A DNA stretch of 63,442 bases, filler included, from Stramenopiles sp. TOSAG23-6 (lineage: Eukaryota), in NCBI GenBank assembly GCA_900128565.1. It is 24 parts of 24 records of this genome, joined end to end, with 100 filler letters (N's around TTAATTAATTAA, not from the genome) between each part and the next. Parts side by side here need not be neighbours in the genome. Positions count along the whole stretch, not along the records: positions 34,496 to 37,040 come from LT637972.1; positions 37,141 to 39,685 come from LT637973.1; positions 39,786 to 42,329 come from LT637974.1; positions 42,430 to 44,971 come from LT637975.1; positions 45,072 to 47,612 come from LT637976.1; positions 47,713 to 50,253 come from LT637977.1; positions 50,354 to 52,893 come from LT637978.1; positions 52,994 to 55,533 come from LT637979.1; 16 more parts are not named here. One strand, 5' to 3'. The notes under the pieces are model-generated. The model made no database searches and was not told the origin of the DNA. It saw only the letters and a list, made by a program, of their open reading frames with translations. How positions within the stretch are numbered: the first letter of the stretch is position 1; the number at the start of each line of letters is the position of its first letter. The position numbers and the translations under genes were made by a program. Shown here piece after piece: positions 1 to 63,442 of the stretch.

Positions 1-52
1 TACAAAATTTCGTACGAAAAAAAAATCGAATTTGAAAAAAAATAAAACATAC

Positions 53-1195
53 ATCGCCAGAATAACTTTCTCTTGTATGTAATGAGCCTCCTCTAAATAT
101 GTATATAGTTGGATATGCACGAACACTATGTTGACGACAGAAAGTTTGATTTTCATCACAATTGACTTTCCCCAGAACAGCTGGACCACTTTTTGGTATA
201 GTTTTTCTTACTTCATTTGCAGCTGCTTTCCATATTGGTTCTAACCGTTGACACCAGTGACACCACGGCGCATAGAAATTTACCATAACCGTATCAGCAC
301 TATGAAGAAATGTTGAAAAATTTTTAGAACTAATTTCTTTTGACTCTTCGTAAGCCGAGTCTGTATGAATTGGATGATCTTCAGGGAGTACTTGGTGTTC
401 TCCAGCATGAGGTATGATATGTCGTTCTTGATTTTCCACAACAATTTTAACCGCAGTTTCATGCAATTCAGATTTTTCTACCCCTCCAAGAGAAGATGAA
501 AGAATTTCTTCTGTTAGTTCAGGTAAATGAATATCATGCTTTGCTTCTTCTCCAATGCTACTACTTAGGAGCTTCCGCGAACTTCCAATAGGGTTAGGTG
601 AAAGTCGCACGGACGCGAGGATATTATCATCGGTATATAACTTGCCCTTTGAATCAGAATGTACCATGTTTCTAGGTTCATTTAGACGTTTTTTTGTGCC
701 TTCTTTTTGATGAGGATTTTTCCAGCTCAAAAGTTTTTTTCCGCTCCCCCTGGAGCCACGTTTAGTCGGATTTGATTTAGTTGTAGTGAGAATATCTTCC
801 CCACCAAAAGTTTTACTACCGGCGCGGTTAACGTACTCGTCAATATCATACTTGAGTACACCAAACAAATCATAGTAATCAATACTTAAATATTCGCAAG
901 GAAGCTTCGTAAAGGTGACATTGAAGTTAATTGTGAGATCATGTTCTAAAGACGTACCTTCTTTGGTAGGGTGAAATAAAAAGAATTCCTGTTTTATAGA
1001 GGTAGTCATATAATCTGCATATTGACCCAAAGCAAGGTAAATACATAATGCAATTCCTAAAAAAGAGAATCCCGCGCCATACCAAGTAGACACTTGGGCT
1101 TCACGGTCAACGCGAGGGAACCAATCAAGGGGACGCATGAAGCCCAGAAAACCTCCTTGAGGAGATTTTACTGTAAGAGGTTGTGCATCGGACAT
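53..1195 (-). CDS. PDI-C / ERGIC (Erv41/46-like) protein with thioredoxin domain, 5' exon; repeated at +2657 steps
   Basis: ERGIC N-terminal motifs (LDWFPRV, TM helix, INFNVTFTKLPCEYLSID) plus thioredoxin FYAPWCHWC; interrupted by a family intron at 52. Confidence 0.85.
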
Positions 1196-1539
1196 TATAT
1201 ATGCTAGGAATAATAGCTGTCACAGTAATATAGGCTATGTTTGATGATTTTGATCTACTAGATGATCAATGTTGCGATGATGCTCCTCAAAATTTATTTG
1301 AAATTTTTATCGCATTTTTATCGATTTCGATTTTGGAAATATTCCGATTTCGTGTTTTTTAATTCGAATTTGGTTGTCTCTCTCTCTCTCTCCACGTCAC
1401 GTAGACGAAAGAAGAAATACAATTAGGTACTATTGCATTACTCATTTTTGAAGCACTATAGCAATAATGCATGATTGATTTTATCAGTTTATATTTTGCG
1501 GCAAGACTTGGATAAAGTTGTGTCTTGTAAATCTATAGT

Positions 1540-2557
1540 ATGCCAGAGTTTAAGTCAAAGAGGAAAAGAACAGGAGTGGTTTCCAGTCCTTGGGTTAGCG
1601 AAGAAGTCGCGCTACTTGTGAAATTACATTCAAAATATCAAAAAGAACAAAGTCGGGCTGCACATCTACATGAAATAACATCTGTTATAAATGAGACTTT
1701 CAGTAGGAGTCGCACAAAAAGAAGTGTCGAAGCTAAGCTTGATCGTTTAGCTGCAACGTTTGGTCCTGAATTCATCTTAGAAGAAAAGTGTGTGGATTTC
1801 GTTCAAACAAGTATAAACTCTGAAAGCAGCCACATAAAATGGCAAACTGATGAAACAGAATACCTAAATAAAATTCTTTTAAATGTCCAAAATATTGATT
1901 GGAAAAAAAGTGTAGATTTGGTGAATTCTCGTTTCGGACATTCGCGGACGATCAAAGCAATCAAGAGAAAATTTCAATCCATACTTGACAAAAAAAGACA
2001 AAAAAACTCTGCAGTACAACATAAAAGCAAAACATTTCAATCCTCACTTGAAACACGAAATAAAAAGACTCGATCATGTACCAAAGAAGAGCTTGTAACA
2101 AGTAGTAGTAGTTGTAGTAGTTCAAAATTGGCTTCAAGTAGTCTTAACAACGTGAAAGTTGGTACGGATTCAACTTTGAATCTACAAGGTGCCAACCCTG
2201 TGATGAATACTAGGCGTTCTTCTAGGACACGGCGAAGTACAAAAACATTTGAAGACACTATATTTGAAGCTTCACTTAAAAGAGCGTTACATATATCAAA
2301 AACTGAATCAAAACGAAAAAAAAGAAAATTATCGAAAGTACTCAAAAAGGATATAACGACTCGAAACACGACTACAGAACAATATTCATTAAGTAAAAAA
2401 AAAACGCGCAAACATCCTGCAGCTACAAAAAACGTAAAAATAGATAAAAATACTGTTGCTACCAGAAAAGTTATACTAGGCAAAATAAAAGGAGGTGAAT
2501 CAAAAAAAACTTCAGTCTTGAAAAAAACTTCAGTCTTGAAAAAAACTTCAGTCTTGA
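1540..2557 (+). CDS. Basic putative nuclear protein with two Myb/SANT-like repeats, 3'-truncated; repeated at +2657 steps
   Basis: W..EE..LL / W..DE...L repeats with RT..S/A...K; Lys/Arg-rich tail. Confidence 0.6.
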
Positions 2558-2657
2558 NNNNNNNNNNNNNNNNNNNNNNNNNNNNNNNNNNNNNNNNNNN
2601 NTTAATTAATTAANNNNNNNNNNNNNNNNNNNNNNNNNNNNNNNNNNNNNNNNNNNN
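2558..2657. other. Artificial contig linker N44-TTAATTAATTAA-N44; 23 occurrences, last near 60851
   Basis: Same 100-nt string with stop codons in all six frames at every junction. Confidence 0.97.
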
Positions 2658-5600
2658 TACAAAATTTCGTACGAAAAAAAAATCGAATTTGAAAAAAAAT
2701 AAAACATACATCGCCAGAATAACTTTCTCTTGTATGTAATGAGCCTCCTCTAAATATGTATATAGTTGGATATGCACGAACACTATGTTGACGACAGAAA
2801 GTTTGATTTTCATCACAATTGACTTTCCCCAGAACAGCTGGACCACTTTTTGGTATAGTTTTTCTTACTTCATTTGCAGCTGCTTTCCATATTGGTTCTA
2901 ACCGTTGACACCAGTGACACCACGGCGCATAGAAATTTACCATAACCGTATCAGCACTATGAAGAAATGTTGAAAAATTTTTAGAACTAATTTCTTTTGA
3001 CTCTTCGTAAGCCGAGTCTGTATGAATTGGATGATCTTCAGGGAGTACTTGGTGTTCTCCAGCATGAGGTATGATATGTCGTTCTTGATTTTCCACAACA
3101 ATTTTAACCGCAGTTTCATGCAATTCAGATTTTTCTACCCCTCCAAGAGAAGATGAAAGAATTTCTTCTGTTAGTTCAGGTAAATGAATATCATGCTTTG
3201 CTTCTTCTCCAATGCTACTACTTAGGAGCTTCCGCGAACTTCCAATAGGGTTAGGTGAAAGTCGCACGGACGCGAGGATATTATCATCGGTATATAACTT
3301 GCCCTTTGAATCAGAATGTACCATGTTTCTAGGTTCATTTAGACGTTTTTTTGTGCCTTCTTTTTGATGAGGATTTTTCCAGCTCAAAAGTTTTTTTCCG
3401 CTCCCCCTGGAGCCACGTTTAGTCGGATTTGATTTAGTTGTAGTGAGAATATCTTCCCCACCAAAAGTTTTACTACCGGCGCGGTTAACGTACTCGTCAA
3501 TATCATACTTGAGTACACCAAACAAATCATAGTAATCAATACTTAAATATTCGCAAGGAAGCTTCGTAAAGGTGACATTGAAGTTAATTGTGAGATCATG
3601 TTCTAAAGACGTACCTTCTTTGGTAGGGTGAAATAAAAAGAATTCCTGTTTTATAGAGGTAGTCATATAATCTGCATATTGACCCAAAGCAAGGTAAATA
3701 CATAATGCAATTCCTAAAAAAGAGAATCCCGCGCCATACCAAGTAGACACTTGGGCTTCACGGTCAACGCGAGGGAACCAATCAAGGGGACGCATGAAGC
3801 CCAGAAAACCTCCTTGAGGAGATTTTACTGTAAGAGGTTGTGCATCGGACATTATATATGCTAGGAATAATAGCTGTCACAGTAATATAGGCTATGTTTG
3901 ATGATTTTGATCTACTAGATGATCAATGTTGCGATGATGCTCCTCAAAATTTATTTGAAATTTTTATCGCATTTTTATCGATTTCGATTTTGGAAATATT
4001 CCGATTTCGTGTTTTTTAATTCGAATTTGGTTGTCTCTCTCTCTCTCTCCACGTCACGTAGACGAAAGAAGAAATACAATTAGGTACTATTGCATTACTC
4101 ATTTTTGAAGCACTATAGCAATAATGCATGATTGATTTTATCAGTTTATATTTTGCGGCAAGACTTGGATAAAGTTGTGTCTTGTAAATCTATAGTATGC
4201 CAGAGTTTAAGTCAAAGAGGAAAAGAACAGGAGTGGTTTCCAGTCCTTGGGTTAGCGAAGAAGTCGCGCTACTTGTGAAATTACATTCAAAATATCAAAA
4301 AGAACAAAGTCGGGCTGCACATCTACATGAAATAACATCTGTTATAAATGAGACTTTCAGTAGGAGTCGCACAAAAAGAAGTGTCGAAGCTAAGCTTGAT
4401 CGTTTAGCTGCAACGTTTGGTCCTGAATTCATCTTAGAAGAAAAGTGTGTGGATTTCGTTCAAACAAGTATAAACTCTGAAAGCAGCCACATAAAATGGC
4501 AAACTGATGAAACAGAATACCTAAATAAAATTCTTTTAAATGTCCAAAATATTGATTGGAAAAAAAGTGTAGATTTGGTGAATTCTCGTTTCGGACATTC
4601 GCGGACGATCAAAGCAATCAAGAGAAAATTTCAATCCATACTTGACAAAAAAAGACAAAAAAACTCTGCAGTACAACATAAAAGCAAAACATTTCAATCC
4701 TCACTTGAAACACGAAATAAAAAGACTCGATCATGTACCAAAGAAGAGCTTGTAACAAGTAGTAGTAGTTGTAGTAGTTCAAAATTGGCTTCAAGTAGTC
4801 TTAACAACGTGAAAGTTGGTACGGATTCAACTTTGAATCTACAAGGTGCCAACCCTGTGATGAATACTAGGCGTTCTTCTAGGACACGGCGAAGTACAAA
4901 AACATTTGAAGACACTATATTTGAAGCTTCACTTAAAAGAGCGTTACATATATCAAAAACTGAATCAAAACGAAAAAAAAGAAAATTATCGAAAGTACTC
5001 AAAAAGGATATAACGACTCGAAACACGACTACAGAACAATATTCATTAAGTAAAAAAAAAACGCGCAAACATCCTGCAGCTACAAAAAACGTAAAAATAG
5101 ATAAAAATACTGTTGCTACCAGAAAAGTTATACTAGGCAAAATAAAAGGAGGTGAATCAAAAAAAACTTCAGTCTTGAAAAAAACTTCAGTCTTGAAAAA
5201 AACTTCAGTCTTGANNNNNNNNNNNNNNNNNNNNNNNNNNNNNNNNNNNNNNNNNNNNTTAATTAATTAANNNNNNNNNNNNNNNNNNNNNNNNNNNNNN
5301 NNNNNNNNNNNNNNTACAAAATTTCGTACGAAAAAAAAATCGAATTTGAAAAAAAATAAAACATACATCGCCAGAATAACTTTCTCTTGTATGTAATGAG
5401 CCTCCTCTAAATATGTATATAGTTGGATATGCACGAACACTATGTTGACGACAGAAAGTTTGATTTTCATCACAATTGACTTTCCCCAGAACAGCTGGAC
5501 CACTTTTTGGTATAGTTTTTCTTACTTCATTTGCAGCTGCTTTCCATATTGGTTCTAACCGTTGACACCAGTGACACCACGGCGCATAGAAATTTACCAT

Positions 5601-8600
5601 AACCGTATCAGCACTATGAAGAAATGTTGAAAAATTTTTAGAACTAATTTCTTTTGACTCTTCGTAAGCCGAGTCTGTATGAATTGGATGATCTTCAGGG
5701 AGTACTTGGTGTTCTCCAGCATGAGGTATGATATGTCGTTCTTGATTTTCCACAACAATTTTAACCGCAGTTTCATGCAATTCAGATTTTTCTACCCCTC
5801 CAAGAGAAGATGAAAGAATTTCTTCTGTTAGTTCAGGTAAATGAATATCATGCTTTGCTTCTTCTCCAATGCTACTACTTAGGAGCTTCCGCGAACTTCC
5901 AATAGGGTTAGGTGAAAGTCGCACGGACGCGAGGATATTATCATCGGTATATAACTTGCCCTTTGAATCAGAATGTACCATGTTTCTAGGTTCATTTAGA
6001 CGTTTTTTTGTGCCTTCTTTTTGATGAGGATTTTTCCAGCTCAAAAGTTTTTTTCCGCTCCCCCTGGAGCCACGTTTAGTCGGATTTGATTTAGTTGTAG
6101 TGAGAATATCTTCCCCACCAAAAGTTTTACTACCGGCGCGGTTAACGTACTCGTCAATATCATACTTGAGTACACCAAACAAATCATAGTAATCAATACT
6201 TAAATATTCGCAAGGAAGCTTCGTAAAGGTGACATTGAAGTTAATTGTGAGATCATGTTCTAAAGACGTACCTTCTTTGGTAGGGTGAAATAAAAAGAAT
6301 TCCTGTTTTATAGAGGTAGTCATATAATCTGCATATTGACCCAAAGCAAGGTAAATACATAATGCAATTCCTAAAAAAGAGAATCCCGCGCCATACCAAG
6401 TAGACACTTGGGCTTCACGGTCAACGCGAGGGAACCAATCAAGGGGACGCATGAAGCCCAGAAAACCTCCTTGAGGAGATTTTACTGTAAGAGGTTGTGC
6501 ATCGGACATTATATATGCTAGGAATAATAGCTGTCACAGTAATATAGGCTATGTTTGATGATTTTGATCTACTAGATGATCAATGTTGCGATGATGCTCC
6601 TCAAAATTTATTTGAAATTTTTATCGCATTTTTATCGATTTCGATTTTGGAAATATTCCGATTTCGTGTTTTTTAATTCGAATTTGGTTGTCTCTCTCTC
6701 TCTCTCCACGTCACGTAGACGAAAGAAGAAATACAATTAGGTACTATTGCATTACTCATTTTTGAAGCACTATAGCAATAATGCATGATTGATTTTATCA
6801 GTTTATATTTTGCGGCAAGACTTGGATAAAGTTGTGTCTTGTAAATCTATAGTATGCCAGAGTTTAAGTCAAAGAGGAAAAGAACAGGAGTGGTTTCCAG
6901 TCCTTGGGTTAGCGAAGAAGTCGCGCTACTTGTGAAATTACATTCAAAATATCAAAAAGAACAAAGTCGGGCTGCACATCTACATGAAATAACATCTGTT
7001 ATAAATGAGACTTTCAGTAGGAGTCGCACAAAAAGAAGTGTCGAAGCTAAGCTTGATCGTTTAGCTGCAACGTTTGGTCCTGAATTCATCTTAGAAGAAA
7101 AGTGTGTGGATTTCGTTCAAACAAGTATAAACTCTGAAAGCAGCCACATAAAATGGCAAACTGATGAAACAGAATACCTAAATAAAATTCTTTTAAATGT
7201 CCAAAATATTGATTGGAAAAAAAGTGTAGATTTGGTGAATTCTCGTTTCGGACATTCGCGGACGATCAAAGCAATCAAGAGAAAATTTCAATCCATACTT
7301 GACAAAAAAAGACAAAAAAACTCTGCAGTACAACATAAAAGCAAAACATTTCAATCCTCACTTGAAACACGAAATAAAAAGACTCGATCATGTACCAAAG
7401 AAGAGCTTGTAACAAGTAGTAGTAGTTGTAGTAGTTCAAAATTGGCTTCAAGTAGTCTTAACAACGTGAAAGTTGGTACGGATTCAACTTTGAATCTACA
7501 AGGTGCCAACCCTGTGATGAATACTAGGCGTTCTTCTAGGACACGGCGAAGTACAAAAACATTTGAAGACACTATATTTGAAGCTTCACTTAAAAGAGCG
7601 TTACATATATCAAAAACTGAATCAAAACGAAAAAAAAGAAAATTATCGAAAGTACTCAAAAAGGATATAACGACTCGAAACACGACTACAGAACAATATT
7701 CATTAAGTAAAAAAAAAACGCGCAAACATCCTGCAGCTACAAAAAACGTAAAAATAGATAAAAATACTGTTGCTACCAGAAAAGTTATACTAGGCAAAAT
7801 AAAAGGAGGTGAATCAAAAAAAACTTCAGTCTTGAAAAAAACTTCAGTCTTGAAAAAAACTTCAGTCTTGANNNNNNNNNNNNNNNNNNNNNNNNNNNNN
7901 NNNNNNNNNNNNNNNTTAATTAATTAANNNNNNNNNNNNNNNNNNNNNNNNNNNNNNNNNNNNNNNNNNNNTACAAAATTTCGTACGAAAAAAAAATCGA
8001 ATTTGAAAAAAAATAAAACATACATCGCCAGAATAACTTTCTCTTGTATGTAATGAGCCTCCTCTAAATATGTATATAGTTGGATATGCACGAACACTAT
8101 GTTGACGACAGAAAGTTTGATTTTCATCACAATTGACTTTCCCCAGAACAGCTGGACCACTTTTTGGTATAGTTTTTCTTACTTCATTTGCAGCTGCTTT
8201 CCATATTGGTTCTAACCGTTGACACCAGTGACACCACGGCGCATAGAAATTTACCATAACCGTATCAGCACTATGAAGAAATGTTGAAAAATTTTTAGAA
8301 CTAATTTCTTTTGACTCTTCGTAAGCCGAGTCTGTATGAATTGGATGATCTTCAGGGAGTACTTGGTGTTCTCCAGCATGAGGTATGATATGTCGTTCTT
8401 GATTTTCCACAACAATTTTAACCGCAGTTTCATGCAATTCAGATTTTTCTACCCCTCCAAGAGAAGATGAAAGAATTTCTTCTGTTAGTTCAGGTAAATG
8501 AATATCATGCTTTGCTTCTTCTCCAATGCTACTACTTAGGAGCTTCCGCGAACTTCCAATAGGGTTAGGTGAAAGTCGCACGGACGCGAGGATATTATCA

Positions 8601-11600
8601 TCGGTATATAACTTGCCCTTTGAATCAGAATGTACCATGTTTCTAGGTTCATTTAGACGTTTTTTTGTGCCTTCTTTTTGATGAGGATTTTTCCAGCTCA
8701 AAAGTTTTTTTCCGCTCCCCCTGGAGCCACGTTTAGTCGGATTTGATTTAGTTGTAGTGAGAATATCTTCCCCACCAAAAGTTTTACTACCGGCGCGGTT
8801 AACGTACTCGTCAATATCATACTTGAGTACACCAAACAAATCATAGTAATCAATACTTAAATATTCGCAAGGAAGCTTCGTAAAGGTGACATTGAAGTTA
8901 ATTGTGAGATCATGTTCTAAAGACGTACCTTCTTTGGTAGGGTGAAATAAAAAGAATTCCTGTTTTATAGAGGTAGTCATATAATCTGCATATTGACCCA
9001 AAGCAAGGTAAATACATAATGCAATTCCTAAAAAAGAGAATCCCGCGCCATACCAAGTAGACACTTGGGCTTCACGGTCAACGCGAGGGAACCAATCAAG
9101 GGGACGCATGAAGCCCAGAAAACCTCCTTGAGGAGATTTTACTGTAAGAGGTTGTGCATCGGACATTATATATGCTAGGAATAATAGCTGTCACAGTAAT
9201 ATAGGCTATGTTTGATGATTTTGATCTACTAGATGATCAATGTTGCGATGATGCTCCTCAAAATTTATTTGAAATTTTTATCGCATTTTTATCGATTTCG
9301 ATTTTGGAAATATTCCGATTTCGTGTTTTTTAATTCGAATTTGGTTGTCTCTCTCTCTCTCTCCACGTCACGTAGACGAAAGAAGAAATACAATTAGGTA
9401 CTATTGCATTACTCATTTTTGAAGCACTATAGCAATAATGCATGATTGATTTTATCAGTTTATATTTTGCGGCAAGACTTGGATAAAGTTGTGTCTTGTA
9501 AATCTATAGTATGCCAGAGTTTAAGTCAAAGAGGAAAAGAACAGGAGTGGTTTCCAGTCCTTGGGTTAGCGAAGAAGTCGCGCTACTTGTGAAATTACAT
9601 TCAAAATATCAAAAAGAACAAAGTCGGGCTGCACATCTACATGAAATAACATCTGTTATAAATGAGACTTTCAGTAGGAGTCGCACAAAAAGAAGTGTCG
9701 AAGCTAAGCTTGATCGTTTAGCTGCAACGTTTGGTCCTGAATTCATCTTAGAAGAAAAGTGTGTGGATTTCGTTCAAACAAGTATAAACTCTGAAAGCAG
9801 CCACATAAAATGGCAAACTGATGAAACAGAATACCTAAATAAAATTCTTTTAAATGTCCAAAATATTGATTGGAAAAAAAGTGTAGATTTGGTGAATTCT
9901 CGTTTCGGACATTCGCGGACGATCAAAGCAATCAAGAGAAAATTTCAATCCATACTTGACAAAAAAAGACAAAAAAACTCTGCAGTACAACATAAAAGCA
10001 AAACATTTCAATCCTCACTTGAAACACGAAATAAAAAGACTCGATCATGTACCAAAGAAGAGCTTGTAACAAGTAGTAGTAGTTGTAGTAGTTCAAAATT
10101 GGCTTCAAGTAGTCTTAACAACGTGAAAGTTGGTACGGATTCAACTTTGAATCTACAAGGTGCCAACCCTGTGATGAATACTAGGCGTTCTTCTAGGACA
10201 CGGCGAAGTACAAAAACATTTGAAGACACTATATTTGAAGCTTCACTTAAAAGAGCGTTACATATATCAAAAACTGAATCAAAACGAAAAAAAAGAAAAT
10301 TATCGAAAGTACTCAAAAAGGATATAACGACTCGAAACACGACTACAGAACAATATTCATTAAGTAAAAAAAAAACGCGCAAACATCCTGCAGCTACAAA
10401 AAACGTAAAAATAGATAAAAATACTGTTGCTACCAGAAAAGTTATACTAGGCAAAATAAAAGGAGGTGAATCAAAAAAAACTTCAGTCTTGAAAAAAACT
10501 TCAGTCTTGAAAAAAACTTCAGTCTTGANNNNNNNNNNNNNNNNNNNNNNNNNNNNNNNNNNNNNNNNNNNNTTAATTAATTAANNNNNNNNNNNNNNNN
10601 NNNNNNNNNNNNNNNNNNNNNNNNNNNNTACAAAATTTCGTACGAAAAAAAAATCGAATTTGAAAAAAAATAAAACATACATCGCCAGAATAACTTTCTC
10701 TTGTATGTAATGAGCCTCCTCTAAATATGTATATAGTTGGATATGCACGAACACTATGTTGACGACAGAAAGTTTGATTTTCATCACAATTGACTTTCCC
10801 CAGAACAGCTGGACCACTTTTTGGTATAGTTTTTCTTACTTCATTTGCAGCTGCTTTCCATATTGGTTCTAACCGTTGACACCAGTGACACCACGGCGCA
10901 TAGAAATTTACCATAACCGTATCAGCACTATGAAGAAATGTTGAAAAATTTTTAGAACTAATTTCTTTTGACTCTTCGTAAGCCGAGTCTGTATGAATTG
11001 GATGATCTTCAGGGAGTACTTGGTGTTCTCCAGCATGAGGTATGATATGTCGTTCTTGATTTTCCACAACAATTTTAACCGCAGTTTCATGCAATTCAGA
11101 TTTTTCTACCCCTCCAAGAGAAGATGAAAGAATTTCTTCTGTTAGTTCAGGTAAATGAATATCATGCTTTGCTTCTTCTCCAATGCTACTACTTAGGAGC
11201 TTCCGCGAACTTCCAATAGGGTTAGGTGAAAGTCGCACGGACGCGAGGATATTATCATCGGTATATAACTTGCCCTTTGAATCAGAATGTACCATGTTTC
11301 TAGGTTCATTTAGACGTTTTTTTGTGCCTTCTTTTTGATGAGGATTTTTCCAGCTCAAAAGTTTTTTTCCGCTCCCCCTGGAGCCACGTTTAGTCGGATT
11401 TGATTTAGTTGTAGTGAGAATATCTTCCCCACCAAAAGTTTTACTACCGGCGCGGTTAACGTACTCGTCAATATCATACTTGAGTACACCAAACAAATCA
11501 TAGTAATCAATACTTAAATATTCGCAAGGAAGCTTCGTAAAGGTGACATTGAAGTTAATTGTGAGATCATGTTCTAAAGACGTACCTTCTTTGGTAGGGT

Positions 11601-13602
11601 GAAATAAAAAGAATTCCTGTTTTATAGAGGTAGTCATATAATCTGCATATTGACCCAAAGCAAGGTAAATACATAATGCAATTCCTAAAAAAGAGAATCC
11701 CGCGCCATACCAAGTAGACACTTGGGCTTCACGGTCAACGCGAGGGAACCAATCAAGGGGACGCATGAAGCCCAGAAAACCTCCTTGAGGAGATTTTACT
11801 GTAAGAGGTTGTGCATCGGACATTATATATGCTAGGAATAATAGCTGTCACAGTAATATAGGCTATGTTTGATGATTTTGATCTACTAGATGATCAATGT
11901 TGCGATGATGCTCCTCAAAATTTATTTGAAATTTTTATCGCATTTTTATCGATTTCGATTTTGGAAATATTCCGATTTCGTGTTTTTTAATTCGAATTTG
12001 GTTGTCTCTCTCTCTCTCTCCACGTCACGTAGACGAAAGAAGAAATACAATTAGGTACTATTGCATTACTCATTTTTGAAGCACTATAGCAATAATGCAT
12101 GATTGATTTTATCAGTTTATATTTTGCGGCAAGACTTGGATAAAGTTGTGTCTTGTAAATCTATAGTATGCCAGAGTTTAAGTCAAAGAGGAAAAGAACA
12201 GGAGTGGTTTCCAGTCCTTGGGTTAGCGAAGAAGTCGCGCTACTTGTGAAATTACATTCAAAATATCAAAAAGAACAAAGTCGGGCTGCACATCTACATG
12301 AAATAACATCTGTTATAAATGAGACTTTCAGTAGGAGTCGCACAAAAAGAAGTGTCGAAGCTAAGCTTGATCGTTTAGCTGCAACGTTTGGTCCTGAATT
12401 CATCTTAGAAGAAAAGTGTGTGGATTTCGTTCAAACAAGTATAAACTCTGAAAGCAGCCACATAAAATGGCAAACTGATGAAACAGAATACCTAAATAAA
12501 ATTCTTTTAAATGTCCAAAATATTGATTGGAAAAAAAGTGTAGATTTGGTGAATTCTCGTTTCGGACATTCGCGGACGATCAAAGCAATCAAGAGAAAAT
12601 TTCAATCCATACTTGACAAAAAAAGACAAAAAAACTCTGCAGTACAACATAAAAGCAAAACATTTCAATCCTCACTTGAAACACGAAATAAAAAGACTCG
12701 ATCATGTACCAAAGAAGAGCTTGTAACAAGTAGTAGTAGTTGTAGTAGTTCAAAATTGGCTTCAAGTAGTCTTAACAACGTGAAAGTTGGTACGGATTCA
12801 ACTTTGAATCTACAAGGTGCCAACCCTGTGATGAATACTAGGCGTTCTTCTAGGACACGGCGAAGTACAAAAACATTTGAAGACACTATATTTGAAGCTT
12901 CACTTAAAAGAGCGTTACATATATCAAAAACTGAATCAAAACGAAAAAAAAGAAAATTATCGAAAGTACTCAAAAAGGATATAACGACTCGAAACACGAC
13001 TACAGAACAATATTCATTAAGTAAAAAAAAAACGCGCAAACATCCTGCAGCTACAAAAAACGTAAAAATAGATAAAAATACTGTTGCTACCAGAAAAGTT
13101 ATACTAGGCAAAATAAAAGGAGGTGAATCAAAAAAAACTTCAGTCTTGAAAAAAACTTCAGTCTTGAAAAAAACTTCAGTCTTGANNNNNNNNNNNNNNN
13201 NNNNNNNNNNNNNNNNNNNNNNNNNNNNNTTAATTAATTAANNNNNNNNNNNNNNNNNNNNNNNNNNNNNNNNNNNNNNNNNNNNAAGCTAAACTGCTGC
13301 TTGACGAAATGTAAATTTTTGTGAAACAACGATAGTATAATAATGTCATTTCAATGCTATATTGACCGGATAGCAAATTTAAATTTTAATTTTTTGAAAT
13401 GTTTTAAAAAAAAATTAAAAAAAAATTGAAAAAAATAAAATCGCGCAGCTGATCGATCCATCAAAAACCCATCAAAATGAATGAAATGTTCACGTGAAAA
13501 AAAAAAGTTTTCTATTTATAGAGGAGGACCTAGCTAGCAGGTACGCTTGCTTCTTTGTTATACTTCTCAACTAATTAATAAGAGAAAGGTACAACGGTTG
13601 CT

Positions 13603-14661
13603 TTGGATGGAAACATTCAAAAATATACTTTTGACGAAAAACCTACGCATGAGCATAGGGGAACACCAAGGGGGAGCGTGGTCAGTGTAAAGATATCGAA
13701 CCAACGTGCAGAACTAACTGAGCTTATGCAAGCTTTAGAGGATGAGCTTCAGGACGATTCGAATAATAAAAAAGTTAGTATACCTTCTTCGGGTTCAAAA
13801 TTTGTAAAATCCCCTGGAATTACTTATGATGATGAAGAAATCGAGTGGCAACCCACGGAAGAAGATGAATTTGCATGTTTTTCACCACCAGCTACTGCAA
13901 GGATTTTACGCTGTGGTCGACCTGAAAATGTTCTAAAACATTCTGAAAACGAAAACAACAAAACTGTCCCGAAAACATTAGTAGAAGACATTGAAAATGA
14001 AAACAAAAAAAATATTCCGAATATTTCAAAAGAAATTAAATTTGAAGTGTTAGATCAGCGAAAACCAAATCCAGTGTCACCGTTTCATGAAAATACTAAA
14101 GAAATACTTGTAACATCACCACCTGTTCTGTCTACACCTAATACACCTCAACAAAAACTGATCACACCAGAGCTTGCCCTACTCAGAAAACCAAATAATT
14201 CAAATTTTGAAATATGTAAATCTAGTGATTCTGGAATACAAGACACCACAATAACAAAAGAGAAGATTTTGAATAATTCAATTCATAATTTACAATTACC
14301 ACCAGTTTTACATTTACTACGAGAAAAAACTAGTGATTTGAAATTAGTCAAAAATAATTCTATTTCGGATGATATTGTTCAAAATGTAAAATCAAATGAA
14401 GATATACACATCTACAGTCCATGTGTTCATGATATTGATGATACCGTAACATCTGATGATGATATAAATAATTCAATATTTTCTGAACCTGATTTAAATT
14501 TTCTTGTTGTAGAAGTTGGAGATTCTGAAAATGCGGATGAATTATTTGGTAGGAGTATGAAAGATCCTTGTGCGTTGTCAAATAAATATTCCTCAAATGA
14601 GGAGTCAGATAAAGATGATCTATTTGAAAAAAGACGACTCTCAAGGGTATTCCATCATTAG
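13603..14661 (+). CDS. Hypothetical low-complexity protein; start uncertain
   Basis: 352-codon ORF, no recognisable domain. Confidence 0.5.
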   Translation: MDGNIQKYTFDEKPTHEHRGTPRGSVVSVKISNQRAELTELMQALEDELQDDSNNKKVSIPSSGSKFVKSPGITYDDEEIEWQPTEEDEFACFSPPATARILRCGRPENVLKHSENENNKTVPKTLVEDIENENKKNIPNISKEIKFEVLDQRKPNPVSPFHENTKEILVTSPPVLSTPNTPQQKLITPELALLRKPNNSNFEICKSSDSGIQDTTITKEKILNNSIHNLQLPPVLHLLREKTSDLKLVKNNSISDDIVQNVKSNEDIHIYSPCVHDIDDTVTSDDDINNSIFSEPDLNFLVVEVGDSENADELFGRSMKDPCALSNKYSSNEESDKDDLFEKRRLSRVFHH

Positions 14662-14940
14662 CTACAGAATCTGATACCTACTAACTGATTACTGTATATA
14701 ACAAAATCCAAATAGGAAAAATCATCATATTTAGAAACACGAAATACGTACAAAAATTCATAATTAAATTTTTGATGATCGGTCAAAAAAAAAATGAAAA
14801 ATGCTTAAAAATCGAAAAAGAAAGTAGCCTCTTCATAATATTATAATATTATAAACTTGGAGATCAAAAATATTTTGAATGCTGTGATTTTGTTTTGATT
14901 TATTTGGGATTAATGTATTGCAGTGTATACTATTATTTAG

Positions 14941-15743
<803 letters not shown>

Positions 15744-15841
15744 GTATGTTTTATTTTTTTTCAAATTCGAATTTATTTTTCGTACGGAATTTTGTACCTA
15801 ACAAATTTAAGTTTTTTTTTTGAAATATTTTTCCAAAATAC
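15744..15841 (+). mobile_element. GT-AT introner-like intron, truncated by contig end
   Basis: AT|GTATGTTTT...GTACCTAAC...CCAAAATAC. Confidence 0.85.
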
Positions 15842-16000
15842 NNNNNNNNNNNNNNNNNNNNNNNNNNNNNNNNNNNNNNNNNNNNTTAATTAATTAANNN
15901 NNNNNNNNNNNNNNNNNNNNNNNNNNNNNNNNNNNNNNNNNAAATTTTGTACCTAACGGTTTTTTTAGAATTTTTTTTGAAATATTTTTCCAAAATACAT

Positions 16001-16250
16001 GGGATATACATCCCTTCAACCAGTGTCCAGTGCAATATGCGTTATTGTAGTGATTTTTCTTACTGATAACAAATTTCACCTACAAAAACCTGGTTACAAC
16101 TTATTAGGGGGGATAGGAATATTAGCTGGATTAAGTTGTATTATTTACGAACAAAATCGAGAACAAAAAAAAATACAGAAACATTTAAATCAGGGTAACT
16201 CTACTCATGAGAGTCAAAGTGAGAATTTACTTTCATCTTCAGACAATTAA
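16001..16250 (+). CDS. Terminal exon of a membrane protein, following a truncated family intron (15942-16000)
   Basis: Two hydrophobic segments in the frame opening directly after CAAAATACAT. Confidence 0.55.
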
Positions 16251-16740
16251 AATAAAATTCGACGTAAAAAAAAACACAAATACACTTTTTCATTTATACA
16301 ATTTAAAAAGTTATTTTAGTAAAAAACTGAATCGGACTACACTCATTGTGTAACAAAAGTAGTACAATACAAAATTTTACACCATCAAAAAGACAAAATT
16401 TTACATCATCAAAAAGACAAAATTTTACATCATCAAAAAGACAAGAGACATTTTTTCAAGACTAAAAAAATCAATAGAAAAAATCATAGGAAACTTCACG
16501 AAACTTCAAAATATTATGAAATAAAACACCACACATACATCAACCAATTCTGTTGATTGCTTCTTAAAATTTTCCAGTCCCAGAAATTTAAATTAAAACT
16601 CTAACCCTAACCCAGAAATTCAAAGTAATGAAGTAAGTAACCAAGAACAAAAGTAAAAAAGAAATCATAGAAATAACCCAAACCAAAACAATATAAATCC
16701 ACGAAATTAGTTAATATAAAGTATAGCAAATACATTTAGA

Positions 16741-18496
16741 TTAATACGGTGTACGACGCATCGTATTTGTAGCAGTTCGAACCGGACCTGCAGTACCTCC
16801 GGAAGCGCTTGTTTGTTGTTGTCCATAGGGTACACTTCCATAAGCGCCTCCATAGTAAGCAGGATTAGCAGCATATCCTTGAGGAGCAGCTACATAAGCT
16901 TGTGTATTGACTGCAGATGTTGGAGCTGTGCCTGTTGCATTGTTTGTAGCTGGTTTTCCTTGAGGTGGATAACCTGCTTGATAACTACTGGCAGCTGGAA
17001 CACCATAACTTGGAGGAGCTGTATGGGTTGCGGAATTAGTGGATTTTTGAGTACCAGTGGCAGCTGTTCCATAGCTAGCACCATGCATTGGAGGTGCATC
17101 ACCTGTTGCTTTCTGAGCATATGATTGCCTGGCGGCAGCAGCAGCTGCACCGCCACCACCATAAGAATACATACTACCATAAGGAGGCATATGACCATAT
17201 TGAGCTGCATGTTGTGTATATCCATACCCACTTGCAGGTGGATATCTAGCTCCTCCACCATATCCGTATTGTTGTGCATACCCACCGGCGTTGTACCCAC
17301 CGGCGTAACCACCACCATACTGTTGGGTTCCATAACCACCACCATTATACATGCCTCGATTATGGTTATTGTTCTGATTGTTTCTAGGAGGAGTTGCGGT
17401 CGAGACATTACATGTCAAATCTTTGATCTGTACAAATCTAGAAGCAATTGCTCTCTGGGGTGCTCCCAGTGCATCCTCCGAAAATGTGACAAAACCATAA
17501 CCTTTGCAACGGCCCGTCTGACCATCACGAACAATGTTACATGCATCGATTCGACCATATTGCGCAAAAACTTCTAACAAATCATTTTCCAATATATGGT
17601 CACGAAGTCCACCAACAAAAATTTTTCTGTCACTACTTCCGACAGCAGGAGCACCACCACCACCACCACCAGATGCTGCATTTGAATAATTTGAATAATT
17701 TGAAGCAGGAGGTTTGTGATGGCCTGGAGGAGTACTTGATTTAACAGTCAAAATTCTTTCCATAAATTTGAGTGCCTCAGGATTTTGAACTATAAGAGGA
17801 TGGTTTCCAGCAATAAGTGATCTTGCTACTCTAACATCTTCAAAGGAAATAAAACCGAAACCCTTCGACTGATTTGTTACGCGATCTCGAACGACTTTAC
17901 AATCCTCAATTTTTCCAAATTTGCTGAAGAAATGATAAACTTCTTCATCAGTGGCTCCAAAAAATATCCCAGCGACAAAAATTTTTCGTTCATGTCTTTC
18001 GTGATCTGGTGCCGCAGGTGCATTAGCCATATACGTTTCAGGATTTATATACGATACAGGTTTTGTTCCATTCGTCGCTGCAGCTGGGTTTTCTGTGGTA
18101 GGTTGAATCTCGTTGGCGGCGGCGAGGGCGGCAGCGAGGGCGGTATTCGTGCCTGTTTCTTCTTTTTTATCTTGCCCCGTTTCGTTGTTGGAGCCATTTG
18201 TATCTTCCTCTTGAACATCAGATTTCTCCTGGTTTTCAGCTTCAACTTCTTTTTCAGCAACCTTAATACTTTCAGTCTCAGTTTCATTCTCAGTAGGTAC
18301 TGTGGCTGTGGGTGGAGAGACTTTTGTTTTAGCAAGTTCATCTTCCTCTGCAACAACTTCAGAAGGCTTAGTGTCTTTCAATGACGCATCAGTTTCCTCT
18401 GATGTAATCACTTCATCCGAAGTTTCTTTCGCGTCTATTTGGTCTCCTTCCACCTCCTCCAGTCTCGCAATTAGTTCAGCTTTTCGCCCATGTGTG
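16741..18496 (-). CDS. hnRNP A/Musashi-like RNA-binding protein: SAP-like tail, two RRMs, G/Y-rich tail; 5'-truncated
   Basis: KIFVAGI/KGFGFISF and KIFVGGL/KGYGFVTF RNP motifs; frame extends upstream to GRKAELIARL. Confidence 0.9.
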
Positions 18497-18651
18497 NNNN
18501 NNNNNNNNNNNNNNNNNNNNNNNNNNNNNNNNNNNNNNNNTTAATTAATTAANNNNNNNNNNNNNNNNNNNNNNNNNNNNNNNNNNNNNNNNNNNNATTT
18601 TTTTTTTTTTTTTTTTTGGATAATAAAACAAAAACATTCAAAAAAACGTAC

Positions 18652-20617
18652 ATTACTGTTGGTACTTGATCAAAACCATCAAAACCATCAAAATAAATTT
18701 TGTATTGCTGAAAATTTTGGTACAAATACATTTTACTTAAAATTGAATTTGCATTTCGTTTACTATGTTTCCCAGAAATTTCTATTTTTTGAATGGCTTC
18801 AAGTAATTCATTATCAAACACAAATTTTAATTGTCTATTTTTTGTTTTTTTTGGGTTAGGGTTAGGGTTTGTTTGAACATTTGATATCAACGTTTTAAAT
18901 TCACCAGGAATGTGTTCAATTTTTGGTATTATACCAATATTAGCTAATCCAATTTGGAATTTATTTGTAATGAGTGTATTAATATTATCTATTGTATTAC
19001 TTGGTTTTGTATATAAAACTTCATTCATTTTTAAAATTGTTTTTTCAAGATTTAAATCAAGATTTAAATCAAGATTTTTATCAGAATGTTTCGTCTTTAT
19101 ATTTTTTATTTCTTCCATATTTCGTGTGTTCGTTGCATCGTTGTTTTTTTGATGTACTATATTTTGTAATGTTGTTAAAATCCATAAAAACGAACAAGAT
19201 GATGTAATTGGTTGTAATAACCCTATTTTGTGAAAAAGTAAGTTCAATTTGAAATGTGTTATGACGACGACGTACATAAATTACATATTGAATGATGTTG
19301 ACAATTTCCGTTATTCTGTTGTGAATCTCTACTTGTTATTGTGTGGTGTGTTGTAGAAGAGTTTAATTTCGAATTTCTTAATGATTTTTCTTGATTTTTT
19401 TTTGAGTGTTTCTTGTTATAACTTTTTCTATGATTTTTATGACTCGGTGAATTTTGACCACCACCTCCTCCCATATACTGAAGAGCATTAATATAGTATA
19501 ACAAATCATTTTTACAAATCTTATCATAGTCTATACGTCTCGCATGTATTAACTCTGAAAACTCATTTAAACTCATTTTGATACTATTTTTTTGATGTTT
19601 TTGATGTTTTTGATTTTTGATATTGTTTTGATGTGTAGTATTTTCATCAGATAAGTTATATTCATCATTGTTTACATGATTATTATTGAAATCATTACTG
19701 AAATGATCATTACATTGATCATTGTTTACATCATAATTAGAGTTCAATTTTTGTTGTACTAATATAGGGTTTGTAGACAATAATGCTCTTGTGTAATAAC
19801 TTGGTATAAAACAAAAATGTTTTTGATCACCAGAACAATCATTTTCAAAATGTTCAAAATTGTTTTTTTGTTCTCTTATATTTGAATGACGTCCACCACA
19901 TGTTTCATAATCATAATAATCATCATTACATAAAATTATTTTTTCTTTTACAATTTGAAAATTTTTTAAAATTTTAAAAATGGCAGAGTGATCAGTAGCT
20001 AAATTATTAAAAATATTTTGTCGAAGATGCAATGTGGAATCATAAATTATACATAATTTGTACAATGATACTATTGAATCACTAAAATCATTATTCCTAT
20101 TTAAATCAATGATTGGTGTTTTTGAAATAAGCAGTTTTGTGACAACACTTGTCATTCTTGCGACGGCGACATGTAACTTTGAATGATTTGGAAAAAGAAT
20201 TTTGATAATCAATACTGACTTCTTTTCATATTTTTGAATAATAAGTGGTAATAAAGCTTCACGAATAGCAACAAGAGTAATATCTATGTTACGAAGTATT
20301 CCTAAAAAATATAATAAAGTTCTTTTACAACTTCGTATTAATGTTTGACTGACATCATCATAATTCTTTACAACTACTTCACTTTGAGTCCCTTTTTCAT
20401 CACCAGCCTTCGTTTCTTTAAATCGGTTTTCTTTGGATTGTACAGCAGTATCTTTTTCATTCGCAATGCTGCCTGCAGTAGCACCGGCCAACCACGGCGC
20501 TGAATCAAGATTACGCAAATATTTACGAATAACAGGAGTACGTATCCCAGAAAATGATTCTGGAATACGGTCATTGACTTCGTTTTTATCGTACATTTTT
20601 CTGAATTTGTCATAGTT
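18652..20617 (-). CDS. Hypothetical Asn-rich protein; exons 20617-19276 and 19222-18652
   Basis: Two ORFs joined in frame by a 53-nt GT-AG intron; family intron starts at 18651. Confidence 0.6.
19223..19275 (-). other. Canonical GT-AG intron
   Basis: GTACGT...TTTTTCACAAAATAG; explains the apparent frameshift. Confidence 0.75.
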
Positions 20618-21250
20618 NNNNNNNNNNNNNNNNNNNNNNNNNNNNNNNNNNNNNNNNNNNACCATAGGCTGCGACATCAGCTGATAAAACGTAGAGTGTG
20701 AAACAATACACGAATGATTTGAGTCTCCAACTTTGAATTTTTCGAAACATTCTTTAAGAATATTTAGTAGCGTTTTTTAATGTCAATTACAAATATAGAA
20801 TACTCTTTCGAATCCTGTGTAATATTTATATGATCTAGATCTAGATCAATTTACACACAGGATAGTATGGATACGATCTAGATCCGAATTTGAATTTAAA
20901 TTTCGAAATCTGAAAAATCTGAGCGGACAAAATTCGAATAAATTAATAAATACGATTTTTCAGATTTTGCAATTTTATAAATCAAATAAAATATTTCAAA
21001 ATACAACTTTATTTTACTTTTTAATCGTTGAATTCTTCAATTTCATCGTCAATTTCAAATTTATTATTTCCATAAAGAGAAGGGAAATCATTCTGTATCG
21101 TAGTATCAGTATGATTTTTATATTGTTTCAAAGACTTTTGTATTGTTTGTNNNNNNNNNNNNNNNNNNNNNNNNNNNNNNNNNNNNNNNNNNNNTTAATT
21201 AATTAANNNNNNNNNNNNNNNNNNNNNNNNNNNNNNNNNNNNNNNNNNNN

Positions 21251-22855
21251 TTTTTTGAGTTGCTTTTCATATTTATCCACGAGAACTATTGGTGGTTTTA
21301 TAAAGCGTTTCCTTAGGTAAGCAATACCTATAGGGTGACTTGCAAAACGAGCAAATGTTCCAAATGCTAATTGATCTGTGACTACTTTCCTCACCTCATC
21401 AAACATATCTAATGAAATTGATTTATCAGAGCCAACAATTTGAGCATCTAATACCCTATCCCGCTGAGCTGTAGATATTGAAGGTAAAATCATTGCTGGG
21501 GCTACAAATAATTCTGTAATTTCTACAATTTCTGCAGCAAACCTTTTCGGGTTTTCTTCTGGATCTATCTGTCGGAATTTTTCTACACGGAGCCAAAAGT
21601 CAACACGAAATTGTGATTCCGATTTTGTTGCATACATGCGGAAAATGTCAAATCCTTCTGGATCTCTCAATGTTTTCAATAATGCAACTCGTTGAAGTTC
21701 TTCTGGAGTATTACGAAGATCTTCAACTTTAAATCCTCGGTACTCATCAAGTTTTCTTTCTCGTTTATCTTCCCACCACATAATGTAACGATCGCGCTCT
21801 CTTTTTGCAATTCGAATTTGTCGTTTCGCATCTCGTACTAGAGGATGCTTCTTTCGTTTTATTTTTCCACTTTTCTTTTGTTTTGGCTTTTTTGTACGAC
21901 GTGTGTTATAATCCATCATTGCTGGAGCATGCTGCTCATGGAAATTATGAGCTTCATGTTCATTGGTATAAGCAGTTGTTGTAGCCACATTCATTTCATC
22001 ATACCGAAGCTTTTCCTCTAATTGTGCTTTATATTTAATCCACAAAGCTTCAGCGCGATCAAAATTTTTGCCTTTGAGTAAAACACCACCGAGTGAACTG
22101 ATCGCAGCCATAACATAGTGAGAATCAAGTTCATAATGAGAACGTCTAATTGTCAATGCTCGCATGATGTTCTCTTCTGCATCTTTGTATCGCCCAAGTT
22201 CACGACGAACTGCACCTAAAGTCATCAATGTATCCGCAATACAAGGATGATTTTTACCAAAAGCGAGCTCCCGAACTTCAAGACCTTTTGCAATGAAAGT
22301 ATCCGCTGGAGGAAATTGTTTCTCTCTGAAATAATATTGACCAACTTCTATTTCGGTGGGTCGCGCAGAGTATTGTGAAAAATATGTCATATTTGAAATT
22401 CGTTAGGTACGAAATATAGTACAAAAACAAAATTGAAATTAATTAAAGTGAAGAACGCACAACATTGATAGCTTCGCTTTCCAGAAATCTCGATCTCCTG
22501 GAACCGGCACGGTCTCCTCCTTTTTTTTTGTATCATCTACTAACGTCGTAGGGTCCACGTCTGGCATGAGACCTCGTAGTTTATTGACTAAACCTGATGA
22601 TACAGAAAGTGAAAATTGCAGAGGTTTTTTTCTTTTTAGTTTATGTTTCTGAAGTTTTGACAATTTAGACAAGTCAACAGCTATGCCCTCTCCTTTTAAA
22701 ACTTTAGTGGATTTTGTTTTACTACCTACAATACTCGCTAATGTAGCATTTTTATCACCATCCAAATTTGGTTTTTCTAAAAGTTCTCCATTCCACCAAG
22801 CTTCCATTTGTTTTTTTCGATATACTTCAGCGTTATACTGCTTGAATATCGAAAG
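21251..22855 (-). CDS. TPR-repeat (kinesin-light-chain type) plus RGS-domain protein, partial
   Basis: GKNHPCIADTLMTLG..RELGRYKDAEE TPRs; RGS-like LRDPEG..F....FWL.VEKFR...FDE.....TFARF. Confidence 0.75.
22368..22460 (-). mobile_element. Family intron, variant end (GT...TC)
   Basis: TT|GTGCG...GTACCTAAC...CACAATACTC; joins the two ORFs in frame. Confidence 0.75.
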
Positions 22856-23068
22856 NNNNNNNNNNNNNNNNNNNNNNNNNNNNNNNNNNNNNNNNNNNNN
22901 NNNNNNNNNNNNNNNNNNNNNNNNNNNNNNNNNNNNNNNNNNNNNNNNNNNNNNNNNNNNNNNNNNNNNNNNNNNNNNNNNNNNNNNNNNNNNNNNNNNN
23001 NNNNNNNNNNTCATCACTCGTCGAAATCCTGCAGACGCGTCAATGGAATGCGCAGCACCAAATGAGGC

Positions 23069-23158
23069 ATGTTTTGTGAAAAAAAGGTTTTGGTTTAAAA
23101 AAAATCGTTAGGTACAACATTTGGTACGAATATTTTTTTGTATATGATGAAAACATAC
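23069..23158 (-). mobile_element. GT-AT introner-like intron
   Basis: AT|GTATG...GTACCTAAC...CACAAAACAT. Confidence 0.8.
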
Positions 23159-23801
23159 ATATGAGAATCGTATGCATTATATGCAATGAGTTGTTCTTTA
23201 AGAGCTTCGACAGCTTTTGAAAGAACTAAAACAGGTCTACTTGTACACATACTTACTAACTCGCCCTTTACACGATCACCTGCCGTAACTCGAATACGGA
23301 ATTTTTTACCTCCGTGCTGAGGCCACTGAGATGGCTCAGAAAAAGACATTCGAATTTTCAGTAAAAGGTCCTCTAAATTCATTTGAGGGCCAATGATTCT
23401 ATCTACATTATGAAGGCGTAATATGCTCTGATCTTGTACCTTCAGATGATTTTCGTAACACAGTGTGATGCGTAATGGGAGGAATCCAATGAGATTCTCT
23501 GGTTGACGTATTCGTAATCGAATTTCAGTGTCAAAGTAATATTTTGCATTGTATTTTCCACCTACGACAAAGAATGTTTCTGGTGGTTCTACCTCAAAAG
23601 CTAAAGAAGGTTTTAAAGATTGTGGCTCATTATTAGCAAACAACTCTCGTAAGTCACCTCGAGCTTTATCTATATCGAGATATAATCCTGATCCCCACCT
23701 AGGGGCTTTGACATGTGTATGCTCAAGTAATGGTACCCAATATAATTGCTGCAAGGAACCATCTTTCAAAGTTATGCACTTCTTTTTTATATGACCATCA
23801 A
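23159..23801 (-). CDS. Hypothetical protein exon
   Basis: Open frame over 200 codons ending at a family donor. Confidence 0.55.
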
Positions 23802-23963
23802 NNNNNNNNNNNNNNNNNNNNNNNNNNNNNNNNNNNNNNNNNNNNTTAATTAATTAANNNNNNNNNNNNNNNNNNNNNNNNNNNNNNNNNNNNNNNNNNN
23901 NTTTTGTTAGGTACAAAATTTTTTTACTAAAAAAAAAAAAAAAAAATCAAAATTCACAATATA

Positions 23964-26332
23964 TGGGCTCAAGGAATTTTAGGTTTAGCTGAAAAGATTC
24001 AAAAAGACTCACCCAATTGGGATCTTTTGATGACTTTGCATACTGCAGATAATTCTTTTGATGCAACTTTGGCAAAGAGTATTACAGAACTGCTCAAAGG
24101 ACTGCTTACCAAAAATCCAACGGAGAGAATCGGTCTTGCCGACGTTTTGCAACATCCATGTATATTTTATTTTTTTTGTTTTTTGTTTTTTTTACTATGA
24201 AATTTTTTTTTTTTTTTTCAAATTTTTTTTTTCGTACGAAATTTTGTACCTAACAATTTTTTTTGATTTTTTTTTTAAATATTGTCTTAAAATACATGGT
24301 TGACTCGATCTGGGCGTGACACTCAAATTTCCATGGGAGAAGAAACTCCTGAAATTGTCAAAGTTACACCAACAGAAATCAACGAAGCAGTGTATACAAT
24401 AAAATCTCTTGTATATATTGTCAAATTGAAAAGTCATATGCATAAACGGCTTTTAGTTGCACGAGATTCGATTGATCAGAAACATCAGCAATCTAACCCT
24501 AACCCTACGCATCAGCAATTGAATCAAAAACGTTTACATTCGTGTGAGGAGGTTCATGACAATAGTACAAACAAAACAACAAATAAAACATTGCGAATGA
24601 TATCTGATACAAAACAAAACAATACATCAACAAAAACAAAAGAAACGAAAACAAAAGACAAACATCTTCATACAAACCCTAGCAACGCTAATACAATATC
24701 ACAATTGAATACAATATCACAATTGAATACAATATCACAATTGAATACAAAAAACACAACTCAAGAGGGAAAAACATCAAATGAAAACAAAAAAGTAGAC
24801 AGTACACAATTGAAACCTTCAACAACAATGACAGATAATTGTCTCGTAGACCACAATACTTCACACAATTCAACAAATATTCATTTTGGAATACCATTAA
24901 CTGGAGGTGGCGACCTCGTAGATAAGTTTCATGCTAGTCCAAAAGTCACAATGACTTTGAAGTCTAGTTTAGGTAAAATTGATAAAGTTACAGTTGTCAA
25001 TTTATCTAGACAATTGCGTTCTAGTGAATCGATTGATAATGATTCATTTAGTACAGAATCGGCCAAGTCACAAATGAAAAGACTTCACTCCTTTTCACAA
25101 ATTCGAGATATAATGCAGTGTAGTGCTGAAAATATTCAAAATGTATATAAACATGGCAAAGTAAAAGGTAAAAAGTTGAGTAGTACAACAAATGTAGATA
25201 TCGATGATACTGAAACATCTGATGATGATGATTTTGGTATTAATACAGCTCAGATTCTTGTAACTAATAACAACTCTGGTATTGCCGTCTTGAATAATAA
25301 TAATAGAATATTATCTGATAGCTCTGTGAAACAAATGTATAAACAATCGTATAGCTATGACAATGTTTCAGATGTTGCAAAGTGGAATTCACATGGAAGT
25401 TTAAAAAGTTTAAAAAGTGTAGACGAGGATTATCTTAGTATCAGTGACGAAGCTTCTCTTGGATCAGATTACGAGGATGCTCAAGTTGTCGATGATATAT
25501 CAAATGTATTCAATAAAGACGTTGTTATGGGAGATGATACAACAACAACAACAAGAAGTTCAAGAAATAAAATAAAAACAAATACATGGCCCATCTCCGA
25601 AGAAAATACAACTAAAATGATCATCCAACATGAAGGCGGTGTTCAAAATAAAGCTATTAAAGTAAATATTGGAGGCGCTACATCACAGGGTCGCAGAACG
25701 TCACAGGAAGATCGTTATACATGTTTACCCACGCTCGGTCGAAGAGTAGTTTTAGGATTGGAAGAAGGACATGTCAGTGCGCGTAGGTTTTTTTTTAATT
25801 TTTTTTTTTTTTTTTTTTNACACGAAATGTTACAACATTTTTTTTTTTTTAGTTTTTTTTTTCATACTAAAATTTGTACCTAAGAAAAAAACCTTGATTT
25901 TTTTTTTTCACAATACATCTGGAGCTCCAACAGGAATCCAAAATATGAGTGATGATTTGAGCACTGCTTTTGTTGGTGTTTATGATGGACATAATGGCAT
26001 TGAAATAGCTCAGTTATTGAAGGAAAGATTACACGTTCTTGTGGCAAGAAGCAAACATTTTTGGGCTAATCCAGAAAAAGCTCTGAGAGATGCTTGTACG
26101 TTTTTTTTTTTTGTTTTTTAATTTTTTTCATACGAAATATGTATAGACAACAAAATGATGAAATGTTTGAAATATTTTTTCATACGAAATTTTGTACCTA
26201 ACAAACTTTTTATACCTAACAGAATCATTAAATGTTTGAAATCTTTGTTGACAATAAATGGACGGCTCTAGATGAAGAGTGTTTGAAAAAATCAGAAAAA
26301 GAGAAATACTATTCAGGGTCAACGGCTACCGT
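23964..26332 (+). CDS. Protein kinase C-lobe end, long linker, then PP2C phosphatase domain; partial
   Basis: LLTKNPTERIGLADVLQHPW; QGRRTSQEDR, FVGVYDGHNG and SGSTA after removing three introns. Confidence 0.8.
24160..24297 (+). mobile_element. GT-AT introner-like intron
   Basis: Splits the Trp codon of kinase motif HPW (T|GG). Confidence 0.9.
25783..25918 (+). mobile_element. GT-AT introner-like intron
   Basis: GC|GTAGG...CACAATACAT; restores the frame into PP2C DGH. Confidence 0.85.
26096..26259 (+). mobile_element. GT-AT introner-like intron with internal duplication
   Basis: TT|GTACG...ACAATAAAT; restores the frame to SGSTA. Confidence 0.8.
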
Positions 26333-26397
26333 GTACGTTTTCTCCTTTTTTTTTTAATTTTTTTATTTTTTTATTTTCTACAAAACAAACTTTTTTC

Positions 26398-26430
<33 letters not shown>

Positions 26431-26551
26431 GGTTTTTTTTTTTTTCAAAAANNNNNNNNNNNNNNNNNNNNNNNNNNNNNNNNNNNNNNNNNNNNTTAAT
26501 TAATTAANNNNNNNNNNNNNNNNNNNNNNNNNNNNNNNNNNNNNNNNNNNN

Positions 26552-27855
26552 TTCTTGAGTGTGCTAACGCTACATCATCTAAAGTTAATACTCTACCATC
26601 ATGATAAACATCATCCATAATTGGTTTTATACTCCCTTTTTCTATTAAAGGCCAAACTTCTTTAAAAAGTGCCGTTGCAAGTCTTGATTTTGTTTCTATT
26701 TTTTGTGAACGTAATGTGGATCCAGTCATTGTTATTTGTTTCAAGAGTAATCGCATAATATTAAAGTTTTTAGCCACCGAGCCATTCCCCCCCATAAAAC
26801 CAATATGAATCAAATGCCCATTTTGGCGTAAAATGTCGATATTGTTTTGTAAATGTATTTTGGGAAAATATTTTAAAAATTGATGAAAAATGTTTGGTAA
26901 AAGATTTTTTGTCAATTGATGTATTTGGAAAAAAATTTAAAAAAAAAATCTACATACATAATCACCACCCACCATATCAAGAATCATATCAACATTCTTA
27001 CCACAATGTTTCACAATTTCCTCCTTGAAATCTTGTTTTTTATGTATTGCGAAAAAATATTTTTTTTGTAGTGTAAAAAAGTTGTTAGGAATAAAAACTT
27101 TTTACNAAAAAAAAAAAAAAAANAGGNAAAAAATTAGGGTTAGGGTTGATAGAAACATACATAATTTATAACTAATGATGCTCCCAAGTCTTCACATACT
27201 TTGCACTTTGTAGTAGATCCAGCTGTTGTTATAACATTCATGTATTTTGGGGAAATATTTTTAAAAAAATAAATCATTAGGTACAAAATTTGCTAGAAAA
27301 AACAAATTCGAAAGTGAAGTGAATGTCGAAATATATTCCTTTTGCAACAGCCAGTTGGATTGCTGAAGTACCAATTCCAGAACTACCTCCATGAACTAAT
27401 AGCGTTCGCCCAGGACTTAAAGGATTGGGGTTAGGATAATTTTCACATAAATTAAACCATACTGTGCTAAACGTTTCGGGAAGCGCGGCTGCCTCGCGCA
27501 AAGTTGTCCTACTTGGAACTGGAAGACAACATCGTGCAGGTGCAGCTGCAAACTCTGCATAACCACCACCAGCAATAAGAGTACACACCTTTGCACCCTT
27601 CACAAGTTCCTTTCCATCAGCACCAAACAAAGGTTGACTAGGAGTTTGACATACAGTTCCTGATACCTCTAAACCTGGTATATCTGAAGCACCTTTTGGA
27701 GGTTTGTACATTCCTTGTCGCTGTATGACATCTGGTCTATTTATTCCAGCATATGCTACTTTTATAAGCACTTCTTGCGAATTAGGAATAGGTATGGGTC
27801 TTCTCGTTATATGTAGCGCATTGGACATTATTTCAACAGCCTTCATCATTTTCAT
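26552..27855 (-). CDS. NADPH quinone oxidoreductase (PIG3-like MDR family), 4 exons
   Basis: GINRPDVIQRQG, PGLEVSG, AAALPE, LVHGGSSGIGTSAIQLA, GSTLRS. Confidence 0.92.
26853..26957 (-). mobile_element. GT-AT introner-like intron
   Basis: Joins DMVGGDY|LQNN. Confidence 0.9.
27042..27160 (-). mobile_element. GT-AT introner-like intron containing two telomere-type hexamers
   Basis: Joins INY|KKQDF. Confidence 0.9.
27240..27334 (-). mobile_element. Family intron with an AT donor instead of GT
   Basis: AT|ATATTT...GTACCTAAT...CAAAATACAT; joins AKG-M-NVITTAGS. Confidence 0.85.
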
Positions 27856-28241
27856 AATTACGCACAAGTTAATGCCGCAGTTGAGTTAATTGTTCAAATT
27901 GTAATAAATAAATGGTTATTGTGTAATTAGGTTTTCGTTGTGGGACTTTCGATTTAGATTTGACAGACAGGCAGCTGCAGTCAAAAAGTGACGTCATCAT
28001 TGCATTCATCCGTCGAGCGAGAGAGTAACTGTAAAAAAAACTGTGGTATACCCATAATCATCTACTATCTCTAATTAATTGCCAAAACCTCACTCTTTTC
28101 ATCTAATAGAATCGTGCGAGACAAAGAATAAAGTCTCAATAATACTACAATTGTTATTGACTGTTGTTTTCCACATTGAAAATTAAAAGGGAAGAATAGT
28201 AGGAATAAAATTTTATCTCTATAACCTCTACAAGTAAAATA

Positions 28242-28918
28242 ATGCCACCGTGTAAGCATGTACCAAATGCAAAGGTTTGTTCTAATAATATTATTTTTCC
28301 ATGTACTACATTATAACATATTTTGAATATGTCCATATCTAATAGTAAAACATATTCTATATATTCACATATATAGTTTGAAGTTTTCACAGGGGAGCGT
28401 TGGTATGATTGTTATCTATGCTCAAAAGAAGCGGAATTGAGAGAGTTTAAAATACCAAATATTTTGTCACTTCGGTGTAAAACGTGCAACACTCCATTTA
28501 GGAAAGACCTTAAATACTTTACTGCAGAAGATGAGACATGTCCACAATGTGGGGAACAATTATTCGTTGTACGTCTTCAGATTCTTTTTCATTTTCTTAC
28601 ATTTCTTTATTCCAAAGTGTCACTTTTATTTTTTTATTTTCTTACATTTCTTTATTCCAAAGTGTCACTTTTATTTTAAAAAAATATATATATATATATT
28701 GAAATATTCAGCACCTTGTATATATACACAATCAATAGAGCGCAGAGTTACCAGTAGCTGTTGTAGAATCGAAAAAACAGGCAGCAAAATCAATTGAGGA
28801 TGAAAAATTACGAAAGGATCCGAAAGAAATTGCAAGACGTAAAGCGAAGTTGATTGCAAAACAAAAGGCACTTGCACAAAATCCAAATTATAAAGGAAAG
28901 AAACCTGATGGTAGATAA
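28242..28918 (+). CDS. Small CHY-like zinc-finger protein; GT-AG introns at 28275-28376 and 28569-28738
   Basis: CKH..NA, WYDC..C, CKTC..PFRKD, DETCPQC. Confidence 0.7.
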
Positions 28919-29318
28919 TTTTTACATCAAATAAATAAAGGAAAGAAGCCTGATGGTATAGATAATTTTTACATCAAATAAATAAAATGTACAATACTTA
29001 TTATTTTGCACTTTTATATGTACAAGAGTCATTTATATGTAAAAAATATATGTACAAGAGTCATTTATATGTAAAAAATATATGTACAAGAGTCATTTAT
29101 ANNNNNNNNNNNNNNNNNNNNNNNNNNNNNNNNNNNNNNNNNNNNTTAATTAATTAANNNNNNNNNNNNNNNNNNNNNNNNNNNNNNNNNNNNNNNNNNN
29201 NAAATTTTTTTTTTGGAAAAAAATTTAAAAAAAAAAAAAAATCTAAAAAATTTGTTAGGTAAAAAATTTTAAAAAAAAAAAAAAAAAAAATTTCAAAAAA
29301 AAAATAAATAAAACATAC

Positions 29319-31567
29319 CCTTCTAATGGGGATGAAGATGCACCAACAGATAAACCATTTTTATTGGTGGCTGGTGAACCAACAGAACCTGGGCCTTCTT
29401 GACCTTCATTTCCTGCAGCATAGAGAACAAGAAAATCTTGATTATCATACATAAATTGATCAATATCACGTGTATGTGTTTTGGAAAAATATTTCAAAAA
29501 AAATCGTTACGTATAAAATTTCGTACGAAAACCAAAAAAAAAAAAAAATTCGAAATTGAAAAAAAAAAAACATACATTAATATCGTATGAATTTTTTAAT
29601 GGAACTCCCCAAGAATTTGTATGTATGCGAGCACCAGAGTTATAAGCGGGTGGAAAAAATTGGTCGTATAATGGATTATGAAAAAATATTTCAAAATTTT
29701 CTATAAAAAAAAAATTGTTAGGTACAAAATTTTTATACAAAAAAAAAAAAAAATTTTGAAAAAAAATAAAACATACATGAACGAGGGGTGGTCAAACCTC
29801 CACCAGCAATACCAATATCAAAAAATGCAATCTGAGCATCATAAGCAATTCCTCTGTGTTGTAATGCATCACCAGTTGGATTTCCTGCAACGGATCCCGC
29901 GACATGTGTTGTGAAAAATATTTTTTTTAATTCGTTAGGTACAACATTTCGTATGAAAAAAAAATTCGATAAAAATTTGAAAAAAAAATAAAACGTACAT
30001 GCGTACCATGATCAGCTGCTTCACCTGCTATGTTATCTGCAAATGCAACATATTGTTTAATCTTACCACTACCTTCATACACACTATTAGGTGCAACTGT
30101 AATGGGATCACCTTCAGAAAAGAAACAACTTGCATAATCAAGTCCAGAGTCTCCCACTCCAACAATTTGTCCTTTACCAATATATTTTGGAAAAATATTT
30201 CAAAAAAAAATTTGAAAATTTGTTAGGTACAAAATTTACTATAAAAAAAAATTCGATTTTTTTGTTTAAAAAAAAAAAAAACATACATGCTTTTTGAGGA
30301 CATTCCCTCCAGTAACAAACCTGCTGTTTCAAGCATTGATTCAAGTCCACTTTCATCGTGTCCAATGTATTGTGAGAAATATTTTTTTTTTTTTTTTTTT
30401 TACAGACAATAAAAATTGTTAGGTATGAAATTTTCTAAGAAAAAAAAAACTTTTTTTTTTTTGTTTTTTTTGTTTCTTTAGGTATGAAATTGTATAGCAA
30501 AAAGAAAAAAAAACTTACATTACGTGTGGAACAGAAGGATGTACCACTCTGTACGTTCTACCAATTTTTGCATTTCTATTCGTCATAATTGTATTTTGGA
30601 AAAATATTTCAAAAAAAAATTTTGAAAATTTGTTAGGTATAAAATTTCGTATGAAAAAAAAATTCAATTTCAAATTTAAAAAAATAAAATAAAACATAAT
30701 TGAAGGACGTCCCGAGAGAGAACAAGATGGATCAAATAATCTTTGTGATTTGAATCTTTGGGTAGAGGATAGTTGAGGTCTCTGTGACATTCCTCTACGT
30801 TTTAACTTTGTATGCATGTATGTTGAGGAAATATGTGAAAAAAAAAACATTAGAAAAAAAATTAGAAAAAAAAATTTCAAAAAAAAAAAAATTTCAAAAA
30901 AAAAATGTTAAATAAATCATAATAAATAATGAAAACATTCATTCCAACAAGTAAATCAGCCATATTTAATCTTGGATTGGATTTAAGACATTCTATCAAA
31001 AATGTTGTCATTGCACCACCTGCTGCTTTATATCTTGGTTGCATATCTGAACTTGTTTGATGATCTTCACAACCTGAAATGACAATGACGTCACCTAAAA
31101 CATGTATTTTGAAAAAATATTTAAAAAAAAAATTGTTAGGTACAAAATTTCGTATGAAAAAAAAATTATTTTGGAAAAATGTAAAAAAAAATCTGAGTAG
31201 AGCGTACATGTAATGGATTATCGGATTCTTTCCATTGTTCAGTAACGACATTGTATACAAATGGAAGATCAAATATTGTAAATAAATATATCAAATTTGT
31301 TTTTTTTTAGATATTTGAAAAAAAAAAAAAAAAAAAATTTTTGAATTTTTTTTTTGAAATTGTAAAATTGTAAAATTGTAAAAAATGAATATAATATACA
31401 AGACAACTACCAGAATGACACGAATCAAACAGGACTGTTAATCGACAACCATCGGGTATACTACACGACATGATTGTTGACATGACATCATCGGCAAGCA
31501 TTCCATTTTTTTGATAATCCTCAGGAATTAGAGTTTCGTTCATTCCATCTGCTTCAAAACCATGAGG
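29319..31567 (-). CDS. Metacaspase C-terminal half in one spliced frame with a KP-43/TagC-like S8 subtilisin domain; both ends truncated
   Basis: FDSCHSGSCLDLP, ISGCEDHQTSSD, GGAMT, QRPQLSS; then GKGQIVGVGDSGLD, HGTHVAG, GARIHTNSWG, AAGNEG. Confidence 0.8.
29474..29575 (-). mobile_element. GT-AT introner-like intron
   Basis: Joins YDIN|TRDIDQF. Confidence 0.9.
29671..29776 (-). mobile_element. GT-AT introner-like intron
   Basis: GTATG...CATAATCCAT; restores the frame to GARIHTNSWG. Confidence 0.88.
29904..29998 (-). mobile_element. GT-AT introner-like intron
   Basis: Splits the catalytic motif HGTH|VAGS exactly. Confidence 0.95.
30180..30286 (-). mobile_element. GT-AT introner-like intron
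   Basis: GTATG...CAAAATATAT; links upstream frame to GKGQIVGV. Confidence 0.85.
30365..30518 (-). mobile_element. GT-AT introner-like intron with duplicated core
   Basis: AT|GTAAG...CACAATACAT; TACCTAA occurs twice. Confidence 0.82.
30589..30699 (-). mobile_element. Family intron, variant ends (TT...AA)
   Basis: AA|TTATGTTTT...ATACCTAAC...CAAAATACAA; 111 nt, in frame. Confidence 0.75.
30816..30940 (-). mobile_element. Family intron with GA donor
   Basis: AT|GAATGTTTT...CAACATACAT; joins LLVG-M-HTKL upstream of QRPQLSS. Confidence 0.78.
31102..31207 (-). mobile_element. GT-AT introner-like intron
   Basis: Joins NPLH|VLGDVIVISGC. Confidence 0.9.
31271..31399 (-). mobile_element. Family intron, GT...TT variant
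   Basis: Splits metacaspase CHSGSCL|DLP; flanked TT/TT. Confidence 0.88.
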
Positions 31568-31850
31568 ATATATTTTTGGAAAATATTTTTTTTTTTTTTT
31601 TTTTTTTTGTTTGGGAAAAAATTTTTTTTTAAAAAAAAAAACAAAAAAAAATTTTAAAAAAAAAAAACATTAGAAAAAAAATTAGAAAAAAAAATTTAAA
31701 AAAAAAAAAAATTTCAAAAAAAAAATGTTAAATAAATCATAATAAATAATNNNNNNNNNNNNNNNNNNNNNNNNNNNNNNNNNNNNNNNNNNNNTTAATT
31801 AATTAANNNNNNNNNNNNNNNNNNNNNNNNNNNNNNNNNNNNNNNNNNNN

Positions 31851-31943
31851 GTATGTTTTATATGAATTTCTAATTTATTTTTTTTTCATACGAAATTTCG
31901 TACNAANGATTTTTTTNANTACATTTTTTTTTTCACAAAACAT
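31851..31943 (+). mobile_element. GT-AT introner-like intron at contig start
   Basis: GTATGTTTT...CACAAAACAT. Confidence 0.8.
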
Positions 31944-34200
31944 TCATGTGGTCTCTCTATGTTAAAAAATCATGTGATTGAAAATATAGTTCAGTCTTTA
32001 CATGCTCAACCACCAAAGACAAATGCAGCTATTGAGACAGCAATCAAGGTGATGTTTAATCTTACTCTATGCGAGGGATGTATGTTTTTTTTTTTCAATT
32101 TCGAATTTTTTTTCGTACGAAATTTTATACCTAACGATTTTTTTTGTTTTTGAAATATTTTTCTAAAATACATACGTCCCACAAGACAATCGAACGGATG
32201 TTTCAGCATCGGATATTGTTGTCACTGAAGGAGGTGCTCATGCCATTATGGATGCTATTGTGGAAAATTCAGATAGTGTAACATTGTTACTTATGGGTCT
32301 TGACGTTTTGAATGCAATTTCAGAAGATCTCAGTGTCACAAAGAAACTTCTTAAATGTGGTATTGTCCCGCTTTTAGTTTCTACAATGCAGCAATTTGAT
32401 TATGATGATGAAATCATTTCATCTGGAACAGAACTGTTAGTTACACTAACTGCTTCCGAAGAGGCAGTTCACGAACTCTGTGAAAAAAATGGTTTGCAAG
32501 TATTACTCGCTGCATTAGATACGCATGATGAAACACCAACGATCCGAGATAATGGAACTGCTGCTCTACAAGCCATCTGCAGACACGAAAAGCACCGGGG
32601 TGCAGTACATAGTGAAGGCGGAATTGACACACTTATTCGTCTTTTGGCAATCTACCCCACAGAAACTTATGTATGTTTTATTTTTTTTTTTACAAAAAAA
32701 TCGAATTTGTTTTTTTATAGGAAATTTTATACCTAACCATTTTTTTTTTTAACGAAAAAAAAAAAAAAATATTTTTTCACAATGTATTTTGTACGAATGG
32801 GACTTGCTGCATTACGTCAACTAAGTCAAGGAACTTCCGAAGGCACATTTCTTTGTCAGTATGTTGCTGAAGAAGGAATGAGCACAATTGTTGAAATTTT
32901 ACGTACGAATTTCCAAAATACAGAAATTTTGGATGATGTGTTTCGGCTCATATCTTTGCTCTCTTTTCACAAAGAAAATGTGAATATGTTGGTACAGGCA
33001 AATGGAATTAGTTGGATAATGCAAGCAATTGGTACTCATGCGGCTTGTGAATCCTTAATGGTCCGATGTATCAAAACTTTAGATTTTATTGCTATAGCTT
33101 CAGTTGACTACGCAGCTATTGTGAATCTTCATGATGGTGTTGGAGTTATTTCAAGAATTGCGACGGCATATCCACATAGCCAAGAGATTCAAAAAGCTGC
33201 AAATAGCGCATTAATATTCTTGAATAATAAAGGGGATGGAGTGAAGCGAAAACGATTTGCTCGACCATCAGAAGATCCAAGTGAATATTTGGAAGAAGAA
33301 GAAAAAGGAGAAGTACGTAGTGAAAGTAGTACTCCACCACCGCCATGTATGTTTTATTTTTTTTNAANTTTTTNTTTTTTTTTTNCATACGAAATTTCAT
33401 ACCTAACGATTTTTATTGTTTTGCTACAATTCGTATTTTTTCACAATACATGTGATGATGATGGGAACCCTAACCCTCCTCCTGTGGTATCGTTTGAAGA
33501 TGCCCTTCCTGAGAGATTACGTAGAGTTTCATTATCCAATGGCAGAAAACAAACTCGGGGACATTCTTCAATCGCTGGAGGTGATGTTGCTCTTCAATGT
33601 CCTGTAAATATTGTAAATCACTTACAAGCACATCCACAAAAGTTCAATGTACGTTTTCAATTTCGAATTTCAATTTTTTTTTTCCATACGAAATTTTGTA
33701 CCTAACAATTTTTTTTTGATTTTTTTTTTTTTTCACAAAACATGGTGCAAGATTAGTGTCTGGGTTTTTAGATAAGAGATCACGAAAAAGTGGTCGAAAT
33801 TGGAAAAAACGTTGGTTTGAAATTCAGACAGATGGCACACTTGCATATTTTAAAAAGGATTCTGATAAGGAAGCTATATACGTGCTACCACTTGGACCAA
33901 ATTCTAAAGTCTCAATTTGTGTACGGTTACATTATGAATTTCGAATTAATTTATTTTTTTCATACGAAAATTTGTACCTAACAAATTGTATAAAACAAAC
34001 AAAATTTCACAATACATGAACCTGGAAAATTTGGAAAAAAACATAAATTTACTTTTGAGATCAATATAGATTCATCTACATCTAATCCTGATGATCCTCC
34101 TTTATACTGTTGTGCTGATGATGAAGATGAACAGGGCCGTTGGATATACGCTTTAGAACAGGTTATAAAAGTTAGACATAAAGACTATGCGTTTGACCCT
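31944..34200 (+). CDS. Armadillo-repeat protein with C-terminal PH domain, partial
   Basis: ARM-like GIVPLLV / GGIDTLIRLL repeats; PH motif SGFLDKRSRKSGRNWKKRWF...LAYFK...RWIYALE. Confidence 0.82.
32080..32173 (+). mobile_element. GT-AT introner-like intron
   Basis: Restores the frame (T|AC). Confidence 0.88.
32671..32787 (+). mobile_element. GT-AT introner-like intron
   Basis: GTATG...CACAATGTAT; joins TETY|FVRM. Confidence 0.85.
33347..33451 (+). mobile_element. GT-AT introner-like intron
   Basis: Full consensus, 105 nt. Confidence 0.88.
33649..33743 (+). mobile_element. GT-AT introner-like intron
   Basis: Joins KFN|GARLVSGFL. Confidence 0.88.
33921..34017 (+). mobile_element. GT-AT introner-like intron
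   Basis: Joins VSIC|EPGK within the PH domain. Confidence 0.88.
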
Positions 34201-34395
34201 GTACGTTTTCATTATGAATTTCAAATTTATTTTTTTTTTGGTTTCGTACGAAATTTTGTACCTAACATTTTTTTTTTTTTTGAGTTTTTATTTCGATACG
34301 TTTTCATTATGAATTTCAAATTTATTTTTTTTTTTTGGTTTCGTACGAAATTTTGTACCTAACAAATTTCGAATTTAATTTTTTTTACAATACAT
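34201..34395 (+). mobile_element. Family intron with a near-complete tandem self-duplication
   Basis: TACGTTTTCATTATGAATTTC...GTACCTAAC occurs twice; a single CAATACAT end. Confidence 0.75.
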
Positions 34396-34508
34396 NNNNN
34401 NNNNNNNNNNNNNNNNNNNNNNNNNNNNNNNNNNNNNNNTTAATTAATTAANNNNNNNNNNNNNNNNNNNNNNNNNNNNNNNNNNNNNNNNNNNNTTGAA
34501 AAAATTTC

Positions 34509-34636
34509 ATGTATTGTGAAAAAACAGGAATTGTACAAAAAAAAAAAAAAATTGTTAGGTACGAAATTTCGTATGAAAACCAAAAACCAAAAAAAAAAAA
34601 TTAAATTTGAAATTGAAATTGAAAATAAAAACATAC
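34509..34636 (-). mobile_element. GT-AT introner-like intron
   Basis: AA|GTATG...CACAATACAT. Confidence 0.82.
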
Positions 34637-35128
34637 TTGTGACAATTGTATTTTTTGATGAGCACTTTCAAAAGTCTTTGATAAAAATGTTTTTGATTCT
34701 TTTTTAGTGTTTTGCATGTCTTTGGCTGATTCCATGATTGTCTCTGGTTCTTCTTGTATGATACTGTTTTCTCTTCCTTCTGTTTTTTCGTTTTTTCCAT
34801 ATTCTTTGTTGACCTCGGATATTGGAGCCGTACCATTAGAATCAACAAACACAAATTTTTCAGTCGAAAGTCGTTCTTTTGATGTTTTCAATTCAACATT
34901 TAAAATATTGCAATTTTCCATATCATCAACACTATCGTTTTGCACACGCCAGTTGTTAGATTTATTCGTAATCTTTTGATGTTTGTTAGATAGATTTGCA
35001 GTTGGCGATAAAGGGGGAGAATGCTCAAGTTCGACAATTTCAGAGGATTCTTTCCCACCTTTAAAGATGTCACTAAAGTCCATCATCATTGTGCATTCAG
35101 TACCTTTGAATATTATCAGTAGATGCAA
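34637..35128 (-). CDS. Hypothetical protein, first exon
   Basis: ORF ending at a family donor. Confidence 0.5.
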
Positions 35129-35489
35129 TCACTAATAGATGTAAATATCACTTGTAGGAAAATGTAATCGTCTCAATCGCTTTTAACGTTTTCTCTTTCT
35201 TTGAAATTTATTGGATTATTCTCTCTTCCAAAAAAAAAAGATGACATATATATTTCATCATTTCAGTTTTTTTCTGAGTTTTTTTGATTGATTTGATTTA
35301 GGGTTAGGGTTGATTGGAAATCCCAGAGAGTGGTCGTGACATTGTGATTAATGACCTTCACGCGGACGGGTACCCGGGAACGCATTTTTTTTTGAATTTT
35401 TCTTTTGCAATAATTCTAAAAAAAATCCATTCTATCTTGCTTTTTTTTATCCCTCTCTCTCAAAGTATTTTGTTGTTTGCAAATTATCA

Positions 35490-36964
35490 ATGATGAATAG
35501 AAAAGATTCTCAAAATGAGGAAGCAGAGGAAACAAAAGTGTCTGTTATATATCAACTTCAGCCGAGTGGAAAAGAACTTCTCGCACAAGGTGTAGAGCAA
35601 AACTGTGACGCAGAGTGTTTTTCTACAGTTCGAGGAGAACCAAAGTTGAAGACTATTGATTTTTCAGGTTCAGAATTTCAACTTCGTACTTTAGATCATA
35701 TTGAATTTGTAGCTAGAAACTCAACATATAAAGCCAAATCTCGTGCTAAAGTTCGTGTGATTGACGTGAGTCATAATTTTCTTACAACATTAGTACAACT
35801 TTGCATTTACTCCCCCAAGGACGGACGAGATCATTGGGAAACAATGTTCCTCGGTGTGAAAAGTATAAACGCATCATTTAATAACATAAAATATATGTGT
35901 GATGGTTCACTAACACGTAGTACATGGCCTTTGCCTATGAGAAAACTACTAGTATTAAAATTGTCGTACAACAATTTGTGTGAAATGCCGGATTTGCTAG
36001 CCATGTTTGTTTTATTTTTTTCAATTTTTTTATCTAATTTTTTTTCGTACGTAATTTTGTACCTAACATTTTTTNTTTTTTNTTTTTTTNANATTTTTCC
36101 AAAATACATGCCAGTTTTACGTGTTTTACTTTTAGATCATAATAATATTTCAATTACTAGTGGGAAGTTTGCTACAAATATTCGAAATTTGAAAGATTCT
36201 TCTGTATCCTCTCATTTAGAAGAATTATCACTATCTAATAATAATTTAGAATGGACTCCAAATCAATTTGAAACGGATTATTCTTGTTTTAGTGTTTTAA
36301 CAAGTTTGAATGATTTAGATCTATCAAATAACCCATTTTGTGAATCTATCCGAATGTATTTTTTATTTTTTTTTAAATTTTGAATATTTTTTCGTACGAA
36401 ATTTTGTACCTAAGAAAAATATTTTTTTTTTTTTGAAATATTTTTCCAAAAAACATGTTTGATATTTATATATTAAGTACAATGCTTAAAAATAAGAATA
36501 TTTCAAAATTTAATGGCAATGTTATTAGTGACTCTATACGATTTCGTGCTTCGAGTATGTATGTTGTTGTTTTTTTCAATTTTGAATTTTGAATTTATTT
36601 TTTTCAAAAATTTTTGTACCTAACAAAATTTTGAAATTTTTTTTTGAATTTTTTTTCAAAATACAGTGGTCAATTTAATGCAAAAAATTTTTGTTCTTCA
36701 GGTAAATCTCAAACACATAATTTAACCGCAATAAAAGATTTATTCCCAAAAGGCCAAGCTTCTGAAGTTTCAACTATTTCTCAATTAACAAATATACTTG
36801 AAGAATGTTTATCAATACCAACTGAGGCCTCATTCCGAATGACTGAATTACAGTGGGCAACATTAGCAATATCCGAATCGGAAAAAGAGATACCTTTTTT
36901 ATTTGAAGATGAAAATTTGACAACTTTTTCAACTACGACAAATAATGATGAATTTGTTATACAT
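35490..36964 (+). CDS. Leucine-rich-repeat protein, partial
   Basis: LKLSYNNL, LLLDHNNI, LSLSNNNL, LDLSNNPF. Confidence 0.82.
36005..36109 (+). mobile_element. GT-AT introner-like intron
   Basis: AT|GTTTG...CAAAATACAT; joins LLA-M-PVLRVL. Confidence 0.88.
36356..36456 (+). mobile_element. GT-AT introner-like intron
   Basis: GTATT...CAAAAAACAT; restores the frame. Confidence 0.85.
36559..36666 (+). mobile_element. Family intron with canonical AG end
   Basis: AT|GTATG...GTACCTAAC...CAAAATACAG. Confidence 0.85.
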
Positions 36965-37452
36965 GTATGTTTTATTTTTTTTTCAAAAAAATTTTTCGTA
37001 CGAAATTTTGTACCTAACAAAATTTTTTTTTTTTTTTTTTNNNNNNNNNNNNNNNNNNNNNNNNNNNNNNNNNNNNNNNNNNNNTTAATTAATTAANNNN
37101 NNNNNNNNNNNNNNNNNNNNNNNNNNNNNNNNNNNNNNNNCTTCTTCAAATTCTGTAACTTGTAAAAGTGTTTCGCGTTCATTCAATCGCATCTCCTCCA
37201 TAACGTAATATATATATGAATGTTAGAGACACAAGTAATACAAAAGTAAAATCTACTCCTTCCAAGTTTAACTTCCAAAAAAATCAAAATAGAAAAAAAA
37301 TCGTGATCGATCTGGCTTGCGCTTTGATGTCATATTTTTCGATTTTGACCGTCGAACTTCGAAGTCGCTGGCCATTGGCCAATTTTGACAAGTCCTAAAG
37401 AAGAGCTTTAAAAGCTACGCGACCACACGACGATAAATCAAAAAACTTATTA

Positions 37453-39274
37453 ATGTTATTTCAATGTTTGCTCTATTTGACTGCAGTGGTCAGTATTACT
37501 GCACTCATGTCGGCTCCTGAAATGGCGCCTCGCACACTTGTTTTAATAGAGGAGGACAGTCTGCGCAATACGCACTCTGCATTTTTTGCGCAGTTAGAAT
37601 CTAGAGGTCACAGGTTGACTTTTGCCACGGCACAAGACCGTGGAGTACGGCTTCGTAAATTTGGTGAATTTATGTTTGATAATTTGGTGTTATTTGCACC
37701 TTCTATTGACGCTTTTGGTAGTATTGATGTACCTGCAGTGTTAGCTTTCATAGATGAAGGGCGTGGTAATATGCTGCTTGCCGCTAATTTCGATACATCA
37801 GACACTATCCGTGACCTTGTATCTGAGTGTGGCATTGAGTTAGATGAAGAAGGTAGTATTGCAATCGACCACCTCAATTATGACAAACTCGATCCACTTT
37901 TAGATCACACTTTGATTATGACAAATAACTTTATTGATTCTCCGTTACTCGTTGGAAAACTTGACAAAAGATCAGCTCCTGTCTTATACTCTGGTATTGG
38001 TATGGCTGTCTCTGATGATAACATACTTGCTTTCAAAGTGCTCACTGGTGAAGCATCGACATATTCAAACACTATTGATATGCCGGTGGTAGACTATCCA
38101 CAGAGTGCAGGATTGGATGTGTGTTTTATTTTTTTCAATTTCGTATTTATTTATTTTTTCGTACGAAATTCCGTACCTAACAAATTTTACAAAAAAAAAA
38201 TATTTTTCACAATACATACTCTTTTAGTAGCTGCGATACAAACACGAAATAATGCAAGAGTTGTCGTTTCAGGTTCTCTTGAACTTTTTTCTAATCGCTT
38301 TTTCGACGCTTCCTTAAATCCTGCGTCAAATTCGTCAGAGTTTGCAGGTAAAAAAACAAATAATGCTGATTTTGCGGATAATATCTCTCGCTGGAACTTT
38401 AGAGAACGTGTACGTTTCTCATCATGAATGTTTTACCCAATTTTTTTTTCATACGAAATTTTGTACTTAACGATTTTTTTTTACAATTTTTTTTTCAATA
38501 CATGGAGTTTTAAGAGCTAGTCGTGTTTTTCACTCTCTAATTGATGGGTCGCCTCCAGCTACCCAGCTATCTCATCCAAAGGAGGTTGAACTTCCACGTA
38601 CATTATTTCCTGAGCCTGAAATTGCTAGGGATAATAAAGTATATCGAGTGAAGGACAATGTGTTTTATTCTGTGTTTCTTGAGGAATATGTATGTTTTAT
38701 TTTGTTTTTTTACAAAAAATTCGATTTTTTTTTTATAAAAATTTTGTACCTAACAAATTTTTTTTTTTGGTAAATTTNGAAATATTTTTTCAAAATACAT
38801 GATCACGAAATAATCTCAGGTGATAAACGAGGAGGTTGGGTTCCTTTCAAGGCTGATGACGTTCAGTTAGAATTTGTCATGCTAGACCCTTATATCAGGA
38901 CTACTCTACAGCATGATGATAAAGGAACATTTTCCAAGACGTTCATGACTCCTGATGTTTATGTATGTTTTATTTTTTTTTTTTTTACAAAAAAATCGAA
39001 TGTTTTTTTTTATAAAAATTTTGTACCTAACAAATTTTTTAGAATTTTTTTTCAAATATTTTTCGAGATACATGGTGTATACAAGTTTAGAGTGATGTAT
39101 CGTCGTATTGGCTACACTACACTGCAATTTGAAACTCAAGTTGCTGTTAGACCATTCAGCAGTTTTGAATTTGAAAGATTCATTCTTTCTGCCGTTCCAT
39201 ATTATACATCAACATTTTCTATGATGAGTGGCTTATTTATTTTTTCTTTTCTATTCTTGTACAATAGAAGTTGA
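37453..39274 (+). CDS. DDOST: Oligosaccharyltransferase 48-kDa subunit (OST48/Wbp1), 5 exons, complete
   Basis: Signal peptide, THSAFF..L..RG, QTRNNARVVVSGS, DDVQLEFVMLDPY, PDVYGVYKF, ERFILSAVPYY, C-terminal TM helix. Confidence 0.96.
38119..38217 (+). mobile_element. GT-AT introner-like intron
   Basis: Joins YPQSAGLD|TLLVAAIQ. Confidence 0.93.
38410..38503 (+). mobile_element. GT-AT introner-like intron
   Basis: Joins WNFRER|GVLR. Confidence 0.92.
38690..38800 (+). mobile_element. GT-AT introner-like intron
   Basis: Joins LEEY|DHE. Confidence 0.9.
38963..39073 (+). mobile_element. GT-AT introner-like intron
   Basis: Joins PDVY|GVYKF. Confidence 0.95.
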
Positions 39275-39300
39275 GAGACTTTATTCCTCCTACGGGGTGG

Positions 39301-39379
39301 GTAAAATTTGTTAGGTACGGAATTTCGTACGAAAAAATAAATAAATTCGAAATTGAAAAAAATAAAACACACATCCAAT
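39301..39379 (-). repeat. Inverted copy of 38112-38190 (DDOST exon end plus 5' part of intron 1)
   Basis: Reverse complement matches with one mismatch. Confidence 0.85.
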
Positions 39380-39785
39380 GGGTAAAAAAATAATTTTGTA
39401 CACTTTTTTACTAGTAGTAGTCTATATTACAATGATGTCGACAATATACTTGTACGTAACTCTGGATTATGTACCATGTTTTTTGTATTTTTTAGTCTAT
39501 ATATAGATTATATAACGGATAAATAATGACGTCACCACGAAATATATATGCTAATCGTAATGATAATAATGATAATAATGACGTCACAGGCGGCATTCGG
39601 CTGTTTCGGCAAGAAATGGCCAAGAAATGTACTCTACCGGTAAGTCTATATTTGCACAGTACTAGCTACGAGTAGTAGCAAAAACNNNNNNNNNNNNNNN
39701 NNNNNNNNNNNNNNNNNNNNNNNNNNNNNTTAATTAATTAANNNNNNNNNNNNNNNNNNNNNNNNNNNNNNNNNNNNNNNNNNNN

Positions 39786-40434
39786 CTCAGAGTTTGATAA
39801 AGTCCACAAACACCTTTTAACCAATGGCCAATTTCATATGCATTTGTACGGAAAATCCCACCCGCTGTTTTTAAGTTAGATGCATGTATTGATATTTTCC
39901 TGTGATTATTTTTGTCATCTTTTTCGTCAAGTAATACTTTCCAACGATTCTGAGAACTTTTAACTGGTTCGACTGCAATACCAAATTTGCCATTTAAGGC
40001 AGAAGAAGTTTGTAGATTGTGAATTCGAACTTTTACATTCGGATAAATTGAAGTTGTTTCAACTGTAGGTTCGTCGTGATTTCAGAGAGTTCGTCTAATA
40101 AACTGCGTGCTTCAGGAGGGTAGTCATCAATGAAAGAGCGATACCCGATTCTTTCTTTTTTTTGTTTAGCGAATTCTAATATTCGTTTGAACAAATTATT
40201 ACATGCAGTGTTGTTTTTAACAAGGCTACCTTCAGGGTTAAAGATGTCTTTTGTAGAAACCTGAAGTATTGGCGATTCAAAAAATATTGGCTCAAATTTT
40301 CTAATGTTTCTTGTGGCAATAATTTTTGTATACCCTTCATCCTTTATAATCTTATAACATGGACACATGTCGAATTCACCGTGAAATCTGAGTTCCTTTT
40401 TTAATGCTATTGTAGTATCGTAAAGTACTTTCAA
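39786..40434 (-). CDS. SET-domain-like protein, partial, with an apparent frameshift near 40040-40080
   Basis: IIATRNIRKFEPIFFESPIL, then in another frame IFRTNAYEIG...GLYQTL. Confidence 0.5.
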
Positions 40435-41095
40435 CAGTTCATACGGTAGTTATTCATATAAGTATAGAATCTGATAACAAAAAAGTGATATCAATATTCG
40501 TTGTTCCAGTAGAAAATTCCTCATTTTAATGTTGGGCAGGTTTGTCACATTTTCGACCGCGTGTAAATTCAGTAATTTTTTTCACCTTTTTTTTTCCTTC
40601 AAGTTTCAACCTTGCTTCCCTTGGGCTTGCTTCATGAACACGACTTCATTTGACAACCAAGAAGGGATTTTAACAACTTCTTGACTCTTGTTAGTTTTTA
40701 CATGAAAACAAAAAGGATAGGTATTATTTGTCTCTATCTTTTTTGTTTTCTATGCCTTCTTTTACATCACTCGTAATTTATGTTAATATACCAGATATAT
40801 ACAATGCGCTATGTATGATAGATGCACTCGGCTTATTCAGTGTCGTTTGCACAGAAATATAACGCTATATTCAAGTCATTTTTCGTTTTACGGAGTGAAC
40901 ATACCACCGTGTCTCTTTGTAATTATGTTACCGTGCAATATTAAGCAAAAACATGTTTATGTGTTTCTCTTTTATTTATATTGTTACTTCTATGTCTTTC
41001 ATTTAAAGTGTTATTTCATGTTTATGTAATATACGTAACTCCTTACTCTTTCTTTTTTGTTTTCACTGTAGACCATTCATTGGCTACATTTATGT

Positions 41096-42086
41096 TTATA
41101 CGATAATACCACCTCCATTTTCACGAAATTTCTTGGAAAAAGTTGCTTCAATGTTTCCCTTCAATTGATTGGATAGTTTATTACCACTGAGGTTGATTGC
41201 GGTAATTGAAGTGTGAGAAGCCAACACAACAGAGATTTGCTCCGCCGCATCATCTTCTAGCCAATTCCAACTAAGGTTTAATTCAATGAGATTTTCCATA
41301 GACTGTAAAATAGAAGCAATGGCAATGCCACCTTCAGGAAATAGTTCAATACAGGAGAGATTGACCTTTGACAGTTTGCTTAATTGTAATAAAGCTCCAG
41401 AGAGATACTTTGCACTCTTTTTTTGTATTTTGTTATTACTAATGTCTAGTTCTCTTAGAGTGTTCAACCTACTTAACGACTTTGCAAATGCTTCAAAATT
41501 GTCAGAATTTATTTGACAACCACTCAAGTGAAGCTTTGTGAGCTTCAGTGAATCATTATATCCTACAATTCCATCTACAATAGCCTTTGCACCATTTGTA
41601 CCGAAACTATTCTCACTTAATATTAAAACTTCCATATTATTTAGTTTTCCTATTTCACTTCCCACTGAAATTGCGCCGGGTAAACCAATATCATTCCAGC
41701 CTATATCGATGTGCTTCAGAAATTGTAGAAACTCCGACAGAGCCAATTTCATTATGTGAAATGTCTAAACTTGTGAGCATCGTTAACTCTTTCAAAGCCT
41801 TAGCAACTGTCTGTGTCGAATTAGCATTGATATTATTACCTCCTAGATTCAATTTTATAAGGTCCTGTAATCGAGGCAAGTGTCGACAAATCACATCTAT
41901 AGACTTTGGACCACAGTCATTTCTAAAAACATTTAAATCTGTGAGGTGACTTTGAAATGGAAGAATTGCTGCAAGCTTTAGACCTCCTTGTGGACCCAAG
42001 TTGTGATTATACAAATTCATGGTATGTGATGCTACCCAAGCTTCGTCTTCTGCGGCGTTCATACGTTCCGCTACATTTGAAGACAT
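41096..42086 (-). pseudogene. RNI-type (28-aa) LRR protein with a frameshifting deletion near 41715
   Basis: Two overlapping ORFs with L.L..N.IG repeats; could be an assembly error. Confidence 0.6.
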
Positions 42087-42277
42087 TTATATAAAAATAT
42101 TGTTTCAGTAGTACTAGTTAAATCTTCTTGGGTGACTACAACAATTTGGTAGATACTTTGTAGACTTCTACGGGATATAGTAAGTACTAAAATTACCTGT
42201 ATACTAGCTAGTGTAACTGTAGTATTTCTTTGTTTTTGGGTAATGATTACTCTTTGTTCTCGAAGTCATTCGTCAAT

Positions 42278-42329
42278 GGGGTGTAGCTCACTTGGTAGAG
42301 CGCTCGCTTTGCATGCGAGAGGCAGGGGG
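42278..42329 (+). tRNA. tRNA-Ala(TGC), 3'-truncated at contig end
   Basis: GGGGTGTAGCTCA..TGGTAGAGCG D-arm; CTCGC-TTTGCAT-GCGAG anticodon arm. Confidence 0.92.
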
Positions 42330-42504
42330 NNNNNNNNNNNNNNNNNNNNNNNNNNNNNNNNNNNNNNNNNNNNTTAATTAATTAANNNNNNNNNNNNNNN
42401 NNNNNNNNNNNNNNNNNNNNNNNNNNNNNAAAAAAGATAAAAAAAAAAAAAAACAAACTAATCAAATATCAAATAAAGATAAAGATTTAGCATTTGCAGA
42501 CCTA

Positions 42505-43554
42505 ATGGCAACACCACCACCAATACACCAAAATTTCAAATCAGATGTAAATCAAAGTAATCGTACAACAGATCAAAACATAGGGACTCCAATTGGTATT
42601 TTAAGTGGATTTTATCCGATCAAAAGTCAAAAATCAAAGCTTACATCTCAGGAAATTGTAGGAAAGAAATCAAAAACGACACCACAAGGATTTGTACTAC
42701 GAAAAGGTTCAATAACTATACCTGAAGATAGTATTGATGCTCTCGGTGCTAATCGATATTCACAACCACCAAAACAGGAAGATTTTTCGGCACAAGATTT
42801 TGATTTTGACACTTCTGCTGATTTATTAATCCAAATGGCTGAAGCTGGTTCGAAGGAAGCTAGTGAACGTCTCGCGACATTATATAATAAAAAACAAATG
42901 CAAAATAGAGAGGATTTGTTTGATGATGTAAATATTTTGAAACAACCTATAACAAGCCCGGGTATACAAGAAACAAGAGATGTTGAAGACAAATTGAATA
43001 CAGCAAAAGTTAGCACTTTCAAAGTGTCTACTGATTTGACTGGTTTTATAACAAAAGGAGTGAAAATCTCTAAAACAGATGATAAATTAGATAGTTGGAG
43101 TAAAGTAGGAAATATTTCAAGTAATAAAGAAGAAAATCCACAAAGGAAAATTTATTCAAAACAAGATGAATTTACATCTTCAATAGATAATGAGTCAAAA
43201 ATATCCAGGAGTACAACTTCTAATAAAAGTGAAAAAATAACTAAAAGTAGTACTACTTCAAATGAAACGTATACTGAAAGTGGAACAAATACAAGTTTCG
43301 AGTATTCATTCGAAGACTCATTTGAAGAGGATGAATTAGAATTCCCTAATATTAAGCAAAAGGATAAAAGGGATGGTGGTCTCCTGAGTCTTATTGCGTC
43401 TCAAAAAGAAGTAAAAGATACCAACCCAGCCGATGATGAAAAAGATACCAACTCAGCCGATGATGTCGCAAGTGAAACATTTGGAAGCAGTTTTGGGCTA
43501 GAAGATGCGTTTGAATTTGATTCCTGGGATTCTGGAGGTTCTGTCACTGTTTAG
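42505..43554 (+). CDS. Hypothetical Ser/acidic protein
   Basis: 349-codon ATG-initiated ORF. Confidence 0.6.
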   Translation: MATPPPIHQNFKSDVNQSNRTTDQNIGTPIGILSGFYPIKSQKSKLTSQEIVGKKSKTTPQGFVLRKGSITIPEDSIDALGANRYSQPPKQEDFSAQDFDFDTSADLLIQMAEAGSKEASERLATLYNKKQMQNREDLFDDVNILKQPITSPGIQETRDVEDKLNTAKVSTFKVSTDLTGFITKGVKISKTDDKLDSWSKVGNISSNKEENPQRKIYSKQDEFTSSIDNESKISRSTTSNKSEKITKSSTTSNETYTESGTNTSFEYSFEDSFEEDELEFPNIKQKDKRDGGLLSLIASQKEVKDTNPADDEKDTNSADDVASETFGSSFGLEDAFEFDSWDSGGSVTV

Positions 43555-43615
43555 TTTTTAATATAAAAATGAAATTTGCTTTTTTGATTATAACTTTTAT
43601 TTCCTAATACAAAAC

Positions 43616-44950
43616 TCAATTCATCTGTGGCGAAAATCCATTTTTCTTCGTTGAAGTATCTGTAGGTCTGTAAGCTGGACTCGTTGGCGAATACGCTGGG
43701 CTTGTTGGACTATAAGCAGGGCTTGTTGGACTATAAGCAGATGACATTGGAGATGCTCCATCACCTCCGACGCCAAATCCAACTCCTACATCATCAAATC
43801 TTGGTGTTGCTCCAGGACTTGACATTCCTGGCGAAAACTGTAGATCCATACCTGGCGACATAATATCTGTCATTGGAGATGCAAGGATATTACCGCCAAG
43901 AGCTCCATGCATTGGAGTTGCAGCATTATTTACATCAGGTGTAACGACATCAAATCCTGTATCAACAGAAACAACATTTCTCGGTTCATATGGCATTGCT
44001 GAAAGCAGTGCATCTTCATCTAGTAACAATTCCATATCCCCAGATCCCATTGGGCATAATTGACCTAACATGACATTTTCTGTAACGCCCTTGAGTGGAT
44101 CTCTTTCAGCGAGAACAGCTGCATCCATTAAAATTTCAACAGTTTCCTCAAATGAGCATCTCATGAGCGGTCCAGAATCAACTCTGTTGATACCATGACG
44201 TGTAATAGGCATAAAGTGGCCACGACATGTCATAACATCAGCAAGCATTGCCAAATGTCTATAATTAACATAGGAACCATCAAATGAGATAACTCTCCTA
44301 ACTTCATTCAGTAATGCCGCACGAGCACCTTCGATACCAAATACCTGAATAGCTTCAACTACATCATTCGAAATAGTTCTTGTAGCATTTACATCAGGAT
44401 GACTGAGAACTTCTAGCAGATTTGTACCATCTGTATCAAGCACCCATTCATCTTTACTCTCAAAGGAATCACCGGTCCATACTTGCCGTTTGGCTTGTCG
44501 CATATATACTTTTGTAATACCCTCTATTCCACGAAGCTCCATTTGCGATAACATATTTTCTTCAATCTTTTTCAAAAACACATCTTCTTCATTGTCACCT
44601 GGTAAGGCATCTTCATCGTAATCTTCCTTTTCGTCATTATTCATTATACGAATACGTAAAACCAGATTTTCAGCGTTATCGTCAGAACGAATGCAAAGCA
44701 AATCATCTTCAAAATAATCTCGAATTTTGTTTGCAATTTCGGACATTGTAAGAAATTTATCCGTCATCGCACCAGTGTTTAATTCAATGCGGAGTAACCA
44801 AGGTGAAACTTGTTCCATATCAATTTCCTCATCCGGCATTTCAAAGTATTGTCGCACAAAATCACGGTCAGCTTCTATAACAGAATTTTCAGGGTCAGGA
44901 TCATACCATATAGATGTACTTGCAGTTACATCCTTGAGGGTTGTCCATTC
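43616..44950 (-). CDS. RPB1: RNA polymerase II largest subunit, C-terminal part
   Basis: SPWLLRIEL, WVLDTDGTNL, FDGSYVNYRHLA, LMRCSFEETVEIL, YSPTSPA heptads. Confidence 0.98.
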   Translation of the reverse strand, partial: EWTTLKDVTASTSIWYDPDPENSVIEADRDFVRQYFEMPDEEIDMEQVSPWLLRIELNTGAMTDKFLTMSEIANKIRDYFEDDLLCIRSDDNAENLVLRIRIMNNDEKEDYDEDALPGDNEEDVFLKKIEENMLSQMELRGIEGITKVYMRQAKRQVWTGDSFESKDEWVLDTDGTNLLEVLSHPDVNATRTISNDVVEAIQVFGIEGARAALLNEVRRVISFDGSYVNYRHLAMLADVMTCRGHFMPITRHGINRVDSGPLMRCSFEETVEILMDAAVLAERDPLKGVTENVMLGQLCPMGSGDMELLLDEDALLSAMPYEPRNVVSVDTGFDVVTPDVNNAATPMHGALGGNILASPMTDIMSPGMDLQFSPGMSSPGATPRFDDVGVGFGVGGDGASPMSSAYSPTSPAYSPTSPAYSPTSPAYRPTDTSTKKNGFSPQMN

Positions 44951-45171
44951 TTACTGCCACTGTACCATTTTNNNNNNNNNNNNNNNNNNNNNNNNNNNNN
45001 NNNNNNNNNNNNNNNTTAATTAATTAANNNNNNNNNNNNNNNNNNNNNNNNNNNNNNNNNNNNNNNNNNNNTAGAGTCATATGTCCTCCGTCCTGAGAGA
45101 CTATCTCTTGCAGTGTAATACGTTATGATAAGTATTACTACTATTCAAGTACTGTGTAGTTAAAGGTTAAT

Positions 45172-45987
45172 ATGACAAGTGAAGAGCCAACGAAGTTATG
45201 GGCTCCACATGAGGACTCAACTTTGTTGATGGCAATTTATGAACGACCCGAGGTTGCAAATGAGGATAAAAACTGGGCATTTGTCTCCTCAAAATTGCCC
45301 CACCGTTCTGCAAGTGAGTGTCAAAGCCGGTGGAAAACACATATTGACCCAAAACTTACTGTTCTCGGGGATACAAACGCAAGTGTACCTCCGTGGTATC
45401 GGACTGATTTTGTGCTAAACCCAAAGTCAATTTACTACTCAGAAGGTACACCTGCAGAAATGAGTATGGCTTTAAACCAGTTGCACAGTATTTTGAATCA
45501 ACCCGTGCAAACGGGTAAAAGGCCCGTTGGCCGACCCAGAAAAGTTCAACAGCCAAAGATAGAACCAACGTACTTCAATGAATTGAGAAACTCAGTTAAT
45601 GGTATAAAACATTCTCGAGTTAGTTGTAACCAAGTACNACCCAATAAAACACAGTATTTACCACAGACACAAANACTCAATNATAATAAAGGTAAGCAAA
45701 AGCGAAGACGTTTACAATCTCTTGAAAAAATTAGAANACAAATGGGAGGAGACCAGAAATGGCATAGTGTGAACCACGATGAACTGAGAANTGTTATGAG
45801 ATGCCAAATTTTACGTTTGCTNGACTCGAAGGGACACTCGGAAGATGCGATGGTTACAAAAGAGAAGAAGCAGAATCTAGCAGCGATAGTGGAATCATAT
45901 TTGTATCAATTTGCACATTCTCNTGAAAATTACAGCGANTCTTTATCTTTGCGTCAACGTGTTACAGAAATTATTCATAGATTATAA
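45172..45987 (+). CDS. Myb-domain protein with an AT-hook and a possible KIX/Med15-like C-terminus
   Basis: WAPHEDSTL...WAFVSSKLPHRSASECQSRW; KRPVGRPRK. Confidence 0.75.
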   Translation: MTSEEPTKLWAPHEDSTLLMAIYERPEVANEDKNWAFVSSKLPHRSASECQSRWKTHIDPKLTVLGDTNASVPPWYRTDFVLNPKSIYYSEGTPAEMSMALNQLHSILNQPVQTGKRPVGRPRKVQQPKIEPTYFNELRNSVNGIKHSRVSCNQVXPNKTQYLPQTQXLNXNKGKQKRRRLQSLEKIRXQMGGDQKWHSVNHDELRXVMRCQILRLXDSKGHSEDAMVTKEKKQNLAAIVESYLYQFAHSXENYSXSLSLRQRVTEIIHRL

Positions 45988-46016
45988 AAGGAAATTATTC
46001 ATAGAAACATAANTTA

Positions 46017-46613
46017 TTATTTCGTTTTACCTACTGTTAAATAACTCAAAGTCCCTTCCTTTATCATCTTTTGGTTATTCAATTCAATTTCAAGTAATTG
46101 TTTTTCCTGTGACTTCATCATTGAAATCATTTGTTTCAATTTTTCCTTTCGGGACAGATAAACATTATTTATCGATATCACAGACGTATCACTATAGGAA
46201 GACTTGTCAACTGTGACGTCATCATTGTTCGTTGAACTGACCTCATTTGTCAAATAAGTTTTATCTTTCACTGTTTTGCTTATATCATACACGTGTTCTA
46301 TAGTATTGCGTCGTTGCTCGTACGCATGGTTAGCTCGAGTTGTCTGCAACTCCTTTGACAACAAAGACAAAACTCGGTCACATTCTACAGATATAGTTTC
46401 TAATACTCGCGCTTCCTTTATCACGCTACCCAATTTTGAACTACTTACCTTACAAGTCTTGACTTTAGATCCTTGAATCTCTTTGGCATCTAAATGTTTG
46501 GCTCCATTTTGTATGGGCGAGGCACCTGCTATTGCATCAACTATGAACTTCTCAACCTTGCAAGCGGAACGGTCAAATTGGTGCTCAAGAATGCCGCAAA
46601 TGTCAGTCATCAC
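46017..46613 (-). CDS. Hypothetical protein
   Basis: 198-codon ORF. Confidence 0.45.
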   Translation of the reverse strand: MMTDICGILEHQFDRSACKVEKFIVDAIAGASPIQNGAKHLDAKEIQGSKVKTCKVSSSKLGSVIKEARVLETISVECDRVLSLLSKELQTTRANHAYEQRRNTIEHVYDISKTVKDKTYLTNEVSSTNNDDVTVDKSSYSDTSVISINNVYLSRKEKLKQMISMMKSQEKQLLEIELNNQKMIKEGTLSYLTVGKTK

Positions 46614-47014
46614 TCTACTATCAACAACATATTGATTAGCAGGATTGCTATATTGAAGACACCGAATATCAATAAAGTGNAGTGGTGATAAAAGCTAGAT
46701 ACCACAACTTATACGCTGCTCAATTTGTTGTATGGAATACTAACAACTTTAGTGAGAATACGTCTACTACACGTCGTACCGAATTGTATTGTACCGAATT
46801 TGGACTTTTGACCTTTTGTCACCGAAAATTCATTATAACCCTAACCCTAGCTGGCTGTTTGGAATATTGAAACTGTCGTGTGCTAACAAATATACTGGTC
46901 CTACGGACGTATAATAGCTAATCCTAATCACTTTTATTATATGTTTTGTCATAAAAATGCAACAATTGAAAAAGTTTTACTGTTCATAGAACAACAACCT
47001 AATTCTAAGCATCA

Positions 47015-47527
47015 ATGATATCTCGTCCTGGAACCCGAAAGGAAGAAGGCTACGTAGAGGCTAAACGTCGTGAAGCGGCTGAGCTAGAGGCAAAATTAGC
47101 ACAAGAAGCTCGAGAAGAAGATTTAAAACGCAGGGCAGAAGAAAAAACACGAGCTCTTAGAAATAAACAACTTGATGAAAAGAGAGCTTCTGCGACAAGA
47201 ATTTCTCGTATGCGCACTCTTTTGGAATCGGCATTAGATGGAACGACGAAAGCGGGAACAGTTCGTCTAGATCCCGAAAATTATTGGGCGTATAAGACAA
47301 TAAAACCTGGAAATGCAACTCATTATCCGAGTCAAGGAGGATCTGTACGAATACAATACACATCATATCTTCCAGATGGAACCATATATGACACAACAGA
47401 TGCACGAAATAAACCCATCACTTTTTTAATTGGGCTTGGTCGCGTTATTCGAGCATGGGATGAAGCACTGGTTCAACTAAGCGTTGGTGAAAGTATTATT
47501 CTTTTGACATTCCCTCAAAAGGCATAT
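47015..47527 (+). CDS. FKBP-type peptidyl-prolyl isomerase with N-terminal coiled coil, partial; family intron starts at 47528
   Basis: YTSYLPDGTIYDTT..RNKPITFLIGLGRVIRAWDEA...P..AY. Confidence 0.9.
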
Positions 47528-47716
47528 GTTGGTTCTCCAACTGAATTTCAAATATTTTTTTTTCGTACGAAATTTTGTACCTAACAAATTTTAGTTTTTT
47601 TTTTGAAATATTNNNNNNNNNNNNNNNNNNNNNNNNNNNNNNNNNNNNNNNNNNNNTTAATTAATTAANNNNNNNNNNNNNNNNNNNNNNNNNNNNNNNN
47701 NNNNNNNNNNNNATAC

Positions 47717-48775
47717 TTCGAGATTTGATAGTTGACCAATTTCTGCTGGAATTTTACCCGATAGTTGATTGCCTTTCAAGACCAACTTAACAACACTAGT
47801 GCGTGTACGATTACATGTTACACCATGAAAATCGCAAACACGGCTATCTTCTCTCCAATTTGAAGGTCGGTTAGAGAATTTCATTAAAGCTTTTCTTGCA
47901 TTTAGAATTTCTTGTGACGGGCACATACTGTATATATCACCTCCATCATATGACACTTTACAAGTGTTAGCATATTTACAAAACGATTTCCGGGAAAGGT
48001 CTGTGCATAAACCTGTGTTTTTTGATAAGTCCAAACTTTGGAGTTTTTTCAGTTGACCAATTTCTTTTGGAATTTCACCCGATAGTTCGTTGTTGTTCAA
48101 GCTAAAACGTCTGAGATCTGTTAGTTCACCAATTTCTTTTGGAATTGAACCAGATAGATTGTTGTTTTCCAATTGCAAGGTGTAGAAATTTGTTTTTAGG
48201 TGACCGATTTCGTATGGAATTGAACCAGATAGTTGGTTGTTTTTCAATTTCAAATGCCAAAGGCTTGTTAGTTGACCAATTTCTTTTGGAATTGTGCCAT
48301 GTAGGTTGTTGTCATTTAATCCCAAATATTTGAGACTTGTTAGTTGACCAATTTCTGTTGGTATTGAACCAGATAGTTGGTTTATGTGCAAGACCAATCC
48401 TTTAAGACTTGTTAGTTGTCCAATTTCCGTTGGAATTGTTCCAGTTAGTTTGTTGTCATCCAATCTCAAATCTATGAGATTTTTTAGTTGACCAATTTCT
48501 GTTGGAATTGAACCAGATTGGTTTCTTTCTTTCAGTTCTAACCCTATTACAGCGGTTTCATCAGGATTGCACTTTACGCCCGACCAACTGCAAACAGGAT
48601 TAGATTCATTTATCTCCCAGGGTGGAAAATTTACCCACCCCCAACGGTTTCCACAATTTGCGAAAAAGAACTGCGCATACAACTTTTGTAGAGCATCCTT
48701 TTCTTCATCAGATACTTCACCTTTAGCGCAATAAGTAATAAATACCATCAATAGTGCAAGTAATTTCATCATCAC
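47717..48775 (-). CDS. Secreted/receptor-like protein with plant-type LRRs and two LRRNT caps, partial
   Basis: Signal peptide, CSWSGVKC cap, LSGSIPTEIGQLTSL repeats, second cap CDFHGVTC. Confidence 0.9.
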
Positions 48776-49191
48776 TTTTCATGTATAGGTACAATAGCAT
48801 GTAAAGACTGTAAAAGAAACGTATTGTTGCGCTCTCTTCAATAGACGATTTCTATTGTAAACACAAAAAAAAAATTAAAAAAAGATAGCAAAAGATAGCA
48901 AATCATCGAATCCAAACATCAGCTGCAATAAATCGAAATCAAAATCGAAATTAGACCGCGTTTTTTTTTGTTTGATCCATCAAATAAATCAATTCTTAAT
49001 TTTTTTCCTTCCTCTTGAATATCAAACTCACAGAGTTAGAGAGTCTTTTAAAGTGAAAGGATTCCCCTCAATTGTTTACGTATATTATATATATATTAAT
49101 TATACATACCATCCATTTGCAAAGGCTGATTACGAAAAAAAAAATCAGAAGGTAGAAACATTTGCTTTTTCAGTATATCTTATTAATGACA

Positions 49192-50034
49192 ATGCAGAAT
49201 AGGATCCCTCGTAATAGTGTTAAAAAAGAAGGGAAGCAACTTTGGAAGAGTGTATTACGCCAAAGATTAGTTGCCCGTGTAAAGAAGAAGCGAAAAAGTA
49301 TACTTGCCGATCGCCGTAGAGGAGTTGGCTCTTTAAAAGCTGAGCGAGAAAAACTTAAAGCATTAGTTTGTGAAGAATGGAACGCTTGTGCTCCAACTTC
49401 AATGAGCATATGCACTGATGAAAATATAAACGGTAATAAACATGTAGACATTGACATAGAGGATATTATGGGACGGAATGAATATATAGACATGATGACA
49501 TTTTTAGAGGAGTCTCTGTATGAAGAACTTCAGGCGGAGGAAGACGCTTTATTATCAAGCATGAGCGCCTTGGGCATGAAAGAGCGTGATGCAAAGGACC
49601 TAGAAGCGTGTGAAAAAGCTGAAAAAGCTGAATTAGAAGCTCTAAGTGCATTAGTTACACACCATGAAAGTAATGAAGAGGAATCTGTTTTATGTCCCTG
49701 CTGTACAAAGGGCTACTTACAGCAATCTGTATGTTTTCAAGATGAATTTCAGTTTTTTTTTGTACCAAATTCCGTACCTAACGTTTTTTTTTCTAAAATA
49801 TTTTTTCACCTACATGCCAATGGCGTCATTTTATGTACCTGTGGAGTGCGAATAGACACACGAACGGACGGAATTAGTTTGACACAACTAGCGGAATTAC
49901 TTGGCCAAACATATCAAAAGCATAACTCTAAATGTACCTCAAAAATTGAGTTTAAAGTTCAAATGAAATTTGCCTATCAGCAGATGCTTGTGGCAGAGTG
50001 TAAAAGTTGTGGATTGTTTGAAATTGTTGTTTAG
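49192..50034 (+). CDS. RPAIN: RPA-interacting protein-like, 2 exons
   Basis: WK..LRQR..ARVK..R N-terminus; C-terminal CP.C, CTCG, H...C, C..C zinc module. Confidence 0.75.
   Translation: MQNRIPRNSVKKEGKQLWKSVLRQRLVARVKKKRKSILADRRRGVGSLKAEREKLKALVCEEWNACAPTSMSICTDENINGNKHVDIDIEDIMGRNEYIDMMTFLEESLYEELQAEEDALLSSMSALGMKERDAKDLEACEKAEKAELEALSALVTHHESNEEESVLCPCCTKGYLQQSVCFQDEFQFFFVPNSVPNVFFSKIFFHLHANGVILCTCGVRIDTRTDGISLTQLAELLGQTYQKHNSKCTSKIEFKVQMKFAYQQMLVAECKSCGLFEIVV
49729..49815 (+). mobile_element. GT-AT introner-like intron
   Basis: CT|GTATG...CACCTACAT; joins YLQQS|ANGVILC. Confidence 0.88.
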
Positions 50035-50354
50035 AAGCCAATTAGGGTTAATTACATATATTAATAATATAAAGCTTCAGCTACATATACTAATAACTAA
50101 TGCCATATAATGAAAGTATTGAGTTCAAATATCATTATATATAGTTTATAAATGACAATTGTATAATATGATAAAGCTTTGGTACGTCATATATATATGA
50201 ATATTCTAATATTATATACAAATTCCATATCTAATTAATTATATTACTCTTTTNNNNNNNNNNNNNNNNNNNNNNNNNNNNNNNNNNNNNNNNNNNNTTA
50301 ATTAATTAANNNNNNNNNNNNNNNNNNNNNNNNNNNNNNNNNNNNNNNNNNNNC

Positions 50355-50445
50355 ATGTATTTTAGAAAAATATTTCAAAAAAAATCCTTAGGTACAAAAT
50401 TTCGTATGAAAAAAAAATCAAATTTGAAAAAAAAATAAAACATAC
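50355..50445 (-). mobile_element. GT-AT introner-like intron
   Basis: Splits an EF-hand loop after DADDS. Confidence 0.85.
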
Positions 50446-50895
50446 ACTGTCATCGGCGTCAATTTGTTCAAACAAAAGTTTTGAACGGCAAAATATGCTA
50501 TCGGTATTAAATGTGCCCCCTAAATCTTTGTCCAAATTATTTCCTATTAAAGTAGTACTCGCGCTTGTACTTTTTTTATATGTGGCTCCTTTTTTTACCC
50601 CACCTTGAAATCCTGAAACATATGATTCCGCATGTTTTAGCCAAGGCTCAAAACCATCGTCTGAAGCTGCTGCCCAAGCAAAAAATGCAATCCATTCACT
50701 CATATCTATTCGCATGTCACGTTTCTCTTCACTGCTTTGTCCATCACACCACCGCAGATAATCTTTTGCCAATTCACCGCCAAATACCCGCTTGAGTTCT
50801 GAGTAGTTCAAAACACCTGAGTTGTCAATGTCAATGCTCTTAAAGACTGCTCGTGCTCGATCTTCATAAGGCGCATCTATGCATGTTTCATTCAT
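50446..50895 (-). CDS. EF-hand calcium-binding protein, first exon
   Basis: FKSIDIDNSGVLNYSEL; FEQIDADDS. Confidence 0.82.
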
Positions 50896-51300
50896 TTGGA
50901 TTAATTGGATTTTATATTATCCAATGTAGCAAAAGCTTTGTTTTGAGCAATAGGCAAATGAAACCACTGCTATTGTTTTAATAGGATGTTGATAGTAATA
51001 GTATTCTAAAGTACGACCGTTAAAAAAGTATAAATAACGGTCATTTTCCCAAAAGTAGTCGTAGCTTTTCCCTTGGTAGCTTAATACGTACTATCTACGT
51101 ATGCAACTTACGACAACGTGTAGCTATTTAATAAATACACAAACTACAACAACCCTTAAAATCTTATTTTAAATGGATCTTCCACATAGGATTAGTTTTT
51201 GCTGCCATGCAGACTTCCAACATTGAAAGACAAATAAATGTAAAAAGAAAAGAATCTTCAAAATAATAACAACTTAAAAGTTCTCACCGTCAATTTTTAA

Positions 51301-52564
51301 ATGTTCCCCAAGCAGGGAGTTCCAAACTTTACTTATCGAACAACGAATGTTAAAAGCTCAATTTCTACTAAAGATAATATTGCTTCTGAGACTAGCAAAT
51401 CATTTTTAGAGGAAATCAATTTTACAAAGAAGAAAAAGAATGAAAAGCGTACTTCAAAAGAAGTGAAAGATATTAATCGTTTTTTGTTACAACGCTTAGC
51501 CTTTGGGACACAAAACTGCCCAAAAACAGCTAGACATACACTAAGAAGTCGGAGTCGATATAGAAGATTAATTATTTCACATTTCCCAAAACCTCGACCC
51601 AAAACTCCTGTGATTATACCACCTTTATTAGCAGAAAAACTTGATATTCTTGAGAAAAATATCACTTGTGATTTGCCTGAAAATGCAGAAAAGTTCAAAA
51701 AGTCTTTTCATATCAGTGAAAAAAAAAAAAAAATAGTTGGAGAATTGGCAAAAATGTCAAATGCCTCTTCAAGTAAATCAACCACTTTCTCACAAGATCC
51801 AAAGTCGTTTATTTTCAATTATGAAAAAGACTTTTGTGATCGTCACATACTAAAAAAACGCATTACAGCATTTAGTGTGACATCTGCAGTTCAAATTCAG
51901 AAATACCAATTCTCCAATTTGGGTAAAAGTGTAAAAGAGGAAAAACCTTTGATATGTAATCTATGCCAGTTACCTATATTATTTCCAAATCCATTTTCGA
52001 TAGGTCGGGGTTCCAAATGTATGTTTTCAAAATTATCTAAATTGATCTAAAATTATCTAAATTGTGTTGAACCAAATTTTGTACCTCATGAATTTTTTAA
52101 CCAAAAAAAAAAAAAAAAAAAATATTTTTTCACAAAACATCATCCCACTTTTCTTATTACTGTATAAAATGTTCTTTCCAGGCATGTAGTAAATGTGTCA
52201 TGAATCAAAAACGCGCAAGGATTAAATCAGCAATTGCATCTATTATGGCACAAACAGCAGCAACTTTTGCTTGTGCTATTGCCGAGGAGACTTGTACATT
52301 TTCATGATTATTTTTTTACCTAAATTTGTTTTCGTAGTAAATTTTGTACCTAACGAGTTTTTTACTACATCAAATAATAAAAATATGTTTCACAACACAT
52401 TATCTTTTGTTATAGAAAAGACAAAGGCTTTTCGAGCCAGACGCGAAGCTGCAATTTGGGCCTTAGGAAGACATATCGTTTATCGTAGACGTGATGTTGT
52501 CCCTGAAAATAAGTTAAGATCAATATTGTATAAAAGGAGTCACAGAAATTTACCACATAAATAA
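51301..52564 (+). CDS. Hypothetical protein with a Cys-rich zinc-finger-like segment, 3 exons
   Basis: CNLC...YYCIKCSFQACSKC assembled after removing two introns. Confidence 0.6.
52019..52140 (+). mobile_element. GT-AT introner-like intron
   Basis: GTATG...GTACCTCAT...CACAAAACAT. Confidence 0.82.
52294..52400 (+). mobile_element. GT-AT introner-like intron
   Basis: TT|GTACA...CACAACACAT. Confidence 0.82.
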
Positions 52565-53049
52565 ATGAGTTTTTATTTGATTTTTATACAAGTTTATGCT
52601 ATAATGTCTCATTTAAAAGTAGTTGAAGTTTTTCCATATTCCATTCTAGAATGTCAACGATATCCCATGTACAATAAATTGTTTGTGTACAAACCAAGTA
52701 TACATGATTCTACCATACGATTCCCTATAAAAAATATTTTACCCTAACCCTAACAAACCAAGTATACATGATTCTACCGTACGATTCCCTATAAAAAATA
52801 TTTTTCACATTTTTTTCTTTGGCATTGACAGATGTATGATGAAAAAATATTTCAAAAAAAAACTANAATNTNTNTTCTNTGNAAANTTTCGTANNNNNNN
52901 NNNNNNNNNNNNNNNNNNNNNNNNNNNNNNNNNNNNNTTAATTAATTAANNNNNNNNNNNNNNNNNNNNNNNNNNNNNNNNNNNNNNNNNNNNATTTTGT
53001 ACCTAACAAATTTAAGTTTTTTTTTTTGAAATATTTTTCCAAAATACAT

Positions 53050-54110
53050 GAAAATGTCTTTTATCCAATTATATTCCAAGAACCCAAAGAAGAAGAAATA
53101 ATGACAAAGTCTGCTGATAAGAATGTGGTGAACCCTAATTCTAGTTCAACAGATGATGACTATAAAATTGCAGTATGTTTTGCTTATCTTAGAAATGTGT
53201 ATCAACATAGTCTTATTAATACTTCAGTATTTGAATTAGTTGTTAGTCAAATGATCCGATCAAAAAGATATAAAGTATTAGATCAATTTCTTTTATATCA
53301 CAATTCTTACGACTCAATGCAATTAGGAGTAGTTTTAGCAGAAGCAGCTCTCTTTTATCCTGTACGTTTTCATTTCAATTTCGATTTTTTTTTTTTTTTG
53401 GTAAAAAAAATTTGTACCTAACAATTTTAATTTTGGAAATATTTTTCATACTCCATCCTCTACGATGTCGTGCGAATGATGTAATGATGAAATTGAAGGA
53501 ATCGGACAATATCATCAATAATTTATTGCGTAATAATGAATTATTTAGAGCAATGCGAATTGTTTTATATCGAAGCAAATCATCTACTTATCAACCGAAA
53601 CATTTTGCTTCAAATACTAGTCAAAATAAGACGATATTATTTAATAGATATAATCGAAATTCAGCCGAATTACAAGAAATAAGATACACGCCAAGCAAAT
53701 CTCGTGTTGAAAAGTTCTTTCTCACTGCTTTGAATATTTCATATACAAAACTCCATCAAACTCAAAATAGAGAGTCAATGTCTTCTCCTTCGGAATATTT
53801 GGAACACCAATGTTTGTATGTTTTCATTATTAATTTAAATTATTAATTTAAATTATTTATATTTGTTTTCATAGAAAATATTGTACCTAACGAATTTTTT
53901 TTTACGAAAAAAAAAAAATATTTTTCACAATACTTGATGGTTTTTCGTGGTGTTCAAAATTTCTTTGAAAAATGGGCACACAGCCCAGTCACCTCATTAG
54001 GCTCATCTGGAGTTTTAAAATTACCTCCCATTGGATCTGTACATTCGTTATCAGAACCAAATTTTGGTGGATTAAGAGAAAAAGTTATTCAATTGTTTGG
54101 AATAAAATAG
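53050..54110 (+). CDS. RMC1: Regulator of MON1-CCZ1 (Mic1/C18orf8)-like, 3' part
   Basis: L.QFLLYH..DS..L...FYPP...D.M.KL....I...LL pattern. Confidence 0.72.
53362..53456 (+). mobile_element. GT-AT introner-like intron
   Basis: CT|GTACG...ATACTCCAT; joins FYP|P. Confidence 0.87.
53816..53935 (+). mobile_element. Family intron, GT...TT variant
   Basis: TT|GTATG...CACAATACTT; opens a final exon of about 58 codons. Confidence 0.82.
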
Positions 54111-54183
54111 TACAAATTTTCATACTACTAAATAATCAATAGATATTTATTTACTTTACATCGATAGAAAATATTTATTTAGT

Positions 54184-55209
54184 TTATAATCCTATTTCGT
54201 TAACTATAATTATATCTGAATCAAACTTATTAATCCCACGGAAACCATGATTGTAAGTAGTCGTAGTATTTTTATCTTTTTGTTTTTCCTCTTTTAGTAC
54301 ATCTTTATGATCAATTTCTTCTTGTTGTTGTTTTTCCTCTTTTAGTACATTTTTATTGTCAGTTTCTTGTTGTTGTTGTTTTTCCTCTTTTAGTATAGCT
54401 AATTCACTCTCTATTGCTGCTATTCGTGAATTCACATCACCAGGTGCAAATTTTATATCATCAAAACTATTAACAATATTTGACTCTTCATTCATTGTAT
54501 CTGTTGTCTCTTGTGATCTATCCTCTCTATTTTCGATGTGAGCACTAGTTGGAGTATAACAACTCAGACATAAGTCAAAATCACAAATTCGACAACCCAT
54601 TAAAACTGTTTGAGAAAGTTGAGGTTTCATACATTTATCACATCCATAACCAGCTCGTTCAGTTACATGTCGTATCAGGCCATGTTTACCAGGACAATTA
54701 TTTGTACTAATATGTTTCTTTCGGCTAGATGGATGCAAAGATGAAGAACTGGATGAACCTTTCTTTACACTCACTAAATACATTGCTGCATTCTGCACAT
54801 CATCCTCTGTGGTTTCCATTAGAGATCTACTAACTTTAAACATAGCCGGGTGCTTTTTATCCATGACAGTAAATACGACTTCAAGAGGGGGGCAACCTTC
54901 TTCCATACACTCTAATTCAGCAACACTTACATATGCGTCAGGATATCGTTCTTCATATAGACGTTCAACACTATCCTCAGCCCACCCACGTACTAGGGAT
55001 AAGTGCTTGCGCCTGGCTATATCATCGGCACTTCTCTTAAAACGGTTTATAGCACTAAAAAGCGGTCCTGTTTGAGTATTTGAAGACGAGATAATTGGAC
55101 GTTGTGCCGTTTGTGACGTGATTTGGTGACCTACCAGACTCTCTAGAGAAGGAAGGTCATCGACATCTGATCTGTTGAAATTTGCACACCACTTACACAT
55201 GAAATTCAA
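54184..55209 (-). CDS. Hypothetical protein with a ZZ/C1-like zinc finger
   Basis: CPGKHGL...CDKC...GCRICDFDLCLSCY. Confidence 0.65.
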   Translation of the reverse strand: MNFMCKWCANFNRSDVDDLPSLESLVGHQITSQTAQRPIISSSNTQTGPLFSAINRFKRSADDIARRKHLSLVRGWAEDSVERLYEERYPDAYVSVAELECMEEGCPPLEVVFTVMDKKHPAMFKVSRSLMETTEDDVQNAAMYLVSVKKGSSSSSSLHPSSRKKHISTNNCPGKHGLIRHVTERAGYGCDKCMKPQLSQTVLMGCRICDFDLCLSCYTPTSAHIENREDRSQETTDTMNEESNIVNSFDDIKFAPGDVNSRIAAIESELAILKEEKQQQQETDNKNVLKEEKQQQEEIDHKDVLKEEKQKDKNTTTTYNHGFRGINKFDSDIIIVNEIGL

Positions 55210-55738
55210 CTAAAATCTGTGGGATATTCGCGACTTTTTATAAAATGAAATACAATAATAGCTATGTTTTACGTATCCTCTCACTCTCTCGAGACATTCG
55301 CTTCTAAAAAAAACTGTACATATTGCTCCATATTATTGCTTTTGAGAATTCGTGTTTACATACTATTATTAGAGATTTCGTTACTATTTGAAAATAATAA
55401 AATTATTAAAATGTACAATTTAACTAGCTATAATATATATATATATATGATTTTTTTAATTTTTATTTTCATCATTCAAATCAACATAAAAAAAAGCAGC
55501 GATGATATATCGAACACCCTTACTTATAGTTTGNNNNNNNNNNNNNNNNNNNNNNNNNNNNNNNNNNNNNNNNNNNNTTAATTAATTAANNNNNNNNNNN
55601 NNNNNNNNNNNNNNNNNNNNNNNNNNNNNNNNNATTTTGGAAAAATATTAAATTTTTTTTTTTTAAAATTTGTTAGGTACAAAATTTCCTATTAAAAAAT
55701 AAATTCGATTTTTTTGTTAAAAAAAAAATAAAACATAC

Positions 55739-56956
55739 ATTTTTTCCGCAGCCGTTGAAACAAGAACACTCATTTTTTTACGTGGTGAACAAATATGCTT
55801 TGGAGATGTAGACGATTCTCTTTTTTTTGAACTTTTTGAACTTTTTGGAGATGTAGAAGTGTCTCTTTTTTTTGAATTTTTTGAAGGTTTCGAATTGGGT
55901 GTTTTTTCTGTTGTTTTTTTTCGTGATGTTTTTGAAAAATTATCTAGAGACGTTTCAGATGTATCATGTTGTGAATCATCAACTGTAGCAGGACCTTGTA
56001 TGTTATCTACCCTTGTCTTTTGTAAACAACATTGTTTTGAGCCCTTTCCATTAACAACATAAGGTTGTTTTCTTACTTGTCTCAGCATTTTTTTTACATT
56101 AGTCAGAGTTTGCTTTAAGATATGNGGTGGGCAAATATCTACTTTTGTTATGACAACAATTAAAGGTATATGAAGACATGTAGCTAGACCTACATGTTCA
56201 CGAGTCATTTTAGGTACGCCCATGTTTGATCCAACTAATACTATGGCATAGTCAGGTCGCAATCCTGTTAGTCCATAAATTGTTGTTTTTAAATATTTTC
56301 TATGTCCACAAAGATCAAATAAATGAATCTGCCGATCTGTTTTTTCCATTATTTCTTTAAAATAACTTTTAGGTTTTCCTCTTTTAAGATCTATAATGAT
56401 TTAATGGTATATACTAAGTGTTGTACGATGAGTTTGGTTTGTGTTTTTATAGTGCAAATGGAAACGTTGAAAAAATATATACATATTGTGTTGTCATTTC
56501 AATGTAAAAAAACGTACCAACAAAGATTTGTTCCGATATTGAATCATCATCTGTGCTATCGTCGGCAGGTTGATCACGATATCCGATAAGTTGTTGTGAT
56601 ATTGAACTCGTTCTTCCACTTTCAGCTTCGTGCTTGTGTGAGAAAACGACTTCACGAGCAAGACCACGTCCGTCATCTAGTTTTCCACCACAAAGAACAC
56701 CGATTAAAGTTGACTTTCCACTATCAACATTACCAATCATAGCAATGCGAATCTCATTGCCACCATATGACTTTTTTGTGGAATCTAAAACATCTGGCAT
56801 TCTTGTTGAAATATCTTTTACACCAATTTCTGTAAAAGTTTCAACTGAAGATATTTTTCGATTTATTCCAATTTTCAAATAATTTTCTACAAAGAAAGAA
56901 CTCTCTGCAATCAACAGGTTTGTTCCATTTTGAACATTTGAAAACAATAAAAACAA
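55739..56956 (-). CDS. GTPBP1/GTPBP2-family translational GTPase, partial; GT-AG intron 56391-56517; family intron from 55738; start uncertain
   Basis: [40 protein letters not shown]. Confidence 0.92.
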
Positions 56957-57161
56957 TACATCAAATATTGAATATTCATTTGATTCAAAAAAAATATATA
57001 AAAATAAAACGAAATTTTATAGTAGTTTCACATATTTACCTACACACATAGGATTTCATTCTCACAACTTTACTATAAAAAAAAAGGTTTTGCAATCAAT
57101 CCAACGAATCAAAATTCAAACCTAAATGACTGCTAATTAATTGTATTACTGAAGAAATACT

Positions 57162-58170
57162 TTAGATGACAGCTAATTGTATTACCGAGGAAATACTTTC
57201 TTGTATCTCATTTTCAGACTGTGTTGAAAATGAATTCTTTAATGCAGGTACCACAGTATTCATCACCAAATCCGAGGTGATATTTAAATGTTCCCCAGGT
57301 TGTGCTACAAATTTAACTTTTTGTTCATTATCCAAACTTTTCAAACCAATCCAATCTTCTTTATATAACAAAGTATCAGTGTATTTCATGACAGTTTTTT
57401 TCTCTTCATCACCCCACCAACCAAACCATTCAGTATCAGGTGGTGAAAGAACTGTATCAGCTACAAACTTTACCAAAACAAGACTGTTCAAATGAGAAAA
57501 TTTCTTTTTGTATTTTGTTTGTAAATGACCCTTTTTTTCATTATTTGAATCTGGTAACCATGTACACTTGTTTATATATGAAGTCATATGTTTTGGATCT
57601 TTGTAATAATTAGCTGGTGCGAAACGTTTTTGGACGAAATCAGCATATACTTCGTCACCAATGAGAGAATTTATCAGTTTACAATACCACGCATTAGAGG
57701 TGCACTGTGGCAGTGCCGAGGTTCCTTGATGCATTCCTCCAAGAGAAACGTAGTTATATACAGGACCAGAGTCACATTCTTCAATAATACCACGTGCAAC
57801 GGCGTTACCTTGACTTAGACCCACAATATTAAATCCTTTTGTAAGTTTTGAGTCGGCTTTGATGGCAGTACATGCTTTTTGTATTTGTGTTTGAATTGTT
57901 GTTGTCAACGATGCAGAACCCGAACCATATTCAATACACACACCATACGATCCTGAAGATTTTGACATTTGCTCAGTTAGCTGTTTCATACCCCCATTAG
58001 AACAAGAGTCCATGAGACCATGTAAAGTTATGAACGGTCGAGGAGTAGTCCCACCATGAACAGATATAGTATCCGTTGTCACTGTCGTTGCTAATTGAGG
58101 TAGTTCGCCATTAAATTTTAAAACAGTGGGCAAATATAACTCATTTACAGCGTTAATACACGGAATAAGC
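57162..58170 (-). CDS. PPT1: Palmitoyl-protein thioesterase, 5'-truncated
   Basis: HGLMDSC, GLSQG, SLGGMHQG, PANYYKDP, LYKEDWIGLKSL, GEHL. Confidence 0.9.
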
Positions 58171-58417
58171 NNNNNNNNNNNNNNNNNNNNNNNNNNNNNN
58201 NNNNNNNNNNNNNNTTAATTAATTAANNNNNNNNNNNNNNNNNNNNNNNNNNNNNNNNNNNNNNNNNNNNGTACGAAATTTTGTACCTAACGAATTTTTT
58301 TTTGAAATATTTTTCCAAAATACATGTTTCGTACAAGCAAAGGAATGGGTGTGCGTATGAATGGATGTTTGAGTGGTTTTGCACCTGCGATGAATGGTTT
58401 ACTTGAAAGTTCAATTT

Positions 58418-59715
58418 TCACTCAGAATATTTGTTCGACAGTTGTATGTCTGGTTCAGCAATTTCGCTTGATGTTGGTGAAAATTGGATTTTTTGAGGAG
58501 AAGAAATCCTCTCTTTTAGTATACCACATCCTAATTTCCCAAATCTATTATCTCCCCAAGACCAAAGTAAAGGTCCTTGAGGTTGAAACATTGGAATACC
58601 AATACAGTGATAGAACGACGCACTAATTGTCTTTAAGCCAAGTTTTGATAAAGCAGAAATTGTAGTAGGAATGTTATAGTTTTCCTGAGGAAGACATAAT
58701 TGACCATATCGATTACACCCCCATCCAAATACTTCTGCAAATACGTCTGAAGATTCTTTCTCATCTAATTGTTTACTGACTTCATTTGACTCTGCCAGAG
58801 CAAATGAGTGTTTCACGCCAGCGTGTACAAACTTAATTTTCTGTTTTATACTACTCAAGTGTATTGGGTGAAGAGCTTTTGTAGTATTATCAGGTAAATC
58901 AATTCCAATTTCACCAAAAGTATTTGTACCCCATACCCACACCTTGCCTGTTTCAGATAGTGCCAATGTGTGTTTCAATCCACACGAAATCTGTTTGATT
59001 TTTTCTGTTGCATTATTCAAGACACATAAGACAAGATAAGGCGAATATTCGGCAAAACTAATTTTACCATTACCAATACAGGCATACATATTACATCCCC
59101 AGGTATAACAATATCCTCCTTCGAGAACACAGCCTGAATGTATTTTGGAAAAATATTTCAAAAAAAATCGTTAGGTATGAAATTTCGTATGAAAAAAAAA
59201 ATTAAATTAGAAATTCATATAAAACGTACATGATTGAATCCAGCAGATAGTGATATGATTGGTCCACAGATTGAAGATGAAGAAATTTTACGAGGTGCCA
59301 AAATTTCTTGAAAATCTGAATAATCATCAGAAACAACACTTTTGAGCGTTCCACTTAAAGAAGAAGAAATAGCTAAAGAATCTATACCTAGTCGACCATG
59401 GTCTACTTTGCCCCACGAAAACACTATTGAGTCACTTTCTATTTTGGATTCTATTTTGGATTTTTTGTTGTATCTTTCTTTGTTGTTATGTCTTGAAATT
59501 ATCTGATGTCTTTCTTTGTCGTTTTTTACTGATTCACTATGCTTATATTCTGATTTTTCATCTAAGTGATATTTATCTGGTTTATATCGTGTAGAATTGG
59601 TTGAAGTATCTGCTACTTTCTTATTATCCTGAGGAATTCTAAATCTGTTAGCTATATACTCTTCATCCTCACTTGAACTAGAAGAACTATATAAAAATAG
59701 ATCTTTTTGGTTCAT
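58418..59715 (-). CDS. RCC1-repeat protein, 2 exons
   Basis: VFSWGKVDHGRLG, SCGLKHTLAL, WGTNTFGEIG, WGDNRFGKLG. Confidence 0.88.
59138..59229 (-). mobile_element. GT-AT introner-like intron
   Basis: Joins SAGFNH|SGCV. Confidence 0.92.
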
Positions 59716-60054
59716 ACTTGTATGAATATGGTATTATGTATTAGAAGAATAAAACTATTTGATCTTGTTAAAAGGGACAGCAACCAATACAATAGTTACA
59801 GCTTACAGCTATCAAAGACTGAACTTGTGGTAAGAATAATTATGGTACACAGTATCTTGATTTGAGATTCTCACAGGAACGATTTTGAAAATTTTCAAAC
59901 CAGTCAGGTACCGGGTATCTTTCATTTTTTTTGACATGTACGTTTTTTCATCATGCAATAAATTTTTTTACATTTTTGCCCATTATTATTTTGATAATGA
60001 ATCATTTATTTTATTTTTCCTAGTATAATAAAACTATCTTTCACATTTTCTACT

Positions 60055-60740
60055 CTATGTTTCTTTGTACATTGATGCAGTCTTGATAAATTTTGCACAA
60101 AAGAAGCCAGGTACATCACAGTCATTTAAAGCATCAACTATTTTGTTACAAGGCTCGAAACGCTGCACTTTGTATCGCTCTTCTTCTGTTAAACCACAAT
60201 TTTTCAAACCAGGTAATCCAATACGTGGTACAGCATCAACTAAGCGAAGAGGATAATTATCGAGCAAATAACGAACTGCGCCTTCATTTTCCATTGGGCT
60301 TATCGTACAAGTACTGAATACTAATGTACCACCTGGTTTCAATAGACGAACAGCACACCACATAAAGTTACGAGCAAATTTTTCACTTCCTTCCAAATCA
60401 ATTTTTGTGGTATAACTACATTCCAATCGTGGTCTAAGGCCAAGTGCAGAACAAGGTGGATCTAAGAGTACACGATCAAAAGACTCAGGTGGAAACCCTT
60501 TCACTTTTGCAGTTTTGCTACAGTTTGACGTTTTTTGAAGAATTTCTTTAACAGTTGTAGCAGTTTTAGATTTTGGTATGTTTTCTTGATTTTCTTGTTT
60601 TTTCTGTTTATCAGCTCCATTGTGTCCTGTTATTGGATCTAAAACACAATGAGTAGAGTCCATCACAATGCATCGATTAAACAGTCCAAGCTTCACACAT
60701 TTTTCGGCCATGCGTTTTACCTTATTTTTACTACGATCAC
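60055..60740 (-). CDS. NSUN6: NSUN6-like RNA m5C methyltransferase, last exon; family intron end at 60741
   Basis: FDRVLLDPPCSALGLRPRL, LKPGGTLVFSTCT..P.ENE, GFFCAKF. Confidence 0.85.
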
Positions 60741-60906
60741 ATATATTTTGTAAAAATATTTCAAAAAAAAACTAAAATTTGTTAGGTACAAAATTTTTAT
60801 AAAAAANNNNNNNNNNNNNNNNNNNNNNNNNNNNNNNNNNNNNNNNNNNNTTAATTAATTAANNNNNNNNNNNNNNNNNNNNNNNNNNNNNNNNNNNNNN
60901 NNNNNN

Positions 60907-62762
60907 TTTCAAGTACATGATTGATAAATTGGACTGCATCAATCACTTGATTTATATTTGTTTTTTTCCTACTAAAATCAATACTAAATTTCCTTCTTGT
61001 GCGTTTTTCCTTTTTAGTGATATTATGATCAGTTCGTAGCTTACTATTGCTATTTTTCATATTTATATTTGGTGTTGATAACGATTTTTTTCTTACCGAT
61101 GTTGTATTATTATTCACTTTTGTCCTACGATTAGGAGATGATCTCTGTTTTGTATTATGATTATGATTATTACTATTATTATTCACTTTTGTCCTACGAT
61201 TAGGAGATGAGCTCTGTTTTGTATTATGATTATGATTATTAACTCTTGTACTACTTGAAGGTGATCTCTGTTTTATATGACTTGTTTCCTTCATATGAGT
61301 AGTAAGAGGGATATCACGTGTACGTGAGCGTTTTGGATATTTTGGAGTCATATGCCTCTTTCTTCTCGGTGGGAGTGTTGGTTTTGGTTTATACCCACTT
61401 TTAATATATAACATTCCAAATGCATCTCTTCCATTTCTTGCATGTCTTATCATTTTACGTCGTTTCTTTACATGTGATTTGAGTAATGTACTTCTTAGAA
61501 ATTGATGAAAATCTGTCGAACCTCCATCAAGTAAATGTCTTATTTTCGTTTTAATTTCAAGTAAATCTTGTTCCATTTTTAAAATTCTTGGCAATCTTTG
61601 TTTGAATACATCTCTTCTGTTAAACTTTTTTTCAGCTTTTATTTCAAGACGAATTTCTTTTGCATGTGCTTTCCATTCATTTAGTAACTTCATACGTTTC
61701 ATTGTAGAAAATATATCATTTTTTGTAAAAAAATATTTCAAACATTTGAAATCGTTAGGTACGAAATTTCGTACGAAAAAAAAATAAATTTGAAAAAAAA
61801 ATAAAACGTACATTTTTTCTTCCGTCAAAAAAAGAACGCCTCTCCTCAAGACGTTTAACTCTGTTTGAAAGAACATTTTCTACTTTTCCATCTCTTCCAT
61901 GTACTACTTTTTTAAAATTTTCTTCAGCATTGTTCATCTCTTTATTCACAAAATCAGCAGATATTTTTATACCATGTGAAATTGAATCTTTTATTGCCTT
62001 TATATTTTCTTCAGCATTGTTCATCTCTTTATTCACTACATCAACTGTTTTTTTCCTCATTGCCTTTATATTTTCTTCAATATTGTTCATCTCTTTATTG
62101 ATAGCATGCAATGTTTGTTCTCCACTGTCCCTTATTACTCTTTGCATAGCATTTTCAGTCGCCCTCAGCTTGGATTCAGCATAATTCAACTCTTTTGTAA
62201 CAAAATGCGCCGCTTGTTTTGTACTGTTTGCTACCATAGTTTTGGATTTTTTAATACCTGAACCAACTTGATGCAACTCTTTATTAAGAATCGTTTTGGA
62301 TTTTTTAATACCTGAACTAATTTGATGCAACTCTTTATTAAGAAAAGGAACGACTTTACTTTTTTGTTTAGTTTTCAGTTTCTTATCTGATTTTTGAGAT
62401 GTTTCAATTTTTACACTAGAACTCGATTTTTTATCGTCATTTTCGAGAGCTTTACCAGGATGATCAGATGGTGGAGACAATCCTCTCATTCGCGCATATT
62501 GTGCTTGCATATGTTGATACGTAGCTATTGCTTTAGACTCTTCTATAGGATGATGTTTGTTTACATTTTCACCTTTAGTCGTTGCTTTACTTGAAGTATT
62601 TATGTTCTGTCTTGATTTTGGCTTACTACCATCACTTGAAGAGTCACTCTCGAAAGAGTCATTCTTGAAAGAATCACTCGAAGAAGTGTAACTACTACCA
62701 CCATTTGAAGTAGACCCTTCTTCAGCTTTGGAACTGGAATTTTTCGGATTACGCGATGACAT
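60907..62762 (-). CDS. Hypothetical coiled-coil/basic protein, 2 exons, 3'-truncated
   Basis: Two long ORFs joined by the family intron 61715-61811. Confidence 0.65.
61715..61811 (-). mobile_element. GT-AT introner-like intron
   Basis: AT|GTACG...ACAAAAAATGAT. Confidence 0.85.
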
Positions 62763-63089
62763 AAATACAGATACACTAAAGTTCTTAAAGTTCTGTATAT
62801 ATTCTTAAGAATAGATGAGATTCTTACTAAAGATGGGTGATTGGTTTTGTAACGCTGCGGCACTGGATACTACTACTACTACTGTACTGGTCGCTTGTAA
62901 AAAGAAACTCAATTTTTCGTCAATTTTTCTGAAACGGATCTTTCAAAAATCACGAAATATAATAAAAACCATGTCTTCGGGGATAATAAATCTAAAAAAA
63001 TATAATCAAAAATCGACATTTATTGTGTAAATAGTATATAATTCATCAAAGTTGAATCTATTTTGGATGTCCAATAATGACAGTCAAAA

Positions 63090-63384
63090 TTATTCATGGA
63101 TTTTCTTTGCCCGTGCAAACAGAGAATTAATTACTGTACCCATATAGTGTGAAAAAATATTCCAAAAAGAAATCGTTAAGTATAAAATTTTCTATAAAAA
63201 AATAAATTGAAATTAGAAATTAAAATTCCAAAAAGAAATCGTTAAGTATGAAATTTTCTATAAAAAAATAAATTGAAATTAGAAATTAAAATGAAGGATG
63301 AAAAACCTACATATTCTTCACAACTCCAATTGCACCCTTAAATACTCTATCTTCGTTTTGTGGTTCAAAAATAATTAAATGTCC
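63090..63384 (-). CDS. RPN6: 26S proteasome lid subunit Rpn6 C-terminus; exons 63384-63311 and 63141-63090
   Basis: Spliced peptide GHLIIFEPQNEDRVFKGAIGVVKNMGTVINSLFARAKKIHE resembles the PSMD11 C-terminus. Confidence 0.72.
63142..63310 (-). mobile_element. GT-AT introner-like intron with an internal duplication of about 65 bp
   Basis: AT|GTAGG...TACTTAAC twice...CACACTATAT. Confidence 0.82.
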
Positions 63385-63442
63385 ACGTATTGTGAAAAAA
63401 TATTTCAAAAAAAAATCGTTAGGTACAAAATTTCGTATGAAA

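Follow-up and report, generated by a model that had tools for sequence, protein, structure and literature searches.

The window analysed here, a stretch of 63,442 nucleotides with filler included, consists of 24 joined contigs of ~2.5 kb from an AT-rich marine eukaryote, the uncultured protist Stramenopiles sp. TOSAG23-6 (GCA_900128565.1), the first five contigs being mutually identical. Throughout it, unrelated genes are interrupted by short elements of one family.

An intron family across unrelated genes

With ≤3 mismatches allowed, a 25-nt core of the elements had 27 matches in the window and 0 in 100 shuffles. The original prediction had also called for an HMM of the element; the nhmmer profile, built from 23 seeds and run on the window, gave 63 hits at E≤1 and 49 at E<1e-3, the latter from contig 6 onward. 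Together with a few family-like introns that the profile missed, the family comes to ~50-55 members, in keeping with the roughly 55 that had been claimed. They had been placed in 15744-63442, where the family does lie, but contigs 1-5 also carry one partial copy each at their starts, i.e., before 15744. Every element with testable flanks is sense to the same-strand ORF, as had been proposed, the sole exception being a truncated inverted copy at 39302-39372. Of the 41 complete delimitable introns, 39 belong to the family, which supports the idea that one amplified element, now diverged, lies behind most introns. Autonomous elements, empty sites and intergenic copies were all lacking, and the family could be assigned to no superfamily. 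The features are listed below (a slash marks a junction).

15744..15841, +, family intron, 5' part and core (nhmmer model positions 1-95), 3' end cut off by contig end; exon ..AT/GTATGT
15942..16000, +, family intron, 3' part, contig start, ends ..ATACAT
19223..19275, -, GT-AG intron of 53 nt unrelated to the family (comparison feature)
22368..22463, -, family intron, degenerate ends GTTGTG..ATACTC; alternative in-frame AG acceptor 47 nt downstream
23069..23158, -, family intron GT..AT, 90 nt
24160..24297, +, family intron GT..AT, end of protein kinase domain, ..QHP/W..
25787..25918, +, family intron GT..AT, diverged 5' part
26096..26259, +, family intron with internal duplication, ends ATAAAT
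27042..27160, -, family-like intron GT..AT, missed by profile; contains (CCCTAA)2
27240..27334, -, family intron, first base A (AT/ATATTT..ACAT), zinc-type alcohol dehydrogenase-like gene
29474..29575, -, family intron GT..AT, subtilisin-like gene
29671..29776, -, family intron GT..AT, ends CCAT, subtilisin-like gene
29904..29998, -, family intron GT..AT splitting subtilisin-like ..DHGTH/VAGS..
30180..30286, -, family intron GT..AT, ends ATATAT, directly ahead of subtilisin Asp motif
30365..30518, -, GTAAGT donor combined with family 3' half, intron ends ATACAT
30589..30699, -, family element, 8-nt identical flanks (boundary ±4 nt); unspliced in one RNA-run contig
30816..30940, -, family-like intron, ends GA..AT, metacaspase-like gene
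31102..31207, -, family intron GT..AT; exact excision in polyA RNA contig X8 record 26
31271..31399, -, intron GT..TT, exon ends TT; splits metacaspase ..SGSCL/DLPF.. motif
31851..31943, +, family intron, contig start, ends AAACAT
32080..32173, +, family intron GT..AT, ARM-repeat gene
32671..32787, +, family intron GT..AT, ends GTAT
33347..33451, +, family intron GT..AT
33649..33743, +, family intron GT..AT
33921..34017, +, family intron GT..AT; exon ends GT, not AT
34201..34395, +, composite intron, partial copy then second copy, reaching contig end
34509..34636, -, family intron GT..AT, 128 nt
36005..36109, +, family intron GTTTGT..AT, LRR gene
36356..36456, +, family intron GT..AT
36559..36666, +, sole AG-ending family copy (ATACAG), family-equivalent position, in frame
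36965..37028, +, family intron, 5' part, truncated by contig end
38119..38217, +, DDOST intron 1, GTGTGT..ACAT; junction GLD/TLL gap-free against homologues
38410..38503, +, DDOST intron 2, GT..AT, exon ends GT; junction RER/GVL
38690..38800, +, DDOST intron 3, GT..AT; junction EEY/DHE
38963..39073, +, DDOST intron 4, GT..AT; junction DVY/GVY
39302..39372, -, inverted near-copy of DDOST intron 1, truncated, plus 7 nt of its exon, downstream of DDOST
47554..47608, +, family element core inside FKBP domain, truncated by contig end
49729..49815, +, family intron GT..AT, exon ends CT, RPA-interacting protein gene
50355..50445, -, family intron GT..AT adjoining contig end, EF-hand gene
52019..52140, +, family intron GT..AT, core diverged
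52294..52400, +, family intron GTACAT..AT
52994..53049, +, family intron, 3' part, contig start
53362..53456, +, family intron GT..AT, ends CTCCAT
53816..53935, +, family intron GT..TT, exon ends TT
55665..55738, -, 5' part of family intron; its GTPase gene also has GT-AG intron 56391..56517
56391..56517, -, unrelated GT-AG intron, GTPase gene (comparison feature); Pfam GTP_EFTU positions 4-62 and 64-151 on flanking ORFs
58271..58325, +, family intron, 3' part, contig start
59138..59229, -, family intron GT..AT, RCC1-repeat gene, ..FNH/SG..
60741..60799, -, family intron, 3' part, contig end, ends ATATAT
61718..61811, -, family intron GT..AT, ends AAAAAT; flanking ORFs 331 and 270 codons
63142..63310, -, family intron, internal tandem duplication, GTAGGT..TATAT
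63385..63442, -, family intron, 3' part, window end, ends ATACGT

Family introns measure 87-169 nt (median 106; mostly 90-140 bp had been claimed), with a GC content of 0.18 and a median pairwise identity of 0.68 among 20 copies. All three of the blocks attributed to them beforehand are present, namely GTAYGTTTT at the 5' end, a core resembling a branch site (CCTAAC), and a T-rich stretch closing with ..AAWACAT; the stretch runs into a conserved ..CAMAAWAC near the 3' end, and the 3' block as a whole reads ..TTTTTYCAMAAWACAT.

Exact removal in reading frames and transcripts

Exact removal of the elements kept the reading frame in 11/11 confident cases and in 32 of the 36 flank pairs with at least 20 open codons on either side, where chance would give 1 in 3, and three of the four misses were in frame when inspected by eye. 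If retained, the elements would bring an in-frame stop in 25/32 and a frameshift in 19/32. After removal, all four DDOST junctions align gap-free with 9 homologues, and reading intron 2 as GT..AT yields Arg, as in the closest homologue (P0121). Past intron 1 the next AG lies 10 nt downstream and has a stop codon after it, bearing out the stop or frameshift expected there; the downstream AG of intron 2 likewise leads to a stop, and an in-frame AG 6 nt upstream in intron 4 would insert two residues that none of the 9 homologues has. The restoration of conserved motifs that had been claimed is seen at the DDOST junctions and in the joined peptides of the subtilisin (..DHGTH/VAGS..), kinase (..QHP/W..) and RCC1 (..FNH/SG..) genes, but not for Rpn6, since no Rpn6/PCI match occurred among the ORFs scanned, a part of those in the window.

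The original prediction had also named observations that would speak against splicing: transcripts retaining the elements or spliced at distant AG sites, and DNA lacking the elements. In a seawater metatranscriptome, a contig of polyA RNA run X8 (record 26; 151 nt, 1 mismatch) runs from 31234..31206 straight into 31099..30978, which is the removal of intron 31102-31207 exactly as predicted, and it keeps GTTTTAG after the AT site, so that the TTTTAG acceptor 7 nt downstream is unused; this junction support is one short contig, with 29 nt on one side, below the 31-nt bridging rule of the search tool. Other RNA-run contigs (X7 record 17, X12 record 5) retain elements and could represent pre-mRNA or DNA. 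As to DNA, the elements are present both in DNA-run contigs X3, from an independent seawater sample, and in the assembly itself. Frame and homology for many elements, with the RNA contig for 31102-31207, support their exact removal.

Splice signals and intron boundaries

AG is the near-universal end of introns. Here, AT is the end of 34 of the 39 family introns and AG that of a single one, and AG ends number 3/41 among all complete introns (two unrelated GT-AG introns and the one family copy, ending ACAG), so that the absence of an AG acceptor, as originally claimed, describes most of the family but not every intron. Shifting the boundaries of family introns yields no AG end. An AG lies 4-12 nt downstream of the AT site in 12/38 introns and the AT site is still chosen, which suggests that the 3' motif is actively recognised and that laxity is not the explanation. 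AG still matters, judging by its depletion between branch motif and 3' end (6 observed against ~25 expected from composition). One ordinary GT-AG intron even shares its GTPase gene with a family intron; as GT-AG introns coexist with the family, AG recognition is retained, and the specificity for the AT site comes on top of it rather than in its place. The relaxed or altered 3' specificity proposed earlier may apply, but AG recognition persists and the AT site looks actively recognised.

Donor and end bases are conserved above the background identity of the family: +1 G in 38/41, +2 T in 40/41 and +5 G in 34/41, with T or C at +4, and, at the 3' end, A at -2 and T at -1 in 37/40 each. Nearly as conserved are -4 A (38/41) and -3 C (35/41), the pair preceding the final AT varying among copies (AC, AT, CC, AA, GT). 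The branch-like motif occurs in 38/40 copies, at a distance to the 3' end of 31-70 nt (median 39). In just 24/38 introns is the terminal CAT also the earliest one past this motif, and hence no simple scanning rule accounts for the choice of site. RNAalifold predicted 0 conserved pairs in 20 copies, and the terminal inverted repeat (ATGTAT and ATACAT) spans 4-6 bp only.

Because the exon usually ends in AT, the cut position in most copies can be placed only to within 1-2 nt. In 27/39 copies the intron closes with the same two bases as the exon before it, both TT-ending introns being preceded by exon TT, and the duplicated dinucleotide is not seen in 12/39. An exon ending AT is combined with an intron ending ..ACAT in 24/39 copies; non-AT bases stand upstream of the copies at 33921, 38410, 49729, 50445 and 52294. 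In three or four copies (27334, 30940, 30699) the aligned donor GT is missing and the upstream AT kept; these individual copies suit an AT..AC reading better.

The introner reading and its alternatives

We consider it rather probable (about 0.7) that these are spliceosomal introns derived from one amplified mobile non-coding element, i.e., an introner, using a non-AG splice site, with a 2-bp target duplication as a probable part of the process. Such an element would have multiplied through the genes of the protist, possibly by DNA transposition, each copy bringing its own strong signals (donor GTAYGT, branch site CCTAAC, T-rich tract and ..CAMAAWAC). The 2-bp target-site duplication would leave the final intron bases, usually AT, repeating the last two of the upstream exon, a cut after the second AT would be needed for the frame, and the machinery would make it ~39 nt past the branch site, passing over AG dinucleotides a few bases beyond, while splicing AG-ending ordinary introns in the same transcripts. 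On sequence grounds, the yeast-like GTAYGT, CCTAAC, T tract and AG depletion past the branch suggest the major spliceosome as the agent, probably cutting at GT and after AT without a shift of 1-2 nt. For a G(+1)/U(-1) terminal pair, no established precedent is known from the major spliceosome. Within the window there is no gene for an snRNA or a splicing factor. Our literature search found no description of a repeat-derived GT-AT intron family, just as the original prediction knew of none; if true, this would be an unusual way for a cell to choose its intron ends.

Some of this evidence would also accommodate AT..AC introns cut two bases upstream at both ends (AT/GTAYG....AAWAC/AT), which we nevertheless regard as unlikely. 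The A(+1)/C(-1) pair is accepted by spliceosomes, so that no new 3' specificity would be needed, and the compatibility of AT-AC terminal pairing was reportedly established by Parker and Siliciano in 1993. Moreover, both readings give the same mRNA in the 24/39 copies with exon AT and intron ..ACAT, the GT-mutated copies 27240-27334 and 30816-30940 keep the upstream AT, and the conservation of -4 A and -3 C comes close to that of the final two bases. However, exon -2 is not A in 10/40 copies, which would require GT, CT, TT or AG starts; the U1/U6-binding donor match of GTAYGT requires G at +1; His would replace Arg of the closest homologue at DDOST intron 2; and the bases ahead of the final AT are variable. 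A transformed minor (U12-like) spliceosome, tolerant of non-AG ends including GT-AT and with an introner-driven expansion of minor-type introns, has a slim chance in our judgement: the family donor GTATGTTTT departs from the minor-type donor mainly at +5, and CCTAAC is similar to the minor branch motif CCTT[G/A]AC given in a Physarum study (bioRxiv 10.1101/2020.10.12.336362), but +5 G with T or C at +4 is major-type, and the branch motif stands 31-70 nt away from the 3' end, against 9-12 nt in Physarum polycephalum, whose introns of this kind have U12-type donors, and generally short distances.

Non-spliceosomal removal is very improbable, whether as DNA excision like that of ciliate internal eliminated sequences or guided by structure as in euglenid nonconventional introns and Amoebophrya hairpin introners. 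The element ends do form a short inverted repeat, with direct repeats lying across the boundaries, formally resembling the inverted and direct repeats of Amoebophrya introners (PMC7789003), and the single spliced contig could derive from element-free DNA; yet RNAalifold finds no conserved pairs, borders and branch motif are conserved where Amoebophrya has no terminal signature, the elements are present in X3 and in the assembly, and the joined form came from a polyA RNA library. Least credible of all is that nearby AGs are the real acceptors and the AT ends an artefact of forced open frames. An AG within 12 nt downstream in 12/38 introns, and the in-frame AG acceptor 47 nt downstream of the degenerate copy 22368-22463, would fit it, but DDOST aligns gap-free solely with AT sites, its AG alternatives give stops (introns 1 and 2) or two residues found in none of 9 homologues (intron 4), and the RNA contig retains the bases from the AT site to the next AG.

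Returning to the introner reading, introners of Micromonas and Aureococcus were reportedly described by Huff et al. in 2016 and in a review, and, as cited in PMC13326754, non-canonical introns of the tunicate Fritillaria borealis by Henriet et al. in 2019. In F. borealis, GT/AG introns make up <10% and a variety of ends occurs, at the 5' side too (PMC13326754), unlike the canonical 5' end and uniform AT 3' end in our protist lineage. Non-canonical introns of the U12 type in P. polycephalum resemble ours in that GT-AT recurs and the donor is T-rich past GTAT, but differ in forming no repeat family (bioRxiv 10.1101/2020.10.12.336362). The marine protist Amoebophrya likewise has intronic repeats whose ends are not AG, with direct repeats a few bases long across the boundaries; its introners, however, show no terminal dinucleotide signature and carry 8-20 nt inverted repeats forming hairpins (PMC7789003), whereas here conservation extends to donor, branch motif and 3' block, and no structure is predicted. 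Like the introners of Micromonas and Aureococcus, and transposon-derived introns more widely, the present family is a short, sense, non-coding repeat in many unrelated genes, each copy with its own splice signals and, probably, with a short insertion-site duplication joining the intron boundary; the introners described have canonical ends, and the survey of Gozashti et al. (2025; PMC12130899) took AG and AC as 3' sites and re-examined or dropped families whose sites were unfamiliar, whereas 34/39 copies here end in AT.

A repeat family and its removal from host genes

The large family of GT-AT repeats put forward in the original prediction was borne out by copy number and sequence as well as by reading frame and homology. 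About 50 sense copies lie across at least 15 contigs, within genes for DDOST, subtilisin, metacaspase, kinase, RCC1, FKBP, ARM and LRR proteins. The core motif gave 27 matches at three or fewer mismatches versus none in 100 shuffles, and the profile of the element that had been called for, built from 23 copies and run with nhmmer, returned 63 matches at E<=1 in the window. At E<1e-3 there were 49 profile matches in contigs 6-24, plus one partial copy opening each of contigs 1-5, and a few further family-like introns escaped the profile. Complete copies measure 87-169 nt (median 106), with a GC content of 18%.

AT commonly closes the upstream exon (-2 A in 30 and -1 T in 36 of 40 copies) and is followed by the donor GTAYGTTTT, with +1 G in 38, +2 T in 40, +3 A in 37, +4 T or C in 38, +5 G in 34 and +6 T in 38 of 41 copies. 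By its sequence, this is the extended GTAYGT donor of the U1/U6-pairing type that characterizes major (U2-type) introns. A variable T-rich stretch then leads to the palindromic TTTCGTACGAAA and to the most conserved block, TTTTGTACCTAAC, after which come a variable spacer, a T tract (T in 31-40 of 41 copies at positions -16 to -11) and the terminal ..YCAMAAWACAT, where intron -2 is A and -1 is T in 37 of 40 copies each. A branch-like motif, found in 38 of 40 copies and reading CCTAAC in 30, lies 31-70 nt (median 39) from the 3' end, and the family thus has a branch sequence of the U2 type (CTRAY, yeast-like TACTAAC, before a pyrimidine tract). Pairwise identity among 20 copies has a median of 68% (range 55-88%) and the three blocks stay above 85-90%, as expected of old copies in which selection has preserved the signals. 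RNAalifold found no conserved pairing in an alignment of 20 copies (0 pairs, energy 0).

Some copies show further peculiarities. In 10 of the 27 core matches, CA stands in place of the CG within the palindromic TTTCGTACGAAA, so that the commonest change in the core is a CpG transition, as cytosine methylation would yield. Internal tandem or partial duplications leave two branch-like motifs per intron at 34201-34395 (+), 63142-63310 (-) and 26096-26259 (+). Adjoining the DDOST stop on its downstream side, a truncated, inverted near-copy of DDOST intron 1 (39302-39379, -) carries one mismatch over about 85 nt and includes 7 nt of the upstream exon; this may reflect a true local inverted duplication, or chimera formation during single-cell genome amplification.

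Removal of the GT..AT element restores the reading frame. When the longest open frame on either side was considered, the frames were joined in all 11 confident cases and in 32 of the 36 whose flanks each offer 20 or more open codons, the chance expectation being 1 in 3. In three of the four misses it is the longest-frame rule that fails, and the frames join when read by eye, namely 30180-30286 (..SSKSI|GKGQIVGVGDSG..), 30365-30518 (..PHV|IGHDE..) and 31271-31399 (..SGSCL|DLPF..); the fourth is 25787-25918. Retention, considered for 32 copies, would bring an in-frame stop in 25 and a frameshift in 19, with read-through possible in 6. DDOST with its four introns removed encodes 468 residues and aligns without gaps against nine homologues at GLD|TLL, RER|GVL, EEY|DHE and DVY|GVY. 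An AG 10 nt past intron 1 and another 4 nt past intron 2 each run into a stop, and splicing at an in-frame AG that lies 6 nt short of the intron 4 end would insert two residues found in none of the nine homologues. Single short subtilisin exons matched PDB sequences at E 0.4 or worse, or not at all, and their junctions could not be placed in that way.

With introns out, metacaspase-like and subtilisin-like parts at 29202-31570 (-) share one frame across 30589-30699 and 30365-30518. They could belong to one gene that fuses two proteases or to two separate genes; at 30518 the GTAAGT donor overlaps a TAA. The metacaspase-like label is putative and based on sequence motifs, not on a Pfam match.

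For RNA, contigs assembled from public runs were aligned on contig 12 alone, which carries protease exons. Most of them sit on the repeat itself, with joins mainly from repeat to repeat; alignments within repeats were skipped, one record was informative on splicing, and the uncovered parts of contig 12 carry no information. That record, number 26 of the polyA metatranscriptome X8 (151 nt, one mismatch), runs from 31234 to 31206 and then from 31099 to 30978, which is the exact predicted removal of intron 31102-31207, given a 2-nt ambiguity as GT starts both the intron and the next exon. One record supports the join, and its shorter arm spans 29 nt, below a bridging rule of 31 nt. The sequence GTTTTAG is retained after the junction, indicating that a canonical-looking TTTTAG acceptor 7 nt downstream was skipped and the AT site used. 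Other RNA-library records, X7 record 17 and X12 record 5, run continuously from exon into intron and may be pre-mRNA or DNA. The RNA support that the original prediction had looked for was obtained in part, as one polyA contig with the exact GT..AT join beside RNA-library records that keep the element. Removal from RNA with exact exon ligation is probable, one contig showing the join at 31102-31207 and homology backing four further introns. In DNA, the family occurs both in the assembly and in contigs of DNA runs, data in which rare emptied forms would not show.

Intron class and choice of the 3' splice site

The interpretation of these elements as GT..AT introns appears largely right, with the spliceosome as the probable agent and the exact cut as deduced from the copies. 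We assign a probability of roughly 0.7 to the reading that they are spliceosomal introns descended from an introner and cut as GT..AT. They differ from minor (U12-type) introns, whose donor is RTATCCTT and whose branch motif lies near the 3' end, in having +5 G in 34 and +6 T in 38 of 41 copies and a branch-like motif at a median of 39 nt (31-70 nt). GT-AT introns of Physarum are described as a minor class of U12-type introns with the branch motif 9-12 nt from the end (bioRxiv 10.1101/2020.10.12.336362). The nonconventional introns of euglenids and the introners of Amoebophrya have ends joined by pairing and borders that are not conserved, whereas here no pairing is predicted for 20 copies and the borders are conserved; Amoebophrya introns are described as repeated and non-canonical, with hairpins and no terminal signature (PMC7789003). 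For Fritillaria, the literature reports GT/AG introns below 10% and a U2-type spliceosome with divergent U2AF paralogues (PMC13326754).

In most copies, exon ..AT precedes GT and the intron ends in ..AT, so that GT..AT, TG..CA and AT..AC excision all give the same mRNA; boundary shifts of 1-2 nt yielded no AG end. A cut two bases upstream, which would make these AT..AC introns, agrees better with copies 27240-27334 (first base A) and 30816-30940 (GA), both of which keep the upstream AT. It nevertheless seems improbable to us: GTAYGT is the standard donor solely with G as +1, GT is more constant across copies than the upstream AT, and exon -2 A is missing in 10 of 40 copies. At DDOST intron 2, where the exon ends in ..GT, the GT..AT cut yields Arg as in the closest homologue, whereas the shifted cut yields His. 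We therefore favour GT..AT as the excised piece, as judged from these comparisons.

The 3' end departs from the AG of U2-type introns. Among 39 family ends, AT accounts for 34, TT for 2, and TC, AA and AG for 1 each, and of the complete introns, 41 in all, AT closes 34 and AG 3. The latter are as follows.

Introns ending in AG
36559-36666: family copy ending in ACAG at the family-equivalent position, in frame
19223-19275: unrelated GT-AG intron of 53 nt
56391-56517: unrelated GT-AG intron of 127 nt in a GTPase gene (Pfam GTP_EFTU profile positions 4-62 in the upstream and 64-151 in the downstream ORF)

No T was found at in-frame acceptor positions near the GTPase intron 56391-56517. The same gene continues into a family intron at 55738, and both kinds of intron hence occur in one transcript. 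From the branch motif to the 3' end, the count of AGs was 6 versus about 25 expected from composition (the copies being related rather than independent samples), and 12 of 38 introns have an AG within 12 nt downstream in the exon. The organism thus still reads AG, yet in these introns the AT site wins. We take this as evidence of specific recognition of the conserved 3' block, rather than of a merely lax 3' end. A simple rule of the first CAT after the branch site was rejected, the terminal CAT being the first in just 24 of 38 introns. As for the claim that most introns here derive from one amplified element spliced with altered 3' specificity, the family and its exact removal stand, and the coexistence of AG introns (3 of 41) qualifies it.

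Origin and significance of the family

In 27 of 39 copies the final dinucleotide of the exon recurs at the end of the intron (AT..AT in 24, TT..TT in 2, AA..AA in 1). Both TT-ending introns follow an exon TT, an ending shared by just 4 of the 39 exons. The pattern agrees with a 2-bp target-site duplication around GTAY..WAC and subsequent drift in 12 copies. It agrees less well with reverse splicing, or with an insertion between A and T that duplicates nothing; a Helitron-like A^T insertion of the latter kind suits most copies and fails in the two TT..TT cases. DNA transposition with a 2-bp duplication is our best guess, at about even odds, as the terminal inverted repeat is short (4-6 bp; GTAT/ATAC, or 6 bp once the duplicated AT is counted), no transposase domain was found in the large unassigned ORFs that were scanned in the window (63 kb of fragmented assembly), and no empty site was found: in JGI metagenome contigs, nothing matched the 25-nt core exactly and nothing was related to DDOST exon 1. 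Neither an autonomous partner nor copies outside genes, as the mark of a transposon, were found in the 63-kb window, where the sole non-intronic copy is the truncated inverted duplicate.

Tc1/mariner elements were set aside since a TA-duplication reading fails to restore the frame, and we take the family termini to be unlike theirs. The ends resemble the GUGYG..AY of group II and group III introns, which were rejected on account of the 100-nt size, the nuclear genes and the lack of predicted structure.

Introners are a known kind of element, and the family shares that kind and differs by its uniform non-AG 3' end. A full-text search retrieved no family of GT..AT introns from a literature in which most subscription journals were outside its scope, and an earlier description is possible. 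In a single-cell genomics paper on uncultured stramenopiles, introns are mentioned in the methods alone. An introner survey accepted AG or AC 3' ends and rechecked or discarded unfamiliar ones (PMC12130899). Because such surveys begin from annotated introns with AG or AC ends, families like this one would be overlooked. This affects studies of intron gain, and standard gene callers would fragment most genes of such organisms; gene prediction in this uncultured marine protist lineage requires a GT..AT intron model.

Few signals in eukaryotic genes are as constant as the AG that ends nuclear introns. To our knowledge, large-scale departures from it are few (Fritillaria, Amoebophrya, euglenids and diplonemids), and each is informative on how the spliceosome reads its substrate. 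We lean slightly towards a scenario in which the major spliceosome of a free-living marine protist would accept U as the last intron base, with more than four in five introns being GU..AU and seeded by one mobile element whose 2-bp AT target duplication gives the 3' end; the site would be chosen through ..CAMAAWACAU over AGs a few bases downstream, and AG introns would be spliced in the same transcripts. If so, the rule that pairs first and last intron bases in nuclear splicing would have a natural exception on a genome scale, and the target preference of a transposon would match the host's 3' splice-site recognition. Combining a normal donor and branch site with a single uniform non-AG end, the family offers a clean natural experiment on 3' site selection in the second step, posing the questions of which factor reads ..ACAU and how G(+1) is accommodated with U(-1).

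Contigs, source samples and further features

The 24 contigs of the window (2,536-2,557 nt; GC 0.26-0.39 per contig) are separated by N runs flanking a short stop-codon linker. Contigs 1-5 (1-13185) are one 2,557-nt contig five times, with 0 differences over 2,557 positions; the copies probably arose artificially, in the assembly or when the window was put together. Each carries a gene with ERGIC_N and thioredoxin domains that enters a family intron at the contig start. By coordinates, at least 14 contig ends fall inside a family copy, implying that the repeat is what breaks the assembly.

The stretch is present in small public DNA runs of one organism and in seawater metagenomes and metatranscriptomes. 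Among the seawater contigs placed on contig 12 from runs X3, X7 and X12 (DNA and RNA libraries), which numbered 957, 1,299 and 5,452, the 5,452 belong to an independent DNA run. Depth in these runs over the 2.5-kb contig peaks in bins with family introns and is about zero over most exons; it follows from such peaks in independent seawater DNA that the family is very abundant in nature. The repeat is a conspicuous part of the seawater samples, and its unspliced form is present in RNA libraries.

An RPB1 fragment (43616-44950, -) is 78% identical to one JGI protein and 50-58% identical to oomycete, raphidophyte, diatom and plant RPB1, which indicates a eukaryotic source, perhaps among the stramenopiles, that lacks close named relatives. 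Best matches in the protein collection were 57% identical for DDOST and 78% for RPB1, so that no spliced protein of this species was found in it. Rfam and ARAGORN gave no match across the window, minor snRNAs (Rfam) included. LRRNT_2, seen in one LRR protein here, is unusual outside plants and some stramenopiles.

Other features
16744-18495 (-): RRM gene, an intron-free ORF of 584 codons with two RRM domains and a Gly/Tyr/Pro-rich tail; GC 0.45, well over the remaining window
47714-48778 (-): LRR protein whose N-terminal domain is a plant-type LRRNT_2
27130-27150 (-) and 16598-16612 (+): (CCCTAA)2, a short telomere-like sequence found at both places, the first inside intron 27042-27160

What the first reader, a model, noticed from the sequence alone, without database searches (positions are those of the whole stretch)
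29474..53935. MITE-like hallmarks: terminal inverted repeat and a 2-nt target-site-like repeat that supplies the acceptor
Seen: typical ends read AT-GTATGTTTT...AAAATAC-AT, so GTAT(G)TTT and AAATAC are inverted termini between two AT copies. Where the upstream exon ends differently, the intron end sometimes follows it: TT/TT at 31271-31399 and 53816-53935, AA/AA at 30589-30699. Insertions fall in all three phases but mostly after AT. Inference: a non-autonomous DNA transposon duplicating a 2-nt target (AT preferred), with splicing removing the element plus one target copy so the protein is unchanged. Mismatched cases exist (CT/AT, GT/AT, GC/AT, TT/AT). No transposase is visible in this window.
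Basis: partly seen in the sequence, partly recalled or inferred. Interest (0 to 1): 0.78.

Follow-up and report, generated by a model that had tools for sequence, protein, structure and literature searches.

The report
Repeated mobile introns ending in AT
Most introns in these gene fragments of a marine protist are copies of one 100-base repeated element that starts like a normal intron but ends in AT instead of AG, which looks like a transposon family that has turned itself into introns.

Summary
The window is 24 unrelated short contigs joined by linkers, from an AT-rich marine eukaryote. At least 48 copies of one ~100-nt element interrupt ORFs of unrelated genes, always in sense. I curated 37 complete introns. 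36 start with GT (consensus GTAYGTTTT), 33 carry a CTAAC-like motif 31-54 nt from the end, and 33 end in AT (consensus CAMAATACAT). Removing GT...AT restores the frame in 33 of 37. Homolog profiles confirm 5 junctions exactly, including the TT/TT one. 23 of 37 have no usable internal AG, and the next downstream AG works in only 19 of 37, so the 3' ends are truly non-AG.

These behave as introners: a mobile, non-autonomous intron family. The 2-nt target duplication is suggestive, not shown. Exon end equals intron end in 27 of 37 (permutation p about 0.01), but this rests on two TT/TT introns and three long repeats. Eight introns pair a non-AT exon end with an AT intron end. AT is its own reverse complement. 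The "terminal inverted repeat" is only 4+2 nt with no covariation. I found no empty sites, non-genic copies, transposase or RNA junction reads. I rate it a new variant of a known kind.

The parts
29474..29575 (-). family intron, AT|GTATGT...AACACAT|A, phase 0 (subtilase gene)
29671..29776 (-). family intron, AT/AT, 3' end ...AATCCAT
29904..29998 (-). family intron, AT/AT; joins ...DHGTH to VAGSVAG... in the subtilase
30180..30286 (-). family intron, AT/AT, 3' end ...AATATAT
30365..30518 (-). family intron with two core copies, AT/AT
30585..30699 (-). family intron with 8-nt junction repeat CAATTATG; readable as TT..AA with AA/AA flanks (30699-30589) or GT..AT with AT/AT flanks (30695-30585)
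30816..30936 (-). intron of a second repeat family (shared with 31660-31750), AT|GTTTTC...CATACAT|G
   Evidence: junction not resolved by homology
31102..31207 (-). family intron, AT/AT, 7-nt junction repeat TACATGT (metacaspase gene)
   Evidence: junction supported by homolog profile
31271..31399 (-). intron GTATAT...AATATTT with TT/TT flanks; joins DSCHSGSCL to DLPFVY in the metacaspase
   Evidence: shifts of 3-6 nt cost 7-14.5 bits
31568..31750 (-). 3' part of an intron cut by the contig end, ends ...AATATAT|C
31851..31943 (+). family intron starting at the contig start, ends ...AAACAT|T
32080..32173 (+). family intron, AT/AT (ARM-repeat/PH gene)
32671..32787 (+). family intron, AT/AT, 3' end ...AATGTAT
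33347..33451 (+). family intron, AT/AT
33649..33743 (+). family intron, AT/AT
33921..34017 (+). family intron, GT/AT mismatch, phase 0
34201..34395 (+). double (tandem) family element, CT exon end, runs to the contig end
34509..34636 (-). family intron, AA/AT mismatch
36005..36109 (+). family intron, AT/AT
36356..36456 (+). family intron, AT/AT
36559..36666 (+). family intron ending in AG (AT/AG): the only GT-AG member
36965..37040 (+). 5' part of a family intron cut by the contig end, AT exon end
38119..38217 (+). family intron, AT/AT (OST48 gene)
   Evidence: junction supported
38410..38503 (+). family intron, GT/AT mismatch (OST48)
   Evidence: junction supported, GT..AT register favoured by 1.9 bits
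38690..38800 (+). family intron, AT/AT (OST48)
   Evidence: not resolved by homology
38963..39073 (+). family intron, AT/AT (OST48)
   Evidence: junction supported
47528..47612 (+). 5' part of a family intron cut by the contig end
49729..49815 (+). family intron, CT/AT mismatch
50355..50445 (-). family intron, GT exon end and AT intron end; downstream exon cut by the contig start
52019..52140 (+). family-like intron, AT/AT
52294..52400 (+). family intron, TT/AT mismatch
52832..52893 (-). 3' part of a family intron cut by the contig end, ends ...CATACAT|C
52994..53049 (+). 3' part of a family intron at the contig start, ends ...ATACAT|G
53362..53456 (+). family intron, CT/AT mismatch
53816..53935 (+). 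family intron, TT/TT (ends ...AATACTT)
22368..22460 (-). family intron outside the stated range, TT/TC
23069..23158 (-). family intron outside the range, AT/AT
24160..24297 (+). family intron outside the range, AT/AT
25783..25918 (+). family intron outside the range, GC/AT
26096..26259 (+). family intron with two cores, TT/AT
26853..26957 (-). intron, AT/AT (zinc-dehydrogenase gene)
27042..27160 (-). intron, AT/AT, holds a (TTAGGG)2-like stretch
27240..27334 (-). family intron without GT (starts ATATTT), AT/AT
59138..59229 (-). family intron, AT/AT
61718..61811 (-). family intron, AT/AT with 8-nt junction repeat AAAAAATG
15187..15282 (+). for comparison: an intron outside the family with canonical GT...AG ends (GMC oxidoreductase)

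Best explanation
These are introners: one family of about 100-nt non-coding elements that has spread into many unrelated protein-coding genes of a marine protist and is removed from the transcripts as an intron.

Each copy brings its own donor (GTAYGTTTT), a CTAAC-type branch motif about 31-54 nt from the 3' end, and a conserved 3' end ...CAMAATAC. The two bases that follow, almost always AT, end the intron. Splicing therefore removes GT...AT, or an equivalent register such as AT...AC or TG...CA, because the junction carries a short direct repeat.

Shown:
- family relationship between the copies;
- sense-only orientation;
- exact in-frame removal;
- non-AG 3' ends.

Inferred: I hold that last step at roughly even odds.
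For: - Family: 48 HMM hits at E<1e-3 in 50,914 unique bases. 9 of 39 contig ends fall inside a copy.
- Similarity of the 37 complete introns: mean pairwise identity 65.6%, nearest-neighbour median 79%, maximum 87%. Shuffled introns give 45% and flanks 27%.
- Abundance elsewhere: a seawater DNA run and two RNA runs gave 5452, 957 and 1299 contigs that lay almost only on the element parts of contig 12.
- Orientation: all 37 sit in sense within ORFs.
- Frame: the join leaves at least 30 open codons on both sides in 33 of 37 at the model acceptor, against 8-11 of 37 at offsets of 1, 2 or 4 nt. The four misses end at a contig end, an N gap or a gene end.
- Homology, OST48: the spliced model scores 568.5 bits. 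Shifts of 3 nt cost 5-11 bits at 3 of 4 introns.
- Homology, metacaspase: the model scores 188.3 bits. Shifts cost 7-14.5 bits at the TT/TT intron and 3-7 bits at the next one.
- No AG alternative: 23 of 37 have no AG from +20 to the end. The first downstream AG is in frame in 17 of 37 and gives an open join in 19 of 37.
- Duplication-like signal: exon end equals intron end in 27 of 37 (permutation p=0.009). Both TT intron ends follow TT exon ends (Fisher p=0.015). Junction repeats of 7 nt or more occur in 3 introns against 0.24 expected (p=0.0006).
Against: - No RNA read or contig shown crosses a junction, so splicing is inferred from frames and homology only.
- Eight introns pair a non-AT exon end with an AT intron end, mostly in phase 0.
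- The 2-nt match weakens to p=0.084 in the 31 HMM-family introns. The repeat-length excess is gone (p=0.18) without three introns.
- The inverted termini are 4 nt plus the AT, with no within-copy covariation (permutation p=0.50; C at +4 in 10 copies is uncompensated).
- The terminal stem forms in 6 of 8 folds, but only 2 of 8 fold better than shuffles at z<-2.
- No copy was seen in non-coding DNA or in antisense. The only exception is one truncated inverted duplicate that may be an amplification chimera.
- No transposase in 51 ORFs.
- No relatives or empty sites in the metagenome collection.
- Copies are 13-35% diverged from each other, so mismatches could be later mutations or could be original. 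The data cannot tell which.
Confidence: 0.6

Rival explanations
1. The element carries its own AT acceptor and makes no target duplication. The AT (or just T) at the exon end is then a preference of the insertion or splicing machinery for ...AT|G... junctions. This would parallel the AG|G proto-splice sites of ordinary introns. Spread could be by reverse splicing, or by a mechanism that makes no duplication.
For: - The intron's last AT is conserved in 33 of 37 whatever the exon end is. Eight of 11 non-AT exon ends face AT.
- Exon position -1 is T in 35 of 37, but position -2 is A in only 27 of 37.
- All copies are in sense within genes, as reverse splicing predicts.
- No covariation supports a transposase-type inverted repeat.
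- The organism also splices at least one GT-AG intron (15187-15282), and one family copy ends in AG (36559-36666).
Against: - Both TT-ending introns follow TT exon ends (Fisher p=0.015).
- Three introns have junction repeats of 7-8 nt (p=0.0006).
- Sense-only orientation is also what selection against unspliceable antisense copies would leave.
Confidence: 0.3
2. These are ordinary old introns that look alike only because strong splice signals and extreme AT-richness make them converge.
For: The conserved blocks include a donor-like and a branch-like motif. Introns are 18% GC.
Against: - Similarity runs through the whole length, including a 16-nt near-palindrome GTACGAAATTTTGTAC and the block GAAATATTTTTCC. 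These are not splice signals.
- Identity is 65.6% against 45% for shuffled introns.
- Assembly breaks fall inside copies.
- Thousands of metagenome contigs match the element only.
Confidence: 0.04
3. The elements are cut out of the DNA, like the TA-bounded eliminated sequences of ciliates, and are not spliced from RNA.
For: They are short, AT-rich, interrupt coding sequence and carry a short direct repeat at both ends. A TA...TA register exists (CATG-TA-TGTTTT...AAAA-TA-CATG).
Against: - The TA register would leave 6 extra bases per junction. Shifts of 3 nt on either side already lower homolog-profile scores at 5 of 7 tested junctions.
- ORFs use standard stops.
- Element-bearing contigs are present in RNA libraries, although DNA carry-over cannot be excluded.
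Confidence: 0.03

Closest known systems
Introner elements of Micromonas, Aureococcus and many other (often marine) eukaryotes
   Same: Here, as there, many introns at unrelated sites share sequence, lie in sense within genes and have no coding capacity. One splice site is carried by the element and the other lies at or in a short flanking repeat. Sources: passages of PMC11282704 and PMC12130899.
   Different: Described introners use GT/GC...AG. The survey in PMC12130899 states that accepted 3' sites are AG and AC, and that families with unfamiliar sites were dropped unless RNA supported them. Here 33 of 37 end in AT. The repeat is 2 nt, against 3 nt given for Micromonas. The inverted termini are only 4+2 nt.
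Non-canonical, MITE-derived introns of the tunicate Fritillaria borealis
   Same: Both are a genome-wide class of recently gained introns derived from small inverted-repeat elements, with non-AG 3' ends that include AT. Sources: passages of PMC11282704; abstract of PMC13326754.
   Different: F. borealis introns mostly begin with AG (AG-AC, AG-AT) and are highly diverse. Here the donor is a textbook GTAYGT and one family dominates. The organism is a protist, not an animal.
Introner elements with non-canonical borders in the parasitic dinoflagellate Amoebophrya
   Same: Both are repeated introns with direct repeats overlapping the exon/intron borders and inverted repeats that can pair the two ends, with no transposase inside. 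Source: passages of PMC7789003.
   Different: Amoebophrya has 8-20-nt inverted repeats, 3-5-nt direct repeats and no preferred terminal dinucleotides. Here the termini are conserved (GT, AT) and the inverted repeat is minimal.
Nonconventional introns of euglenids and some diplonemids
   Same: Both have non-AG borders, possible pairing of the intron ends, a suspected MITE origin and repeat-like bases at the junctions. Sources: passages of PMC11282704, PMC12621601 and PMC6221363.
   Different: Those introns lack conserved borders and a U1-complementary 5' end. These have a strong GTAYGT donor and a CTAAC motif. The RPB1 fragment's best named relatives are oomycetes and plants, not euglenozoans.
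AT-AC introns (U12-type and rare U2-type)
   Same: 25 of 37 introns can be written AT...AC by sliding the borders two bases.
   Different: The 5' sequence would be ATGTATGT, not the U12 consensus as I recall it. The branch-like motif lies 31-54 nt from the end. The final AT is better conserved than the AC before it. 12 of 37 cannot be written AT...AC.

Membership tests
Introner elements | Introns at unrelated loci share sequence over their length | tested here: met
   48 HMM hits. Identity 65.6% mean and 79% nearest-neighbour, against 45% shuffled and 27% flanks.
Introner elements | Copies are removed precisely from transcripts | tested here: inconclusive
   Frames are restored in 33 of 37, and 5 of 7 tested junctions are fixed by homolog profiles. 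No RNA junction was seen.
Introner elements | Canonical splice sites (GT/GC...AG), one of them co-opted from the target duplication | tested here: not met
   Donor is GT in 36 of 37, but the 3' end is AT in 33 of 37 and AG in 1 of 37.
Introner elements | Recent gain: lineage-specific positions or presence/absence between relatives | not testable with these tools
   No whole genome is held. Metagenome scans found nothing.
MITE (non-autonomous TIR DNA transposon) | Small, non-coding, high copy number | tested here: met
   Length 87-164 nt with median 106; about one copy per kb; thousands of matching metagenome contigs.
MITE (non-autonomous TIR DNA transposon) | Terminal inverted repeats of about 10 bp or more | tested here: not met
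   Perfect inverted symmetry is at most 6 nt counting the flanking AT, then breaks at G+5. There is no within-copy covariation, p=0.50.
MITE (non-autonomous TIR DNA transposon) | Target-site duplication of fixed length flanking each copy | tested here: inconclusive
   Exon end equals intron end in 27 of 37, p=0.009 (0.084 for the 31 HMM-family introns). There are 10 mismatches. AT is palindromic.
MITE (non-autonomous TIR DNA transposon) | A cognate autonomous element with the same termini | tested here: inconclusive
   None among 51 ORFs of the window. The rest of the genome is not available.
Helitron-like insertion (between A and T, no duplication) | 5' TC and 3' CTRR termini with a 3' hairpin (termini as I recall them) | tested here: not met
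   In the A^T register the termini would be TG...CA.
Euglenozoan nonconventional introns | No conserved borders and no U1-like donor; a stable end-to-end stem | tested here: not met
   Borders are conserved. The stem is weak: z<-2 in 2 of 8 folds.
U12-type AT-AC introns | Conserved U12 donor and a branch site close to the 3' end (consensus recalled) | tested here: not met
   The donor reads (AT)GTAYGT. The CTAAC-like motif lies 31-54 nt from the end in 33 of 37. No U11/U12-type RNA or any Rfam family was found in the window.

The most novel reading that the evidence does not exclude
In this marine protist lineage a small transposon's 2-nt AT target duplication has become the standard 3' splice site. 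Most introns are then GT...AT, and a spliceosome that still handles GT-AG introns accepts them. In the boldest version, the 3' cut is set by identity to the last bases of the upstream exon: TT exon ends with TT intron ends, and 7-8-nt junction repeats. That would be a splice-site rule not described for any spliceosome.
Probability: 0.3. Interest if true: 0.82.

Novelty: new variant of a known kind. Interest (0 to 1): 0.62.

Why it matters
Introners are the only known way to create thousands of introns at once. The published surveys whose passages I read accept only AG or AC 3' ends.

This family has a perfect donor and branch motif but an AT 3' end, in an uncultured marine protist that is abundant enough to appear in seawater metagenomes and metatranscriptomes. 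That would have three consequences:
- It would show that insertion chemistry can impose a new acceptor on a genome.
- It would give a natural test of how far 3' splice-site recognition can be relaxed.
- Standard gene finders would badly mis-annotate such genomes. Every gene here would be broken at each copy.

Tried and rejected
- **RNA evidence.** Contig 12 alone was then laid. Exons were hardly covered, and the 15 joints shown all link element copies to each other. One poly(A) RNA contig stops at 30179, the predicted exon edge, but its continuation was not listed. Nothing can therefore be said about real junctions or expression.
- **More copies and empty sites.**
  - The 22-nt core pattern found 0 stretches in the metagenome collection.
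  - The OST48 exon found no relative.
  - No whole genome is held.
  - Earlier findings of this scan hold nothing.
- **Exon-by-exon searches of solved structures.** These were too weak to place junctions.
- **Taxon.**
  - I first suspected a marine diplonemid because of the literature on nonconventional introns. The RPB1 fragment does not support this. Its best named hits are oomycetes at 53-58%, plants at 53-55%, Heterosigma at 50% and an unnamed environmental protein at 78%.
  - PPT1's best named hit is a green alga at 51%.
  - The protein atlas gave only 'Eukaryota'.
  - A stramenopile is likely but not established.
- **Rfam and tRNA scans.** Nothing found.
- **Next-downstream-AG acceptor model.** Rejected.
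- **TA-bounded DNA excision.** Rejected by homology.
- **Brute-force GT...NN intron enumeration.** It gave thousands of candidates and was dropped.
- **Double-core introns** (34201-34395, 63142-63271, 26096-26259, 30365-30518). I checked them as possible nested insertions that could reveal a duplication free of coding constraint. They look like internal tandem duplications or recombinants and gave no answer.
- **Literature.** Searches found no report of a lineage dominated by GT...AT introns, nor of introners in uncultured marine stramenopiles. The library lacks most subscription papers, including the 2016 diplonemid single-cell paper and the original introner-mechanism paper.

Full report
**What the window is**

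The 63,442 bases are not one locus. They are 24 contigs of 2536-2557 bp, sorted by length and joined by N44-TTAATTAATTAA-N44 linkers. Contigs 1-5 are identical. The stated range 29474-53935 therefore spans ten unrelated contigs (12-21). In effect it is a small random sample of a fragmented assembly.

The DNA is AT-rich, with 23-38% GC in 2-kb windows. It encodes ordinary eukaryotic proteins: RPB1, OST48, a subtilase, a metacaspase, PPT1, RCC1 repeats and an RRM protein.

Near-identical sequence is held by small DNA runs of one coded organism and by seawater metagenomes and metatranscriptomes. The organism is therefore a marine protist.

Taxon evidence:
- The RPB1 fragment's best named relatives are oomycetes (53-58%), land plants (53-55%) and Heterosigma (50%). 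An unnamed environmental protein reaches 78%.
- PPT1's best named hit is a green alga at 51%.

A stramenopile is likely but not established. My early guess of a diplonemid is not supported.

**The observation**

GTATGTTTT occurs 26 times against 1.76 expected. An alignment of copies shows one family. Its consensus reads, 5' to 3':
- GTAYGTTTTATTTTTTTTCAAATTTCGAA, followed by a T-run;
- CGTACGAAATTTTGTACCTAAC, followed by a T-run;
- GAAATATTTTTCMAMAATAC, then AT, after which the exon often starts with G.

An HMM of 8 copies gives 48 hits at E<1e-3 in the 50,914 unique bases. 9 of 39 contig ends lie inside a hit, as expected if the assembler broke at a high-copy repeat.

When three environmental runs were laid on contig 12, 5452 (DNA), 957 and 1299 (RNA libraries) contigs matched. 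Almost all matched the element parts only.

I curated 37 complete introns: 33 from the family search and 4 found by eye in AT-rich islands. Two borders were revised by hand. These are 27334-27240, which has no GT, and 30695-30585.

The AA/AA case sits in an 8-nt junction repeat and can equally be read GT...AT with AT/AT flanks.

**Are they introns, and where are the borders?**

All 37 lie in sense inside ORFs.

| Acceptor position tested | Joins with at least 30 open codons on both sides |
|---|---|
| Model acceptor (GT...AT removed) | 33 of 37 |
| Offset by 1, 2 or 4 nt | 8-11 of 37 |
| Offset by 3 nt | 32-33 of 37 |

The four misses at the model acceptor end at a contig end, an N gap or a stop.

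To settle the 3-nt ambiguity I scored spliced proteins against profiles of homologs.
- OST48: the model scores 568.5 bits. Moving donor or acceptor by 3 nt costs 5-11 bits at three of four introns. Keeping the first intron costs 24 bits.
- Metacaspase: the model scores 188.3 bits. Shifts cost 7-14.5 bits at the TT/TT intron 31399-31271 and 3-7 bits at 31207-31102. One intron in each gene is unresolved.

Five junctions are thus fixed to the base, up to sliding within the junction repeat. They include a TT/TT one and a GT/AT one.

A hidden AG acceptor is excluded:
- 23 of 37 introns hold no AG from +20 to their end.
- The first AG downstream is in frame in only 17 of 37 and gives an open join in 19 of 37.

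The organism does have at least one ordinary GT...AG intron outside the family (15187-15282). One family copy ends in AG (36559-36666).

No RNA read shown to me crosses a junction. Removal at the RNA level is therefore inferred.

**Anatomy** (n=37)

| Feature | Composition |
|---|---|
| Exon -3 | C 15, T 11 |
| Exon -2 | A 27 |
| Exon -1 | T 35 |
| Intron +1 to +9 | G36 T37 A32 T24/C11 G30 T33 T34 T31 T32 |
| Intron -10 to -1 | C29 A32 A16/C19 A33 A35 T28 A33 C31 A34 T35 |
| Exon +1 | G 21 |

Other features:
- A CTAAC-like motif lies 31-54 nt from the end in 33 of 37.
- Median length is 106 nt and GC is 18%.
- The core GTACGAAATTTTGTAC is a near-palindrome.

The final AT is better conserved than the AC before it, and the GT better than the exon's AT. 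This favours the GT...AT register. The junction repeat nevertheless allows AT...AC in 25 of 37 introns and TG...CA in most.

**Target duplication or not?**

For a duplication:
- Exon end equals intron end in 27 of 37. Pairing 5' and 3' junctions at random among introns reaches that in 0.9% of trials.
- Both TT-ending introns follow TT exon ends (Fisher p=0.015).
- Total junction repeats average 2.81 nt against 2.45 nt (p about 0.001).
- Three introns have repeats of 7-8 nt against 0.24 expected.

Against, or neutral:
- The 2-nt signal is p=0.084 in the 31 HMM-family introns.
- The length signal vanishes (p=0.18) without the three long cases.
- Eight introns pair GT, CT, TT, GC or AA exon ends with an AT intron end. 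Most of these are phase 0, where exon -2 is a second codon position.
- Copies differ by 13-35%. Later mutation could explain mismatches, but this cannot be shown.
- AT is its own reverse complement. CAT|GTA...TAC|ATG can be read either as a duplication of a palindromic CATG target or as a longer inverted repeat.

The inverted termini themselves are only GTAT/ATAC. Perfect symmetry never exceeds 6 nt with the AT included. It is a property of the consensus, not of individual copies (permutation p=0.50). C at +4 in 10 copies is not compensated. The ends pair in 6 of 8 predicted folds, but only 2 of 8 fold better than shuffles at z<-2.

No copy lies in non-coding DNA or in antisense. The only exception is a truncated inverted duplicate at 39296-39372 that carries 7 nt of another copy's exon flank and may be an amplification chimera.

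**Comparison with known systems**

The closest kind is the introner: a transposable element that is spliced out on insertion, with one splice site carried and one taken from the flank (passages of PMC11282704 and PMC12130899). Non-AG variants are known in three groups:
- Fritillaria borealis, with AG-AC and AG-AT borders and a MITE origin;
- Amoebophrya, with variable borders, 8-20-nt inverted repeats and 3-5-nt direct repeats (passages of PMC7789003);
- euglenids and hemistasiid diplonemids (passages of PMC12621601 and PMC6221363).

This family differs from all of them. It keeps a textbook donor and branch motif and has one conserved non-AG acceptor, AT. My searches found no report of such a lineage. 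The library is incomplete, and the papers describing this kind of single-cell assembly may mention it.

**Verdict**

- Observation: confirmed.
- [quoted passage not shown]: well supported.
- [quoted passage not shown]: plausible, at about even odds, and not demonstrated.
- Novelty: a new variant of a known kind.

Noticed in passing
1-13185: The window is a chain of 24 length-sorted contigs joined by N44-TTAATTAATTAA-N44 linkers. The first five contigs (2557 bp each) are identical copies of one another.
   Followed up: partly
18856-18867, 27134-27145, 35298-35309, 52742-52753: Four (TTAGGG)2 / (CCCTAA)2 telomere-like dimers in 51 kb. One of them lies inside intron 27160-27042.
   Followed up: no
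39296-39372 (- strand): A truncated inverted copy of the first 77 nt of intron 38119-38217, together with 7 nt of its upstream exon. It lies just after the OST48 stop codon. It is either an amplification chimera or a real inverted duplication.
   Followed up: partly
30782-30803 (- strand): The metacaspase reading frame stops at TAG. An ATG that opens the subtilase reading frame follows within about 5 bases. This means very tight gene spacing, possibly a polycistron or a mis-joined gene.
   Followed up: no
15187-15282 (+): A 96-nt intron outside the family with ordinary GT...AG ends in a GMC oxidoreductase gene. The organism therefore also splices canonical introns.
   Followed up: partly
30816-30936 and 31660-31750 (- strand): Two introns of the metacaspase gene share about 85 nt of a second repeat family (GTTTTCATTATTTATTATGATTTATTTAAC...). 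More than one intron family exists.
   Followed up: no
34201-34395, 63142-63271, 26096-26259, 30365-30518: Introns that hold two copies of the element core. They look like internal tandem duplications or recombinants rather than nested insertions.
   Followed up: partly
27240-27334 (- strand): A family copy with no GT at its 5' end (it starts ATATTT) in an otherwise intact zinc-dehydrogenase gene. It can only be written AT...AT or AT...AC.
   Followed up: partly
56400-56460 (- strand): The GTPase gene of contig 22 needs an intron here. I could not model it with GT...AT or GT...AG in frame.
   Followed up: partly
30112-30179: A 333-nt contig of a poly(A) RNA run matches the exon and stops at 30179, the predicted exon edge, although it runs on for 264 more letters. 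Where those letters lie was not listed.
   Followed up: no

Follow-up and report, generated by a model that had tools for sequence, protein, structure and literature searches.

The window analysed here, a 63,442-nt stretch of joined contigs from Stramenopiles sp. TOSAG23-6 (GCA_900128565.1), contains many similar intervening sequences that begin with GT and usually end with AT. Most are flanked by AT on both sides, so removal as GT...AT, TG...CA or AT...AC gives the same mRNA, and the question is which register is used and by which machinery. The host is probably a stramenopile, an uncultured marine protist. The original prediction, made from asymmetric copies, favoured GT...AT, took CAT for the positional equivalent of CAG and denied a U12 type. 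Our analysis indicates that these are very probably GT-AT introns that derive from a mobile element and are removed by the major spliceosome with a matching U1 snRNA. The prediction overlooked both the altered U1 and a 2-bp target-site duplication behind the terminal dinucleotide.

The family and its duplicated ends

The family branch motif has 8,029 matches in the genome (4106 + 3923), compared with 51 (31 + 20) for a reversed control, which establishes a family of about 8,000 motif matches in a redundant assembly of 21 Mb. Copies are about 84-156 nt long, with ends GTAY...RTAC, and are hosted by genes of many Pfam families. Ends were called by frame in 167 copies (22 of 189 had no callable end); the calls are imperfect, as the copy at 38963 was miscalled when set against RNA. 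An internal TTTCRTACGAAA-like motif occurs in 139 of the 167 copies, compared with 2.6 in shuffles. As in introners, copies in unrelated host genes are similar beyond their splice signals. Distant homologues of the host proteins are element-free. In a heuristic scan of the genome 85 of 87 introns were family members; the scan accepts only introns that have a GT start, a CTRAY motif and strongly coding flanks, and both odd introns near 15.2-15.7 kb escaped it.

Among the 167 copies, 118 are GT-AT and nine are GT-AG. The 3' dinucleotides are AT (126), TT (16), AG (9), GT (5), CT (4), AC (4) and other (3); the last base is T in 151 copies, and CAT or TAT is the terminal trinucleotide in 124. An AG end, as in the terminal YAG of U2-type introns, is found in just nine. 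GT opens 155 copies, a figure inflated by the calling of 5' ends by motif, and nine of the 12 non-GT starts are AT. The earlier statement that the final AT persists holds for the 126 copies but not for the others, such as 53816-53935, which ends in TT.

The final AT is only mostly constant because the last two bases of the intron copy the last two bases of the upstream exon. Matching non-AT dinucleotides stand on both sides of 19 copies, compared with 2.4 expected (none of 20,000 permutations was as high), and TT/TT, GT/GT and CT/CT copies occur alongside AT/AT. The third base matches in 61 copies versus 53.8 +/- 4.4, so the duplication is 2 bp. This covariation of the ends establishes a 2-bp target-site duplication that, as in introners, supplies a splice site.

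The features named in the original prediction were recovered at their coordinates (Table 1), including the TACAG end of 36559-36666 and the bases before the final AT at 32787 (GT), 29671 and 53456 (CC) and 26259 (AA). At 61715 the TG before AT was confirmed, but ending the copy at 61718, where AA precedes AT, keeps the frame just as well.

Table 1. Family introns in the window (a caret marks an exon-intron boundary; paired dinucleotides are those ending the upstream exon and the intron).
Feature	Position	Strand	Basis or remark
GT-AG family intron, AT^GTATG...AATACAG^, LRR-type gene	36559..36666	+	FTHFS intron has same configuration
WBP1/OST48 GT-AT intron 1, 99 nt, symmetric AT/AT, without in-frame stop	38119..38217	+	RNA and frame
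WBP1 GT-AT intron 2, asymmetric GT/AT	38410..38503	+	frame and homologues
WBP1 GT-AT intron 3, 111 nt	38690..38800	+	RNA contig
WBP1 GT-AT intron 4, 111 nt	38963..39073	+	RNA contig pieces
GT-AT intron, asymmetric CT/AT, RPA-interacting protein gene	49729..49815	+	frame
GT-AT intron, asymmetric TT/AT; registers synonymous	52294..52400	+	frame
GT-AT intron, asymmetric CT/AT, RMC1 gene	53362..53456	+	frame and homologues
GT-TT family intron, TT/TT duplication (exon before ends TT)	53816..53935	+	frame
GT-AT intron, asymmetric GC/AT; all three registers differ at DNA level	25783..25918	+	predicted
Predicted GT-AT intron, asymmetric AA/AT, near contig end	34509..34636	-	sequence
GT-AT family intron, symmetric	36005..36109	+	sequence
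GT-AT family intron, symmetric	36356..36456	+	sequence
Eight family introns, single peptidase-like gene, mostly AT/AT symmetric	29474..31207	-	sequence
Five family introns, single gene: 32080-32173, 32671-32787, 33347-33451, 33649-33743, 33921-34017	32080..34017	+	sequence

The splice register

In other parts of the genome, two junctions establish the register by homology. In an amino-acid transporter gene (L097, position 5481) the GT register gives Arg, the TG register Cys and the AT-AC register a stop, and Arg is present in 12 of 12 homologues. In the FTHFS gene (L070, position 9885) the GT register gives Leu and the other two give Val; the homologues have Leu in 79 of 80 cases, Ile in one and Val in none. 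For the two junctions on which the original prediction relied, the translations were confirmed but the homologues say less. At 53362-53456 FYPPLR becomes FYHPLR under AT-AC, and the RMC1 homologues (n = 2, read by eye) have YPPL in one and YEPS in the other, with no His. At 38410-38503 both the GT and TG registers give RERGVL and AT-AC gives REHGVL, at a position that varies among WBP1 homologues (Arg in 2/9, His in 0/9).

Variation at position -2 is one-sided, with 27 copies differing on the exon side only and 7 on the intron side only (p = 0.0008), and 14 versus 2 at wobble bases. At position -1 it is two-sided (11 left-only, 10 right-only), with G in 5/10 right-only and 1/11 left-only copies (p = 0.063). 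Together with the U1 complementarity described below, the L097 and L070 residues and the position -2 variation support GT...AT over AT...AC, as predicted, with CAT in the place that CAG has in canonical introns. TG...CA, which the prediction had left open on frame, is now contradicted by both sets of homologues and by U1 geometry.

RNA contigs, compared over 37142-39685, establish exact removal of three of the four WBP1 copies, with no AG used; the next AG lies 10, 19 and 12 nt beyond the intron end. An RNA contig skips 99 nt at intron 1 (side 33, flagged 'between: not known') and 111 nt is skipped at intron 3 (side 118), and contig pieces imply a 111-nt skip at intron 4. All joins are from one seawater sample, at a depth of 2.6-6.4 with a few SNPs, and they may come from an element-free allele, as the joined form is known from RNA alone. 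The three junctions are symmetric and hence silent on register. The asymmetric copy at 38410 has no RNA cover in any run, and two other RNA runs gave repeat-core pile-ups and no exon-exon join.

It is scarcely credible that the copies are AT...AC introns, U12-type or U12-like, in which the upstream duplicate would form the start of the intron and the AC of the element itself the end. The RNA tool, which places joints leftmost, does mark the two symmetric ones that it lists as AT..AC, the symmetric copies yield the same mRNA, and the branch motif (GTACCTAAC in 144 of 167 copies, 31-47 nt, about 38, before the intron end) is as invariant as that of U12 introns. However, this register puts stop codons in frame both in the amino-acid transporter and in a MatE gene, gives the wrong residue against 12/12 and 80/80 homologues, and begins with a base that varies freely at wobble positions. 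The U12 5' site has the consensus ATATCCTT, with RTATCCTT at the 5' site of AT-AC introns, and the family 5' sequence differs from it. U12 and U6atac, the two minor snRNAs searched, had no match at E <= 1 in the incomplete assembly, which, with the U2-type 5' site and branch motif, agrees with the earlier denial of a U12 type.

U1 and the splicing machinery

The U1 snRNA has the 5' end AAACGUACAUG, compared with the usual AUACUUACCUG. It is present on two contigs, sits in a U5-U2-U1-U4 cluster and carries an Sm-site-like run; its score of 54.1 bits is below the Rfam cut-off of 69.5. This is the sole U1 detected with 41 of 253 candidates scored, and a second, canonical U1 may be encoded elsewhere in the genome. 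The 5' end complements CAT^GTAYGTTT; it departs from the usual sequence at three positions, and each change fits the family consensus (exon -1, +4 and +7). Over the 167 copies, it would form a mean of 9.07 Watson-Crick pairs out of 11, versus 6.83 out of 11 for the Rfam consensus U1. Judged from sequence, U1 appears to have changed so as to match the family 5' site. A search for relatives of the variant in metagenome contigs gave one match, not called U1 by Rfam. Canonical sequence is found in the branch-pairing region of U2, in loop 1 of U5 and in the ACAGAGA box of U6, and the tract after the branch motif is U-rich (T fraction 0.5). The copies thus resemble U2-type introns in a GT 5' site predicted to pair with U1 and U6, a CTRAY branch and a U-rich tract, with U2 present.

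A cut one base upstream (TG...CA), whether the spliceosome is shifted or some other enzyme acts, would suit the two-sided variation at -1 and the T before GT (T in 150/167 and G in 4/167, at a position that played no part in calling copies). However, U1 position 9 (A) pairs with exon -1, which already explains the conserved T, and a TG...CA register places Cys at the invariant Arg of L097 and Val at the near-invariant Leu of L070 and makes the nine GT-AG members non-canonical; we consider it very unlikely. Hardly better founded is non-spliceosomal removal in which the inverted ends pair and guide excision, a mechanism suggested for the nonconventional introns of euglenids. The short inverted ends (GTAT/ATAC) and the flanking 2-bp repeat invite this reading, but the four terminal pairs form with a mean probability of 0.19 (above 0.5 in 31/167 copies), the ends do not covary (+4 C faces -6 A in 58 copies), and the copies carry the complete set of U2-type signals, with a U1 that matches them.

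Few signals in eukaryotic gene expression are as conserved as the terminal AG. Prp8 was rejected as an explanation for its replacement: the alpha-finger region is the same as in human and most homologues, and a divergent segment after DKGWRV varies among homologues too. Prp18 had no candidates in the incomplete assembly, in a search without positive control, and U2AF35 was absent from 16 CCCH matches in that assembly (11 distinct loci read). A U2AF65-like protein is present and presumably retains a ULM-like motif, which argues against U2AF35 loss. In yeast lacking Prp18, the best-used non-G 3' sites are CAU and UAU, according to the available part of that study (PMC10711555).

We propose that the family stems from a short, non-autonomous mobile element that entered genes thousands of times, probably by DNA transposition, each time duplicating two bases of the target, in most cases AT. 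Removal of the element together with the downstream duplicate would fall to the major (U2) spliceosome: the complementary U1 5' end would read the 5' site MAT^GTAYGTTT in vivo, branching would occur at the CTAAC adenosine of the near-invariant GTACCTAAC, some 38 nt from the end and followed by the U-rich tract, and the duplicate, usually YAT, would serve as the 3' site. The canonical MAG^GT...YAG^G would in this way become MAT^GT...YAT^G, and a relaxed second step, possibly through missing Prp18, would let the terminal U dock against G+1. A larger claim, possible but in our view doubtful, is that a single transposon family has reshaped the major spliceosome of this lineage to suit itself, with three positions of U1 rewritten, the exon -1 contact among them, AG proofreading (Prp18, perhaps U2AF35) lost, YAU as the default and the family making up nearly all introns. 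If so, this would be a natural host with G swapped for U at both -1 splice-consensus positions.

Origin of the family and known systems

Among DDE_Tnp_4-type transposases, the only type searched, five matches fell at two distinct loci (L213 and L214), neither with family ends. L213 has no link to the family and was rejected as parent. L214, which we take by its signature to resemble PIF/Harbinger, was also rejected: its ends differ, and it carries just a partial family core, uninformative because one core per 2.6 kb is expected by chance. No autonomous parent was found at the DDE_Tnp_4 loci examined, as might be expected if the GT-AT introns were not made by a transposon, whether they spread through RNA, being reverse-spliced into proto-splice sites of the form MAT^GT, or whether U1 changed first and the family simply fitted it. 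The inverted ends of only ~4 bp and the exon bases resembling a proto-splice site (+1 G in 78/167, +2 T in 64/167) point the same way. We nevertheless consider this origin improbable, as the dinucleotides on the two sides vary together (19 versus 2.4) as from a staggered DNA cut, and reverse splicing, which to our knowledge makes no duplication, would leave none.

A wild host that removes thousands of introns ending in YAU, and whose Prp8 alpha-finger is unchanged while its U1 fits the invading element, would offer a direct test of two questions: how AG is enforced in the second step, and whether core snRNAs coevolve with transposons that generate introns. Standard gene predictors will fail on the lineage of this host.

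There is precedent for each ingredient (introners, Fritillaria 3' AT and Entamoeba U1), and their combination was not found in literature searches. Like Micromonas pusilla IE1 and other MITE-like introners, as described in the available part of PMC11282704, the family consists of high-copy similar introns in unrelated genes, with short inverted ends, an element that brings the 5' GT and a duplication that brings the 3' site; by this analogy, it would behave like an introner. The introner duplication is 3 nt and gives AG, whereas here it is 2 nt and mostly AT, also TT, GT and CT. Fritillaria borealis and F. pellucida, in the available part of PMC13326754, share the transposon link and U2 splicing, with U12 snRNAs lost there; 3' AT occurs in 34% and 44% of their introns, respectively, and YAY is found both ahead of the 5' site and at the 3' end. 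In F. borealis the main classes open with AG, and the 5' ends of U1 are reported there as unchanged, with adaptation via U2AF paralogues and m6A; here the 5' GT is kept, one family dominates, the host is a protist and U1 is changed. In prp18-deleted Saccharomyces cerevisiae, CAU and UAU (HAU sites) are also used, helped by upstream poly(U), and a G+1/U-1 pair is proposed, but that use is a low-level mutant error, whereas here such ends are the normal end of most detected introns (PMC10711555, available part). The closest parallel for U1 is Entamoeba and Mastigamoeba, where the 5' end is rewritten to complement an atypical dominant donor; the same account, in its available part, reports a U1 of the standard form for Micromonas, Thecamonas and 69 yeasts (bioRxiv 10.1101/2022.06.08.495308). 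The Entamoeba and Mastigamoeba changes number three over two lineages, whereas here one U1 carries three, one of them facing exon -1, and the repeat family that it fits has non-AG ends.

Composition and origin of the intron family

The transposon-like introns share one layout: GTAYGTTTT is followed by T-rich sequence that includes a TTTCRTACGAAA-like motif, then by GTACCTAAC, more T-rich sequence and AATACAT. Their branch motif has 8,029 matches genome-wide, a count inflated by duplicated contigs, versus 51 for a reversed control. The assembly is AT-rich (21.1 Mb in 6,236 contigs), and the window chains short contigs via N spacers. Five identical contigs at window 1-13200 (period 2,657 bases) are assembly redundancy, not a tandem array. 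Prp8 falls with Ectocarpus in a 12-member clade (support 0.987) of a 59-sequence tree holding one named stramenopile only; in this thin sampling, the host would likely be a stramenopile.

We surveyed ~0.9 Mb (the window and loci fetched from the same genome), setting 5′ ends by motif; for 3′ ends the motif was combined with reading frames that had been scored independently, and the last two bases did not enter the scoring. Reading frames were available for 189 unique copies, of which 167 (18 of them in the window) could be called and 22 could not. Termini are mostly GT-AT (118), followed by GT-TT (14), GT-AG (9), AT-AT and GT-GT (5 each), GT-CT and GT-AC (3 each), AT-TT (2) and eight further types found once each. 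The final base is T in 151/167 copies, 124 end in CAT or TAT, and nine start with AT. Some calls are wrong, as at 38963, where the end was set 12 nt short of that shown by RNA. A heuristic intron scan, itself biased, returned 85 family and 2 non-family candidates, which suggests that the family dominates among the host's introns. Given such dominance, a change in U1 would be selectable.

The last two bases of the intron follow those of the exon. In 19 copies, against 2.4 expected, both end in the same dinucleotide other than AT, with little excess of identity at the third base; this pattern marks a 2-bp target-site duplication, in most cases of AT. The element ends form short inverted repeats, with no covariation and no stable fold. 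Five DDE_Tnp_4 matches yielded no parent element.

Individual features of the window and of fetched loci (L numbers)
Location	Strand	Observation
Window 15187-15282		GT-AG intron, same gene as next row
Window 15608-15700	+	93-nt intron without family core, in what is probably a GMC oxidoreductase gene; taking it out as AT...AT yields HWDILDTW
Window 26096-26259	+	Internal tandem duplication, two branch motifs
Window 34201-34395	+	Internal tandem duplication, two branch motifs
Window 63142-63310	-	Internal tandem duplication, two branch motifs
Window 29300-31560	-	One gene seemingly fusing what we take, by motif, to be metacaspase-like and subtilisin-like (HGTHVAGS) parts
Window 30589-30699	-	Copy with TT start in an 8-nt direct repeat; slid by 4 it reads AT/GT...AT (30695-30585), mRNA unchanged
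Window ~39280-39380	-	Inverted partial copy of the 38119 exon-intron junction plus intron to just beyond the branch motif, directly downstream of the WBP1 stop; may be an amplification chimera
Window 38417-38501 and 39267-39351		Family core stacked to summed depth 6,000-19,000 in contigs of metatranscriptome runs X1 and X7
L061 6156-6249	-	AC/AC duplication and A at +1 give AT...AC termini, yet U2-type signals
L113 9-645	one strand	U5, U2, U1 and U4 tightly clustered
L214 ~130-2700		Intact-looking PIF/Harbinger-like element, convergent ORFs flanking a partial family core

Splice register

The original prediction favored GT...AT over AT...AC and left the one-base-shifted TG...CA open; all the junctions it cited are present in the sequence. 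At position -2 the difference is confined to the upstream side in 27 copies and to the downstream side in 7 (14 versus 2 where it is a codon third position). The upstream dinucleotide therefore acts as exon and the downstream one as splice signal, an outcome that rejects AT...AC. Position -1 does not discriminate between registers (11 upstream-only versus 10 downstream-only changes), with G in 5/10 downstream and 1/11 upstream changes (p=0.063).

Homologues reject TG...CA along with AT...AC. At an amino-acid transporter junction (L097), GT...AT encodes Arg, the residue in 12/12 homologues, whereas TG...CA encodes Cys and AT...AC a stop. In formate-tetrahydrofolate ligase (L070), a copy arranged as AT/GT...AG like that at window 36559, GT...AT gives Leu and both others Val; bacterial homologues have Leu (79/80) or Ile (1/80). 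The two coding junctions offered originally are less telling: the His required by AT...AC occurs in 0/9 WBP1 homologues (38410) and 0/2 RMC1 homologues (53362), but the residues expected from GT...AT appear in just 2/9 (Arg) and 1/2 (Pro). Together with U1 complementarity, the position -2 bias and the L097 and L070 residues uphold GT...AT against AT...AC, and we consider it very probable that the major spliceosome removes the family in this register.

RNA came from seawater metatranscriptomes. Aligned to the genomic WBP1 contig, RNA of run X2 lacks 99 bases at one copy and 111 at another, and record 21 of X3 implies a 111-base skip at a third; the two runs are one sample of low depth, and an element-free allele could also produce the skips. 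The nearest AG lies 10, 19 and 12 nt downstream of these ends, so AG is unused at the three copies. As all three are symmetric, the skips leave the register unfixed, and the asymmetric copy at 38410 had no RNA cover. Stacking of the core in X1 and X7 means that unspliced or DNA family copies, from the host or relatives, are plentiful there.

U1 and a possible mechanism

The sole U1 detected, on two contigs and part of the U5-U2-U1-U4 cluster, begins AAACGUACAUG versus AUACUUACCUG in the Rfam consensus; its loops likewise differ. The three substitutions oppose exon -1, intron +4 and intron +7. Among the 167 copies, exon -1 is T in 150 and G in 4, a count free of calling bias, while +4 (C/T in 164) and +7 (T in 166) are inflated by the calling criteria. 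In normal U1 geometry C8 pairs opposite G+1, which on the variant U1 places the cut before GT. This matching U1 is what makes the family notable. U2, loop 1 of U5 and the ACAGAGA box of U6 are canonical, and U12 and U6atac had no match in the incomplete genome assembly. The family is not U12-type, in agreement with the original proposal.

Family size, the duplication, the U1 sequence, exact removal and, by homology, the register are directly supported. Beyond these, the variant U1 would bind MAT/GTAYGTTT, a strong yeast-like branch site would commit the intron without need for AG, and in the second step the terminal U would dock against G+1. In yeast without Prp18, the best-used non-G 3′ sites are CAU and UAU, dependent on poly(U) (PMC10711555). 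We found zero Prp18 candidates in the incomplete genome assembly, and U2AF35 was absent from its CCCH matches; both absences are leads only. A U2AF65-like gene is present, and the Prp8 alpha-finger is unchanged. Prp8 (L116) sits in a 2,021-aa open reading frame free of family introns, and its segment past DKGWRV is unusual relative to fetched homologues.

Comparison with known systems

Search listings of the open-licence literature revealed no published report of this family. The family is U2-like yet departs from YAG. In operation it resembles an introner whose 3′ site is provided by the duplication (PMC11282704), and all introner features tested were found in it except a cognate transposase. 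U1 coevolution is documented in Entamoeba and Mastigamoeba (10.1101/2022.06.08.495308). The closest parallel is Fritillaria, where 3′ AT is also common but the U1 ends are unchanged (PMC13326754), unlike the altered U1 here.
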